A stretch of DNA of 64,000 nucleotides. Source: Mustelus asterias. Lineage: Eukaryota. The stretch lies in assembly GCF_964213995.1 (NCBI RefSeq), contig NC_135824.1:52824001-52888000 (forward strand). The letters are read 5' to 3'. Positions 1-64,000 of this stretch are shown piece after piece. The stretch's first letter is position 1, and every line of letters starts with the position of its first letter. The notes under the pieces were generated by a model that searched no databases, was not told where the DNA came from, and saw only the letters and a list, made by a program, of their open reading frames with translations. The translations under genes and the position numbers were made by a program.

Positions 1-284
1 TGCTTTTTCCAAATAACTGACTTCAGCATGAAGGAGCAGCGAGATTTTAACATCCCCCCACCCCCACTCTGCCGTGGCCAATCAGAATCCAGGTGGTTGA
101 CAGTGAGGAAAGGCTGCAGCTGCTCCACCGCCAACCACCCCCCCTCCCCCGCCCCCCCCACCCCCCCACCCCCCCAACCCAGCCCCAAACGGGCTATTCG
201 GCTTGAAGAGGATCAGTAAACCTGATGTCTGGGAGGCGGAGTCAGGAAATATTAGCGACGGGAGGTTGTTAATGATAGGGGTCT

Positions 285-1235
285 GTGTACTCATTATGCA
301 TACTCAATCAAGATGAGGGTGTGTGTGTGTGTGTTCAGTGTGTGTACTCAGTGTGGATATGCAGTGAAGGTGAGGATAGCGCAGTGGTTAGCACTGCTGC
401 CTCACAGCACCAGGGACCTGGGTTTGATTCCCGGCTTGGGTCACTGTCGGTGTGGTGTTTGCATGTTCTCCCCATGTCTGCGTAGGTTTCCTCCGGGTGC
501 TCCGGTTTCCTCCCACAGCCTGAAAAACGTGCTGGTTAGGTGCATTTACACGAACAGGCACCGGAGTGTGGCGACTAGGGGGATTTCACAGTAATTTCAT
601 TGCAGTGTAATGTAAGCCTCACTTGTGACTAATAAATAAACTTTAAGTGTGTGTACTCAGTCAAGGTGGGGATGTATGTGCTAATATTGTGTACTCGGTG
701 TGTATACACAGTGAAGGTGAGGGTTTATGCATTCTGTGTGTATACACAGTCAAGGTGAGGATGTATACTCTATGTATACACAGTGAAGGTGAGGGTGTAA
801 GTATTCTGTGTGCATACACAGTAAAGGTGAGGGTGTGCACTCTGTGTGTACACAGTGAAGGTGAGGGTGTGTACTCTATGCATACACAGTGAAGGTGAAG
901 GTGTAAGTATTCTGTGTGCATAGACAGTAAAAGTGAGGGTGTGTACTCTGTGTATACACGATGAAGGCGAGCGTGTGTGTACTCTGCATGCATACACAGT
1001 GAAGGTGAGGGTGTATACTCTGTGTATTCACAGTGAAGGTGAGGGTGTGTGTTCTGTGTATGTACAGTGAAGATGAGTGTGTGTATTCTGTGTGCATACA
1101 CAGTGAAGGTGAGGGTGTGTACTCTGTGTATGTACAGTGAAGGTGAATGCCTGTACTCTATGTATACACAGTGAAGGTGTGCATATTTCGTCAACGTGAT
1201 GGTGTGTACTCTTTGTATACAGAGAGAAGGTGAGT
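285..1235. repeat. ~34-bp minisatellite (GTGTACTCTGTGTATACACAGTGAAGGTGAGGGT), interrupted by a SINE at 378-645
   Basis: Unit visibly repeated more than 15 times; isolated copies also at ~3020-3085 and ~19935-19995. Confidence 0.9.
378..645 (+). mobile_element. HE1-type shark tRNA-derived SINE (tail type 1)
   Basis: A-box-like AGTGGTTAGCACTGCTGCCTCACAGC, B-box-like GGTTTGATTCCC, conserved core, tail GGCGACTAGGGG...AATAAATAAACTT. Confidence 0.85.
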
Positions 1236-1662
1236 GTGCTGGAGGTTACAGCAGCGCAAGTGAATATCTAAATATTTCTTAAATATTACCAGAGTTTCTG
1301 ATTCTACCATCCTTTCAAGTAGTGAGTTCCATACTTCCACCATCCTTTGGGTGAAAAAGTTTCTCTTCAGCATACGGATATTGATCTGCACTCAGAGCCC
1401 TGGAAACCTCAGAGAGAGAGAGAGAGAGAGAGAACGACCACATCTCCTCTTCTCTCCATCATAAAACCAGAGGAATAAAAGTGAAAACGGAAGGTGAGAA
1501 AAGACTCGATTTTGGCAGCAAGTACTCTGTCAGCAGTGTGTGTGTGAGAAAGAGAGAGAGAGAGAGAGAGCAGAGATTGTTAAATGTGTGAATGTGGAGA
1601 GGGTGGATGGGATTTAATATAATCGAAGCGAGTTCAATTCACTGTTTGAAGAATTGTTTAAT

Positions 1663-1772
1663 GCTGGGGACACCCAGTTGATCTGGGAGTCAGTGTCATC
1701 GCTTGGAGGTAAACCCGTGCACCATTCCTTCTGGATTACCACACTGCTGGTGCTGGAGTAAAACAGCAACTT
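1663..1772 (-). pseudogene. TCR beta V relic (FR2-CDR2-FR3 fragment)
   Basis: Minus strand reads KLLFYSSTSSVV/NPEGMVHGFTSKR*/TDSQINWVSPA with frameshifts; aligns at nucleotide level with the V exons at 4160-4270 and 13155-13260. Confidence 0.75.
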
Positions 1773-2039
1773 GGTTTGGACACATCCCCATCCCATGTAA
1801 CCAATCAGAATTAATAAGATTAATTGGCAATTTCTCTTTTTGTACTGGCTAATCATGAATGCAATAACTGCATGCCTGATGGGGCCCAAGTGCATAACCA
1901 ATTTGGTCGTATCGCTAACAAACAGAGAATGCTGGAAGGCTCAGCAGCTCTGGCAGCCCCTGTAGCAAGAGAAACAGTTAACATTTCAAATCCATTTGTT
2001 TCTTTAGCAGAACTGAGAGGGAAATCTGTTAGATATTAT

Positions 2040-2482
2040 GCCGATGCTATAGCTAAGAAAGCCTCCCAACTTTCTCAGGAGGCTAAGGAAATTTGGCACG
2101 TCTGCTACGACTCTCACCAACTTTTACAGATCCACCATAGAAAGCATTCTTTCTGGTTGTAGCACAACTTGGTATGGCTCCTGCTCTACCCAAGACCACA
2201 AGAAACTACAAAAGGTTGTGAATATAGCCCAATCCACCACGCAAACCAGCCTCCCATCCATTGACTCTGTCTACACTTCCTGCTGCCTCGGCAAAGCAGC
2301 CAACATAATCAAGGACCCAACGCACCCCGGACATTCTTTCTTCCACATTCTTCCGTTGGGAAAAAGGTACAAATGTCTGAGGTCACGTACCAACCAACTC
2401 AAGAACAGCTTTTTCCCTGCTGCGGTCAGACTTTTGAATGGGTTTACCTTGCATTAAGTTGATATTTCTCTACACCCCAGCT
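2040..2482 (+). mobile_element. Rex1/Babar-like LINE 3' fragment
   Basis: ORF2 C-terminal motif ...IIKDPTHPGHSFFHILPLGKRY...KNSFFPAAVRLLN. Confidence 0.75.
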
Positions 2483-2494
2483 GCCAAATTTCCT

Positions 2495-2718
2495 TAGTCT
2501 AAATGAAATGCTGCTTCACCTGAATGGAAGGTGTTTGGAGCCTTGAACGGTGCGGAGAGAGGAGAAGAAGGATCAGGTGTTGCACCTTTGCAATTGCATG
2601 GGAAGGTGCTGTTGAAGGGGGATGAGAAGTTGGGGGTTATGGAGGAGTGGACTAGAATGTTATTGGGGGAGCGGTACCTGCTAAATGCTGATTGGGGAGG
2701 TGTTGAGGGGAAGATCTT
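2495..2718 (-). mobile_element. Penelope-like element fragment (linker upstream of GIY-YIG)
   Basis: Degenerate ILVHSS...STFPCNC motif typical of vertebrate PLE ORFs. Confidence 0.5.
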
Positions 2719-2719
2719 A

Positions 2720-3012
2720 TTATTCATTAGTGTCATAAATCGGCTTATATTAAGACTGTAATGAAGTTACTGTGAAAATCCCCTAGTTGCCACACTCCGG
2801 CGCCTCTTCGGGTACACTGAGGGAGAATTTAGCATGGCCAATGCACCTAACCCGCACGTCTTTCGCACTGTGGGAGGAAACCGGAGCACCCAGAGGGAGA
2901 CACGGGGAGAATGTGCAGACTCCACACAGACTGAGACCCAAGCCAGGAATTGAACCCGGGTCGCTGCAGCTGTGAGGTAGGAGTGCTGACCATTGTGCCA
3001 CCGTGCCTCCCC
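2720..3012 (-). mobile_element. HE1-type SINE
   Basis: Reverse complement of the same head, core and tail seen at 378-645. Confidence 0.85.
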
Positions 3013-4077
3013 GGGAAAAGTGAGGATGTGTACTCTGGGTATACACAGTGAAGGGGAGGGTGTGTGTACTCTGTGTGTATATGAAAAAGATGTGTTTCAT
3101 GGTGGAGTCGGTGGAAATGGAGGATGATCATTTGAATGCAGATTCGAACGGTTAACTCTGTTGTCTCTCCTTACAGACGCTGCCAGACCTGCTGAGTTTT
3201 TCCAGCATCCTCTGTTTGTTTCAGGTTCCAGCATCTGCAGTATTTTGCTTATATTGGTCATATCCCTGTTGGCATCTCCTGTCGCTAGGTAATAGCTGAA
3301 TAGCTCATAGAGTCATAGGGCCATCGAGGTTTACAGCATGGAAACAGGCCCTGCGGCCCAACTTGCCTATGCTGCAGATGCTGAATGGTCTCCTGCTGTT
3401 TCTGTGTAACCAACGGGAAGGGTTGAATATTCCCATCCTGTTCCTGTATAACTGGCTCGGACCGTCCTCAAGAGGCTCCACCAGCTCCAATGTAACAGAC
3501 TCTAGCGAGCTCAGTGATCTCCTTCTGTTCCTATGTAACTGATTCAAGAGGCTGAATGATCCCCTTGTCCCTGTTAATATCATTTAAATCGTTTTTATTT
3601 ATATATCTCCTGAATTTGCTGTTGCAGTTATTACTCACCATCTTTATTGACGGCGTCTAGTTTTGGACACTCCCACAGTGGGACTCCCCGGTTACTCTAT
3701 GGACTGCTTCACATCATTGAAAGGCCTGAATTACATTAACCCACAAACGTGCTGGTTCGGTGCATTGACCCGAACAGGCGCCGGACTGTGGCGACTAGGG
3801 GAATTTCAAAGTAACTTCATTGCAGTGTTAATGTAAGCCTTACTTGTGACTAATAATTAAAACTTTAAACTTTTATTTTCTAGAGAAACATCCCCAGCCA
3901 GTTCAGACATTCTGATAGTTAATCTCTCAGTTTTACAGATTTTTAGAGCCTCCATATCTCCATATCCAATCCATCACCCTCAATCTGTCTAACAAATTCC
4001 ATCTGCAAAAACGAACAGTGAGATGCCAAGGAGAATATCGGTTTTTCTCATTCACAGGTGTTTGCTGCTGCCTTTGG

Positions 4078-4116
4078 GGTTTTTGTTGAACTGTTCCATC
4101 TCTCTGAGTCACTGTG
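4078..4116 (-). promoter_or_regulatory. V(D)J recombination signal sequence, 23-RSS
   Basis: Perfect heptamer CACAGTG (4116-4110), 23-bp spacer (4109-4087), perfect nonamer ACAAAAACC (4086-4078). Confidence 0.97.
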
Positions 4117-4412
4117 AAAACTCCAGGCGCAATAATACACGGCCGAGTGATTCACCCGCAGGCTGGATGACTCCAGGTTGAACTCGGAGCCAGTCGGTCT
4201 CTTGGCGCTGAAACTGTCCACCGTTCCCTTCGGATCCACAATTTGTATAGTTGTGGAGTAAAACATCAGCTTCAGCTCCTTTCCCGGGTATTGTCTGTAC
4301 CAGAGCATGGAAGGGATAATTGTTCCCCCCAAAGTGCATTTTAGTTCCACTCTGTCCCCTGGAGATTTGGAAACGGCGGCGGGAGTCTGGCGGATAGTCT
4401 GAGACTTCACAT
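4117..4412 (-). CDS. TRBV: T-cell receptor beta variable segment, V exon (TRBV30-like), apparently functional
   Basis: VKSQTIRQTP...VELKCTL...WYRQYPGK...YYCAWSF; conserved Cys, Trp and Cys; AG acceptor at 4414-4413 after a pyrimidine tract; followed directly by the 23-RSS. Confidence 0.93.
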
Positions 4413-4608
4413 CTGCGGAAGAGACAGAGAGAGCAGATCGGGAAATTAGTATAATCTGGGTGGTGGGAAGGAATGAAAGAGAGAGAAAAGGGAGGGAAAT
4501 AAAGTGAAACAGAAAGAAGATCAGAAGGAATGAAAGCAAGAGGGAGGTCAGCAGGTGGAAAGGAAAGTTAGATGTTGAATAAGAATTGTTGTTGGGAAAG
4601 TTCCTCAC

Positions 4609-4645
4609 GGTGAAACATGATGAACAGAGCCGGCAACAGATACAT
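4609..4645 (-). CDS. TRBV: TRBV leader exon (MYLLPALFIMFH)
   Basis: ATG at 4645, 37-nt hydrophobic exon, GTGAGG donor, phase 1 matching the V exon; paralogous exon at 13891-13927. Confidence 0.88.
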
Positions 4646-4659
4646 CTTCCCCTTCAGCT

Positions 4660-4815
4660 TCCCTTTTAAACAATCTTTCTCACTGAGAAGAAAACACTCA
4701 GATTGCAATGCTCCTCCTCCTCACTGTTTGATTGACAGCCCAGCCCCTCCCACAGACTGACAGCCCCGCCCTCTTCCTGTATCAGCCCCGCCCCTCAGTC
4801 CCTGATTGGTTTGGG
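4660..4815 (-). promoter_or_regulatory. Putative TRBV promoter
   Basis: Directly upstream of the leader ATG; repeated GC boxes (CCCCGCCC), CCAAT box (plus strand GATTGG ~4805), TGATTGACAG at 4729-4738, TTTAAA near 4665. Confidence 0.5.
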
Positions 4816-4874
4816 TGGAGCTCACAGCAGGGGGAAGTTGCGAAGACACATTGAAGTGTCAGTGGAGATAAAGA

Positions 4875-5062
4875 TTTAAAGTTTAAGTTTATTTATTAGT
4901 GTCACAAGTAGGTTTACATTAACACTATCATGAAGTTACTGTGAAAATCCCCTCGTCACCACACTCCGGTGCCTGTTCAGGTACACTGAGGGAGAATTAA
5001 GCGTGGCCAATGCATCTAACCAGCACATCTTTTGGACTTATGGAAGGAAACTGGAGCACCCG
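4875..5062 (-). mobile_element. HE1-type SINE, 5'-truncated
   Basis: Tail type 1 plus partial core. Confidence 0.75.
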
Positions 5063-5104
5063 GCAGAGTGAACAACGCGTGGGGGTTACAGCTTAGATTC
5101 ATCC

Positions 5105-6660
5105 AATCACAGAATTTTTACAGTGCAGAAAGAAACTATCCGTCCATCCAGTCTGCACTGGCTCTCTGGAAGAGCATTCTACCCAATCCCACACCCTTGC
5201 CTTACCACTGGAACCTTGCACATTCTTTTTTTTCATATAGCAACGCAATTCCATTTCGGATCTGTCGATCAAACCTGCTTCCACCACCCTCTCAGGAAGT
5301 TGGTTCCAGACTCCAATCACCCTCTGAGTGTAAAATAAAATCTTCTTCACATCACTCCTTTTGTCAATTATTTTGGATCTGTGTCGTCTAGTTCTTGACG
5401 TACTCTTGATTGGGAATGGTTTCTCCCTGTTGTTAGTATGACAGTTCAAACCCCAGGGTATATTATGACGCCAGACTAGACCCCAACATGTTTTCTTTCG
5501 CATAAGTGTGGGGAAAAGATTCTTTCACTCCAGGAGTAATTCCACTGACAAATGAGGGATCTTGTAACAAAACAAGCTTTATTCATAACACAGTTTAAGC
5601 ATACCTCTGACAAAATGAAACAGCTTAATTGAACCAATGAACAATGTTTAAACATGAAAAGAAACTACTCAACCTCTAACTTATCACTATTGAGTTCCAA
5701 TTAAGCAATATGGCTCTAACATACTTAAAGCCCACTTCAAAAACAACGAGCAACTGCAGGCTTTAACCTTTGTGAACAGTTTTGAAGCTTCCAGAGAGAT
5801 TCTGTAGTGTGAGAGAGCTGCTTGTAAACTCCTATCCATGAACAGCCCTCTCCAGCCAATGAATTCAGAAAGTTGTTTTCTCAGCTACAAACCTCGCTCC
5901 TCCCATTTCTAGTATCACATGACTATATGACCCTACATACCTAACTCACCGTTCCATTACTTTAATCAGAGAAACACCCCAAGCATGTTTAGTTAACAAA
6001 AGCGTATTAAGCCTTCTGCTAAATTAACACTTAAATGGCTAAAATGAATAATTGTCCTGCCTTCCAGCATCTGCAGCATTCCTTCCAGCAAACCAACTAT
6101 TTGTAACAAAACACCGAATCTGAAAGCAGTGCCCCCTCAAACATAAAATATATTAATAGCACAGTATCATCACACTATTTACCCTGTCCATTCCCCTCAG
6201 GATCTTGAATACCTCTATTAACTCTCCGTTTAGTCTTCTTTTCTCCAAGAAAACAATCCCAACCTCTCCAATCTATCCTCATAGCTACAGCTCTTTCTCC
6301 CTGGAATCATTCTTGTAAACCTCCTCTGTATACTCTCCAATGCCATAACACCGTTGCTCCCAGACATGAGCACAGTATTCCAGATGAGACCTAACCTGAG
6401 GCCTAACTCATGTTCTATTCAAATTCAAACTGACCTCTGGCACTGAATGATCCTATCAATCCAATCTAAGATACCATATGCTTTATTAATTGCTCTCTCA
6501 ACATGCTCTTACTTTTTCTTCATTATTGATTCTTGGGATGTGGACATTACTGAATAAGCTTGCATTTATTGTCCATCGAAGATTGCGAAGGCAATCTTCA
6601 ATCTTACTTACATTTGCACTGAGGCCCCTTTGATTCTGCATCTCCTTTAGAGTTTCTCCC
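5105..6660 (-). mobile_element. Old CR1 LINE 3' fragment split by a solo LTR
   Basis: FYTQRVIGVWNQLPERVVEAG motif; CR1 sequence resumes after 6175. Confidence 0.7.
5431..6174. mobile_element. Solo LTR (~744 bp)
   Basis: TG...CA termini, 4-bp target duplication CTGT/CTAT (1 mismatch), cleanly interrupts a CR1. Confidence 0.7.
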
Positions 6661-6667
6661 TTTATAT

Positions 6668-9600
6668 TGAACATTGAACATAGAACATAGAACAGTACAG
6701 CACAGAACAGGCCCTTCGCCCCACAATGTTGTGCTGAGCTTTATCTGAAACAAAGATCAGCTATCCCACTCCCTATCACCCTGGTGTGCTCCATGTGCTT
6801 ATCCAATAACTGCTTAAATGTTCCTAAAGTGCCTGACTCCACTATCACTGCAGGCAGTCCATTCCACACCCCAACCACTCTCTGCGTAAAGAACCTACCT
6901 CTGATATCCTTCCTATATCTCCCACCATGAACCCTATAGTTATGTCCCCTTGTAATAGCTCCATCCGTCCGAGGAAATAGTCTTTGAACGTTCACTCTAT
7001 CTATCCCCTTCATCATTTTATAAACCTCTATTAAGTCTCCCCTCAGCCACCTCCACTCCAGAGAGAACAGCCCTAGCTCCCTCAACCTTTCCTCATAAGA
7101 CCTACCCTCCAAACCTGGCAGCATCCTGGTAAATCTCCTCTGCACTCTTTCCAGCGCTTCCACATCCTTCTTATAGTGAGGTGACCAGAACTACACACAA
7201 TATTCCAAATGTGGTCTCACCAAGGTCCTGTACAGTTGCAGCATAACCCCACGGCTCTTAAACTCCAACCCCCTGTTAATAAAAGCTAACACACCATAGG
7301 CCTTCTTCACAGCTCTATCCACTTGAGTGGCAACCTTTAGAGATCTGTGGATATGGACCCCAAGATCTCTCTGTTCCTCCACAGTCTTCAGAACCCTACC
7401 TTTGACCCTATAATCCACATTTAAATTAGTCCTACCAAAATGAATCACCTCACATTTATCAGGGTTAATCTCCATTTGCCATTTTTCAGCCCAGCTTTGC
7501 ATCCTATCTATGTCTCTTTGCAGCCTACAACAGCCCTCCACCTCATCCACTACTCCACCAATCTTGGTGTCATCAGCAAATTTACTGATCCACCCTTCAG
7601 CCCCCTCCTCTAAGTCATTAATAAAAATCACAAAGAGCAGAGGACCAAGCACTGATCCCTGTGGCACTCCGCTTGCAACCTGCCTCCAATCCGAAAATTT
7701 TCTGTTCACCACAACACTCTGTCTTCGATCAGACAGCCAGTTACCTATCCAATCGGCCAACTTTCCCTCTATCCCACACGTCCTCACTTTCATCATAAGC
7801 CGACCATGGGGGACCTTATCAAACGCCTTACTAAAATACATGTATATGACATCAACTGCCCTACCTTCATCAACACACTTAGTTACCTCCTCAAAAAATT
7901 CAATCAAATTTGTGAGGCACGACTTGCCCTTCACGAATCCGTGCTGACTATCACGGATTAATCTGCATATTTCTAAATGGTCATAAATCCCATCCCTAAG
8001 GACCTTTTCCATCAATTTACCAATCACCGAAGTAAGACTAACCGGTCTATAATTACCAGGGTCATTTCTATTCCCTTTCTTAAACAGAGGAACAACATTC
8101 GCCATTCTCCAGTCCTCTGGCACCATCCCCGTGGACAGCGAGGACCCAAAGATCAAAGCCAAAGGCTCTGCAATCTCATCCCTTGCCTCCCAAAGATTCC
8201 TAGGATATATTTCATCAGGCCCCGGGGACTTATCGACTTTCAGTTTATTCAAAACTGCCAGGACATCCTCCCTCCGAACATCTATTTCCTCTGGCCTATT
8301 AGTCTGTAACACCTTCTCTTCCTCAAAAACATGGCCCCTCTCCTTGGTGAACACTGAAGAAAAGCATTCATTCATCACCTCGCCTATCTCTACTGACTCC
8401 ATACACAAGTTCCCACTACTGTCCTTGACCGGCCCTAACCTCACCCTGGTCATTCTTTTATTCCTCACATAAGAGTAAAAAGCCTTGGGGTTTTCCTTGA
8501 TCCGACCCGCCAAGGACTTCTCATGTCCCCTCCTAGCTCTCCTAAGCCCCTTTTTCAGCTCGTTCCTTGCTAACTTGTAACCCTCAATCGAGCCATCTGA
8601 ACCTTGTTTCCTCGTCCCTACATAAGCTTCCCTCTTCCTTTTCACAAGACATTCCACCTCTTTCGTGAACCATGGTTCCCTCACTCGGCCATTTCCTCCC
8701 TGCCTGACAGGGACATACCTATCAAGGCCACCCAGTATTTGCTCCTTGAAAAAGTTCCACTCTTCATTAGTTCCTTTCCCTGACAGTTTCTGTTCCCAAC
8801 TTATGCCCCCTAATTCTTGCCTAATCGCATCATAATTACCTCTCCCCCAATTGTAAACCTTGCCCTGCCGTACGGCCCTATCCCTCTCCATTGCAATAAC
8901 AAAATACACCGAATTGTGGTCACTATCCCCAAAGTGCTCTCCCACAACCAAATCTAACACTTGGCCCGGTTCATTTCCCAGTACCAAATCCAATGTGGCC
9001 TCAGCTCTTGTCGGCCTATCCACATATTGTGTCAGGAAACCCTCCTGCACACACTGCACAAAAACCGCCCCATCCGAACTATTTGACCTACAAATGTTCC
9101 AATCAATATTTGGAAAGTTAAAGTCCCCCATGACAACTACCCTGTGACCCCCAAGTATATCTATAATCTGCTTAGCAATTTCTTCCTCCACATCTCTATT
9201 ACTATTTGGGGGCCTATAGTAAACTCCTAACAACGTGACCGCTCCTTTCCTATTTCTAACCTCAGCCCATATTATCTCAGTGTGCAGATCCCCCTCGAAG
9301 TGCCTTTCCGCAGCCGTTAAACTATCCTTGATTAACAATGCTACTCCTCCACCTCTTTTACCAGCTTCCCTACACTTACTGAAACATCTATACCCCGGAA
9401 CGTCCAACAACCATTCCTGTCCTTGTTCTACCCACGTCTCCGTAATGGCCACAACATCGTAGTCCCAAGTACCAATCCATGCCCCAAGTTCATCTACCTT
9501 GTTCCGGATGCTCCTTGCATTGAAGTAGACACACTTCAACCCACCTTCCTGTCTACCGGTACCCACCCTTGACCCTGATACCTTCCCCAATACCTCACCA

Positions 9601-10418
9601 CCCTCAACACTGACTTCTGAACTACAACTCCTTTTCCCACTCCCCTGACAAATTAGTTTAAACCCCCCTGAAGAGCCGTAGCAAATTTCCCCCCCCCCCA
9701 GGATATTGGTGCCCCTCTGGTTCAAGTGCACCCCGTCCTGTTTGTACAGGTCCCACCTTCCCCAGATTGTGTTCCAATTATCCACGTATCTGAAACCCTC
9801 CCTCCTACACCATCCCTGCAACCACATGTTTAACTGCACTCTCTCCCTGTTCCTCAACGCGCTATCACGTGGCACCGGCAACGTACCAGAGATGACCACA
9901 TGTTTTGTCTTGGCTCTCAGCTTCCAGCCCAGCTCCCGAAATTCCTGTTTTAAATCCCCGTCCCTTCTCTTACCTATGTCGTTGGTACCAATGTGTACCA
10001 CGACTTGTGACTGTTTCCCCTCCCCCTTAAGAATCCGAAAACACGGTCTGAGACGTCATGGACCTTGGCATCCGGTAGGCAACATACCATCCGTGAGTCT
10101 CTTTTGCTGCCACAGAACCTCCTATCTATCCCTCTAACTAACCAGTCCCCAATAACGATTGCCCTCCCGCTCTGCCCCTTACCCTCCCGAGCCACAGAGA
10201 CGGACACAGTGCTGGAGATCCTCTCACTGCGGCTCACCACTGGTATGTCGTCCCCCTCAACCGTATCCAAAGTGGAATACTTGTTGCTAAGGGGAACGAC
10301 CACAGGGGATCCCTGCACGGACTGCTTCCTCCCAGCCCCTCTCACCGTCACCCATCTGTTTTCATTCCTCGGCGTAACTGTATCCCTAAAGCTTCTGCCT
10401 ATGGCCACCTCTGCGTCA
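6668..10418 (-). mobile_element. Near full-length CR1 LINE (SGNH esterase ORF1, APE endonuclease + RT ORF2), inactivated
   Basis: VHIGTNDIG esterase, YFNARSI/ITETW/MGDFN/SDHN endonuclease, [10 protein letters not shown] and FADD RT motifs; TAG stop at 7191-7193; (TTCTATG)n 3' tail at ~6670-6692. Confidence 0.95.
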
Positions 10419-10526
10419 CCTAAATATTGTCTCCAGATTCTTCATTCAAAAATAAATCAACTCATACTACGCTTCATTGACCTTCATCTGCCACTTGTCT
10501 GCCCAATTCAACAACATGTTGAATTT

Positions 10527-10845
10527 GGGCAGCACGGTGGCACAGTGGTTAGCACTGCTGCCTCACAGCGCCAGGCACCTGGATTCAATTCTGGCCTTGA
10601 ATGACTATCTGTGTGGAGTTTGCACATTCTCCCCATGTCTGCATGGATTTCCTCCGGGTTCTCCAGTTTCCTCCCACAGTCCAAAGATGTGTGGGTTAGG
10701 TTGATTGGCCGTGCTCAGTTGCCCCTTAGTGTCAGGGAGATTAGCATGGTAAATACGTGGGGAATGGAGTGTGGGTGGGATTGTTGTCGGTGCAGGCTTA
10801 ATGGGCCGAATGGCCTCCTTTTGCCCAGTAGGGATTCGATGCATT
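10527..10845 (+). mobile_element. HE1-type SINE (CR1-like tail, type 2)
   Basis: GGGCAGCACGGTGGCACAGTGGTTAGC head; ATGGGCCGAATGGCCTCC tail shared with CR1 3' ends. Confidence 0.85.
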
Positions 10846-11379
10846 CAATTCAATGCATGTCTTTGTCCTTTTGAAGTTCAAGACTATCCTCCTCACAGTT
10901 AACAACATTTCCAATCTTCATAGCATCTGCAAATTTTGGAATCATGCCCAAAACATCATCTAGGTCATTAATGTATAGGAGAAAGAGAAGGGGTTCCAAC
11001 TCTGGGGGTTGGAGAACTCCATTACAAACGATTCTGCAATGTGAAACACAACCAATCATTGGTCCTTGTTTCCTGACACTCAGCCAATTCCTATCGAAGT
11101 GCTTGCTTTCCCTTGGAATTAACAAATTTAAGAACTGGAGGTGATGTTGTTAAAAGTTACGATTCTGAGGTTGGCTTCACAGAGTAAATGCATAAAGGAT
11201 GTTCTCCTTGGTGAGGGCTGATGAACTCGGGGTGCAGTTTCACAACAAAAGGTTGGTCGTTTGAGAAGGAGATGAAGCGGAATTAATTCTCTGAGGGTCA
11301 TGATGCTTTGGACTTTTCTACCCCAGATCAATGGAGACTGGATCATGAAGCATATTTAAGACCGATTTAGATTTCCAGA

Positions 11380-11790
11380 CAAAAGAACAAAGAAAATTAC
11401 AACACAGGGCGAGGCTCTTCGGCCCTCCAAGCCTGCACCGACCACGCTGCCCGACTGAACTAAAACCCCCTACCCTTCCGGGGACCATATTCCTCTATTC
11501 CCATCCTATTCATGTATTTGTCAAGACGCCCCTTAAAAGTCACTACCGTATCCGCTTCCACTACCTCCCCCGGCAACGAGTTCCAGGCACCCAATACTCT
11601 CTGGCTAAAAAATCTGCCTCGTGCATCTAATTTAAACCTTGCCCCTCGCAGCTTAAACCTGTGCCACCTAGTGATTGACTCTTCCATCCTGGGAAAAAGC
11701 TTTTAACTATCCACTCTGTCCATGCCTCTCATAATCTTGTAGACTTCTATCAGGTCACCCCTCAACCGCCGTCGTTCCAGCGAGAACAAA
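11380..11790 (-). mobile_element. CR1 LINE 3' fragment
   Basis: HRFKLRGARFKLDARGRFFSQRVLGAWNSLP motif and microsatellite tail. Confidence 0.8.
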
Positions 11791-11979
11791 ACCATTAGGG
11801 AATTAATGGTTATGGGTTAGGGATTGGTGGCAGTAAGATTGAGGCAAGGCTACTATGCGATCAGCGATGATCTGACTGAATGGCGGAGCAGGTTCAAGGG
11901 GCCGAGGGCAGGAGTGGAGAGAGGGACCGAGAGAGGTGCGGGGGAAGGAAAATGGAAAAAGCAGAGCAATGGTGGGAAA

Positions 11980-12303
11980 TCATAGAATCCTACAGTGCAG
12001 AAAGAGGCCATTCGGCCCATCGAGTCTGCACCAACCATAATCCCACCCAGACCCTATCCCCACAACCCCATGAATTTATCCCAGCTAGCCCCCTTGACAT
12101 TAAGGGGCAATTTAGTAGAGCCAATCCACCTAACCCACACATATTTGGACTGTGGGAGGAAACCAAAGCATCCGGAGGAAACGCATGCAGACACGGGGAG
12201 AACGTGCAAACTCCAGACAGACAGTAACCCAAGCCGGGAATCAAACCCGGCTCCCTGGCACTGTGAGGCAGCAATGCTAACCACTGTGCCACCGTGCTGC
12301 CCG
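11980..12303 (-). mobile_element. HE1-type SINE (tail type 2)
   Basis: Full head, core and tail. Confidence 0.85.
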
Positions 12304-13069
12304 CTATGGAGCTCATAAACAGATGAGCCATGGTCTCATTGAATGACTGAATTGTTCCAAAGTGATGATGAAAGGCCTCCTCCTCTTCCTGTGTAAAACA
12401 GAGACGAGAAGGAATTTCTTCAGCCAGAGAGTGATGAATCTGTGGAACTCTTTGCCGCAGAAGGCTGTGAAGGCCTTCTGCGGCATTGAAATCTTTAAGA
12501 CAGAGATAGATAGGTTCTTGATTAATAAGGGATCAGGAGTTATGGGGAAAAGGCAGGAGAATGGGGATGAGAAAAATATCAGCCATGATTGAATGGTGGA
12601 GCAGCCTCGATGGACCGAGTGGCCTAGTTCTGTTCCTACGTCTTATGGTCTTATCGGTTCCAGAGAGGGAAAAGGCTGAATGAGCCCCTCCCTTTTATAT
12701 GTAACAAAACCAAAGGGACTGAATGGCCTTCCGGCTGTCCCTGTCTTGTCGGGTCACCCAGGCCGAATAGCCTCCTGCTGTTCCTGTTGAACCATGTACC
12801 AGGCATTGCTCTCTCGCGGTCCTCTTGTCGCCGCCTGTTGTTGCTGTGGGGAAAAACACACTGTCAGTGGATACAATCCAAACATTTGTTACTGTAGTCA
12901 CAAACTCTCAATTCTCGGATCATCCTTGTTAATCTATCTCTGGCCTTTTTTACATTTATTCTCTCCGTTCTGTGTTTACTGAGCCCCCTCTTCCTGCAAT
13001 AAACACGTTAATTCTGCAAAGACGTTGCAGCTCTTTTTTTCATTCACAGGTGTTTCCTGCTGCCTTAGG

Positions 13070-13106
13070 GGTTTTTGTTGAACTGCTCCGTCTGTGAGTC
13101 ACTGTG
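13070..13106 (-). promoter_or_regulatory. RSS with shortened 21-bp spacer
   Basis: CACAGTG 13106-13100, ACAAAAACC 13078-13070; spacer is 2 bp shorter than in the paralogous RSS. Confidence 0.9.
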
Positions 13107-13299
13107 AAGACTCCAGGCACAGTAATACACAGCCGAGTGATTCACCCGCAGGCTGGAGGCATTCAGGTTGAACCCAGAGCCACTGGGTCGCTTGGCGCTG
13201 AAACCGCCTACCGTCCCCTGTGGATTTATGTGAACGGAACCCCTGGAGTAAAACAGACACCGCAGCTCCTTCCCCGGGTACTGCCTGTACCAGTACATG

Positions 13300-13582
13300 A
13301 TGTGGAGAAGCTGACGTTGGACTGGGGTAAGCACAGTAAGAAGTCTCACAACACCAGGTTAAAGTCCAACAGGTTTATTTGCAAGCACGAGCTTTCGGAG
13401 CGCTGTCCATTCATCAGGTGAGTGAGGAGCTGTGTTCACAAACAGGGTTTGTGATACAGGCTCAATTTACAAGATAAAGGTTGGAATGCAAGTCTTTACA
13501 GGTAATCAAGTCTTAAAAGTACAGAAAACTTGTGCTACCAAACAAACCTGTTGGACTTAACCTGGTGTTGTGAGACTTCTTA
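13300..13582. mobile_element. Penelope-like pLTR insertion with internal inverted repeat
   Basis: 15-bp target duplication CTGTA(C/G)CAGTACATG (13285-13299, 13583-13597); same sequence as the PLE 3' end at 25975-26272. Confidence 0.85.
13386..13420 (-). ncRNA. Minimal type I hammerhead ribozyme motif (PLE-borne)
   Basis: CAC-CUGAUGA-stem II(GGA/UCC)-GAA-AGCU-C-GUG. Confidence 0.65.
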
Positions 13583-14255
13583 CTGTAGCAGTACATGTCA
13601 GGGTTGCTGCTGCCCTCCATAGTGCATTTCAGTCCCACTCCATCCCCGGGAACTCTGGAGACATCTGCGGGACTCTGATGGATAGTCTGTGAGTTCACAT
13701 CTGCGGAAGAGACAGAGGGAGGAGGTGGTCAGTAAATGGGGACATTGGGGAAAATTGGAGAAAACGAAACAAAAAAAAAGAAAGAGGCAAAGACACAGAA
13801 AGAGAAAGAGAGAGACAGACAGAAAGACAAGAGAGAACAATGTAAACGAAGGTAAACAATTAGATATATTATTTAGATGATTTTACTTACGGTGAAACAA
13901 GGTAATCAGACCCAGCAACAGATACATTTTTAACTGGAAGACGCAATAATGGAACGAGAACAGGAGCGTGGAGCCCAGTGAGGTGCCTGCGCAGTTTTTT
14001 CAAATCATTGAGAAAACATCAGCAGCCCAAGGCAGTGATGAACCTCTACCTCGCTGCTAATCCCTCTCTGATTTGCTGGGCCCTGCCTCTCTCTGGAGTG
14101 GTGTTCCCCACAGGGGCTGTCAAGGTTTAAAACTAATTTCGAAATTCCAAGGAAAGAACTAGACCACAAGATTTCAGGCTTTGAACTAATGCACAAAAAA
14201 TGCACAGCTTTGAATGTTAATGCACAAAAAAGCAAAGTGAACAGTACTAAACTTA

Positions 14256-14582
14256 CCAAAGATCATTAGACAGCACCTTCCAAACCCACGCCCACTTCCA
14301 GCCAGAAGGACAAGGGCAGCAGAGACATGGGAGCACCACTACCTGGAGGTTCCCCTCCAAGCCACTCACCATCCTAACTTGGAAATATCTCGCTGTTCCT
14401 ACGCAGTTGCTGGGTCGAAATCCTGGAATTCCTTCCCTAACAGCATTGTGGGTCAACCCACAGCACGCGGACTGCAGCGTTTCAAGAAGGCAGCTCACCA
14501 TCACCTTCTCAAGGGCAACGAGGGATGGGCAATAAATGCTGGTTAACCAGCAACACCCATTTCCTATGAACGAATAAAAAAT
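14256..14582 (+). mobile_element. L2/CR1-group LINE 3' end
   Basis: SWNSFPNSIVG...QRFKKAAHHHLLKGN-type C-terminus followed by a GAATAAAAAA tail. Confidence 0.65.
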
Positions 14583-14805
14583 GGGTATTTATAATTACTT
14601 GGATTTCAACACATTCCACGTTTTACTTTCACCTAAGAGTTTCCTAAAACTTTATAAGATCTTGAGGGTTTATTCACTTCTTCTGGGACCACCAAGTCCT
14701 GCCACAACTCTTCGTTATTCACTGTGTTTTCTCATCATTGATCCAGGTATTCTCTGATGGACCAATTATTTTGGGATTCTTCCACCAACATTTACTGTGT
14801 GTATA

Positions 14806-17800
14806 AAGAACAAAGAACAAAGAATAAAGAACAGTACAGCACAGGAAACAGGCCCTTCGGTTCTCCAAGCCTGTGCCGCTCATTGGTCCAACTAGACCAT
14901 TCGTTTGTATCCCTCCATTCCCAGACTGCTCATGTGACTATCCAGGTAAGTCTTAAACGATGCCAGCGTGTCCGCCTCCACCACCTTGCCTGGTTATTTA
15001 AGAAGGGTAGGAAGGATAACCCAGATAATTATAGGTCGGTGAGCTTGACGTCCGTGGTGGGGAGGTTGTTGGAGAAGATTCATAGAGATAGGATGTATGC
15101 GCATTTAGAAAGGAATAAACTCATTAACGATAGTCAGCATCCTTTTGTGAGAGGGAGGTCATGCCTCACTAACCTGGTGGAGTTTTTTGAAGAAGTGACC
15201 AGAATGGTTGACGAGGGAAGGGCCGTGGATGTCGTCTATATGGACTTTAGTAAAGCGTTTGACAAAGTCCCTCATGGTAGGCTGGTGAAAAAGGTTGGAT
15301 CTCATGGGATAAAGGGAGAGGTGGCTAGATGGGTGGAGAACTGGCTTGGTCACAGAAGACAGAGGGTGGTAGTGGAAGGGTCTTTTTCCGGCTGGATGCC
15401 TGTGACGAGTGGTGTTCCACAGGGCTCTGTATTGGGACCTCTGCTGTTTGTGATTTATATAAATGATCTGGAAGAAGGTGTAACTGGGGTGATCAGTAAG
15501 TTTGCGGACGACAAAAAATTGGCAGGACTTGCAGATAGTGAGGAGCATTGTCAGAAGCTACAGAAGGATATAGATAGGCTGGAAATTTGGGCAAAGAAAT
15601 GGCAGATGGAGTTCAATCCTGATGAATGCGAAGTGATGCATTTTGGTAGAAATAATGGAGGGAGGAGCTATACGATAAATGGCAGAACCATAAAGGGTGT
15701 AGATACACAGTGGGACCTGGGTGTGCAAGTGCACAGATCCTTGAAGGTGATGTCACAGGTGGAGAAGGTGGTGAAGAAGGCATATGGCATGCTTGACTTT
15801 ATAGGACGGGGCATAGAGTATAAAAGTTGGGGTCTGATGTTGCAGATGTATAGAACGTTGGTTCGGCCGCATTTCGAATACTGCGTCCAGTTCTGGTCGC
15901 CACACTACCAGAAGGACGTGGAGGCTTTGGAGAGAGTACAGAGGAGGTTTACCAGGATGTTGCCTGGTATGGAGGGGCTTAGTTATGAGGAGAGATTGGG
16001 TAAACTGGGGTTGTTCTCCCTGGAAAGACGGAGGATGAGGGGAGACTTAATAGAGGTGTATAAAATTATGAAAGGCATAGATAGGGTGAACGGTGGGAAG
16101 CTTTTCCCCAGGTCGGTGGTGACGTTCACGAGGGGTCATAGGTTCAAGGTGAAGGGGGGGAGGTTTAACACAGATATCAGAAGGACATATTTTACACAGA
16201 GGGTGGTGGGGGCCTGGAATGCGCTGCCAGGCAAGTTGGTGGAGGCGGACACACTGGGAACGTTTAAGACTTATCTAGACAGCCATATGAACGGAGTGGG
16301 AATGGAGGGATACAAAAGAATGGTCTAGTTTGGACCAGGGAGCGGCGCGGACTTGGAGGGCCGAAGAGCCTGTTCCTGTGCTGTATTGTTCTTTGTTCTT
16401 TGTTCTTGTCTGCCTCCACCACCCTACTTGGCAGCGCATTCCAGGCCCCCACCACTCTCTGTGTAGAAAACGTCCCTCTGATATCTGAGTTATACCTCGC
16501 CCCTCTCACCTTGATCGTCACCTCCGACCTGGGAAAAAGCTTCCCACTGTTCACCCTATCTATACCCTTCATAATTTTGTAAACCTCTATTAGGTCTCCC
16601 CTCAGTCTCCGTCTTTTCAGGGAGAACAAGCCCAGTTTAAACAATCTCTCCTCATAGCTAAGACCCTCCATACCAGGCAACATCCTGGTAAACCTTCTCT
16701 GCACTCTCTCTAAAGCCTCCACGTCCTTCTGGTAGTGCAGCGACCAGAACTGGATGCAGCACTCCAAATGTGGCCGAACCAGCATTCTATACAGCTGCAA
16801 CATCAGACTCCAGCTTTTATACTCTATACCCCGTCCTATAAAGGCAAGCATACCATACGCCTTCTTCACCACCTTCTCCACCTGTGTTGCCACCTTCAAG
16901 GATTTGTGGACTTGCACACCTAGGTCCCTCTGTGTTTCTATACTCTTTATGGCTCTGCCATTTATTGTATAACTCCCGCCTACATTAGTTCTTCCAAAAT
17001 GCATCACTTCGCATTTATCTGGATTAAATTCCATCTGCCATTTCTCCGCCCAATTTTCCAGCCTATCTATATCCTGCTGTATTGTCCGACAATGTTCATC
17101 GCTATCCGCAAGTCCAGCTATTTTCGTGTCATCCGCAAACTTGCTGATAACACCAGTTACACCTTCTTCCAAATCATGTATATATATCACAAATAGCAGA
17201 GGTCCCAGTACAGAGCCCTGCGGAACACCACTGGTCACAGACCTCCTGCCAGATAAAGACCCTTCGACTGCTACCCTCTGTCTCCTGTGGCCAAGCCAGT
17301 TTTCTACCCATCTCGCCACCTCTCCTTCTGTCCCATGAGCCTTAACCTTCTTAACCAACCTGCCATGAGGGAGTTTGTCAAATGCCTTACTGAAATCCAT
17401 ATAGACGACATCCATGGCCCTTCCTTCGTCAACCGTTTTTGTCACTTCCTCAAAAAACTCCACCAAATTTGTAAGGCACGACCTCCCTCTTACAAAACCA
17501 TGCTGTCTGTCACTAATGACATTGTTCCGTTCTAAATGCTGCCTTAAAAATGTTCTAAATGTTACCTAACACTTCCTCCCTTGTAATGGAGATTCTCTCT
17601 AACGGGTCAACACCTCCCTCTGAGACACTCCCAGTCAACAAGTCCCTCTCCTTTGTGAATACCGATGCAAAGTATTCATTTAGGATCTCCCCTATTCCCT
17701 TGGGTTTCAAGCATAATTCCCCTCCTTTGTCCCTGAGAGGCCGACTTTTTCTCTGACAACTCTTTTGTTCCTAACATATGAATAAAATGCCTTAGGATTC

Positions 17801-19612
17801 TCCTTAATCCTTTCAGCCAAGAACATTTCATGACCTCCTTTTGCCCTTCTAACTCCCCGTTTGAGTTCTTTCCTACTCTCTCTGTATTCCTCCAGAGCTC
17901 CATCTGTTTTCAGTTGCCTGGACCGAACGTACGCCTCTCTTTTCTTTTTGATCAGATCCTCAATTTCCTTGGTTATCCACGGCTCTCGAATCCAACCTTT
18001 TCTACCCTTCCTTTTTATAGGCACATGCCTGTCCTGCAGCCTTATCAACTGTTCCTTAAGAGATTCCCACATGCCAGACGTGGACTTACCCCCGAGAAGC
18101 CTCTCCCAATCAACGGCCACCAATTCCTGCCTAATCCGGCGATAGTTAACCTTCCCCCAATTTAGCACCCTACCCTTAAGACAACACTCGTCCTTGTCCA
18201 TTACTATCCTAAAGTTAACAGAGTTGTGGTCACTATTTGCCACATGTTCCCCGACCGAAACTTTGACGACCTGACCGGGCTGATTTCCCACCACTAGATC
18301 CAGTATACCCCCCTCTCTACTTGGGCTATCTACATCCTGTTCCAAAGAACCTTCCAGTACGCATTTTACAAATTCCTCCCCGTCCAGACCCCCAGCCCTA
18401 AGCACTTTCCAGTCCATACCGGGGAAATTGAAGTCTCTCACTGCAACAACCCTATTTTGTCTGCACGTATTCAGAATCTCCTGATATATCCGTTCCTCTA
18501 CTTCTCGTGGGCTGTTGGGTGGCCTGTAGTATACCCCCAGCATAGTGATTGCACCTTTCCTGTTTCTGAGCTCCACCCACAGCGTCATTACATGACCCCT
18601 CTAAATTGTCCACCCTCTGCACCGCTGTAATATGCTCCCTAACTAATACCGCTACTCCCCACCTTTTTTAGCCCCTCCTCTGTCTCGCCTAAAACACATA
18701 TACCCCGGAATATTCAGCTGCCAGTCCTGTCCTTCTTTTAACCATGTCTCCATCACCGCAACCACATCCAAATTCCGCATCAGCATTAAGGCCCTAAGTT
18801 CATCTGTCTAACCCGTTACGCTCCTCGCATCGAAGCAGATGCACTCCAGACCTCCAGGCCCACTCAGTCATCCTGCTCCAGAATGCTCTTCTTCTTATCT
18901 ATCCTTGCCCTGGCCCCCAGCTCGACCCCAGCCTCAGTACTTACTGACCTACTGTTTTGATCCCCACCCCCCTGCCACACTAGTTTAAACCCTGCCGAAA
19001 CACTCTAGCAAAACGCCCAGCCAGGATATTTGTGCCCTTCCAGTTAAGGTGTAACCCATCCTTTCCATACAGGTGCCATCCTCTCATGAAGACTTCCCAA
19101 TGATCTATGAATTTGAAACCCTCCCTCTTGCACCAGTCCTTTAGCCTCGTGTTCAATTGTAGAATCTCCCTGTTCCTGGCCTCACTAGCACAAGGCACCG
19201 GGAGCAGTCCAGAGATTGCTCCCCTACAGTCCTTATTTTTGAGCCTAGCACCCATCTCCCTGAATTGCTCTTGTATGAACCCCCCTGCTCTTTCTACCTA
19301 CGTCATTTTCACCAATGTGTACAATTACATCTGTTTGATTTCCTTCCCTTTTTAATATGCTTCCTGCCCTCTCGGAGACATCCAGTACCCCGGCATCAGG
19401 GAGGCAAACTACTATCCTGGAGTCTCGTTCGCACCCACAGAACCATGCCTCTAACCATCGCATCCCCCACCACTATTTCTCTCCTAATCCCCTTCTTTCC
19501 CTTCTGGACCTCTGAGCCTGTCTCTGTGCAGGCGATCTGGTCTTCGTGGCTTACCCCTGGAGGGTCATCCCCATCCACAGAGTCCAAAACAATATACCTA
19601 TTTTGGAGGGCA
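14806..19612 (-). mobile_element. Near full-length degenerate CR1 LINE (tail 14806-14992, body 16407-19612)
   Basis: Esterase ORF1 remnants (VHIGENDVG), endonuclease (17707-18588) and RT (16264-17466) ORFs. Confidence 0.85.
14993..16406 (+). mobile_element. 5'-truncated CR1 LINE with open RT frame, nested in the opposite-strand CR1
   Basis: Uninterrupted RT ([24 protein letters not shown]) and (TTCTTTG)n tail. Confidence 0.9.
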
Positions 19613-19614
19613 GT

Positions 19615-19935
19615 ATAGAATCATAGAATCCCTACAGTGCAGAAGGAGGCCATTCAGCCCATCGGGTCTGCATCGACCACAATCCCACCCAGGCCCCATC
19701 TCCGTAACCCCACGTATTTACCCTTCTAATTCCCTGACACTAAGGGGTATATGGCATGGCCAATCCACCTAACCCGCACACCTTTGGACTGTGGGAGGTA
19801 ACTGGAGCACCCGGAGGAAACCCACGCAGACACGGGGAGAACGTGCAAACTCCACACAGACAGTCACCCGAGGCTGGAATTGAACCCGGGTGCTTTGAGG
19901 CAGCAATGCTAACCACTATGCCATCGTGCCGCCCC
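19615..19935 (-). mobile_element. HE1-type SINE
   Basis: Full head, core and tail type 2. Confidence 0.85.
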
Positions 19936-20599
19936 GTGTACTCGGTGAAAGCGTGTATATTCAGTCTGTATACGTGGTGAAGATGAGGGTTTGTTTGCTC
20001 AGTCTCCCATACTGTGGTTTTGAAATTCTCAATTCAACATTTTCGTGTGTAAACCCGATCCAGTTGTGCTGAGTGGAATTTCAGCTCAAATTGATCTGCC
20101 CTCAGAGCCCGTGAAACCTCAGAGAGAGAGAAGGGCCAGATGTCCTCTCCCTCCGACAGGAAGTCAGAGGGAATAAAAGTCATGATGGAAAGTGAAAAAA
20201 GTGACAATGTTAGCAGCAAATGTTCAGTATGGAAAGTGTGTGTGAAACAGAGAGAAGGAGAGCAGAGGGAAGATTGTTAAATATTTGATTTGATTTATTA
20301 TTGTCACATGTATTGGGATACAGTGAAAAGTATCGTTTCTTGCGCGCTATACAGACAAAGCATACTGTTCATAGAGAAGGAAACTCGCAAAATGTAATCT
20401 TTGTACAGTTACTGTCGAGAAGCAACAATTAGGTTTCAATTGACAGCCACCAAAAGTCAGAGTTTGGACAGATTTTCATTATTCATCAAAACTTTTCAAT
20501 TAGTCCAAAAGACTGGGATTTTATTGAAAATCCAACAGTTTCAGAGAGAGTGCAGAATGCAGTGTTACAGTCATAGCTAGGGTGTAGAGAAAGCTAACA

Positions 20600-21870
20600 G
20601 GGCGGCACGGTAGCACAGTGGTTAGCACTGCTGCCTCACAGCTCCAGGGACCTGGGTTCGATTCCCGGTGTGGGTCACTGGCTGTGTGGAGTTTGCACAT
20701 TCTCCTCGTGTCTGCGTGGGTTACAAAGAACAATACAGGAGCAGGCCCTTCGGCCCTCCAAGCCCGCGCCGCTCCCTGGTCCAAACTAGACCATTCTTTT
20801 GTATCCCTCCATTCCCACTCCGTTCATATGGCTGTCTCGATAAGTCTTAAACGTTCCCAGTGTGTCCGCCTCCACCACCTTGCCTGGCAGCGCATTCCAG
20901 GCCCCCACCACCCTCTGTGTAAAATATGTCCGTCTGATATCTGTGTTAAACCTCCCCCCCTTCACCTTGAACCTATGACCCCTCGTGAACGTCACCACCG
21001 ACCTGGGGAAAAGCTTCCCACCGTTCACCCTATCTATGCCTTTCATAATTTTATACACCTCTATTAAGTCTCCCCTCATCCTCCGTCTTTCCAGGGAGAA
21101 CAACCCCAGTTTACCCAATCTCTCCTCATAACTAAGCCCCTCCATACCAGGTAACATCCTGGTAAACCTCCTCTGTACTCTCTCCAAAGCCTTCACGTCC
21201 TTCTGGTAGTGTGGCGACCAGAACTGGACGCAGTATTCCAGATGCGGCCGAACCAACGTTCTATACATCTGCAACATCAGACCCCAACTTTTATACTCTA
21301 TGCCCCGTCCTATAAAGGCAAGCATGCCATATGCCTTCTTCACCGCCTTCTCCACCTGTGACGTCACTTTCAAGGATCTGTGGACTTGCACACCCAGGTC
21401 CCTCTGCGTATCTACACCCTTTATGGTTCTGCCATTTATCATATAGCTCCTCCCTACATTATGTCTACCAAAATGCATCACTTCGCATTCATCAGGATTG
21501 AACTCCATCTGCCATTTCTTTGCCCAAATTTCCAGCCTATCTATATCCTTCTGTAGCTTCTGACAATGCTCCTCACTATCTGCAAGTCCTGCCAATTTTG
21601 TGTCGTCCGCAAACTTACTGATCACCCCAGTTACACCTTCTTCCAGATCATTTATATAAATCACCACCAGCGGAGGTTCCCTCCGGGTGCTCCGGTTTCC
21701 TCCCACAGTCCAAAGATGTGCGGGTTAGGTTGATTGGACAGGTTAAAAATTACCCCTGAGATGCGTGGATTAGCGGGTAAATATGTGAGGGCAGGGCCTG
21801 GGTGGGATTGTGGTCGGTGCAGACTCGATGGGCTGAATGGCCTACTTCTGCACTGTAGGGTTTATATGAT
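20600..21870 (+). mobile_element. HE1-type SINE split by a CR1 insertion (20600-20721 and ~21675-21870)
   Basis: SINE core breaks at GCGTGGGTT and resumes at GGTTCCCTCCGGGTGC. Confidence 0.8.
20722..21665 (-). mobile_element. 5'-truncated CR1 LINE (RT 3' part)
   Basis: Open frame YINDL...FADDTK...; near-identical to 15450-16390. Confidence 0.9.
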
Positions 21871-22019
21871 CAACGTAATGCAAGGTAGGTCCATTCAAAA
21901 GCCTGATGGTAGCAGGGAAGAAGATGTTCTTGAATCAGTTGGTACGTGACCTCAGACCTTTGTATCTTTTTCCCGACCGAAAGGTGTGCTTCTTTGCATT
22001 AATCAAATAAACTAAATCT

Positions 22020-22347
22020 TAGAATCTTAGAACAGTGCAGAAGGAAGTCCTTTGACGAAATGACCGTGCACCGACCACAATCCCACCCACGCCCTTTTCC
22101 CGTAACGCCAAGTGTTTATCTGGCTAGTTCCCCTGATACTAAAAGACAATTTAGCATGGCCAATCCACCTAACTTGCACTTCTTTGGAGTGTGGGAGGAA
22201 ACCGGAGCACCCGGAGGAAAGCCGGGTGCACATCCGGGTGCAGATATTGTGCAAACGCCACACAGACAACGGCCCAAGGTTGGAATTGAATTCAGGCATC
22301 TGGTGCTGTGAGGCAGCAGTGCTAACCACTGCGCCATCGTGGCGCCC
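22020..22347 (-). mobile_element. HE1-type SINE
   Basis: Head, core and tail recognisable. Confidence 0.8.
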
Positions 22348-22867
22348 CTTGTTAAGGGTGTGTGTCTGAGTGAATGTGGATGGAATGTAATGTTACTGGC
22401 ACAGGCTCAGCGTCCAAGCTTCCCTGGGATTCAGAATCTTTGGGATGGGGATCCCACCAGCAGAGGCAGCAGCGCTGAGAGCGGTGTCTGCTGTCGGCAA
22501 TGCACCGAGCGAATGGGTAGAGTTTGCGTGGCGAATCTCTGCAGGCTCAGGAATGCCGTGCTGCTCACATTTAGTCTGAATCACCACTACATTCCGGTGA
22601 GCTGATGGATAATTGGTGTCAACTGCTCAATAATGAAGCTGATCGATAACCTGCTGGGTTATGCCCATGGCCCTGTTCCCACTGGTTGTTAATCCATCCT
22701 CCATTTTACCCCAAACTATTCAATAGTGTCTTCAGCCATCTCAGCACACAGAATTTGCTTCTTCATTCTCTACATCATCCGGTCTTCCTGTAATTCCTTC
22801 CAAAATGATCCTTTCTGATTACTCACATAACCCGGGCATCTCTGGCTTGGTCATCATTCTTGTCTTG

Positions 22868-23728
22868 CGAAGGTGGTGGTGAGCTGCCTTCTTGAACTGT
22901 TGCACTCCATGCAGTGCAGGTACACCGAGAGTGCTTTTAGGGAGAGAATACCACTGCTTTGACTCAGCGACCATGAAGGAATGGTGATATGGTTCCAGGT
23001 CAGGATGATTTGTGATTTGGATAGGAAATCACAGGTGGTGGTGTTTCTACCACAACCTTGTCCTTCTAGATGGTAGAGCTTGTGGATCTGGAAGGTGTTG
23101 CTTCAGGAGCCCTGGTGAGTTGCTGCAGTGCATCTTGCAGACAATATACACAGCTGCCACTGTGCATCAGTAATTGGGGCGGCAGGGTAGCACAGTGGTT
23201 AGCACTGTTGCTTCACAGTGCCAGTGACCCGGGTTCGATTCCCGGCTTGGGTCACTCCCTGTGCGGAGTTTGCGCGTTCTCCCCGCATCTGCAAGTGTTT
23301 CCTCAAGATGCTCCAGTCTCCTCCCATATTCTGAAAGACGTGCTGGTTAGGGTGCATTGACCCGAACAGGTGCCGGACTGTGGTTACTCGGGGAATTTCA
23401 CAGTAACTTCATTGCAGTGTTAAATTAAGCCTTACTTGTGACTTATAAATAAACTTTAATGGAGAGAGTGGATGTTTAAGGTGCTGGATGGGGTGCCAAT
23501 CAAGTGGGCTGCTTTCTCATGGATGTTGTCTAACATATCGAGTGTTGTTGGAGATGTACTCAATCAGGCAAGTGGGGCGTATACCATCACACGCCTGACT
23601 TGTGCCTTGCAGATGGTTGACAGGCTTCGGGGAGTCAGGAGATTAGTTAGGCACCACAGAATTCCCAACCTTTGATCAGCTCTTGTATAGTCGCAGTATT
23701 TATTTAACTTGTCCAGTTCAGTTTCTCG
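22868..23728 (-). mobile_element. L2/CR1-group LINE 3' fragment with a SINE inserted at 23176-23458 (+)
   Basis: Reverse complement of the family at 14256-14582 (GAAGGTGGTGGTGAGCTGCCTTCTTGAA). Confidence 0.65.
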
Positions 23729-23879
23729 TCATTCAAGCTGAGGGACTCTCCTCCCAATCACCTCTTCTTTGGCTTACATTAAATTTAGAATTATAGAGTC
23801 AGTACAGCACAGGGGGAGGAAATTCGACCATTTGGGTGAAATGTAGAAAAATGATTTTGACACGAATGTCATGGCTCCA

Positions 23880-25570
23880 CATTTTCAGCCGGAGACCTTG
23901 GGAGTGAAGGAGCCTGCGCCAGGCCGATTGCTGCACTTGAGGGTCCGTGAGGGGGGCGGGGATGCTTCACTTTGTGAATGTCTACGCTTCCAATGCTAGG
24001 CCGCAACAAATGTCTTTCTATGAGAAAGCGTCCACTCATCTTGGCAACATCAACGCGGGTGAGTGCATCGTCCGCGGGGGGTGGACGTCTGGAGACACCT
24101 CCATCCTGGCTCCAGTGTCTTCACTTGGGTGGGACCTGGGGTTGAAGCATCCAGATTCAACCGCCTGTGCGTCAGGATTCCGTCGGCCTCTCTGCAGCAG
24201 GTGCCATGCTCGTACCACCACCTGGTGTGAGCGGATCGCATTCGGTCTTCCATCCGGGTGGGATCCGCGTACTGGCACTTTAATAACCTGCTGCTGGAGG
24301 ATGGGCGGTTGGAGAAGGAAGCGGTGAGGCTTCCCCCCTTGGGATTATGGTGCGATGTGGGCAAGACTCACGTCCGTACCTTCTGTCAGGAGTACCCAAG
24401 GGGGTTGACAAAGAGGCGGAAATCCAGGGACGAAGAGTCGGAGCGGGAGGTTTTCAACCTGGAGTCACACCTCAGTCAGCCGGATGCGGACCCAGCCCTG
24501 CGGCTGGAGTACAGGGAGAAGAAGGGCGCGCTGTGGGACCTGCAGCTTGTTGAGTCTCGCGGCACAAACGTGAGGTCGTGGATTCGGATCCGTATGGAAC
24601 TGGACCACTTGTGCATTTGTAAGGGTTCGTGCCTTACTAAATTATGTCTTCTACTCACTGAAAAAAAGACAGGCAATCTGTCAGCAGCTACTTACGCTGC
24701 TGGCCCCTGTCTCAGATCTGGAGGGCATTTGGACCATCGCCCGTAATTACTATACTGCCCTCTTCTCTCTGGTTCCGTCCAGAAAGGATGCCCACAGAGT
24801 TTTGTGAGAGAACCTGCCGCAGGTCAGCCCAGAGGGCGCTGTTAGGCTCGATGGTCCTATCAGCCTTGAGGAACTGATCGGTGCCCTCGACAGCCTCTCA
24901 AGTGGAAAAGACCCGGGGCTGGATGGGTTGACAGCGGAATTCCTCTGGGCATTTTGGAACGTCCTGGGGAATGACTATGCAGCCGTCCTGTGGGAGAGTA
25001 CTGCGACTGGGGAGATGCCCCTTTCTTGTTGCATGGCTTTCATTGCCCTGCTGCCCAAGTAGGGGGATCTCTGCCTACTGAAAAACAGCTGCCAGCTGCC
25101 TCAGTGTGGGCTACAAAATATTTGCCAGGGTCATGTCGTCGTGCCTTGACAGTGTGATGGACCACATGATCCACCCTGACCAGCCCTACAAGTTCCCGAA
25201 CCAAACCATCCACAATAACCTCCATCTGGTCCGAGACCTAATCCACCATTCCCAGAGGGCTGGTGTGTCGAGCACCTTCCTGTCTCTTGACCAGGAGAAG
25301 GCATTCGACAGGGTGGATCATGAGTATCTGCTTGGGGTTCTGTGGGCATTTGGGTTCGGGATGCACTTTGTCACCCGGATCCAATTACTGTACGCTGCCA
25401 TGGAGTGTCTCGTTAAGGTTAATGGGTCCCTGACGGCACCCCTTTATTTTGGGAGGGGGGGTTATGGCAGGGATACCCTTTGTCCGGCCAAATATCTTCT
25501 ATTCGCGTGGAGCCATTCCTGCACCTCTTGTGGAGGAGGGTGTTGGGATTGTCTCTGCGTGGGCCGGGCA
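23880..25570 (+). mobile_element. Tx1-clade (L1 group) LINE ORF2 remnant
   Basis: GRLLHL/HFVNVYA endonuclease, GSAYWHFNNLLLED, LSLDQEKAFDRVDHEYL RT motifs; frameshifted. Confidence 0.8.
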
Positions 25571-26272
25571 CCCTCTGCAAGACGTGCCGGATCATCGACA
25601 CGGATACCACCATCACACCTGAGAACACCACCCACCAGGTACACGGTACATACTCATGCGACTCATGTTGTCCACCTCATATGCTGCAGGAAAGGATGAC
25701 CCGAGACATGGTACATCGGCGAGACCATGCAGAAGCTACGACAACGGATGAACGGACACCATGCAACAATCACCAGGCAGGAGTGTTCCCTTCCAGTGCG
25801 GAACACTTCAGCTGTCAAGGGCATTCAGCCTCGAATCTTCGGGTAAGCATTCTCCAAGGCGGTCTTCAGGACACACGACAACGCAGAAATGCCGAACAGA
25901 AACTGATAGCCAAGTTCTGCACGCATGAGGACGGCCTCAACCGGGACCTTGAGTTTATGTCACACTACATGTAACCCCCATCATTTGGCCTGGGCTTGCA
26001 AAATCCTACCAACTGTCCTGGCTTGAGACAATTCACACCTCTTTAACCTCTGATTATCTCTCTCTCCACCCGCACTGTCTGTACCTGTAAAGACTTGATT
26101 ACCTGTAAAGACTCGCATTGCAACCATTATCTTGCAATCGTGTCTCTGTCTATATATGCTGTGTTTGTGAACCCATCTCTCCACCTATCTGATGAAGGAG
26201 CAGCGCTCCAAAAACTTCTGATCCCGAATGAACCCATTGGACTTTAATCTGGTGTTGTGAGACTTCTTACTG
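25570..26272 (+). mobile_element. Penelope-like element 3' part (GIY-YIG endonuclease remnant + pLTR)
   Basis: CKTC...GTYSCDS...WYIGET...EHFS.QGHS...EQKLIAKF.THEDGLNRD motifs; degenerate hammerhead core at ~26189-26215. Confidence 0.85.
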
Positions 26273-26689
26273 AACTTAAATAACGGTACTTATAAAGGAA
26301 GGAGGGTAGAGTTGGCGGGAGTGGGCTGGGAAAGGAGTTTAGCAGAAAAGATGGTTGATCAGCAATGGCAGATGCTTATGACAATAGTTCATGACTCATA
26401 ACAAAATATATCTCAGTGACGGAGAAGAATTTTAGGAAGGAGATAAATCATCCATGGTACCAAGGGAGTCAATGGTAGTATTAAACTGAAGGAAAAAGCA
26501 TACAATTTGGCAAAGATCAATAGTAAGCCAGAGGATGGGGAAGTTTTAAAAACCAAAAGAAGATGACCCAAAAAAAGGGAGAAGATGAACTATGAGAGTA
26601 AACTGACAGTAAGAGCTTCTTTAAATATAGAAAAGGTAAGAGAGAGGCCAAATTGACATGGGCCCCTTAGAGATTGGACTGAGGAAATG

Positions 26690-29265
26690 AGACTGAGGGC
26701 TAATTACATTAGTTTTAAGATAGCTATGGAGAATGATAGGTCTGGCCCAGAAGTTAAAATTCTAAATTGGGGCAATGCCAATTTTGATGGTATCAGACTC
26801 TCAATACTTAATTGGGGGAGTCTGTGGGAAGGCAAAGGGACGTCTGGTAAGTGGGAGGATTTCAAAACTGTGTTACCCAGGGTTCAGGTAAGCACATTCC
26901 TCTTAGAGTTAAAGGCAAGGCTGGTAGAAGTAGGGAACCCTGGATGACTAGGGATATTGAGGCCCGGGTCAAGAAGAAGAAGGCAAATGACATGCATAGG
27001 CAGCTGTGCTACCGTACCGGCGGCACGGTAGCACAGTGGTTAGCACTGCTGCTTCACAGCTCCAGGGACCTGGGTTCGATTCCTGGCTTGGGTCACTGTC
27101 TGTGTGGAGTTTGCACATTCTCCTCGTGTCTGCGTGGGTTTCCTCCGGGTGCTCCGGTTTCCTCCCACAGTCCAAAGATGTGCGGGTTAGGTTGATTGGC
27201 CATGCTAAAAAAAATTGCCCCTTAGTGTCCTGAGATGCGTAGGGTAGAGGGATTAGTGGATAAATATGTAGGGATATGGTGGTAGGGCCTGAGTGGGATT
27301 GTGGTCGGTGCAGACTCGATGGGCCGAATGGCCTCTTTCTGTACTGTAGGGTTTCTATGAGAAGTGGATCCCTTGAAGAGTATAGAGGGTACAGAAGTAG
27401 AGTTAAGAGAGAAATCAGGAGGTCAAAAAGGGGCCATGAGAATGCTTTGGCAGATAAGGCAAAGGAGAATCCAAAGAGCTTCTACAAATACATAAAGGGT
27501 AAAAGAGTAACCAGGGAGAGAGTAGGGCCACTTAAGAATCAACAAGGTCATCTACGTGTGGATCCACAAGAGATGGGTGAGATCCTAAATGAATATTTCT
27601 CATCAGTATTCACTGTTGAGAAAAGCATGGATGTTAGGGAACTTGGGGAAATAAATAGTGATGTCTTGAGGAGTGCACATATTACAGAGAAGGAGGTGCT
27701 GGAAGTCTTAAAGCACATCAAGGGACCTGGTAAAGCGTATCCCAGGACATTGTGGGATGCTAGGGAGGAAATTGCGGGTCCCATAGCAGAGATATTTGAA
27801 TCATCGATAGTCACAGATGAGGTGCCTGAAGATTGGAGGATGGCAAATGCTGTGCCTTTGTTTAAGAAGGGCTGCAGAGAAAAGCCTGGGTGCGCCTCAC
27901 ATCTATAGGGGGTAAGTTGTTGGAGGTATTTTGAGAGACAGGACCTACAGGCATTTCGAGACACAAGGACTGATTAGGGATAGTCAGCATGGCTTTGTGA
28001 GTGGAAAATCATGTCTCACAAATTTGATTGAGTTTTTTGAAGGGGTAACCGAAAAGGTAGATGAGAGTAGTGCAGTGGATGTTGTCTACATGGACTTTGG
28101 CAAGGTCTTTGACAAGGTACCACATGGTAGGTTGTTGCATTATGTTAAATCTCACGGGATCCATGGTGAGGAGTCGAATGGATACAAAATTGGCTTGATG
28201 ACAGAAGCCAGAGGGTGGTTGTAGAGGGTTGTTTGTCAAACTGGAGGCCAGTGACCAGCAGTGTGCCTCAGGGATCAGTGCTAGGTCCACTGTTATTTGT
28301 CATTTATATTAATGATTTGGATGAGAATTTAGTAGACATGCTTAGTAAGTTTGCAGATGACACCAAGACTGGTGCCATAGTGGACAGTGGTTATCTAGGA
28401 TTGCAACGGGATCTTGATCAATTGGGCCAGTGGTCTGAAGAATGGCAGATGGAGTTTAATTTAGATAAATGTGAGGTGATGCATTTTCGTGCATCGCAAA
28501 AGAGCTGGACTTACTCAGTTAATGGTAACGTGTTGGGGAGAGTTATCGAACAAAGAGATCTAGGGGTACAGGTTCATAGCTTCTTGAAATTGGAGTCACA
28601 GGTGGACAGAATGGCGAAGAAGGCATTCGGCATGCTTGGTTTCATTAGTCAGAACATTGAATACAAGTGTTGGGACGTCTTGTTGAAGTTATACAAGGCA
28701 TTGGTAAGGCCACACTTGGAATACTTTGCACAGTTCCGGTCACCCTATTATAGAAAGGCCATTATTAAACTAGAAAGAGTGCAGAAAAGATTTACTAGGA
28801 TGCTACCGGGACTTGATGGTTTGAGTTATAAGGAGAGGCTGAATAGACTGGGACTTTTTTCTCTGGAGTGTAGGAAGCTGAGGGTGATCTTACAGACATC
28901 CATAAAATAATGAGGGGCATAGATCAGCAGGATAGTCAATATCTTTTCCCAAAGGTAGTGGAGTTTAAAACTTGGGGGCATAGGTTTAAAGTGGGAGGGG
29001 AGAGATGCAAAAGAGTCCAGAGGGGCAATTTTTTCACACAGAGGGTGGTGAGTGTCTGGAACAAGCTGCCAGAGGTAGTATTAGAGGTGGGTACAATTTT
29101 GTCTTTTAAAAAGCGTTTAGACAGTTACATGGGTAAGACGGGTGCAGAGGGATAGGGGCCAAATGCGGGCAATTGGGACTAGCTTCGGGGTTAGAAAAGG
29201 GGTGGCATGGTCAAGTTGGGCCGAAGGGCCTGTTGCCATGCTGTAAACCTCTCTGACTCCATGAC
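26690..29265 (+). mobile_element. Degenerate CR1 LINE ORF2 with a SINE inserted at 27018-27360
   Basis: Frameshifted RT ORFs 27276-29155 with canonical motifs; ACTCCATGACTCT-type tail. Confidence 0.88.
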
Positions 29266-30784
29266 TCTGAAACCACCCTGTCCTGTTTCTGTGCTGTGTT
29301 CATGTGCAGCAATGCAAAGAAGCATTGAAGAAATTAAAGACATTAAAAAATCAAAGGAGATCTGAATAGCCACGACACTGACAGACACACTCAAAGAAGA
29401 GGTGAAAAGATAAGACCTTGAAACAAAGGTTTCTCCAGACAGCTCTGAAATTAACACAGACAATGCTGGAATAACAGGGTGGCATCAAATCACAAATAAC
29501 ACAGCTGCATATCCCAGGGGAGCTGTTTGCTGGTTGGTGTCTACAAAATGCATGTAAAACAGACAAAACATTTCAAGATTTAAACTGGCCAACAGAAATC
29601 TGGTTTATACAAATATAATTCCAAACTCACATTTCAAATCCAAGGTTGGGCTCTTGCTGTGCACAAATTAGCTGCCACATTGTCAGCAGCAGCACAGATT
29701 GGAGCAGTTCAGTGGAATAGAATTGACAAAAGTGCTTTGTTCCATCTACCGATGAGCAGAAACAGGTATGAATGCCTCTTCCTCCTTTCCCATGAATCCA
29801 AGCAAGGAAAATGATCTAAAAATGTTTTAATTCTCAATGAGAAATCTCGCTGTCAGGGGACCAGAAAGAAAATGTACGATCAGAACGAACGAAATTGGTC
29901 AGAAAGTGAAGAATTGGGGGAGGTGGAGGCAGTTAAACAATGTTTCTGCTCCACGCATTCAAACCCACACAAACTGTTAGTTGTTGCAGCCGTGTTGTCT
30001 GCACAACGACGGCTTTGCATTTCTTTGGAAACATTTAAAGATTTAAACTGGCCAACAGCAATCTGGTTTATACAAATATAATTCCAAACTCACATTTCAA
30101 ATCCCAGTCCCTGGGAATGCTCAGTTTCTCCAATTTGCATTCAAACTGGGTTCCAAAATCACGTGTCACAACACAACCTGCTATGTTGCTATGATTTGAA
30201 AGTTATCCACACTGGAAATATTTCTGTCACAAAGCTTTAAAACTGGGAAGGATAAAGTCAAAAAAGCAGCATGCAAATCTGCAACTCTCACACAGGGTTT
30301 GCTGAGCACCTCACCCAGACGTTAGCTTTTCATTCGTTGGTCTGTGGAAATCAGGGTTTTTTTTTTGCCCTTTCTGAAGTTCCTTCTGGCAATTGGGTTG
30401 CTGGATCGATACAAGCTCGGGCATCCTCTCTTCACCTTCGCAAAATCCAGGCTGAAACCTAACATATTGCTGTTGTTCAAACTGGGTTTGAATAACAAAT
30501 GTCCTGGATGACACAATCTGAACTCAGATCAAACGGGCTGACGACTCAGCTCCACCCCTGATTGTTGGCCAGTAGCCGACAGTTCACAACCTGTCCTCCC
30601 TCCAATTCTTTTGCCCCTATTCAGTTATTAATTAAGCAGTGATGGTAGAAGGGACACAATATGCAGGGTACAAGGAAAATCAGGGGAATGGCACTAAGCC
30701 ACAATGCTCTGGGAGAGCTAGTACAGACACAATGGGCCAAATGGCCTCCTTCTGCGCTGTAAAAATTCTGAGCTTGGTGGAATT

Positions 30785-31093
30785 ATCATAGAATCCTACA
30801 GTACGTTTGGCCCATCAGGTCTGCCAACCAAAATCCCACCCAGGGCCCTATCTCCATAACCACATGCATTCACTCTAGCTAGTCCCCCTGATACTAAGGA
30901 TCACTGTAGCATGGCCAATCCACCCAACCTGCACATCATTGGAGTGTGGGAGGAAACCGGAGCGCCCGGAGGAAACCCACGTGGACACGGGGAGAATGTA
31001 CAAACTCCACACAGACAAACCCAATCCGGGAATCAAACACAGATCTCTGGTGATGTGAGGCAGCAGTGTTAACCACTGTGCCACCATGCCGCC
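30785..31093 (-). mobile_element. HE1-type SINE
   Basis: Head, core and tail recognisable. Confidence 0.8.
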
Positions 31094-33921
31094 CATATAA
31101 TAATGATGTCATTGAACTCATAATGTTTTGATTTCTTCATGGTATGTGGACATCGCTGGCTGGGCCAGCATTTATTGCCCATCCCTAATTGCCCCTGAAG
31201 GGACACTTAAGAGTCAACCACATTGCAGTGGACCTGGAGTCACATGTACAAAGAACAATACAGCACAGGAACAGGCCCTTTGGCCCATCAAGCCTGTGCC
31301 GATACATGGTTTCTATCCGGCTGTTCACCTCCCATTCATGTGTCTATCAAGATGTGCCTTGAACGTTGCGAAGGTGCCTGCTTCCACCGCCCCCACTGGC
31401 AGTGCATTCCAGGGTCTCACCACTCTGTGTGTGAAAAACTTTCCCTGAACGTCCCCCCTAAACCTACCCACTCTGACCTTAAACCTGTGCCACTGCTTTG
31501 CTCTGCTGCCTCAAGAGGACCCAAACACAGTCTGCACCCTCTTTCCAGCCCAATCACTCTGCCGTTTGATGCCTCAAACACCACACTCTCCATCCTCACC
31601 TCATCCTTCCTGCCATCTCCTCCCAGTAACATCTCCTCTGAGGAAGACACAAACTCACCTCAGACACAAAGCTTGAAGAATCTCCCCGGTTCATACCACT
31701 GTAAAACTGTCTGGAAACAGGAGACACAAATTTCCCCTGCAGGTCGGATGGAAGTTTTTGTGCTTCCCAATTAATGAGTATTCACGGTATACAAATGAAT
31801 AGTGTAAGAGGGAGTTTAGAATAACTTGGGACTAAAAGACTAAGAGATCAGAGTGAATAGAGCATAGCAAAATCACAAAGTTCCTGGAATATAGTTTACA
31901 AAGGTACTGTTTGCATAGAGACACATACAACTACTGTTAGAGAATTTAGACATGTATTTTTGAATATTCTTTATTAAAAGCATATGCCCTGGCTAATGAC
32001 ACAATGCCCTAAGGCATCATGGGACATAGTCAAGGAAAAGGAACCACATTCCTCAGTACAATGCAGCTACTGAGTGCAGGGTAAATCAATTCTTATCAGT
32101 GCCTCTAGACGTCCCTAATGAATAGAATATTCACTAACCAAGGACAGTGCCAGAGATCTCAAGGCTTTGAAGGAATGGGTCATGCATTACACCAGATAAG
32201 AACGTCTAGGGAGTTTCAGGAGACAGTGAGAAAGACTGTCAAAATCCACAAACTCACATAGTCCCATGCTGTCAGAAGGTAAATGTTATTGGGCAAGGTA
32301 AATAATCTATATTTAGAATTTCTACAGTGCAGAAGCAGGCCATTCGGCAAACTAATTGCAGCTGCCCGGCTTTTGGCTTGGGGCCAGCTGATTCCTTGGC
32401 TCTGGCAATCCTCCGCATGCTCGAGCACTCAGTAATTCCCTACTCCGCCCGATGTTGTGGGCACCCAGAAGCCTCACCACTAACCTGCCCCCCCCATTGT
32501 GATAGTATCTGTGCTGATGGATTGTGTGGTGGAAGCCTGTGTTGAATGGATTGTGCTGGCCTCAGAGGATTCCTCAGAGGATTCCTTCAAGCTTTCCTCC
32601 GAGCTGTCTTGGGGCATCAATGCAGGTGCATCAGAGGGGCCTGGCAATGCCAGACAGGCCGGGAATGGGGGCATCAGGGCCGATTCCTGAAACAAAAGTC
32701 ACACGGTTCAGTGCAGGGAAGGACAAGTGTCTGGGCAGCATGCTGCTTATGTTGGATCAAAGGGAGACATGATTTTCCCAGCTCATCATGCCGGTCAATC
32801 AGGGTGGCGAGCGGTAAGGTCACGAGAGAGGCATAAAGCCAGGGTTTTTTTATTCATTCGTGGAACATGGGTATTACTGGCTGGCCAACATTGATTGCCC
32901 ATCCCTAATTGCCCGAGGGCAGTTGAGAGTCAACTATGTTGCTGTGACTCTGGAGTCACATGTAGGCCAGACTGGGTAAGGACGGCAGATTTCCTTCCCT
33001 AAAGGGACATTAGTGAACCAAATTGGTTTTCCCCACAATCGACAATTGTTTCATGATCATCAGTAGATTCTTAACTCCAGATATTTTTTATTGAATTCAA
33101 ATTCTGCCATCTGCAATGAACCCGGGTCCCCAGAACATTAGCTGAGTTTCTGGATTAATAGTCTAGCGATAATATCACGAGGCGACCATCTCCCCCTAAG
33201 TGCAATCAAGGTAAGTGCAAGTGAGCCTGGATGATAGCGTCCAGGGCTCACTAATTGCATGGTAAGCATGTCATGAATATTTAAATTGGTTTCGCGCCCT
33301 TTTTGGGCACAAAGCTGATTTCACCAGCAGAACTGGGCCGGTCAGATCGAGGAAGGTGAGAAACTGGCCCCGAATTCATTTTGCACCTCTCACCCTATCT
33401 TACCAGTTCAGCACACCGATCGAGAAGTGGGACGACAGAGTGAGATGGTCACCCATACATGCATACAAAATCAATCATGGCACACACATATACACAAGCA
33501 CGTACCCTCTCAGACAGAGGCACTTTCTCTCTACACACTCTCACTGTCTCTGTCTCTCTCGGGGACAGATACACAGAACAATGACAGTAATTCGCTGTGC
33601 GGAGTTGGGTGTTTCTGTACATTCTGTGTGAGGGATCTCAATCATAAACTCAGTGTATAGCCAGCCAATGGAAGGGCAGATCTATGAGGTGGGATTTCCT
33701 GTCCAATCATTTTGAGGCAATGCCATTAGTGACAGGCAGGCTGGCAAATGGGAAGGCACAGATGTAAGACAGATTCATATCTGACCAATCATTGTGAGAG
33801 TTTTTGATGTTGGGCAGTGGATCTTGCAAATTTGAGGTGAGTTTGGCCAAGTAAGATCCCCCATTAGCTATATAAAACAAATAATAAAAAAACTTGTTCA
33901 CTGTATCCGTGATTCAGTTCC

Positions 33922-34823
33922 TCATCTTTTAATGAATTGAGTAATAGGAGTAAAGGAATACTTCAGCACATTCTTCAACTGCTGTCTGAACTGAGTCTGT
34001 GTCACGGCATAAATCGCAGTGTTCGTGCAACAACTCAGGAGCTGCAGCATGAAGCCCAATTCCATAACATAATCATGCATCTGTACAGACTGATACCCCA
34101 AATAATATATTCGACTCCATATAGAATAAACCAGTATCATTGACCATAACAGAACGAAATTGGCTGAGATAACAAACAGTAAAATTATGGATTTCCTTCG
34201 ACTCTCCATCTCTGGGTCTCTGGGATTCTCTCCACTGCTGTGAGCCCGGAGTCTCTTGCGGGCTCTGCTGCTCACTACAATGTGTTGGACAGTGAAAATA
34301 TTGAGCACCAGAATCAGAGCAAATGGGATGAACGGGTTTAGAATGTTATGGAGGACCTCGAATATTGTCCAGCCCAGAGAATCCATAGCATCGTCTGTGT
34401 AATCACAAAACCAGGGGGTGTTCACCCGCCAATACCCATCTGCTAGCATAAAATACCAGAAAATGTTCTTTAAACAGGACACCACACTCACTGTTCCCAG
34501 AACCACAGCCGCAGTTTTCTCATTGCAATATTTACTTTTCAGCTTGGGACAGCAAATGGCCACAAATCGATCAAAGGTGAAAGTGACAGTGAACCAGACG
34601 GAACAGTCAGTGGCTGCATAAAGCAGGACGGCGTGGATATTGCACACAGGGATAGACCACAGGAAATTAAACTGTTCCGGATAAAGCATAGGAACGTGTC
34701 TGAATATCAGGTCGAAGATAATAACCAGTAGATCCGCCACTGACATAGACACCAGGTAGCAAGTGACACATTTGGACAGTCCACAGTCTTTGCATTTCAG
34801 GGTCACAACTGTGATCAAGTTCA
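33922..34823 (-). CDS. GPR139/GPR142-like class A GPCR paralogue A, exon 2 (TM1-TM7)
   Basis: Open 300 codons; SMSVADL (TM2), TFDRFVAICCP (TM3), LSCCTNTAIY (TM7); AG acceptor 34825-34824, phase 1. Confidence 0.92.
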
Positions 34824-35544
34824 CTGTAAGGAAGGGAAATAAATAATGAAATTATACATCAGGCTGGGCAAGTGGTTATCAGATTGATCGAGGTAATGTT
34901 GACAAAGTGAAATAAATCACACACGTGCACACACTCACAAACATGCACAAACTCTCATAAAGACACAGAAACAACACACACAAAAACACAGAAACAAACA
35001 TGCTCATCGACATTCAAACACTCATACACAAGCATATTAATGCATGCGTGCACACACACACAAACATACATGAACACACAACCATGAAAACAGTGTGACG
35101 AATCTGTGCCTTCAAGAAATGCATTTGTGTCATGTTTCTTGTGTTGGATTTTTTTTAAGCAGTCAGTTCTATGTACCGGTGCCACTTTGTCTGCGACTGA
35201 CAGCCTACATGTTGATGCCACAGAAGCATAATTGGTCCTAATTGCTGGAATGCTTGTTTTTTTTATCTGGGCTAATGTAAATTGTTATCTTAGTTGTTTC
35301 CCTGGGCCTTTTCAGAATGGATCTTGATTAGATTGATTGACAGGAGAAGTCATGTGACTGCGTGGCTAGGCTCCCAGAGGGGAACAAGCTTTGTTGCTGC
35401 ATGGGAGCTGTAGAGAGAAGTAACTCCTTCTTTCTCCAAAAATTGGAGACTCGGATCTGCTCGAAAATAGACCGTTGTCTGAAGTCCTGCTGTTTGAAGT
35501 TAGACCATTCACGGGAAACTGCTGTATGGGAGTCAGAAAACAGG

Positions 35545-36810
35545 CGTCAAAATCCTGGAAATCTCTCCCTAACAGCACTGTGGGTGTACCTACACCATCT
35601 GTACAGACTGATGACCGAAACAATCCTGGAGGACTCTCCCTCACAGCACTGTGGGTGTACCTACACCACATAGAATGACTGCTATCCAGCAACAGTTCTG
35701 GAACTCTCTCCCTAACAGGACACTGGGTGTACCTATAACACCTGTGTAGACTGATGTCCAGTAACAATCCTGGAACTCTCTCTCTTTAACCTCATTGTGG
35801 GTGTACCTACACCACATGAACAGACTGATGTCCAATAACAATCCTGGAACTCTCTCCCTAACAGCACTGTGGATGTACCTACACCATGTGGAGATGCCGG
35901 TGTTGGACTGGGGTAAGCACAGTAAGAGGTCTCACAACACCAGGTTAAAGTCCAACAGGTTTATTTGGTAGCATGTGCTTTCGGAGTGTCGCTCCTTCTT
36001 CAGGTGAGTGATGAAGAGGCAGCGCTCCGAAAGCTCACGCTACCAAATAAACAGGTTGGACGTTAACCTGGTGTTGTGAGACTTCTTAATGTACCTACAC
36101 GTCATGGACAGGCTGATGTCCAATAACAATCCTGGAACTCTCTCCCTAACATCACTGTGAATGTACCTACATCACCTGTACAGACTGATGTCCAGTACCA
36201 ATCCTGGAACTTTCTCTCTAACAGCACTGTGGATGTACCTACATCACCTGTGCAGACTGGTGTCCAATAATAATCTTGGAACTGTCTCTCTCTCTAACTT
36301 CATTATGGGTGTACCTACATCACCTGTACAGACTGATGTCCAATAACAATCTTGGAACTCTCTCTCTCTAACCTCATTGTGGGTGTACATACATCGCCTG
36401 TACAGACTGATGTCCAATAACAATCCTGGAACTCTCTCCCTAACAGCATTGTGGGTGAACCTACACTACCTGTACAGATTGATATCCAAAAGAGTCCTGG
36501 AGCACCCTCCCTAACAGCACTGTGCATGTACCAACACCACATGGACAGACTGACGTCCAATAACCATCCTGGAACTTTCGCGCTAACAGCATTGTGGGTG
36601 TACCTACACTACCTGTACAGATTGATGTCCAATAACAATCCTGGAGCACCCTCGCTAAGAGCACTGTGCATGTACCAACACCACATAGACAGACTGATGT
36701 CCAATAACATCTTGGAACTGTCTCCCTAACAGCACTATGGGTGTACCTACACCACATGGACAGATTGATGTCCAATAGCAATCCTGGAACTGGCTCCCTA
36801 ACAGCACAGT
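35545..36810. repeat. ~71-74-bp minisatellite derived from a LINE 3' end (about 14-15 units)
   Basis: Unit AATCCTGGAACTCTCTCCCTAACAGCACTGTGGGTGTACCTACACCA...; its first part matches the LINE sequence at 14419-14455. Confidence 0.88.
35885..36088. mobile_element. Fold-back Penelope-like pLTR insertion with two back-to-back degenerate hammerhead cores
   Basis: Inverted arms of ~85 bp; 12-bp target duplication ATGTACCTACAC (35873-35884, 36089-36100). Confidence 0.8.
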
Positions 36811-36989
36811 GCTAATCAGCAGGAGGTTTCCTTGCCCATGTTTGACCTGGTGCCATGAGACTTCATGGGTCCAGTGTCAATGCTCGGAGTTCCCTGGGAC
36901 AACTCCCTCCTGACTGTACACCACCTGCTGGGTCTGTCCTGCCGGTGGGACAATATATATCCTGGGATGCGAATGGTGGTGTCTGAGAC

Positions 36990-37330
36990 ATCTTAGAAAC
37001 CCTACAGCACAGAAAGAGGCCTTCGGCCCATCGAGTCTGCACCGACCACAATCCCACCCAGGCCCTATCCCCATATCCTTACATATTTACCCACTAATCC
37101 CTGTAACCTACGCATCCCAGGACACTAAGGGCAATTTTTTAGCATGGCCAATCAACCTAACCCGCACATCTTTGGACTGTGGGAGGAAACCGGAGCACCC
37201 AGAGGAAACCCACGCAGACACGAGGAGAATGTGCAAACTCCACACAGACAGTGACCTAAGCCGGGAATCGAACCCAGGTCCCTGGAGCTGCGAAGCAGCA
37301 GTGCCAACCACTGTGCTACCGTGCCGCCCC
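36990..37330 (-). mobile_element. HE1-type SINE
   Basis: Full-length; closely similar to 27018-27360. Confidence 0.85.
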
Positions 37331-38855
37331 AATTTTCTGTAAGATATAATTCTGTGAGTATGACTATGTCAGGCTTTTGCTTGACTCGGCTGTGAGACAG
37401 CTCTACTTTCAGCACAAGCTCCCAGATGTTATTAAGGAGGATTTTACAGGGCTGGGTTTGCCAATGTTATTTCTGGTGCTTAGGTCAATGCTGGCTGTTG
37501 CATTCTGTTTTATATCTTTGACACTTTTTAGTGCTTTGATACAACTCACTAGCTTGCTGGGCCATTTCAGAATCAATCTCATTGCTACAGGTCTGGAATT
37601 ACATGTAGGCCAGACCAAGCAAGAATGACAGATGTCCTTCCCTGGGGACAGTAGTGAACCAGATGGGTTTTTGCAACAATTGACAGTGGTGTCATGGTCA
37701 TTATTACACTTTAAATTCCAGATTGTGTCTCTTATAGAATTGAAATTCCACCAGCTGCCATGATGGAATTTGAACCTATGTCCCAGAGTCCCTTTCTCTC
37801 TGGATTATTCGTACAGTGATAACATCACTTTGTTCTTAAAACCTGGGCTGGGTCAGGCAGAGCCCCCCTCTTTTTCCCTCCTTGCAGATCTTCCCCTCTC
37901 TGCAGCCTCTGTTCCATTTGTTGGCCATGTCACAGACCCTGACGCACTGTAACTACAGTCCCCATGGTTGATGAACCAAAGCCTCTGTCCTCCCTGAATG
38001 TATAGAGCAGCTGACAGCACAACTTCCAGAAACCCATCCACAATACCCCTACAAACTCTCCAAAGGCAGACGTAAGTCAAAAGGCCCTCAGCGAGTTAGA
38101 TGCGTGGTCTGTTTTGAATGACACGAGAGGGTCTCCTCGTTTTGCTGAAGACATGTTGAGTTGAGAGTGACAAACGCGGGCGTTCAGTGGACGGTTACAG
38201 ACCACGTTTCACAGACGTGTGTCAGAGCTACTGAAACAACCCCCACCCCGCCCCTCGTCCAACATGGAGCAACACACGGGAGACTCCAGAAAGGGAACCC
38301 GCAGAATTTCATTTTTTCTGCGCCCTGTCACGCTGATGTCAGTGACGAGATAGAGCCTAATTTCAAAATCAGGAAGAGATACAGAGTGAAAGAAAATTAA
38401 CTTTCGGCAGGAAATTGGACAAATATTTAACAGGGAATACATTGAAGGATTATCTGAAAAGGGAGTGTGACGAATTGGAATGCTGGGGCAACATGAAGTA
38501 TTCAAACACAAGAAGGTGAATGTTAAAACTCAGGCATTGCTAGATTGGTTGAAGTGGCTCATTCAAATCACATTCAGACATTTGCTCTTGTTACAGATCC
38601 ATGGAGGGTGGACCTAGATAGGATCAGTGCCCCATGTGGGCAAGTGCCGAGACCACAATAGAAGTGACTGGTGGAGTTGTTCACAACATTAGCGCATCCA
38701 TCATTAATGCAAAATGGCGGGTAGAAATATAGAATTGGAAAATAGTTTCAAATAGAGTTACAAGCAGTAGAATTTTGGAAAATGGAGAAAGAGATGGGGA
38801 CTCAAAGGGGTAATGCCATGGAGGGATTTGATCAGGAGTGAGAATATTAATATTA

Positions 38856-40480
38856 AGGCTGAGGGGTGACCTGATCGAGGTGTACAAGATTATGGGGGGC
38901 ATGGACAGGGTGGATAGGGAACAGCTGTTCCCCTTAGTTGAAGGGTCAGTTACGAGGGGACACAAGTTGAAAGTGAGGGGTTGGAGGTTTAGGGGGTATT
39001 TGAGGAGAAACCTTTTTACTCAGAGAGTGGTGACGGTCTGGAATGCGCTGCCTGGGAGGGTGGTGGAGGCGGGATGCCTCACATCCTTTAAGAAGTACCT
39101 GGATGAGTTCTTGGCATGCCATCATCGTCCACCAAGTCCTTCTCTGGTGAATACTGATGCAAAGTACTCATTTAATACCTCGCCCATTTTCTCTGGCTCC
39201 ATGAATAAATTCCCTCCCCTCTCATTGAGTGGATCAACCCTTTCCCTGGCTACCCTCTTAATGTTTATATATGTATGAAAAGCCTTAGGATTTTCCTTAA
39301 TCCTGTTGGCCAATGACTTTTCGTGCCCCCTTTTAGCCCATCTGACTCCTTGATTAAATTTCTTTCTACTTTCCTCGTTTGCTTCATATGTTCCCAGCCT
39401 CCTCGCTTTGACAAATGCTCCCTTTTTCTTTTTGACTCTACTCACAACATCTCCCGTTATTCAGGGTTCCCAAGATGTGCCATATTTATCCTTCATCTTT
39501 ACAGGAATGTGCCAGTCCTGAATTCCTATCAACTTACACTTGAAAGCCTCCCACATGCCAGATATTGATTTGCCCTCAAACATCTGCCCCCAATCTACAT
39601 TCTTCAGTTCTGCCTAATATTGTTGTAATTAGCCTTCCCCCAATTTAACACCTTCACCTGAGGACTACACTCATCTTTATCCATCAGTACCTTAAAGATT
39701 ACTGAATTGTGGTCACTGTCCCTGAACTGCTACCCTACTGAAACATCAACCACCTGGCCAGGCGTATTCCCCAATACCAGGCCCAATGTGGTCCCTTCCC
39801 GAGTTGAACCATCTACATGGTGTTTGAACAAGCTTTCCCGGATGCTCCTTACAAACTCCTTACAAACTCCTTACAAACTCCTTACAAACTCTGCCCCATC
39901 CACACTCCTAGCACTAAGTGAGTCCCAATCAATATCGGAGAAGTTAAAATTATCCACCATAACAACCCTGTTACTTTTACATGTTGCCAAAATCTGCCTA
40001 CATATCTGTTCCTCTGTCTCCCGCTGGCTGCTAGGAGGCCTATAGTAAACCCCCAACATTGTGACTATACCTTTCCTATTCCTGAGCTTTACCTATATTG
40101 CCTCACTATATGAGACCTCCGAGGTGTGCTCCCGCAGAACAGCTATGATATTCTCCTTAACTAGTAGTGCAACTCCCCTTTTACACCCCCCTCTATCACA
40201 CCTAAAACATCTGTATCCTGGAACATTTAACTGTCAATCCTATCCTTCCCTTAACCAAGTCTCTGTAATGGCAACAGCATCGTAGTTCCAAGTATTAATC
40301 CAAGCTCTAAATTCATCTGCCTCACCTGTTACACTTCTCGCATTGAAACAAATGCACTTCAGTCCACCAGACACTCTTTGATCAGCAATTACACCCTGCC
40401 TGCTCTTCCTCTGAGTCTTACTGACCCTACTCGTTTCCCTTCACTTAATTCCCACCCCCCTGCCAAACTAGTTTAAATTT
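38856..40480. mobile_element. CR1 LINE with internal inversion (3' part + at 38856-39122, endonuclease part - at 39125-40480)
   Basis: LRGDLIEVYKIM...FTQRVV on plus abuts LGVYYRPP/KENPKAF on minus. Confidence 0.75.
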
Positions 40481-40978
40481 TTCTACAAAGTGTTGGATAT
40501 GTGGATTTAACGAATACCCAGATGAGGGTTTATCCAGCGGACAGGTTGATCCAGAGGATGATATTCTGGAGGTTATGGTGCTCCGGACTGGGGATGGATG
40601 GGATTTGGACTCAGCAATGTACTCAGTGTCAAAGGGGATAAAGGAGGTTCCACTCACTCTGGTTCAGCCTCAGATTTGGTCAGATGCAGGAATGGAGTCA
40701 AGGGATGGGGAAGGGGCTCCATTTCCATATTGCCAATACTTAAATAAAAAGGAAAGCGATGCAATGGAACACAGATTACAGACATCATATTTGGAGACAG
40801 TGGATTGCCAGGAATTAAAAAGGAGAAAGCAAGTGGTCAAGGATACTGCAAGTGCGGCCAGTGGTTTGTGGGATTAATAACTTGATTCAGGGATTCAACA
40901 GAAACACAACAGCAAAAAGGGCAGAGTAAATGACAAGAACAGGGTTTATAGAATTAATAATCGGACAGACAGACTTAC

Positions 40979-41159
40979 CAGGGACACCAACAATTGCCAA
41001 GATGGGATAGTAAATGAATTGAATCACCTTCAGTGTAAATTTGATCCGATCAGCGAATATTATCCAGCGAGAATCTGAAGTTATCAGATTAAACATGTAG
41101 GAAAGACTTCTGTCCATTGCTGTAACATTCCAATCGATTGTTCTCAGATTCAGATCCAT
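40979..41159 (-). CDS. GPCR paralogue A, exon 1 (N-terminus + first half of TM1); spliced protein 360 aa
   Basis: MDLNLRTIDWNVTA...YYPILAIVGVP|G, 181 nt, GTAAGT donor; splicing restores GVPVNL in TM1; same layout as paralogue B. Confidence 0.88.
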
Positions 41160-41420
41160 TGTTGGAACATTCTAACCTATTGTTCTCAGATCTGGATCTC
41201 TCCTCTCCCTCTCTCTGGAGCCACTGATCTCTGTTGTGTCGGAGTTGTTGTTTCCACTGACTCTGACTACGGGATAACACATTGAAAGGAACCTCCTAAT
41301 AGATGAGGGAAACCCTCCAGTGACACAATCAGGATCCACAGAGACTGACATTAATTACAGTCACTGAACAAACACCCTTAGTTAACCCCTTTCAATCCAA
41401 CACTTTTTATGTCACAATAA
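41160..41420 (-). promoter_or_regulatory. Conserved 5'UTR/promoter of GPCR A
   Basis: Strongly similar to 60088-60345 upstream of GPCR B. Confidence 0.6.
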
Positions 41421-41594
41421 AGTCAAACATTTTTCTGGTCTCAATGTGGTTTGTAAGGGTCAGTAAGGGATGGAAAAGTAGAATTAACGGAGGGTCCGAC
41501 AATAATCTTTCAAATGTCCTTGGCTATTCTGAGTGGTCCCTCCGTTATCACGTTTGTGGGTCTTAGAGGGGTTGTCATTCGCAGGATTGTAAAG

Positions 41595-41875
41595 TAAAGT
41601 TTATTTATTAGTCACAAGTAGGCTTACATTAACACTGCAATGAAGTTACCATGAAAATCCCCCAGTCGCCACACTCCGGCGCCTGTTCAGGTCAATGCAC
41701 CTAACCCGTACATCTTTGGACTGTGGGAGGAAATCACAGTACCCGGAGGAAACCCACGCAGACACGGGTAGAACGTGCAAACTCTAGCCGGGCACTGACC
41801 CAAGTCAGGAACCGAACCTGGGTCCCTGGTGCTGTGAGGCAGCAGTGCTAACCACTGTGCCACCGTGCCACCCCA
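41595..41875 (-). mobile_element. HE1-type SINE (tail type 1)
   Basis: Head, core and tail recognisable. Confidence 0.8.
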
Positions 41876-43692
41876 TTGATAGGGACTGCTGATGGCGAGG
41901 CTGCTATTGAATGAACACTCTGTTATAAATAAGAACAAAGACCAAAGAAAAGTACAGCACAGGAACATGCCCTCCAAGCCTGCACCAATCATGGTGCCTA
42001 CCTAAACTAAAACCATATGCACTTACGGAATCCGTATCCTTCCATTCCCATCCTATTCATGCATTTGTCTAATTGCCTCTTAAACGCTACTATCATACAT
42101 GCTCCCACCACTTCCCTGGGCAGCGCGTTCCAGACATTCACCACCCTCTGTGTAAAAACCTTGCCTCGCACATCTCCTCTAAACTTTTCCCCATGCACCT
42201 TAAATCTATGTCCCCTAGTTCTTGACTTTTCTACCCTTGGGAAGAGCATCTGACTATCCACTCTGTCCAAGCCACTCATAATCTTGTAGACTTGTATCAG
42301 GTCACCCCTCAACCTCCGTCATTCCAGTGAAAACTGTTGCCTCTTATCTGCCGCACAGACTGTTTTAACCCTCATACATAGAACATAGAACATAGAACAT
42401 TACAGCGCAGAACAGGCCCTTCGGCCCACGATGTTGCACCGACCAGTTAAAAAAAAAAACTGTGACCCTCCAACCTAAACCAATTTCTTTTCGTCCATGA
42501 ACCTATCTACGGATCTCTTAAACGCCCCCAAACTAGGCGCATTTACTACGGTGGACAAATAACTACGGGTAGACTTCTTATTAGTACAACCAATATTTAC
42601 TTAAACCCACACAATCAATAATCACCCACCCATCCAACGACAAGTTATCTTACAGGAAAATACTAAAGTTCAAGTCCAATCTCTGCCAGTTAAAAAAAAC
42701 CACAAGAAATAAAACACATTCCAATGTGATGATGTCACGATTTCTTCAAGACAAAGGAAAGAGCACATGGTTCCCTCCAAGGTTTAAATCCTTTCTTAAA
42801 AACATTTGAACCCAGGATTATTCAAAATTCAAATTGGTTATTTCAAACTTCAATTTATGTACTTTGATTTTGAAATTTCAATTTACTTTCCAAAAATTGT
42901 GTTCAAAGTAATGTCCCACATATATATATATATATTATTTATGTATTTATATTCTATACCTCTTAAGCACAATCATGGCCATTGATTCTACTTAAAAGGT
43001 TAAGGAATTCCAAAAATTTATTTCAAATGAATCCAATCCAATTTCCAATTTTCTTTTAAACTCTGTATCAAACCCACTGTTGTAAAATCACAATTCGGGG
43101 AAGAACATTGAAACATTAAAGCAAACAACAAAAACATCCACGCAACCACTTTATTAAACACACACAGACACACATGGAAGCTTCCAACATTCATTCCACA
43201 GCACTTCCTCTTTCATTCAAACTTAACATTTTAAACTGGGATGAAAATAAAACATTTATAGAAAAAAACAGAAAATTGATTACGATGGTCGCTTTCATTC
43301 TTCTTTCTTCCAAACTGTAATTAAACTCAAAAACAGAAGTAAATTCAAGAAGTCTTATACTTAAATTTTAACAGTTTTAACACTTCCTCAGCCCCTTTGA
43401 AGTTAAACCAAAGTGTAAAGCATTGCATTTATTGCCTGCAATAAATATTCCCCAAGAACAAACAGGCTTTAACAACTCCTGCTCTCAATCTAATTCAACA
43501 ACAACCACCTACATTCGACAAGCAACCAGACCACACAAACACGCTGAAATACAAAATCTACTCAAATTATTAGCTCAACCTTAGATTTTTTCTAATCAAT
43601 TTTCCATCTTGCCAATTAATTTATAATATTTCCCCAGTAAGTTGAGAGAACATAGTTCCTTTCTCTCAAAATTCTGTAACACACACTGCACA

Positions 43693-43704
43693 CTCCCCCC
43701 TTTT
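43693..43704 (-). other. Polypurine tract
   Basis: T-run, then AAAAGGGGGGAG, directly followed by TG. Confidence 0.7.
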
Positions 43705-44958
43705 AAAAAAAACCAAAGGACCTTTCGGGGTTCTTTGTGATGTTAGTGAGGGTTTAAGCTCCTTACTTCACATGGCCTCTTTTAATGGGGTTCATGGGCA
43801 TAACATTTTCTAATACCGCAAGACTATCCATTGATGGGGGCAGTTAAGTCTGCATTCAGAACTATATACAGTGCTGAGATTCTTCAAAACATTCATTCCT
43901 TCTCAATCAACAACATCTTCTGGTTATTCCATGCCCTCCTTGCAACTAATAGTCACAAAATTCATCAGACCAGGGGCAAATTCTAAACTTACTGTGGGAT
44001 CAGGTGCCTCCACAAAAGGAGGTGGGGGTCCCCAGTTAATGCCACGTGCAAAATGGGCATTCTTTTCCAGATACAATCCACAACCCAATCCATAAACACC
44101 ATCTCCCTCAGACTCAACCGTCCCAAATATAGACAACATCCCTACTTGCATTGGCAACTGAGATTTTAATTGATTAATCTCCTGCTAGAACTTGGAGTAA
44201 TCAGAACTTTGATTCTTTTCACTAACTTGATGTACTTTAAACTGAATCATAGACAATATATTTACCTCATTGTTTTGTTCCTGCTTATCTACTTTTCCAC
44301 AAAATTACTCATTTTCTTCTCTTAACTTCTCAGCCATCTCTCATAATTTGTAACTCATTTTATAACTTCATTTCCTCGGATTTCTCACTTTGTAACTCTT
44401 CTAAACCTAATAATCGCAATAACTTTACTCAATTTCAACAAACGTTTTCCTTTAACTCTCCCCAATCTGCATTCTCTATCTCCTCTTAATTCTTTTTCTG
44501 TTCCAAGCAGCTCACAATGGCAATTTCTTTCTCACATTTGTCTGCCCGTTTTCCCTGAACTTTCCTTAGATCATCCCAATACTTCTGCCCTAGGGATCCC
44601 TGTCCCGTCTCAGTATTGGCACAAGATGCTGCCCATAGGGGCCACCCTTTCTTCTTAATATATTCCCTGATTCTTGTTGCCCATATGGGATATGTCTCTA
44701 TACTGCTTCCTGCCATTCTATATTACACAACAAGGGGTAGGGAGTTGATCGGACTGCGGGTACGGCTTTGGGCTATGTTCCGGTCCTAATCCCTCAGGGT
44801 TCTTATACAAACCTACAGAGTTTACCCTATCCTCCTTGTTAGTAATAATACAATGTCCAATAAGGAGTTTACACCTGTCGGCTCTGAATTCTAAATAATC
44901 GTCCAATATAAATTCTGCGGGATTCGATATCAGAGCAACAAAGTTACTTCTTTTCAAT

Positions 44959-44976
44959 GTCCCGGCGGAGTCGCCA
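44959..44976 (-). other. Primer binding site complementary to the 3' end of tRNA-Arg(UCU)
   Basis: TGGCGACTCCGCCGGGAC, 2 nt after the LTR CA end; matches the recalled vertebrate tRNA-Arg-TCT end GTCCCGGCGGAGTCG+CCA. Confidence 0.8.
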
Positions 44977-45972
44977 ATTGTTGACTCTTATCTGCTGAAC
45001 AGTCTGTTTTAACCCTTATACGGTGGACAAATAACTACGAGTAGACATCTTGTTAGTACAACCAATATTTATTTAAACCCACACAATCAATAATCACCCA
45101 CCCAACCAACGATAAGTTATCTTACAGGAAAATACTAAAGTTCAAGTCCAATACGAGACCTTGACTTAACTTTGCGTGACAGGCAAGTACCCAAGCAGAT
45201 ATTGGCCTTTATCTGTGCACTGGTCTCGGTAGTCATCTGCATAGTCTGGTCCTTTGGTCTGGTCTGGTACTCGGGCTCTGGTCTTCCTTCCTTCTTTCTC
45301 AGGTGTGGTGGCTCTCCTCGTGCTGGTCGTCGCTGGCGATGTTCACCATTGTTGTAGCTCATTCGTGGGGTCAGAGAGAGAGAGAGATTCCTGGTTGCGC
45401 AGCACCCTTTATACCCCATTGGGTTTCGCACCCCTTTTAGCCATTGCCAATCAATCGATCAGGGCTTGATCACCCTAATCGATAAAGCCCAATCGGGTGC
45501 TGCCACACCAATCTCTGGGTGTGTTCCCAACGGCCATGTCTGTAGGTGCTGGAGGCACATAGGTCACATACCTCCCTCCCAAATAAGGGGTCACGGTGCC
45601 CTTATGTCTGGTAAACAACCCACTGCGACCAGAAAGTCTCTTTGATCCTGGAGATGACCCATTTCCTGTGGATTCACACGCCCGGGTTGCAGCCTGTTTG
45701 CCTCTGACTTTTAAACTGCAGCCTGTCGTTTTAGTTCTTGCCCAATTGTCCCAGAGTGCTTTACAAATCGCCATTTCAGATGGCCCGTTTGGCCACAGAA
45801 CAAACCGGGTTGATCCAACCTCTCCTCTTGAACCCAAGCTCCCGGTTGAGGCCGTCCTCATGTGTGCAGAACTTGGCTATCAGTTTCTGCTCAGCGATTC
45901 TGCGTTGTCGTGTGTCGTGAAGGCCGCCTTGGAGAACGCTTACCTGAAGATCAGAGGCCGAATGCCCTTGAC

Positions 45973-47605
45973 ACAACATAGAACAGTACAGCACAGAACA
46001 GGCCCTTCGGCCCACGATGTTGTGCCGAGCTTTATCTGAAACCAAGATCAAGCTATCCCATTCCCTATCATCCTGGTGTGCTCCATGTGCCTATCCAATA
46101 ACCGCTTAAATGTTCCTAAAGTGTCTGACTCCACTATCACTGCAGGCAGTCCATTCCACACCCCAACCACTCTCTGCGTAAATAACCTACCTCTGATATC
46201 CTTCCTATATCTCCCACCACGAACCCTATAGTTATTCCCCCTTGTAATAGCTCCATCCACCCGATGAAATAGTCTTTGAACGTTCACTCTATCTATCCCC
46301 TTCATCATTTTATAAACCTCTATTAAGTCTCCCCTCAGCCTCCTCCGCTCCAGAGAGAACAGCCCTAGCTCCCTCAACCTTTCCTCATAAGACCTACCCT
46401 CCAAACCAGGCAGCATCCTGGTAAATCTCCTCTGCACTCTTTCCAGCGCTTCCACATCCTTCTTATAGTGAGGTGACCAGAACTGCACACAATATTCCAA
46501 ATGTGGTCACCAAGGTCCTGTACAGTTGCAGCATAACCCCACGGCTCTTAAACTCCAACCCCCTGTTAATAAAAGCTAACACACTATAGGCCTTCTTCAC
46601 AGCTCTATCCACTTGAGTGGCAACCTTTAGAGATCTGTGGATATGGACCCCAAGATCTCTCTGTTCCTCCACAGTCTTCAGAACCCTACCTTTGACCCTG
46701 TAATCCACATTTAAATTATCCTTACCAAAATGAATCACCTCACATTTATCAGGGTTAAACCCAATTGCCATTTTCAGCCCAGCTTTGCATCCTATCTATG
46801 TGTCTTTGCAGCCTACAACAGCCCTCCACCTCATCCACTACTCCACCAATCTTGGTGTCATCAGCAAATTTACTGATCCACCCTTCAGCCCCCTCCTCTA
46901 AGTCATTAGTAAAAATCACAAAGAGCAGAGGACCAAGCACTGATCCCTGTGGCACTCCGCTTGCAACCTGCCTCCAATCCGAAAATTTTCCATCCACCAC
47001 CACCCTCTGTCTTCGATCAGACAGCCAGTTACCTATCCAATCTGCCAACTTTCCCTCTATCACACACCTCCTCACTTTCATCATAAGCCGACCATGGGGG
47101 ACCTTATCAAACGCCTTACTAAAATACATGTACATGACATCAACTGCCCTACCTTCATCAACACACTTAGTTACCTCCTCAAAAAATTCAATCAAATTTG
47201 TGAGGCACAACTTGCCCTTCACGAATCCGTGCTGACTATCCCGGATTAATCCGCATCTTTCTAAATGGTCGTAAATCCCATCCCTAAGGACCTTTTCCAT
47301 CAATTTACCAACGACCGAAGTAAGACTAACCGGTCTATAATTAGCAGGGTCATTTCTATTCCCTTTCTTAAACAGAGGAACAACATTCGCTATTCTCCAG
47401 TCCTCTGGCACCATCCCCGTGGACAGTGAGGACCCAGAGATCAAAGCCAAAGGCTCTGCAATCTCATCCCTTGCCTCCCAAAGAATCCTAGGATACATTT
47501 CATTAGGCCCAGGGGACTTATTGGCCTTCAGTTTATTCAAAACTGCCAGGACATCCTCCCTCCGAACATCTATTTCCTCCAGCCTATTAGCCTGTTACAC
47601 CTTCA
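45973..47605 (-). mobile_element. 5'-truncated CR1 LINE flanked by Penelope-like fragments (45835-45971 -, 47637-48006 +)
   Basis: RT ORFs 46048-47540; near-identical to 6670-8320. Confidence 0.9.
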
Positions 47606-47882
47606 CCTTCTCTTTGATTGCTGATGTGTTCCTCGACAACCCCAATCTTGGGTTCATGTCACACTATCTGCAACCCCCACAAATTGCCTGGGTTTGCAAA
47701 ATCTCAGTAACTGTCCTGGCTGGAGACAATACACATCTCTTTAACCTGTGCTTAACTCTTCCTCCACTCACATTGTCTGCACTTGTAAAGACGTGATTAC
47801 CTATTAAGACTCGCATTCCAACCATTATCTTGTAATTGAGTTTGTGTCTATATATGCCGATTTGTGAAACAAATCCTGCACT

Positions 47883-47917
47883 CAACTGATGAAGGGGCAG
47901 TGCTCCGAAAGCTTGTG
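47883..47917 (+). ncRNA. Minimal type I hammerhead ribozyme motif (PLE-borne)
   Basis: CUGAUGA (47886-47892)-A-GGGGC-AGU-GCUCC-GAA-AGCU-U-GUG. Confidence 0.65.
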
Positions 47918-48006
47918 CTACCAAATAAACCTGTTGGACTTTAATCTGGTGTTGTGAGACGACTTACTATGTCTACTCCAGTCCAATGCCAGCAACTCCA
48001 CATCAT

Positions 48007-48920
48007 GTTTCCCACATCTATCATCTTCGTCACTTTCTCGAAACATTTGATCAAGTTAGCGATGCACAACCTCCCCTTCACAAAGTCTTGCTGTCTATCA
48101 CTAATAAGTCCGTTTCTTTCCAAATTTAAGTAAATCCTGTTGTTAAGAATCCTTTCCAATAATTTCCCGACCACTGATGTAAGGCTCACCGGCCCATAAT
48201 TTTCTGGATTATCCCTGTTGCCCTTCCTAAACAATGGAACAACATTGGCTATCCTCCAGTCCAATGAGAATACGAAGATTTCTGTCAAGCCCCCAGCAAT
48301 TCCCGCCCTTGCCTCACTCAGTATTCTGGGGTAGATCCCATCAGGCCCTGGGGACTAAACTACTTCAATGCTTTTTTAGTCACCCAATACCTCCTTCTTT
48401 TTGATATTGACATGACCCAGAATATCTACACACCCTACCCTATGCTCCTCATCCATCAAGTCCCTCTCTTTGGTGAATATTGAGGCAAAGTATACATCTC
48501 GCCTATTTCCTCTGGTTCCATGCATAGATTCCCTCCACTATCCTTGAGTGGACCAACCCTTTCCCTGGCTACCTTCTTGCTCTTCACATACGTATGAAAT
48601 GCCTTAGGATTTTCCTTAATCCTGTTTGCCAAAGACTTTTCGTGACCCGTTTTAGCCCTCCTCACTCCTTCCTTAAGTTCCTTCCTACATTCTTTATATT
48701 CTTCAAGGGCTTCATCTGTTCTAAGCCTTTTAGAGCTGATGAATGGTTTTTTTTGACGAGGCTCATAATATCCCTCGTTATCAAGGGTTCCCGATACTTG
48801 CCACATTTATCTTCCATCCTCACAGGTACATGCCTGTCCTGATTTCAAATCAACTGACATTTGAAAGATTTCCACATGTCGGACGTTGATTTACCCTCAA
48901 ACAGCCTCCCCCAATCTACA
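48007..48920 (-). mobile_element. Degenerate CR1 ORF2 fragment, followed by a SINE at 48920-49135
   Basis: [18 protein letters not shown] motifs. Confidence 0.75.
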
Positions 48921-49139
48921 TTTAGCATGGCCAATTCACCTAACCAGCACATCTTTTGGACTGGGGGAGGAAATCGGAGAACCCGGAGGAAACCCACGCA
49001 GACACGGGGAGAACGTGCAACCTCCACACAGACAGTGACCCAAGTCAGGAATCGAACCCGGATGCCTGGCACTGTGAGGCAGCAGTGCTAACCACTGTGC
49101 CACCATGCTGCCCACTGTGCCACCGTGCTGCCCGTGTCA

Positions 49140-49164
49140 ATGAATAGGGAGAGCGAGAGACAGG

Positions 49165-49196
<32 letters not shown>

Positions 49197-49625
49197 CAGG
49201 GAGAGGTAGAGAGACTGGGAGAAAGGGAACGGGAGATTGAGAGGCTGGAAGAAAGAGCGACTGGGGGCGATGGGAGACCAGTGGATAGAGAGTGACTGGG
49301 AGAAAGGGAACGGGAGATTGAGAGGCTGGAAGAAAGAGCGACTGGGGGCGATGGGAGACCAGTGGATAGAGAGAGACTGGGAGAAAGGGAACGGGAGATT
49401 GAGAGGCTGGAAGAAAGAGCGACTGGGGGCGATGGGAGACCAGTGGATAGAGAGTGACTGGGAGAAAGAGAGAGAAAAACTGGCAGAGAGCGAGAGAGAC
49501 TGAGGAAGAGACAAACTGAGAGTCTGGGAGAGAGAGGGAGACTGAAGGAGAGAGAGACTGAGAGAGAGAAACTGGGAGAGATCGGGAGAGACTGAGAGAG
49601 AGAGAGAGAGGCTGGGAGAGAATGG
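49140..49625. repeat. GA-rich low-complexity tract containing three near-perfect ~81-bp tandem units (49213-49465)
   Basis: GACTGGGAGAAAGGGAACGGGAGATTGAGAGGCTGG... repeated three times. Confidence 0.85.
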
Positions 49626-49639
49626 AAGATTGGCTCGAG

Positions 49640-50662
49640 GATTAGAGGGGTTTTCACGCCCTGAAAATTTAGTTTAGTTTGTTGATGATCTTTTGTTACA
49701 AACTGAAACTAAATCGGAACATCTCCAGTTGCCAGATGAATTGCCTAACTTGCTCACTAATTTCCATTGTAAAGTTAACCCTAATAAAGCTCAAATCATG
49801 TGGTCTCGTGTGGTTTATTTGGGTACTGTCGTTACTCAAGGTAAACATGAGATTGAACAAAAATGAATTGATTCTATTTTACAATTGCCTCTTCCGAAGG
49901 ATGTTGATGCACTTTGATCTATCCTTGGTTTAGTGGGATACTGCAGAAATCACATTGATGCGTTTGCAACTAAAGCTCCTCCATTGTCAGGGCTACTGTG
50001 CAAAAATGCTTTATGGCTGCAGACTGAGCAGCACACACAGGCAGTATCTGATTTAAAGCGTGCTTCAGCTTCAGCACCAGTATTATTGGTGTCAGATCCT
50101 GACCTCCTGTTTGCATTGGAAGTGGCAACAATCGATTTAACTCTCTCAGCTGTTCTTTTACGGGAAAGATACAACAGACTGGGACCTGTGGCTTACGCCT
50201 CTCAACTCCTTACTCCAGTGGAACAAGGGGTTTACTGTGTGTGAGTGCCATCTTCTCGCGGTGTTTTGGGCTGTACAATTCTTTTCATATAAAACTGGCT
50301 TTCACCCCTCACAATTTTAACAGAACATACACCTCTTCAACTTTTGTCAGATGGCTCTGTTAGTCAAGTTCATTCAGCACGATGGACCCTTTTGTTCCAA
50401 GACAGGGATATTACAGTTAAATGTACCAAAACAGCCACCTTTCTGGCCGATGATCTTCATTATTGGGGTGAGTATCATAAACACCAAGTAGTGGCAGCTA
50501 ATGATCCCAAGAGACCATTTGTGCCAAAACAACTGAGGGAGCGGCGGGGGGGGGGGGGGGGGGGGGGGGCGGGGGGGGGGGACGGCGTTTAGCAGCGCAG
50601 GAAGAAAATGTACAGCAATTATGAGATGCTTTTGTTGACGGGTCTTCAAGGCTGGAGGATGG
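49640..50662 (+). mobile_element. Retroviral-like pol remnant (RT thumb, RNase H-like connection, start of second RNase H)
   Basis: GYCRNHIDAFATKA, SAPVL, PVAYASQLL, HLLAVFWAV, then FVDGSS at ~50631-50648; frameshifted. Confidence 0.75.
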
Positions 50663-51543
50663 TGATGCCGGAGTTTTTTCAGAGACTAAGTAATGCCGAA
50701 ATTTCGGCTAATACAAAGACTCGCGAAGTCAGTATCCTGGTTAAAGACGTATCTTTATTTGACCAACGATCGCTGTGAGAGGTAGCATTGGGCAGTCCAA
50801 CACCTCTCTGAAGAGAAGGCCCTGAGAATTCCAATACCACTCTTAGGTTACAATGCAATCGACGGGTCAATTATACATTTCTCAAGGATTACTTTTCCCA
50901 TCTTTCCGGTTGTAATGAACTCGTACAAATCAATCACTGTCAACAATTGTCATATACTTTAGCCAATTACATTTTATCCTCTGACATCATGGGATTTGAT
51001 TGGTCCATAGAATCCAGATTCTTCTTCCCCCCGTTGCTTCGCAACCCCAGACTCTTAGCTACAAAGGTCAAAGTTACTGTTCCCACCAACCTGTAATTAG
51101 GTCAATGGCCGAACTGGACAGCTAAAGTTCTCACAGCTGAGGTGACTCTTATCAGGGCAGGTTGAACACCCCGATTCATAAAGTGGCTTTGGGAACCATG
51201 TTGTTCCTAACTTTTGCTCATAAGAATGTGGCTCCTCTCAAAATGCCTTTATCCCGTCAGGCTCTACAGTAATCTGCTTTAAGCTAAAGTGTACAGATTG
51301 CTTTTAACATACAGCTGCATACATTTTAAAATCCAAAATACATGCTTAAATCAGAAATACTCGTTCAAATCTCATACTTATTAAAATCTGTCATGGTGGG
51401 TATGTGTGTCTTTATGCAGACAGTACCCCTGTTAGTCTATTAAGTCTGATCTTATGTCAATTCAGTTGGTGCTGTTACTTTATTAGTGCCTGAATTCCTT
51501 GATTATTTGAAATTTCTGTAACGTATTAGGAATTCCTCCAACA
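50663..51543. mobile_element. Solo LTR (881 bp)
   Basis: TG...CA termini with perfect 5-bp target duplication GATGG (50658-50662, 51544-51548). Confidence 0.85.
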
Positions 51544-51876
51544 GATGGTGTCAGACACTGGAACTCTGCGCATGCACAATGGCCCTGAACTGTCAGCCTG
51601 CACTTTGCTGGCCAGCTCAATCGCTGGCCAGCCCAAGACACCCGCAGTGCTGCCCCCTTAAGGCCCAATTGTGGTCCCAACAAGCATTCCCAGGTCAGCT
51701 CAGACCATCCCCCGTCCTGGAGCAGCCCGATCTCCAGCCCCACACTCCCAGCAGTGCCAATACCCCCACGGCAGATCTGCCCACCACACCCACCCCCCCC
51801 CCCCCCACGGGAGGCAGAACCCCAGCACACCACCCCCCTAGACCACCCCGATCGCTGGCCTCCCTCCATCCCCGAT

Positions 51877-53003
51877 CGATCCAGGGATCCAGGGTGTGGT
51901 ATCTAAATGGATACAAAATTGGCTTCTTGACAGAAGCCAGAGGGTGGTTGTAGAGAATTGTTTTTCAAACTGGAGGCCTGCGACCAGCGGTGTGCCTCAG
52001 GGATCAGTGCTGGGTCTACTGTTATTTGTCATTTATATTAACGATTTTGATGAGAATATAGGAGGCATGGTTCGTAAGTTTGAGAGGACACCAAGATTGG
52101 TGGCATAGTGGACAGTGAAGAAAGTTATCTCCAATTGCAACAGGATCTTGATCAATTGGGCCAGCGGGTGATGAATGGCAGATGGAGTTTAATTTAGACA
52201 AATGCGAGGTGATGCATTTTGGTAGATTCAACCAGAGCAGGACTTACTCAGTTAATGGTAGGGCGTTGGGGAGAGTTACAGAACAAAGAGTTCTCGGGGT
52301 ACATGTTCATAGCTCCTTGAAAGTGGAGTCACAGGTGGACAGAGCGGTGAAGAAGGCATTCGGTATGCTTGGTTTCATCGGTCAGAAGATTGAATACAGG
52401 AGTTGGAATGTCTTGTTGCAGTTGCACAAGACATTGGTAAGGTCACACTTGGAATACTGTGTGCAATTCTGGTCATCCTATTATAGAAAGGATATTATTA
52501 AACTAGAAAGAGTGCAGAAACGATTTACTAGGACACTACCGGAACTTGATGGATTGAGTTATAAGGAGAGGCTGGATAGACTGAGACTTTTTTCTCTGGA
52601 GCGTCGGAGGCTGAGGGGTGATCTTAGAGAGATCGATAAAATAATGAGGGGAATAGATTAGCTAGATAGTCAATATCTTTTCCCAAAGGTAGGGGAGTCT
52701 AATACGAGAGGGCATAGGTTTAAGTTGAGAGGGGAGAGATACAAAAGTGTCCAGAGGGGCAATTATTTCACACAGAGGGTGGTGAGTGTCTGGAACGAGC
52801 TGCTAGAGGTAGTAGTAGAGGCGGGTACAATTGTGTCTTTTAAAAAGCATTTAGATAGTTACATGGGTATGATGAGTATAGAGGGATATGGGCCAAATGC
52901 AGGCAATTCGGATTAGCTTCGGGGTTTTTAAAAAAAGGGCGGCATGGACAAGTTGGGCCGAAGGGCCTGTTTCCTTGCTGTAAACCTCTTTGACTCTCTG
53001 ACT
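51877..53003 (+). mobile_element. CR1 LINE 3' fragment inside a GC-rich MITE-like element
   Basis: [23 protein letters not shown] and FTQRVV motifs. Confidence 0.85.
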
Positions 53004-53599
53004 ATGACCCCAATGCTGAATAGCAGCAGGACCCCCCACACTCACTGATCGTCCCATAGGCCCCGCCCCCAGCAGTCCCCTCCCCTTAGGCACCAATCCA
53101 TTGGCACTGCCCGATGCTCGGTGAGCAGCGCCAAGGTGCCCCCGGGCATAGGCACTTTGCCCCTTGGGCAGTGCCAGGAGGCACAGGCTGGCACTGTCAG
53201 GGTGCCCATGCCCAGGGGGCACTATTCCTCTGTCGCCCAACTCCCTGAGAGGCTCAGATTGACCCCCTTCACTCCAGCGGGGTCTCCCGCTAGTTCCCTG
53301 AATGTGGGGAGCTAGTCTGAACCCCACCAGAGTGAAAATGCACTAACGGGGTGGAAGATGCTAGCGGGCCCGGGGGCTTCAGTCCTGCGCAGGATAATGG
53401 CATTTAAATTACATTTAAAATAGATTAAAATCACTTACCTGCTGTTCCCGCCGGTTTCCAGCGTGGTCCCGACCGCGTCGGAGATGCGCGCGCGTCGGGA
53501 ACGCATGCGCGATTCCCGCAAAATGGTCGACATGCGATTCTCCCAGGCCAACGCGCTAAAACAAATAGCGGGTCGGGATGAGAGAATCACCCCGGCTGA

Positions 53600-55470
53600 T
53601 TGAAAACAAATACAGCAAGGGTTATATCCAGCTCCCTATGAGAGAGAGGAGAAATTATAACTGAAAGATGGGGTGATTCATAAAGAGGGACAGTATGTAG
53701 TACCAAAGCAGTGTGGGAATTAAATTTAAATTTACCAACATCACGATGGGCATTGTCACCAACGCATAAGTACTGGATTAGAACGGATTTAGAGATTCTG
53801 TTGGTGGCCTAATCTCAGTGATGATGTGAGGCATTATGTTGAAAACTGTTTGATTTGTGTACAGAACAATTCTGATAGATATGCACAAAAGGGGATGCTA
53901 TGACATACTCGGCCTATAGAAGGACCTTGGACTAATCTTCAAATTGATGACATTGGGCCACTACCGCCATGCAAGGGGGGGGGGGGAGGGGGGTGGCAGT
54001 TACATGCATGTCCTGGTTATCATTGACACCTTTACAAAATGGATTGAGACATTCTCTGTGCGATCTAATACTGCTCAAACTTTGGTGTCACAACAGTGTT
54101 TTACAAGATGGGGATTACCGCGGAGTATAGAATCAGACCAGGGTACACATTTTACTAGGAAGGTAATGCAAATTATTCTGAAAACTGTTTGGAATTATTC
54201 AGAAATTCCACATAGCATATCATCCTCAGTCCAGTGGGATGGTGGAATGAATGAACAGTACCTTAAAGAATATAGTTAACAAGATGGAACATTAGAATAA
54301 TTCTACCTAGGATGTTGGAAGGGATTTTCCAGTCGCACGTGTCCCAAAACCAGAAACTCCCGCCCGAGGTCAACGGACCTTTTCATGGTCCACCCCCTGC
54401 CAGCTACAATTCCCGTGGCGGAAAATGTCCCCGATAGTGTTACTTGTTCTAATGATAATGTAAAACACTAGTTCCACTGGGTGTACACCTCACATGCTAA
54501 TGACTGGGCATCCTAGAGTCATAGAGTCATAGAGTTTTATTGCATGGAAACAGGCCCCTCGGCCCAACGTGTCCATGCTGCCCAGTTTTTACAACTATGC
54601 TAGTCCCAATTGCTTGTGTTTGGCCCATATCCGTCTATACCCATCTTCCCCATGTAACTGTCGAAACGCTTTTCAAAAGGCAAAATTGTACCCGCCTCTA
54701 CTACTACCTCTGGCAGCTCGTTCCAGGCACTCACCACCCTCTGTGTGAAAAAATTGCCCCTTTGGACCCTTTTGTATCTCTCCCCTCTCACTTAAACCTC
54801 TAGCTTTAGACTCCCCTATCTTTGGGGAAAGATGTTCACGATCTACCTCATCTATGCCCCTCATTATTTTATAGACCTCTATCAGATCACCCCTAAGCCT
54901 CCTATGCTACAGGGAAAAATGTCCCAGTCTATCCAGCCTCTCCTTATAACTCAAACTCATCAAATCCCGGTAGCATCCTAGTAAATCTTTTCTGCACTCT
55001 TCCTAGTTTAATAATGTCCTTTCTATAATAAGGTGACCAGAGCTATATACAGTATTCCAAGTGTGGCCTTACCAGTGTCTTGTACAAATTCAACAAGACA
55101 TCCCAACTCATGTATTCAATGTTCTGACCAATGACGCCAAGCATGGTGAATGCCTTCCTCATCACTCTGCCAACCTGTGACTTCACTTTCAAGGAGCTAT
55201 GAATCTGTACCCCTAGATTTCTTTGTTCTCTTTGTCCTATGAGAGGTGTTGAGTATTTGTTGTTAAGTGTCTCAGAACCGGTACTCAAGGCCCTTAATCA
55301 TGAAAAGGTCGTGCAGAAATCGATAGAGGATGTACAGACTGTGCCTATGGCAACAGCTGTTAAGATGGGACAACAGAAACAACAGAGCAAGGCCTATTTT
55401 GATAGCAAAGTAAATCAGTTGAGTATGCTGTCGGGCAGAAAGCGATGCTTCATCTTTGCAATCCTGGTAT
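53600..55470 (+). mobile_element. Retroviral integrase remnant, interrupted by a MITE (~54320-54433) and a CR1 (54515-55235, -)
   Basis: HDGH..H...WWPNL...CLIC zinc finger; GPWTNLQID, IIDTFTKWIE, SDQGTHF, YHPQSSGMVE core motifs. Confidence 0.8.
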
Positions 55471-56034
55471 ATTGGATTTGCTTATTGTACAAATCACCCC
55501 ACTCAACAGCTAAAGAAAGATGATCAAGACTAATAACGAGAAAAGATGTGAAAGAATAAGATATCACCCTGTAAAAATCAAATTGGAATGAGATTTGATC
55601 CACGTAGGAATCCATTAATGGAATTAATAAATAGCAAAAGATCAAATTTAATCATTTAAAAATGATAGGAGGATTGGGAAATGGGCTGTGAGTTATAGTG
55701 ATGTCTGTGGAGCCAGCCCACACTGACAGGAGAGAACACAATGTGAAATATTTGAAACATAGCAGCAGAGTTATTCTGTGGAGCATCAAAGACTCAGACG
55801 ATCGCTCAACGTCAAGGTGGAGAAACCGACGTGGAATGATTAATTCTCAAAATGACGTTCAACGGGGCTTTATTTCACAGTGCGTAACTATCTTTGATTC
55901 TGTAAGTACTCTTTCGTTCTTTTAAGCATTTAATATCTGTTAGCATGTTAAGGCATTCCAGCAAGATTACATGTAGTTTGCTTTGTTGTGCTGAGGGGGA
56001 AGCCAAGGCAAGACTTGCAGGTCTGCTGATGTAG

Positions 56035-56640
56035 GAGGTGGTGGCGGGGAGGGGGGGGGGAGGGGGGGGAGGGCTATGCTACTGTGGTGATGGGGGGAGG
56101 GGGTGGGGGACGCCTATGCTACTGTGGTGATGGGGGGGGGGAGGGGGTGAGAGCTATAATACTGTGGTGATGGGGAGGGGTTGGGGGACGACTATGCTAC
56201 TGTGGTGATGGGGGAAGAGGGGGAGGACTACGCTACTGTGGTGATGGGGGAGGGGAGAATGAACTATTGTGGTGATGGGGAGGGGGTGGGGGAGGAATGA
56301 GCTACAGTCGTGATGAGGGAGGGGGTGGGGGAGCGGGGGGGTGGGTGGGAACTGAGCTATTGTGGTGATGGAGGAGGGGTGACAGGGAGACTCTGCAAAC
56401 AGGGGTGGGGGAGAAGAGAGGGTGGAGTGGGAGACAGTCATCAGGGACGTGGCGGAAGAGCGGGGAGGGCAGAAATGCAATTGGAGATGGGGGGAGTTGA
56501 GGGTCACTCTGCAATTGGGGGAAGGGGGAATGAGAGAGAGAGTGTGTGAGGGCGGCGCACTGGGGAGGGGTTGACAATGTGGGTGAGTGTCTCTGATGTC
56601 CATGGAGTGGGGGGGGGGGGGGGAGGTGTGGCGACTGTGT
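56035..56640. repeat. G-rich degenerate tandem repeat (~35-40 bp, CTATGCTACTGTGGTGATGGGG...)
   Basis: Unit repeated about 8 times with G-runs. Confidence 0.7.
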
Positions 56641-57755
56641 CCACAGCGGGGAACGGTTCTGGCAGGAGAGCTGCTGTTTTGCTGCATTCTGCGCTCGTGC
56701 GCTTTTCGGGCCTCTGATCCAAGCTGCCGGCTTTCAGGTGATTTAAGTTCCGCCCCCTCCCCTACTGGTGAGTAACGGATTGAAGGATTTGTTTTTGCTC
56801 TAAGTGCGTAAGATTCCAGATTTGGACTCCCCAAAAAACAGATCTGAAACTCTTTTGTTTTCACACTCATTCTGGACTGAGAATGTTTTTCATAAGATCG
56901 CCCCTAACATATTTCAAAATAACATTATGCATGGATTAGAATATTCTCCAACTCTTCATTTGTCTTCGGGATATTTCTAATTAGGCTTACTTACTACAGG
57001 TCCTTAAACAGTTCCAACTCAAGTCTTTCACTTTAACTTTTTTTGTGAAAGGTACGGGTGCGTTTAATTCTGTCCCAATTGTTTTGAGATCGGTTTTTCT
57101 ATGGAGTCTGTGTCAGTGCCTTGATCATTTCATGGGGCTTTTTGACTCCACTGGCCCTATTAACCATTTCATGCCATGTTGTTTGTCAAGTAGTGTGCAT
57201 GTCTGAGACCCGTTCTTCAGTGTATAATTGCAAGCAATCCCAAATCCTTGGATGGGCCTATTTTGAACTGGTTTCCTGCATTTTAGCTACTTCACACGTA
57301 ACTCATCTGCACACTTACAGTATCTCAATATCATGCCAGCACCGTCTTGACTCTCAGGCGATCTTATCAAAAGATTTTGAAGTCTTTCCTCTCCATGTGT
57401 GGTCCAAATGCTTCCAGTGGTGGCCAGAGTATCAAATTTTGTTCTCTTAAAAAGAAACATAGACAATGACACAAATATCACCAAGCGAAAGCTATCAGTT
57501 TACTAGCCTTCTCTGTACTTTCCCTTTACTAGAATATACATCAATGCCAGATTGAAATATTCCATGGAATTGAACCCAATATCCTATTTACTGTTTTGAT
57601 TTCCAGTCTCTATCTTCTCCCCTCAATTAATTCTATCTAATTTGATGCATCTCACCAGTTATTATCCAATCACAGTCATGAGATGATATCCCAGGCGCGT
57701 TCTCCCTGTGTCTGTGTGGGTTTCCTTCAGGTACTCCGGATTCCTCCCACAGTCC

Positions 57756-58288
57756 GACCGGGCATCTTTCTTAACGATGGTCATGATGATGGTGTCTCTG
57801 AAATCTCCCGCCATTTTCTCCTCCTTCAAGATATTTGTGCCGTTAGTGCTTTTCTGTCACATTTTAGTGCTTCGACAGGGGATTCCATCTGCTCCTGTTG
57901 CTTATTTGTTCTTTAGCCATCGGATGGCCTGTCCCACCTCCTGCCGTGCAAGGGTTTTGCTGAAATGGTGGCGGATAGCACGTTGCGAATGGAATCAAGG
58001 TGACTTTGCTTTGAAGTGGGAGTCAGTGAAGGAGGAGTTTGAAGTGCTGCTTCCAGCAGGCCTGACTGCCTCTGTGTTGTTGATGAACAGATCTCCGTTC
58101 TTGGCCAGTAGTCAGGTGGCGCCCTGGGTGCTCGGCCATAAGTGGTCTCGACCGTGCTAAAGAAATGTCCGCAGAATCACCAGCACTTTCTCCATCTGTT
58201 CTTTATCGCAGGTTTCCTTTGCTGGAAGTCAGCCACCAGCCGTCTGTGGAGTTGTATCTTTCTCGCTCTCGGGTTGGATTTCTGTTTC
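57756..58288 (-). mobile_element. RTE-clade LINE fragment
   Basis: Minus strand W.QHF..., K.K.ATGADGIP.E, GDFRDTIIMTIVKK-type linker motifs. Confidence 0.6.
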
Positions 58289-58289
58289 A

Positions 58290-58995
58290 AAGAACAACGA
58301 ACAAAGGAAATTAAGCACAGGAACAGGTCCTTCGGCCCTCCAAGCCTGCACCGAAGATGCTGCCCCACTGAACTAAAACCCCCTACCCTTCCGGGAACCA
58401 TATCCCTCCATTCCCATCCTATTCATGGGTTTGTCAAGACACCCCTTAAAAGTCACTATCATATCTGCTTCCATTAACTCCCCCAGCAGCGAGTTCCAGG
58501 CACCCACCACCCTCTGGGTAAAAAACGTGCCTCGTACATCTCGTTTAAACCTTGCCCCTCGCACCTTAAACCTATGCCCCCTAATAATTGAATCTTCCAC
58601 TCTGGGAAAAAGCTTCTGACTATCCACTCTATCCATGTCCCTCATAATCTTGTCGACTTGTATCAGGTTGCCCCTCAACCTCTGTCTTTCCAGTGAGAAC
58701 AAACCAAGTTTCTCCAACCTCTCCTCATAGCTAATGCCCTCCATACTGGGCAACATCCTGGTAAATCTTTTCTGTATCCTCTCCAAAGCCTCCACATCCA
58801 TCTGGTAGTGTGGCGACCAGAATTGAACACTATATCCCAAGTGCAGCCTAACCAAGATTCTATAAAACTGCAACATGACTTGCCAATTTTTAAACTCAGT
58901 GCCCCAGCCGATGAAGGCAAGCATGCCGTATGCCTTATTGAGTACCTTCTCCACCTGCATCGCCACTTTCAGTGACCTGTGTACCTGTACATCCA
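58290..58995 (-). mobile_element. CR1 LINE 3' fragment
   Basis: 207-aa ORF2 C-terminus. Confidence 0.88.
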
Positions 58996-59777
58996 AAGTT
59001 CAGAAAATCCTCGTAGCCTATGAGCTCTCACGCTAAAGGAACCTCACCTGTCCACATTGTCCCTGTCCCTTTAGTCCATAGGGTTCGTTTCTTTAATCGC
59101 AGCCTTAAATTGCAAACTTTACTTGTATACCTAACGTCAAGCTCACTTCCCTCATCAACTTCCTCATAGCTTTGGCAACAATCTCCTTTGGGTTCATCAG
59201 AGACGATTTTTCATTTACATCCGCGTGCTTCTAATTCTTTATAACACCAGTTTTCATAAAGAAAGACGCGTTTGATCCTGAATTGGGGCCTCTCGAAATA
59301 TACTCACAAGAGATTTAATGCTGAATTCCCGACACTTCCAGTGTTCAACCATCTCTGCTTTCCTCAAACAGCTCCTCCCCCACTGCAGTGAGGCGACTTG
59401 TCACGAGCTGTCCCCAGCACACCTTCTAATTCTATCTTTTACTTTCGTTTTATGCTTTTAAAACTGGACTCTAACTCTTTCAAGCTCTCTAATACCGCTC
59501 TATTTACCTTTCTCTACACCCTAGCTATGACGATAAAACAATATTCTGCACCCTCTCCCTTCCTTCCCTCTATGTATTCTATGAACGGTATGCTTTGCCT
59601 GTATGATGAGCAAGAAACAATCCATCTCACTGTATCCCAGTACGTGTGACAATAAATCAAATCAAAAAACAAAACTTCCATATCCAAGAATGTTTGAAAG
59701 ATTATGTACAACCCCTCTGCCATTTCATCATTCATTCCCTCAGTGACCCTCATATATCGTGTTGACTTTACTGTCGT

Positions 59778-60088
59778 AGGGCAGCATGGTGGCACAGTGC
59801 TGAGCACTGCTGCCTCACAGTGCCAGGGACCGGGTTCAATTCTGGTCTCGGGTCACCGTCTGTGTGGCATTTGCACGTTCTCCCCGTGTCTGCGTGGGTT
59901 TCCTTCAGGTGCTCCGGTATCCTCCCACAGTCCAAAGATGTGCGGGTTAGGTTGACCGGCCATTCTAAAATTGACACGAGTGTCAGGGGGATTAGCAGGG
60001 TACAAAGGGTTTGGGATTGTGGTCGGTGCAGACTCGATGGGCCAAATGGCCTCCTTCAGCACTGTAGGGATTCGATGGGATTCTATGA
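59778..60088 (+). mobile_element. HE1-type SINE
   Basis: Head, core and tail type 2. Confidence 0.85.
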
Positions 60089-60345
60089 TTGTGAAATGAA
60101 AAGTGTTGGATTGAAAGGGGTTAACTGAGGCTGTTTGTTCAGTGGCTGTACTTAATGTCAGTCTCTATGGATCTTGATTGTGTCACTGGAGGGTTTCCCT
60201 CATCTATTAAGAGATTCCTTTCAATGTGTTATCCCATAGTCAGAGTCTGTGGGAGCAACAACTCTGACACAACAGAGATCAGTGGCTGCAGAGAGAGGGA
60301 GAGGAGAGATCCAAATCTGAGAACAAAGGTTAGAATGTTGCAACA

Positions 60346-60526
60346 ATGGATCAGAATCTGAGAACAATCGATTGGAATGTTACAACAATGGACAGGGATT
60401 TACCCCAAGGACTTTACTGGCTATTCACATACTATGATGTGCTTTCATTAGCGGACCGGATCTATTATGTACTCTTAGTTATTCAAGCGGGATACTATCC
60501 CATCCTGGCTATTGTTGGTGTCCCTG
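60346..60526 (+). CDS. GPR139/GPR142-like GPCR paralogue B, exon 1
   Basis: MDQNLRTIDWNVTT...YYPILAIVGVP|G, 181 nt, GTAAGT donor at 60527. Confidence 0.88.
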
Positions 60527-60640
60527 GTAAGTCTCAATCTGCACCTATTCATTCTGTAGACCAGGCTGAAATGTATTAATATTATTTCGGGAAGACTGAA
60601 TGCATTGTATTTCGGGAAGACTGAATGCATTGTATCCCCA

Positions 60641-61050
60641 CAGGCAGGCTGTGGGGATTACAAATAGTGTGACATGAACCCAATATCCCTCTGTCACACT
60701 ATTTGTAATCCCCACAGCCTGCCTGGACCTGCAGAGTCTCACTGGCTGTCCTGCCTGGAGACAATACACATCTCTTTAGCCTGTCTTGATGCTCTTTCCA
60801 CTCACATTGTTTGTATCTTAAAGACTTGATTAGCTGTAAGTATTCGCATTCCAACCATTATTCATGTAAATTGAGTTTGTGTCTTTATGTGCCCTGTTTG
60901 TGAACAGAATTCCCACTCACCTGAAGAAGGGGCTTGGGGCTCCGAAAGCTTGTGTGGCTTTTGCTACCAAATAAACCTGTTGGACTTTAACCTGGTGTTG
61001 TTAAACTTCTTACTGTGTTTACCCCAGTCCAACGCTGGCATCTCCATATC
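60641..61050 (+). mobile_element. Penelope-like pLTR with 5' inverted segment
   Basis: Homologous to 25960-26272 and 47650-48006; perfect 34-bp inverted repeat at its 5' end. Confidence 0.8.
60918..60954 (+). ncRNA. Minimal type I hammerhead ribozyme motif with intact core
   Basis: CAC-CUGAAGA-A-GGGGCU-UGG-GGCUCC-GAA-AGCU-U-GUG. Confidence 0.72.
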
Positions 61051-61919
61051 TTCACTCTGTCTCCCGTGTGTTGCTCCACGTTGGATAGGGGGTGGGGGGC
61101 GGGGGGGGCGGGGGGGGGGGGGGAGGGAGGTTTCAGCAGCTTTGACACATGTCTGTGAAACGTGATCTCTGTCCATCCACTGAACGCCCAAATTAGTCAC
61201 TCTCAACTCAACGTGTGTTCAGCAAAACGAGGAGACCCTCTGGTGTCATTCAAAACGGACCACGCATCTAACTCGCAGCTGAGGGGCTTTTGACTTACTT
61301 CTGCCTTTGGGAAGTTAGTGGAGGTGTTGTGGATGGGTTTCTGGGGGTTGTGCTGTGAGCTGCTGTATACTTTCAGGGAGGCCGTGACACATTACTGTGC
61401 TTACATTCAGGGAGGACAGAGGCTTCAGTGCTCCAACTCTGGGGACTGTGGTTACAGTGCGCCAGGGTCTGTGGCATGGCCAACAAATGGAGCAGAGGCT
61501 GCAGAGAGAGGAAGCTCTGCAAGGAGGGAGAAGGAGGGGGTATCTGCCCTGCCTACCATGTGTTTTCCAAGAACATTTTACCACCCAACACCTAACCCAG
61601 GAGTAGAGCTTGAGGCGAGACAGATTCAACAAGAAAATTTCAAAGATGATTTCATTTCTCAACCATTTGTAATGGGTTCTTACTGAACAAACAGATTCCA
61701 GAAGGATGCCTTAACATAAAGTATTTTGTAGAACGATTGAATCCATGCAGTGCAGAAAAAGGCCATTCGGCCCATCCAGTCTGCTGGTGGCGATGCGGGT
61801 CTTCTTGTTTTCCCGGGCTACATTGCGGGCCAGCTTGAGGGTCTCGGCAGCCAGGTACACTGGCTCCCTGGCACCTACCTGCATGGCATACTGGCCACAG
61901 TGTGTGTAGCATGAATGGC

Positions 61920-62633
61920 AGTGGCACGCTGGCACAGTGGTTAGCGCTGCTGCCTCACAGCGCCAGGGACCCAGGATCAATTCCAGCCTTGGATCACTGT
62001 CTGTGCACAGTCTGCACATTCTCCCTGTGTCTGCGTGGGTTTCCTCTGGCTGCTCCGGCTTCCTACCACATTCCAAAGATGTGCCGGTTAGGTTGATTGG
62101 CCATGCTAAATTAGCCCTAGTGTCAGGGGGGCTAGCAGGGCAAGTGGGAGTTAGGGGAATAGGGCCTGGGTGGAATAGTGGTTGGTACAGACTCGATGGG
62201 CCGAATGGCCTCCTTCTGTACTGTAGGGATTCTATTCTACACAACTGTTCTTTTTACGCTTTGTATATAAGCGTGTGTCAGTGTGTGTACTTGTCCGTCT
62301 ATGTTTCTTTGTGTCAGTGTGAATGTTTAAAGTTTTATTTATTAACGTTACGAGTGGGCTTACATTAACACTGCAATGTAGTTACTGTGAAAATCCCCCA
62401 GTCGCCACACTCCGGCACCTGTTCGGGTACACTGAGGGAGAATTTAGCACGGCCAATGCACCTAATCAGCACGTCTTTCGGGCTGTGGGAGGAAACTGGA
62501 GCACCCGGAGGAAACCCACGCAGACGCAAGGAGAACGTGCAGACTCCACAGAGACTGTCACCCAAGCCAGGAATCGAACCCGGGTCCCTGGCGTTGTGAG
62601 GCAGCAGCGCTAACCACTGTGCAGCCATGTTGC
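61920..62633. mobile_element. Two HE1-type SINEs tail-to-tail (61920-62238 +, 62325-62633 -)
   Basis: Both heads and cores present; they carry different tails. Confidence 0.82.
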
Positions 62634-62940
62634 TCATGTGTGAGTTCGTCACTGTTGGTGCTTATCAGTGTGTTTCCACGTTCATGTGCACGAGAGTGAG
62701 TCCCTGAGTGTTTCTGCGTGTGGTTGGTCTTGTGTTTCTTCTCCATGTGCTCTTGCGTGTATATAAGTATGTATGTGAGTGTGTTAAAGTGCATGTATCT
62801 GTGTGAATGTGTGTGCTTACACATGTGTGTTAGTCTGTTTTAGTAGCTATGTATTTTGCGTGAGAGTGTTTTCAATCATGTGTTTCAGTTCATTTTCTGC
62901 TGCCTGACAAATATTTTCTGTTGATTTCACCTCTGTGCAG

Positions 62941-63866
62941 TGAACCTAATAACAATTGTCATCCTCATTCGTGGAAAAAGTGGTCTTTCCAAATGTGTCA
63001 CTCGATACCTGGTGACCATGGTAATAGCGGATCTACTGGTCGTTATCCTGGACCTGATATTGAGTCAGATTCCCACTGTTTTTCGGAATCAGTTTATTTT
63101 TGTGCTGTACATCCCCACATGTAATATCCACGCCGTCCTGCTTTATGCCGCCACTGACTGTTCCGTCTGGTTCACCGTCACTTTCACCTTTGATCGATTT
63201 GTGGCCATTTGCTGCCCCAAGCTGAAAAGTAAATATTGCAGTGAGAAAACGGCAGCTGTGATTCTGGGAACAGTGAGTGTGGTGTCCTGTTCAAAGAACA
63301 TTTTCTGGTATTTTATGTTATCACGTTCGTATTGGCTAGGGAACTTCCCTTGGTTTTGCCTGATAATGGGCACAGTCAATTTTCTGAGTAACCCAGTCTA
63401 TGGATCACTGGAGTTACTCCATCATATTCTAAATCCATGTGTCCCATTTGTCCTGATTCTGCTGCTCAATATTTTAACCATCCAACACATTGTAGTGAGC
63501 AGCAGAGCCCGCAGCAGACTCCGGGCTCACAGCAGTGCGGAGAGTCCCAGAGACCCAGAGATGGAGAGTCGAAGAAAAGCTATAATTTTGCTGTTTGTTA
63601 TCTCAGCCAATTTCATCCTGTTATGGTCAGTCTTCATGGTTTACTCTACTTGGATTCGGATGTTTTATTTAGGGTATGAATCTGTATATATCGACCGGTT
63701 TGCTCAGGAACTAGGCTTCATGCTGCAGCTCCTGAGTTGCTGCACAAACACTGGGATATATGCCATGACACAGACTCAGTTCAGACAGCAGTTGAAGAAT
63801 GTGCTGAAATACCCCTTTATTCCCATTCTTCAATTGATTAAATCAAGAGAAGACCTGAGGCACTGA
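62941..63866 (+). CDS. GPR139/GPR142-like GPCR paralogue B, exon 2; spliced protein 368 aa
   Basis: CAG acceptor at 62938-62940; plus strand reads (G)TG AAC CTA ATA = VNLI; IADL, TFDRFVAICCP and LSCCTNTGIY motifs; open to TGA at 63866. The ORF track strand label is wrong. Confidence 0.93.
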
Positions 63867-64000
63867 GGGCTTCCACAGTTTTCTCATTTTGGTTTAAATT
63901 CCCACCCTGAGATAGGGGTTGGCAGGTTGAGGGGCAAGAGAGGGAGGAGGATGTTGATGGCGAGGGTAAGGTGTGAAAGTGAGGAAGTAGGGTAGCAGAG

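Follow-up and report, generated by a model that had tools for sequence, protein, structure and literature searches.

The 64,000-nucleotide stretch of Mustelus asterias DNA analysed here (the window) carries two receptor genes, A and B, whose predicted products are nearly identical in their intracellular parts and strongly divergent in their extracellular parts. An earlier note on this DNA proposed that they belong to a diversifying sensor repertoire, which raises the question of what kind of receptors these are, how many relatives they have, and whether selection on the ligand-facing side accounts for the pattern.

The window sequence contains no N, and the open reading frames (ORFs), together with the splice sites read from the sequence, agree with the two intact two-exon GPCRs of 360 and 368 amino acids described in the earlier note; the peptides quoted there map to these ORFs, the genes lie head-to-head and both introns are canonical GT-AG introns. 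Gene A occupies positions 33922-41159 of the minus strand (360 codons = 181 + 899 nt). The coding part of its exon 1 (40979..41159, minus strand, 60 codons plus 1 nt, within an ORF at 40887..41159) encodes the leader and the variable N-terminus as well as the beginning of TM1; it has a further in-frame ATG at 41117, and the leader overlaps a tandem array (41113-41191) with a period of 21 nt. A 6155-nt intron crowded with SINE and other repeats (34824..40978, minus strand, donor GT at 40978-77, acceptor AG ending at 34824) separates it from exon 2 (33922..34823, minus strand, codons 34823..33925 followed by the stop), which runs from the end of TM1 to the C-terminus and corresponds to a 300-aa ORF at 33922..34824 (minus strand). 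Gene B occupies positions 60346-63866 of the plus strand (368 codons = 181 + 923 nt). Its coding exon 1 (60346..60526, plus strand) contains a further in-frame ATG at 60388, and a tandem array is present at 60314-60392 (period 42, 1.9 copies, 86% matches). The intron is 2414 nt long (60527..62940, plus strand, GT..AG, donor GT at 60527-28, acceptor AG ending at 62940), and exon 2 (62941..63866, plus strand, codons 62941..63863 followed by the stop) corresponds to a 308-aa ORF at 62940..63866 (plus strand). The introns of the two genes are homologous in part (blastn, positions 37856-38254 of gene A and 61113-61548 of gene B); later searches covered gene B's intron apart from one short stretch. 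No third copy of the receptor was detected by tblastn in the 64-kb window (next match E 0.05). The same window also holds a germline TCR V segment with a 23-RSS.

Both products scored above the gathering cut-off of the Pfam family 7tm_1 (A 77.8 and B 58.9 bits, cut-off 30.5), and Pfam returned nothing else apart from a marginal match to nematode Srx. The class A landmarks are invariant or nearly so in the family alignment: the TM1 Asn, the TM2 Asp, the Asp-Arg at the end of TM3, the Cys at the top of TM3 that pairs with an ECL2 Cys, the TM6 Trp and the Asn..Tyr of TM7. TM6 lacks the usual Pro, and Asn-Thr replaces Asn-Pro in TM7, so that the reported NTxxY in place of NPxxY can be read directly in both translations. 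An AlphaFold model of P0005, a natural homologue (73% identical) used instead of the joined window genes, had a pLDDT of 85.9 and a pTM of 0.84 and showed seven helices, an ECL2 hairpin and a helix 8, matching the placement from sequence. Genes A and B are thus intact class A (rhodopsin-type) GPCR genes, and purifying selection acts on the greater part of each.

By tblastn the two products share 71.4% identity over 301 aa of exon 2 and 59.7% over 62 aa of exon 1, and this identity is distributed very unevenly. TM3 (26/26 residues identical), ICL2 (16/17), ICL3 (25/28) and helix 8 (15/15) are conserved, whereas ECL1 (7/20), ECL2 (10/30, with a 2-residue indel) and ECL3 (7/17) vary and the N-terminus is strongly divergent. 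These counts agree with the contrast between near-identical TM3, ICL2, ICL3 and helix 8 and divergent outer parts to which the note had drawn attention.

GPR139 and GPR142 are mammalian orphan or aromatic amino-acid receptors, and one explanation of the locus would be that A and B are ordinary sensors of this kind, duplicated once. RefSeq automatically names members of the family 'probable GPR139', GPR139 was the best PDB match both by sequence and by fold (Foldseek), and a HMMER alignment revealed that the family and GPR139 have the TM3-ICL2 motif and the TM7 motif without proline in common, all of which fits that explanation. The match reached an E-value of just 2.3e-7 at ~24-25% identity, however, and GPR139 was barely ahead of peptide receptors among the solved-receptor matches, GPR1/chemerin and C5aR1 being among the top Foldseek matches with E-values of the same order. 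The family is much closer to two or more further orphan lineages of vertebrates, its true sisters being two non-mammalian orphan groups, and it has hundreds of copies. We therefore regard ordinary GPR139/GPR142 receptors as an extremely improbable explanation. Orthology with GPR139 was rejected on the basis of the E-value, the identity and the closer orphan lineages; the label 'GPR139-like' used in the earlier note proved weak, and the automatic name is, as far as sequence comparison goes, misleading for this family.

The size of the family became apparent from database clusters, 1642 of which, among 2090 candidates, matched at E<=1e-5; representative clusters at 50% identity that reached E<=1e-30 numbered 111. 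A shark species name was attached to 119 of the best 120 clusters, and at least 64 of these belonged to the horn shark, Heterodontus francisci (hand count). The suspected large expansion is thereby borne out, at copy numbers far above one to three. It had been proposed for chondrichthyans; the matches include rays and one skate, so that the proposal holds for sharks and rays, chimaeras lying outside what is shown. In a phylogenetic tree built without GPR139 and GPR142 proper, both genes fell within a core clade made up of sharks alone (support 100), and gene A grouped with Scyliorhinus torazame proteins (support 88). A wider clade (99) took in an amphibian gene and was sister (92) to a clade (99) of a single-copy gnathostome orphan. 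The amphibian counterpart (P0241 group) yielded 20 amphibian matches with 66-74% identity, one or few per species listed, and sharks retain their own copy of the conserved orphan (P0287, 66% identical to coelacanth) alongside the expanded family. Judging from the tree and these matches, A and B diverged long ago as paralogues within a huge shark-and-ray family of class A GPCRs, and this family is placed as having grown from a lineage with one gene per amphibian species that is distantly related to GPR139. Searches of the accessible literature found no published description of this receptor family, which is apparently undescribed.

The contrast between A and B recurs throughout the family. Mean column entropy was 1.13 for ECL1, 1.65 for ECL2 and 1.91 for ECL3, compared with 0.21 for TM3 and 0.51 for both ICL2 and TM7. 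The transducer-facing surface (end of TM3, ICL2, ICL3, helix 8) and the TM3 core are constant in every family member, deep TM3 pocket positions included, as is the upstream cassette described below, which was compared between A and B. Recent duplicates, comprising 87 distinct proteins in nine clusters (>=90% identity) from two genomes only, behaved likewise: 176 of 314 minimal changes fell in the ECLs, which make up 22% of the sites, with 157 of the 314 coming from two clusters of partial gene models. Some 20-30 positions vary repeatedly between copies, both family-wide and in recent within-genome duplicates. They lie in the N-terminal helix, on one face of the short ECL1 helix, at alternate positions of the ECL2 hairpin, at the tops of TM5-TM7 and in ECL3. 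Together these results support constant inner parts and variable outer ones as a feature of the family at large, its recent duplicates included.

In many GPCRs constraint is weakest in the extracellular loops, which counts against a diversifying function. At the DNA level, where the analysis covered the A-B pair, omega was 0.30 for the TM segments, 0.29 for the intracellular parts, 0.78 for the ECLs and 1.19 for ECL2. At the 29 codons where entropy in the family is high, pN reached 0.545; this exceeds the gene-wide pS (0.292, Fisher p 2.5e-4) but is not significantly above the local pS of 0.365 (p 0.20), and omega was 3.1 for the top 21 codons by entropy, all of these codons having been picked for their variability. 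The values, which correspond to an omega of about 2-3 at the hypervariable codons, are no more than suggestive. An excess of nonsynonymous change at the most variable codons, as anticipated in the note, is thus present relative to the gene-wide silent rate.

Silent sites themselves did not diverge evenly. Among codons for identical amino acids, silent differences were found at 6/83 in the frozen blocks and at 28/122 elsewhere (p 0.0036). Identity in 60-nt stretches was 0.95-0.98 for codons 61-100 and 0.48-0.58 for codons 131-160, the longest identical run of 43 nt was matched by 68 of 5000 shuffles, and in the N-terminus both pS (0.61) and pN (0.51) are close to saturation. The low silent change suggests that gene conversion, or else constraint at the DNA level, has acted on the frozen blocks. 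Because these blocks are poor in silent change, part of the inside/outside contrast is a DNA-level effect and not one of protein selection alone; the uneven silent-site divergence also breaks the assumptions of simple dN/dS and allows an account based on gene conversion or relaxed constraint. According to that account the repertoire would have no diversifying function: conversion would keep TM3-TM4 and ICL3 uniform while the loops drift, and the family would owe its size only to its location in duplication-prone DNA. All the silent-site observations just given are consistent with it, as is the lack of significance against local pS. The frozen blocks are, however, invariant across shark orders of ancient split and not merely inside one genome, and the same outer positions change again in nine independent recent clusters. 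Moreover, the hypervariable positions of ECL2 alternate with invariant W, N, P, W, F and C, and the loops are therefore structured and constrained. With both ORFs intact and pN at the hypervariable codons above gene-wide pS, we consider concerted evolution with mere loop drift improbable.

Upstream of the first ATG both genes carry a cassette of ~260 bp, a putative promoter plus 5' UTR, identified by blastn and alignment at 41160..41418 (minus strand) for gene A and, as its paralogue, at 60088..60345 (plus strand) for gene B. It lies within a longer stretch that blastn aligned between the genes (A 41418..40943, B 60088..60562) and is ~93% identical between the genes (~240 of 259 columns, hand count). 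Exact blocks of 28 and 27 nt within it occur at only these two places in the window, with 0 expected by chance. By eye, an AT-rich homeodomain-type core can be recognized at 41350-41357 in A and 60149-60156 in B, with one difference between the two. An element consisting of a G-triplet, a T-triplet and a C-triplet (A 41307-41315, B 60191-60199), with a T/A-rich box after it, is one mismatch away from a Rel/NF-kB-type site, also by eye.

Sharks are renowned for chemical sensing, and the family might constitute the missing odorant- or taste-type set of elasmobranchs, with one receptor per sensory cell and the cassette serving receptor choice. Family size, birth-and-death growth, short tails, the variable ligand face and a conserved cassette with a homeodomain-type core all favour such a role. 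PMC11979771 gives tiny catshark repertoires (2+6 OR, 3 ORA, 3 TAAR and 2 TARL genes), which likewise favours it and agrees with the note's statement that sharks have few OR and TAAR genes. The same paper lists no GPCR among its top-50 'brain and olfactory epithelium' genes (PMC11979771), which argues against a chemosensory role, as do three features of the genes: inspection of the cassette by eye revealed no clear O/E-type site, an intron splits the coding region, and the TM3 pocket shows no variation at the positions where odorant receptors differ. We rate a chemosensory repertoire as possible but somewhat doubtful, and the same holds for the olfactory rosette, or taste or solitary chemosensory cells, as its candidate sites.

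The immune or barrier alternative holds that these are leukocyte or epithelial receptors, of formyl-peptide, chemokine or chemerin type, diversified by pathogens or pathogen-derived peptides. The fold and the ECL2 hairpin are of the peptide/chemoattractant type, with GPR1/chemerin and C5aR1 close behind GPR139 in the Foldseek comparison, and the outer vestibule varies while the deep pocket does not. The triplet element of the cassette and the linked TCR V segment would fit as well, but the former is a reading by eye and the latter may merely reflect duplication-prone regions. On balance we think this alternative unlikely. Since hundreds of intact, fast-diversifying receptors accompany a handful of OR, TAAR and ORA genes, the family is a candidate for the missing sensor repertoire, be it chemosensory or immune.

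Taken together, the best explanation is probably a large shark and ray receptor family with one signalling output and a diversified outer face. Its members would share that output and a common transcriptional programme, and each copy would have its own outer vestibule and hence a different ligand. Ligands of peptide or protein size would be likelier than small odorants, given that the deep pocket does not vary. Diversity would arise by duplication and diversifying selection at outer positions, with segmental gene conversion probably holding the inner blocks uniform. Of the sensor interpretation put forward in the earlier note, the expanded repertoire and the family-wide pattern stand; it needs qualification in that the frozen blocks are partly a DNA-level effect and the TM3 pocket is invariant, unlike that of odorant receptors. 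A bolder version would make this family of hundreds of genes the principal ligand-diversified repertoire of sharks and rays still awaiting discovery, with a common G-protein module and promoter cassette and one or few receptors per cell; its outer cassettes (N-terminal helix, ECL1 face, ECL2 hairpin and ECL3) would be kept diverse by selection and reshuffled by segmental conversion, which would also hold the inner blocks uniform. This version is offered only tentatively and is rather doubtful. If true, it would add a new class of vertebrate chemosensory, or innate immune recognition, receptors and help explain how elasmobranchs detect chemicals despite having scarcely any OR or TAAR genes. The mosaic of frozen and hypervariable blocks with its cassette would provide a case of a constant signalling and regulatory module joined to a diversifying binding face.

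Among known systems, the family resembles GPR139/GPR142 as nearest solved receptor, in the TM3-ICL2 motif, the TM7 without proline and the short tails, but differs in having hundreds of copies instead of one, a hypervariable outer face, and a separate clade with nearer non-mammalian relatives in between. Those relatives, the coelacanth P0239 group (the single-copy gnathostome orphan, 'probable GPR139') and the amphibian P0241 group, are sister lineages in the tree and belong to the same Pfam family, with 28-35% identity to gene A; they differ in having one or few genes per species listed and 50-74% conservation across classes. The expanded FPR (including vomeronasal), MRGPR and chemokine receptor families offer a parallel in the peptide-receptor-like fold and the ECL2 hairpin, and may offer one in the diversity of N-terminus and loops around a conserved core, although close sequence kinship is lacking and the shark copy number is far larger. 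OR, TAAR, V1R and T2R genes usually have a single coding exon, whereas the shark genes have two. Like these repertoires and ORA, the family is large, multigenic and specific to its lineage; it has grown by birth and death, with bursts of recent date, its members have short termini at both ends, their variation is concentrated on the ligand side, and one putative promoter type is common to the copies. By Pfam it is a member of none of them, and in contrast to chemoreceptor repertoires its TM3 pocket is invariant and its variation lies in the loops and helix tops.

Gene A lies on the minus strand, where its exon 2 ORF (33922..34824, 300 aa) gives a seven-transmembrane translation and its exon 1 ORF (40887..41159, 90 aa) bears the N-terminus quoted in an earlier note on this DNA; gene B lies on the plus strand and its exon 2 ORF (62940..63866, 308 aa) also gives a seven-transmembrane translation. 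The N-terminal peptides of that note were located at 41108 (-) and 60397 (+), and the window sequence contains no N. Exon 1 of gene A runs from 41159 to 40979 (-) and is followed, as read from the DNA, by a donor GT at 40978-40977; exon 2 runs from 34823 to 33925 and then the stop, with an acceptor AG that ends at 34824. For gene B, exon 1 (60346..60526, +) is followed by a donor GT at 60527-60528, and exon 2 (62941..63863, then the stop) is preceded by an acceptor AG that ends at 62940. The splice sites are thus canonical in both genes, and the models comprise 360 (A) and 368 (B) codons. Intact ORFs and four intact splice sites rule out pseudogenes and confirm the proposal of two intact two-exon GPCRs of 360 and 368 aa. 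The exon 2 products of both genes passed the Pfam 7tm_1 model; membership of the OR family was ruled out, as no OR-type Pfam match was obtained.

The two genes are arranged head to head, some 19 kb apart, and the DNA between them is LINE and SINE debris. When the exons were used in tblastn searches of the whole window, identity between A and B was 71.4% for exon 2 (301 aa) and 59.7% for exon 1 (62 aa), and no third copy was found there (next match E 0.05). LINE retrotransposon copies are located at 7191-10001 (-), 14757-16328 (+), 16264-17466 (-), 17707-18588 (-), 20786-21706 (-) and 46048-47540 (-). The longest LINE ORF (936 aa) contains GDSL-type esterase, endonuclease (Exo_endo_phos) and reverse transcriptase domains, and the remaining ones are fragments with similar translations. 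A short interspersed repeat is present in many copies (11990-12331, 26851-27195, 37152-37415, 41687-41992, 59704-59955, 62365-62652 and others), which yield look-alike spurious ORFs on either strand and account for most non-genic blastn matches between the regions of genes A and B. The introns of A (37856-38254, -) and B (61113-61548, +) have a segment of about 400 nt in common at 80% identity, which could be left over from the ancestral intron or could be a common repeat. The stretch at 49088-49657 is a low-complexity, Ser/Leu/Pro-rich repetitive sequence with long spurious ORFs on both strands. The window also contains a germline T-cell-receptor-type V segment (4048-4608, -; Pfam V-set E 5.1e-13) that ends in a Tyr-Tyr-Cys-Ala-Trp-Ser motif and is directly followed by a 23-RSS composed of a heptamer, a 23-nt spacer and an A-rich nonamer. 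The receptor genes are therefore located near antigen-receptor V genes.

To compare the two receptors, region borders were set from the established class A landmark residues and then checked on the AlphaFold model of the natural homologue P0005, which is 73% identical. In this model (pLDDT 85.9, pTM 0.84), seven helices and helix 8 are present, ECL1 forms a short helix and ECL2 a hairpin. Identity between A and B is complete in TM3 (26/26) and helix 8 (15/15) and nearly so in ICL2 (16/17) and ICL3 (25/28), whereas only 7 of 20 residues are identical in ECL1, 10 of 30 in ECL2, where an indel is present, and 7 of 17 in ECL3. In exon 1, codons 1-17 contain two residue differences, the 28 codons after them approach saturation (pN 0.51, pS 0.61), and the start of TM1 is conserved. 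These region identities bear out the view that near-identical intracellular blocks are combined with a strongly differing N-terminus and extracellular loops. The reported NTxxY motif in place of NPxxY is likewise present in both genes, Asn-Thr being found in TM7 where Asn-Pro is expected.

The same pattern was obtained when column entropy was computed on A, B and 120 homologues. Mean column entropies were 1.13 bits for ECL1, 1.65 for ECL2, 1.91 for ECL3 and 1.56 for the C-terminal tail, and 0.21 bits for TM3, 0.51 for ICL2, 0.52 for TM4, 0.51 for TM7, 0.63 for helix 8 and 0.87 for ICL3. Invariant and hypervariable positions are interleaved in the family alignment: they alternate along both strands of the predicted ECL2 hairpin, hypervariable positions on the short ECL1 helix are spaced i, i+4, i+7, and in the N-terminus conserved Leu, Arg, Ile and Gln positions are separated by others with entropies of up to 3.5 bits. 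The arrangement with a fixed inside and a variable outside is therefore a property of the whole family. Of the 314 minimal amino-acid changes counted among 87 recent paralogues, 176 fell in the three ECLs, which make up 22% of sites, and 157 of the 314 came from two clusters largely of partial gene models; the positions changed most among these paralogues are those that are hypervariable family-wide. TM3 is invariant throughout among the homologues compared, and by standard numbering it includes the residues facing the deep pocket of most class A receptors. Variation is therefore limited to the outer vestibule, which suggests that the ligands are larger, such as peptides or proteins, or that they have a common core moiety with variable outer contacts.

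Exon 2 of A and B was also compared by the Nei-Gojobori method, which gave a dS of 0.370 and a dN of 0.182. Omega was 0.30 for the TM segments, 0.29 for the intracellular parts, 0.78 for the ECLs together and 1.19 for ECL2. At 29 hypervariable codons, defined by an entropy of at least 2 bits among the 120 other proteins, pN was 0.545, to be compared with a local pS of 0.365 (Fisher p 0.20) or a gene-wide pS of 0.292 (Fisher p 2.5e-4), and omega reached 3.1 at the 21 most variable codons. These values, obtained from one pair by simple counting at sites picked as variable, fit with diversifying selection at about 7-10% of codons.

Silent changes are distributed unevenly as well. dS was 0.07-0.24 in TM3, ICL2 and TM4 and 0.12 in ICL3, and 0.59-0.91 in the ECLs. 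When the count was limited to codons that encode the same residue in A and B, which avoids pathway artefacts, 6 of the 83 such codons of TM3-TM4 and ICL3 had a silent difference, compared with 28 of the 122 in other regions (Fisher p 0.0036). In 60-nt windows, nucleotide identity was 0.95-0.98 at codons 61-100 and 0.48-0.58 at codons 131-160, and the longest run identical between A and B, 43 nt, was reached in 68 of 5000 shuffles. Part of the frozen signal is thus a DNA-level phenomenon and points to segmental gene conversion, which would homogenise some segments between copies and leave old, diverged alleles in the variable ones. The other explanation is a constraint acting on the nucleotide sequence itself.

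High nucleotide identity is also observed upstream of the genes. Ahead of the first ATG, A and B remain homologous over about 260 bp (A 41418..41160, B 60088..60345), and by hand count from the conservation line about 240 of 259 columns of this cassette are identical, far more than in exon 2 (80.7% nucleotide identity). In hand counts, 48 of the next 50 columns past the cassette are identical and identity falls to 16 of 40 columns just past the second in-frame ATG. Exact blocks of 27 and 28 nt were found only at the A and B cassettes in the window (0 expected by chance), and an exact 20-nt word of the putative promoter searched against metagenome contigs gave two loci, both chance matches of 20-21 nt. 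By eye, the cassette contains a putative AT-rich homeodomain-type core (A 41350-41357, B 60149-60156; one A/B difference), an element composed of a G-, a T- and a C-triplet (A 41307-41315, B 60191-60199) and, a few bases downstream of the latter, a T/A-rich box. Between the two in-frame ATGs lies a 21/42-nt tandem array (A 41113-41191, -; B 60314-60392, +; for B, period 42, 1.9 copies, 86% matches); its translation is a conserved unit of 14 residues that includes an N-glycosylation sequon. The copy number of this leader unit varies in the family, since the Mustelus homologue P0003 bears several more copies. As the two ATGs flank an array of varying copy number, each of them is only a candidate start codon. 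Expression was approached with words of gene B exon 2: no RNA run among the sequencing runs contained the gene, and three runs of one 2024 study contained 0.26-0.29 of the words.

Database searches were made exon by exon, with the product of exon 2 or exon 1. With the exon 2 product of gene A, 2090 candidates were obtained, and 1642 clusters (90% identity) among them reached E<=1e-5. The best 120 of these were 63-75% identical to it, and 119 carried a shark species name, the remaining one being a JGI protein; Heterodontus francisci (horn shark) accounted for 64 of the 120 by hand count. As no match exceeded 75%, Mustelus asterias is absent from the cluster database searched. An exhaustive search of 50%-identity representatives gave 1141 matches at E<=1e-3, 174 at <=1e-10 and 111 at <=1e-30. 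Among the 20 representatives whose species names were checked were rays and a skate (Mobula, Narcine, Hypanus, Leucoraja) at 36-43% identity and, beyond elasmobranchs, coelacanth (35%), teleost (33%), salamanders (28%), followed by amphioxus and an annelid. Ten many-member clusters were opened; the tenth (S. canicula) was left out as it looked like isoforms, and the other nine contained 87 distinct proteins from two genomes, H. francisci and Heptranchias perlo. ESM Atlas matches were clusters that carry automatic GPCR names and have 56-95 members; three were assigned to Chordata (70-91 members), two of these being named 'probable GPR139'. Pattern matches in metagenome contigs were confirmed as related loci in 0 of 210 cases. 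The family is a lineage-specific class A receptor repertoire. Its size and its family-wide variation on the outer face support, for sharks and rays, the core of the idea of an uncharacterised, expanded and diversifying receptor repertoire, which may be sensory or immune and whose gene models are already in public annotation under an automatic name.

A literature search at abstract level, with most subscription journals outside reach, found no paper describing this family. The catshark 'Sensory Shark' paper reports tiny OR, ORA, TAAR and TARL repertoires, and its 50 genes of highest specificity for 'brain and olfactory epithelium' include no GPCR (PMC11979771). In an occurrence count, the word GPR139 was absent from that article.

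The position of the family was analyzed in a maximum-likelihood tree of 67 rows (quick search, SH-aLRT support), comprising the 2 exons of the window, 18 proteins from the 120 best 90% clusters, 34 of 150 50%-identity representatives, 12 further proteins from the search with the coelacanth protein and 1 cluster member; true GPR139 and GPR142 were not among the rows. A conserved, coelacanth-type group formed one clade (support 99) that was sister (92) to a clade (99) of the amphibian gene and all elasmobranch members, and a shark-only core clade (100; 25 rows) contained A and B. Gene A grouped with two Scyliorhinus torazame proteins (88) and gene B had no resolved partner. As A is nearer to the S. 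torazame proteins than to B, the two genes are old paralogues; a recent tandem duplication is ruled out by this position and by the overall dS of 0.37. Besides the coelacanth protein, its conserved group has members in sharks (66%) as well as in sturgeon, teleosts, amphibians, turtles and squamates. For the salamander protein, 20 amphibian matches at 66-74% define an amphibian group; a sturgeon protein is related to it at 46%, and elasmobranch family members (32-33%) are the next best matches. Two proteins of the conserved single-copy orphan group, P0290 and P0388, are annotated as transmembrane protein 183A isoforms in two species, which suggests that the orphan gene and the transmembrane protein 183A gene are neighbours that were fused by annotation pipelines. 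This adjacency could serve as a synteny marker for the conserved orphan lineage.

Among solved structures, the best match by sequence was GPR139 (E 2.3e-7), with cholecystokinin and angiotensin receptors just behind. GPR139 was also the best match by fold, with homologue P0005 as the query (E 2.4e-9, 24% identity), and chemerin, opioid, somatostatin and neurotensin receptors gave E-values of the same order. Nor do the relatives from coelacanth, salamander and teleost represent GPR139 (E 1.8e-18, 2.6e-13 and 1.3e-12, respectively). The weak sequence match of the family to GPR139, together with the nearer orphan lineages in the searches and the tree, rules out that A and B are true GPR139 or GPR142 orthologues. 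The designation 'GPR139-like' therefore holds as a statement of distant kinship and fails as one of orthology. In the HMMER alignment, GPR139 has the TM3-ICL2 motif in common with the family, and it too is without the TM7 proline.
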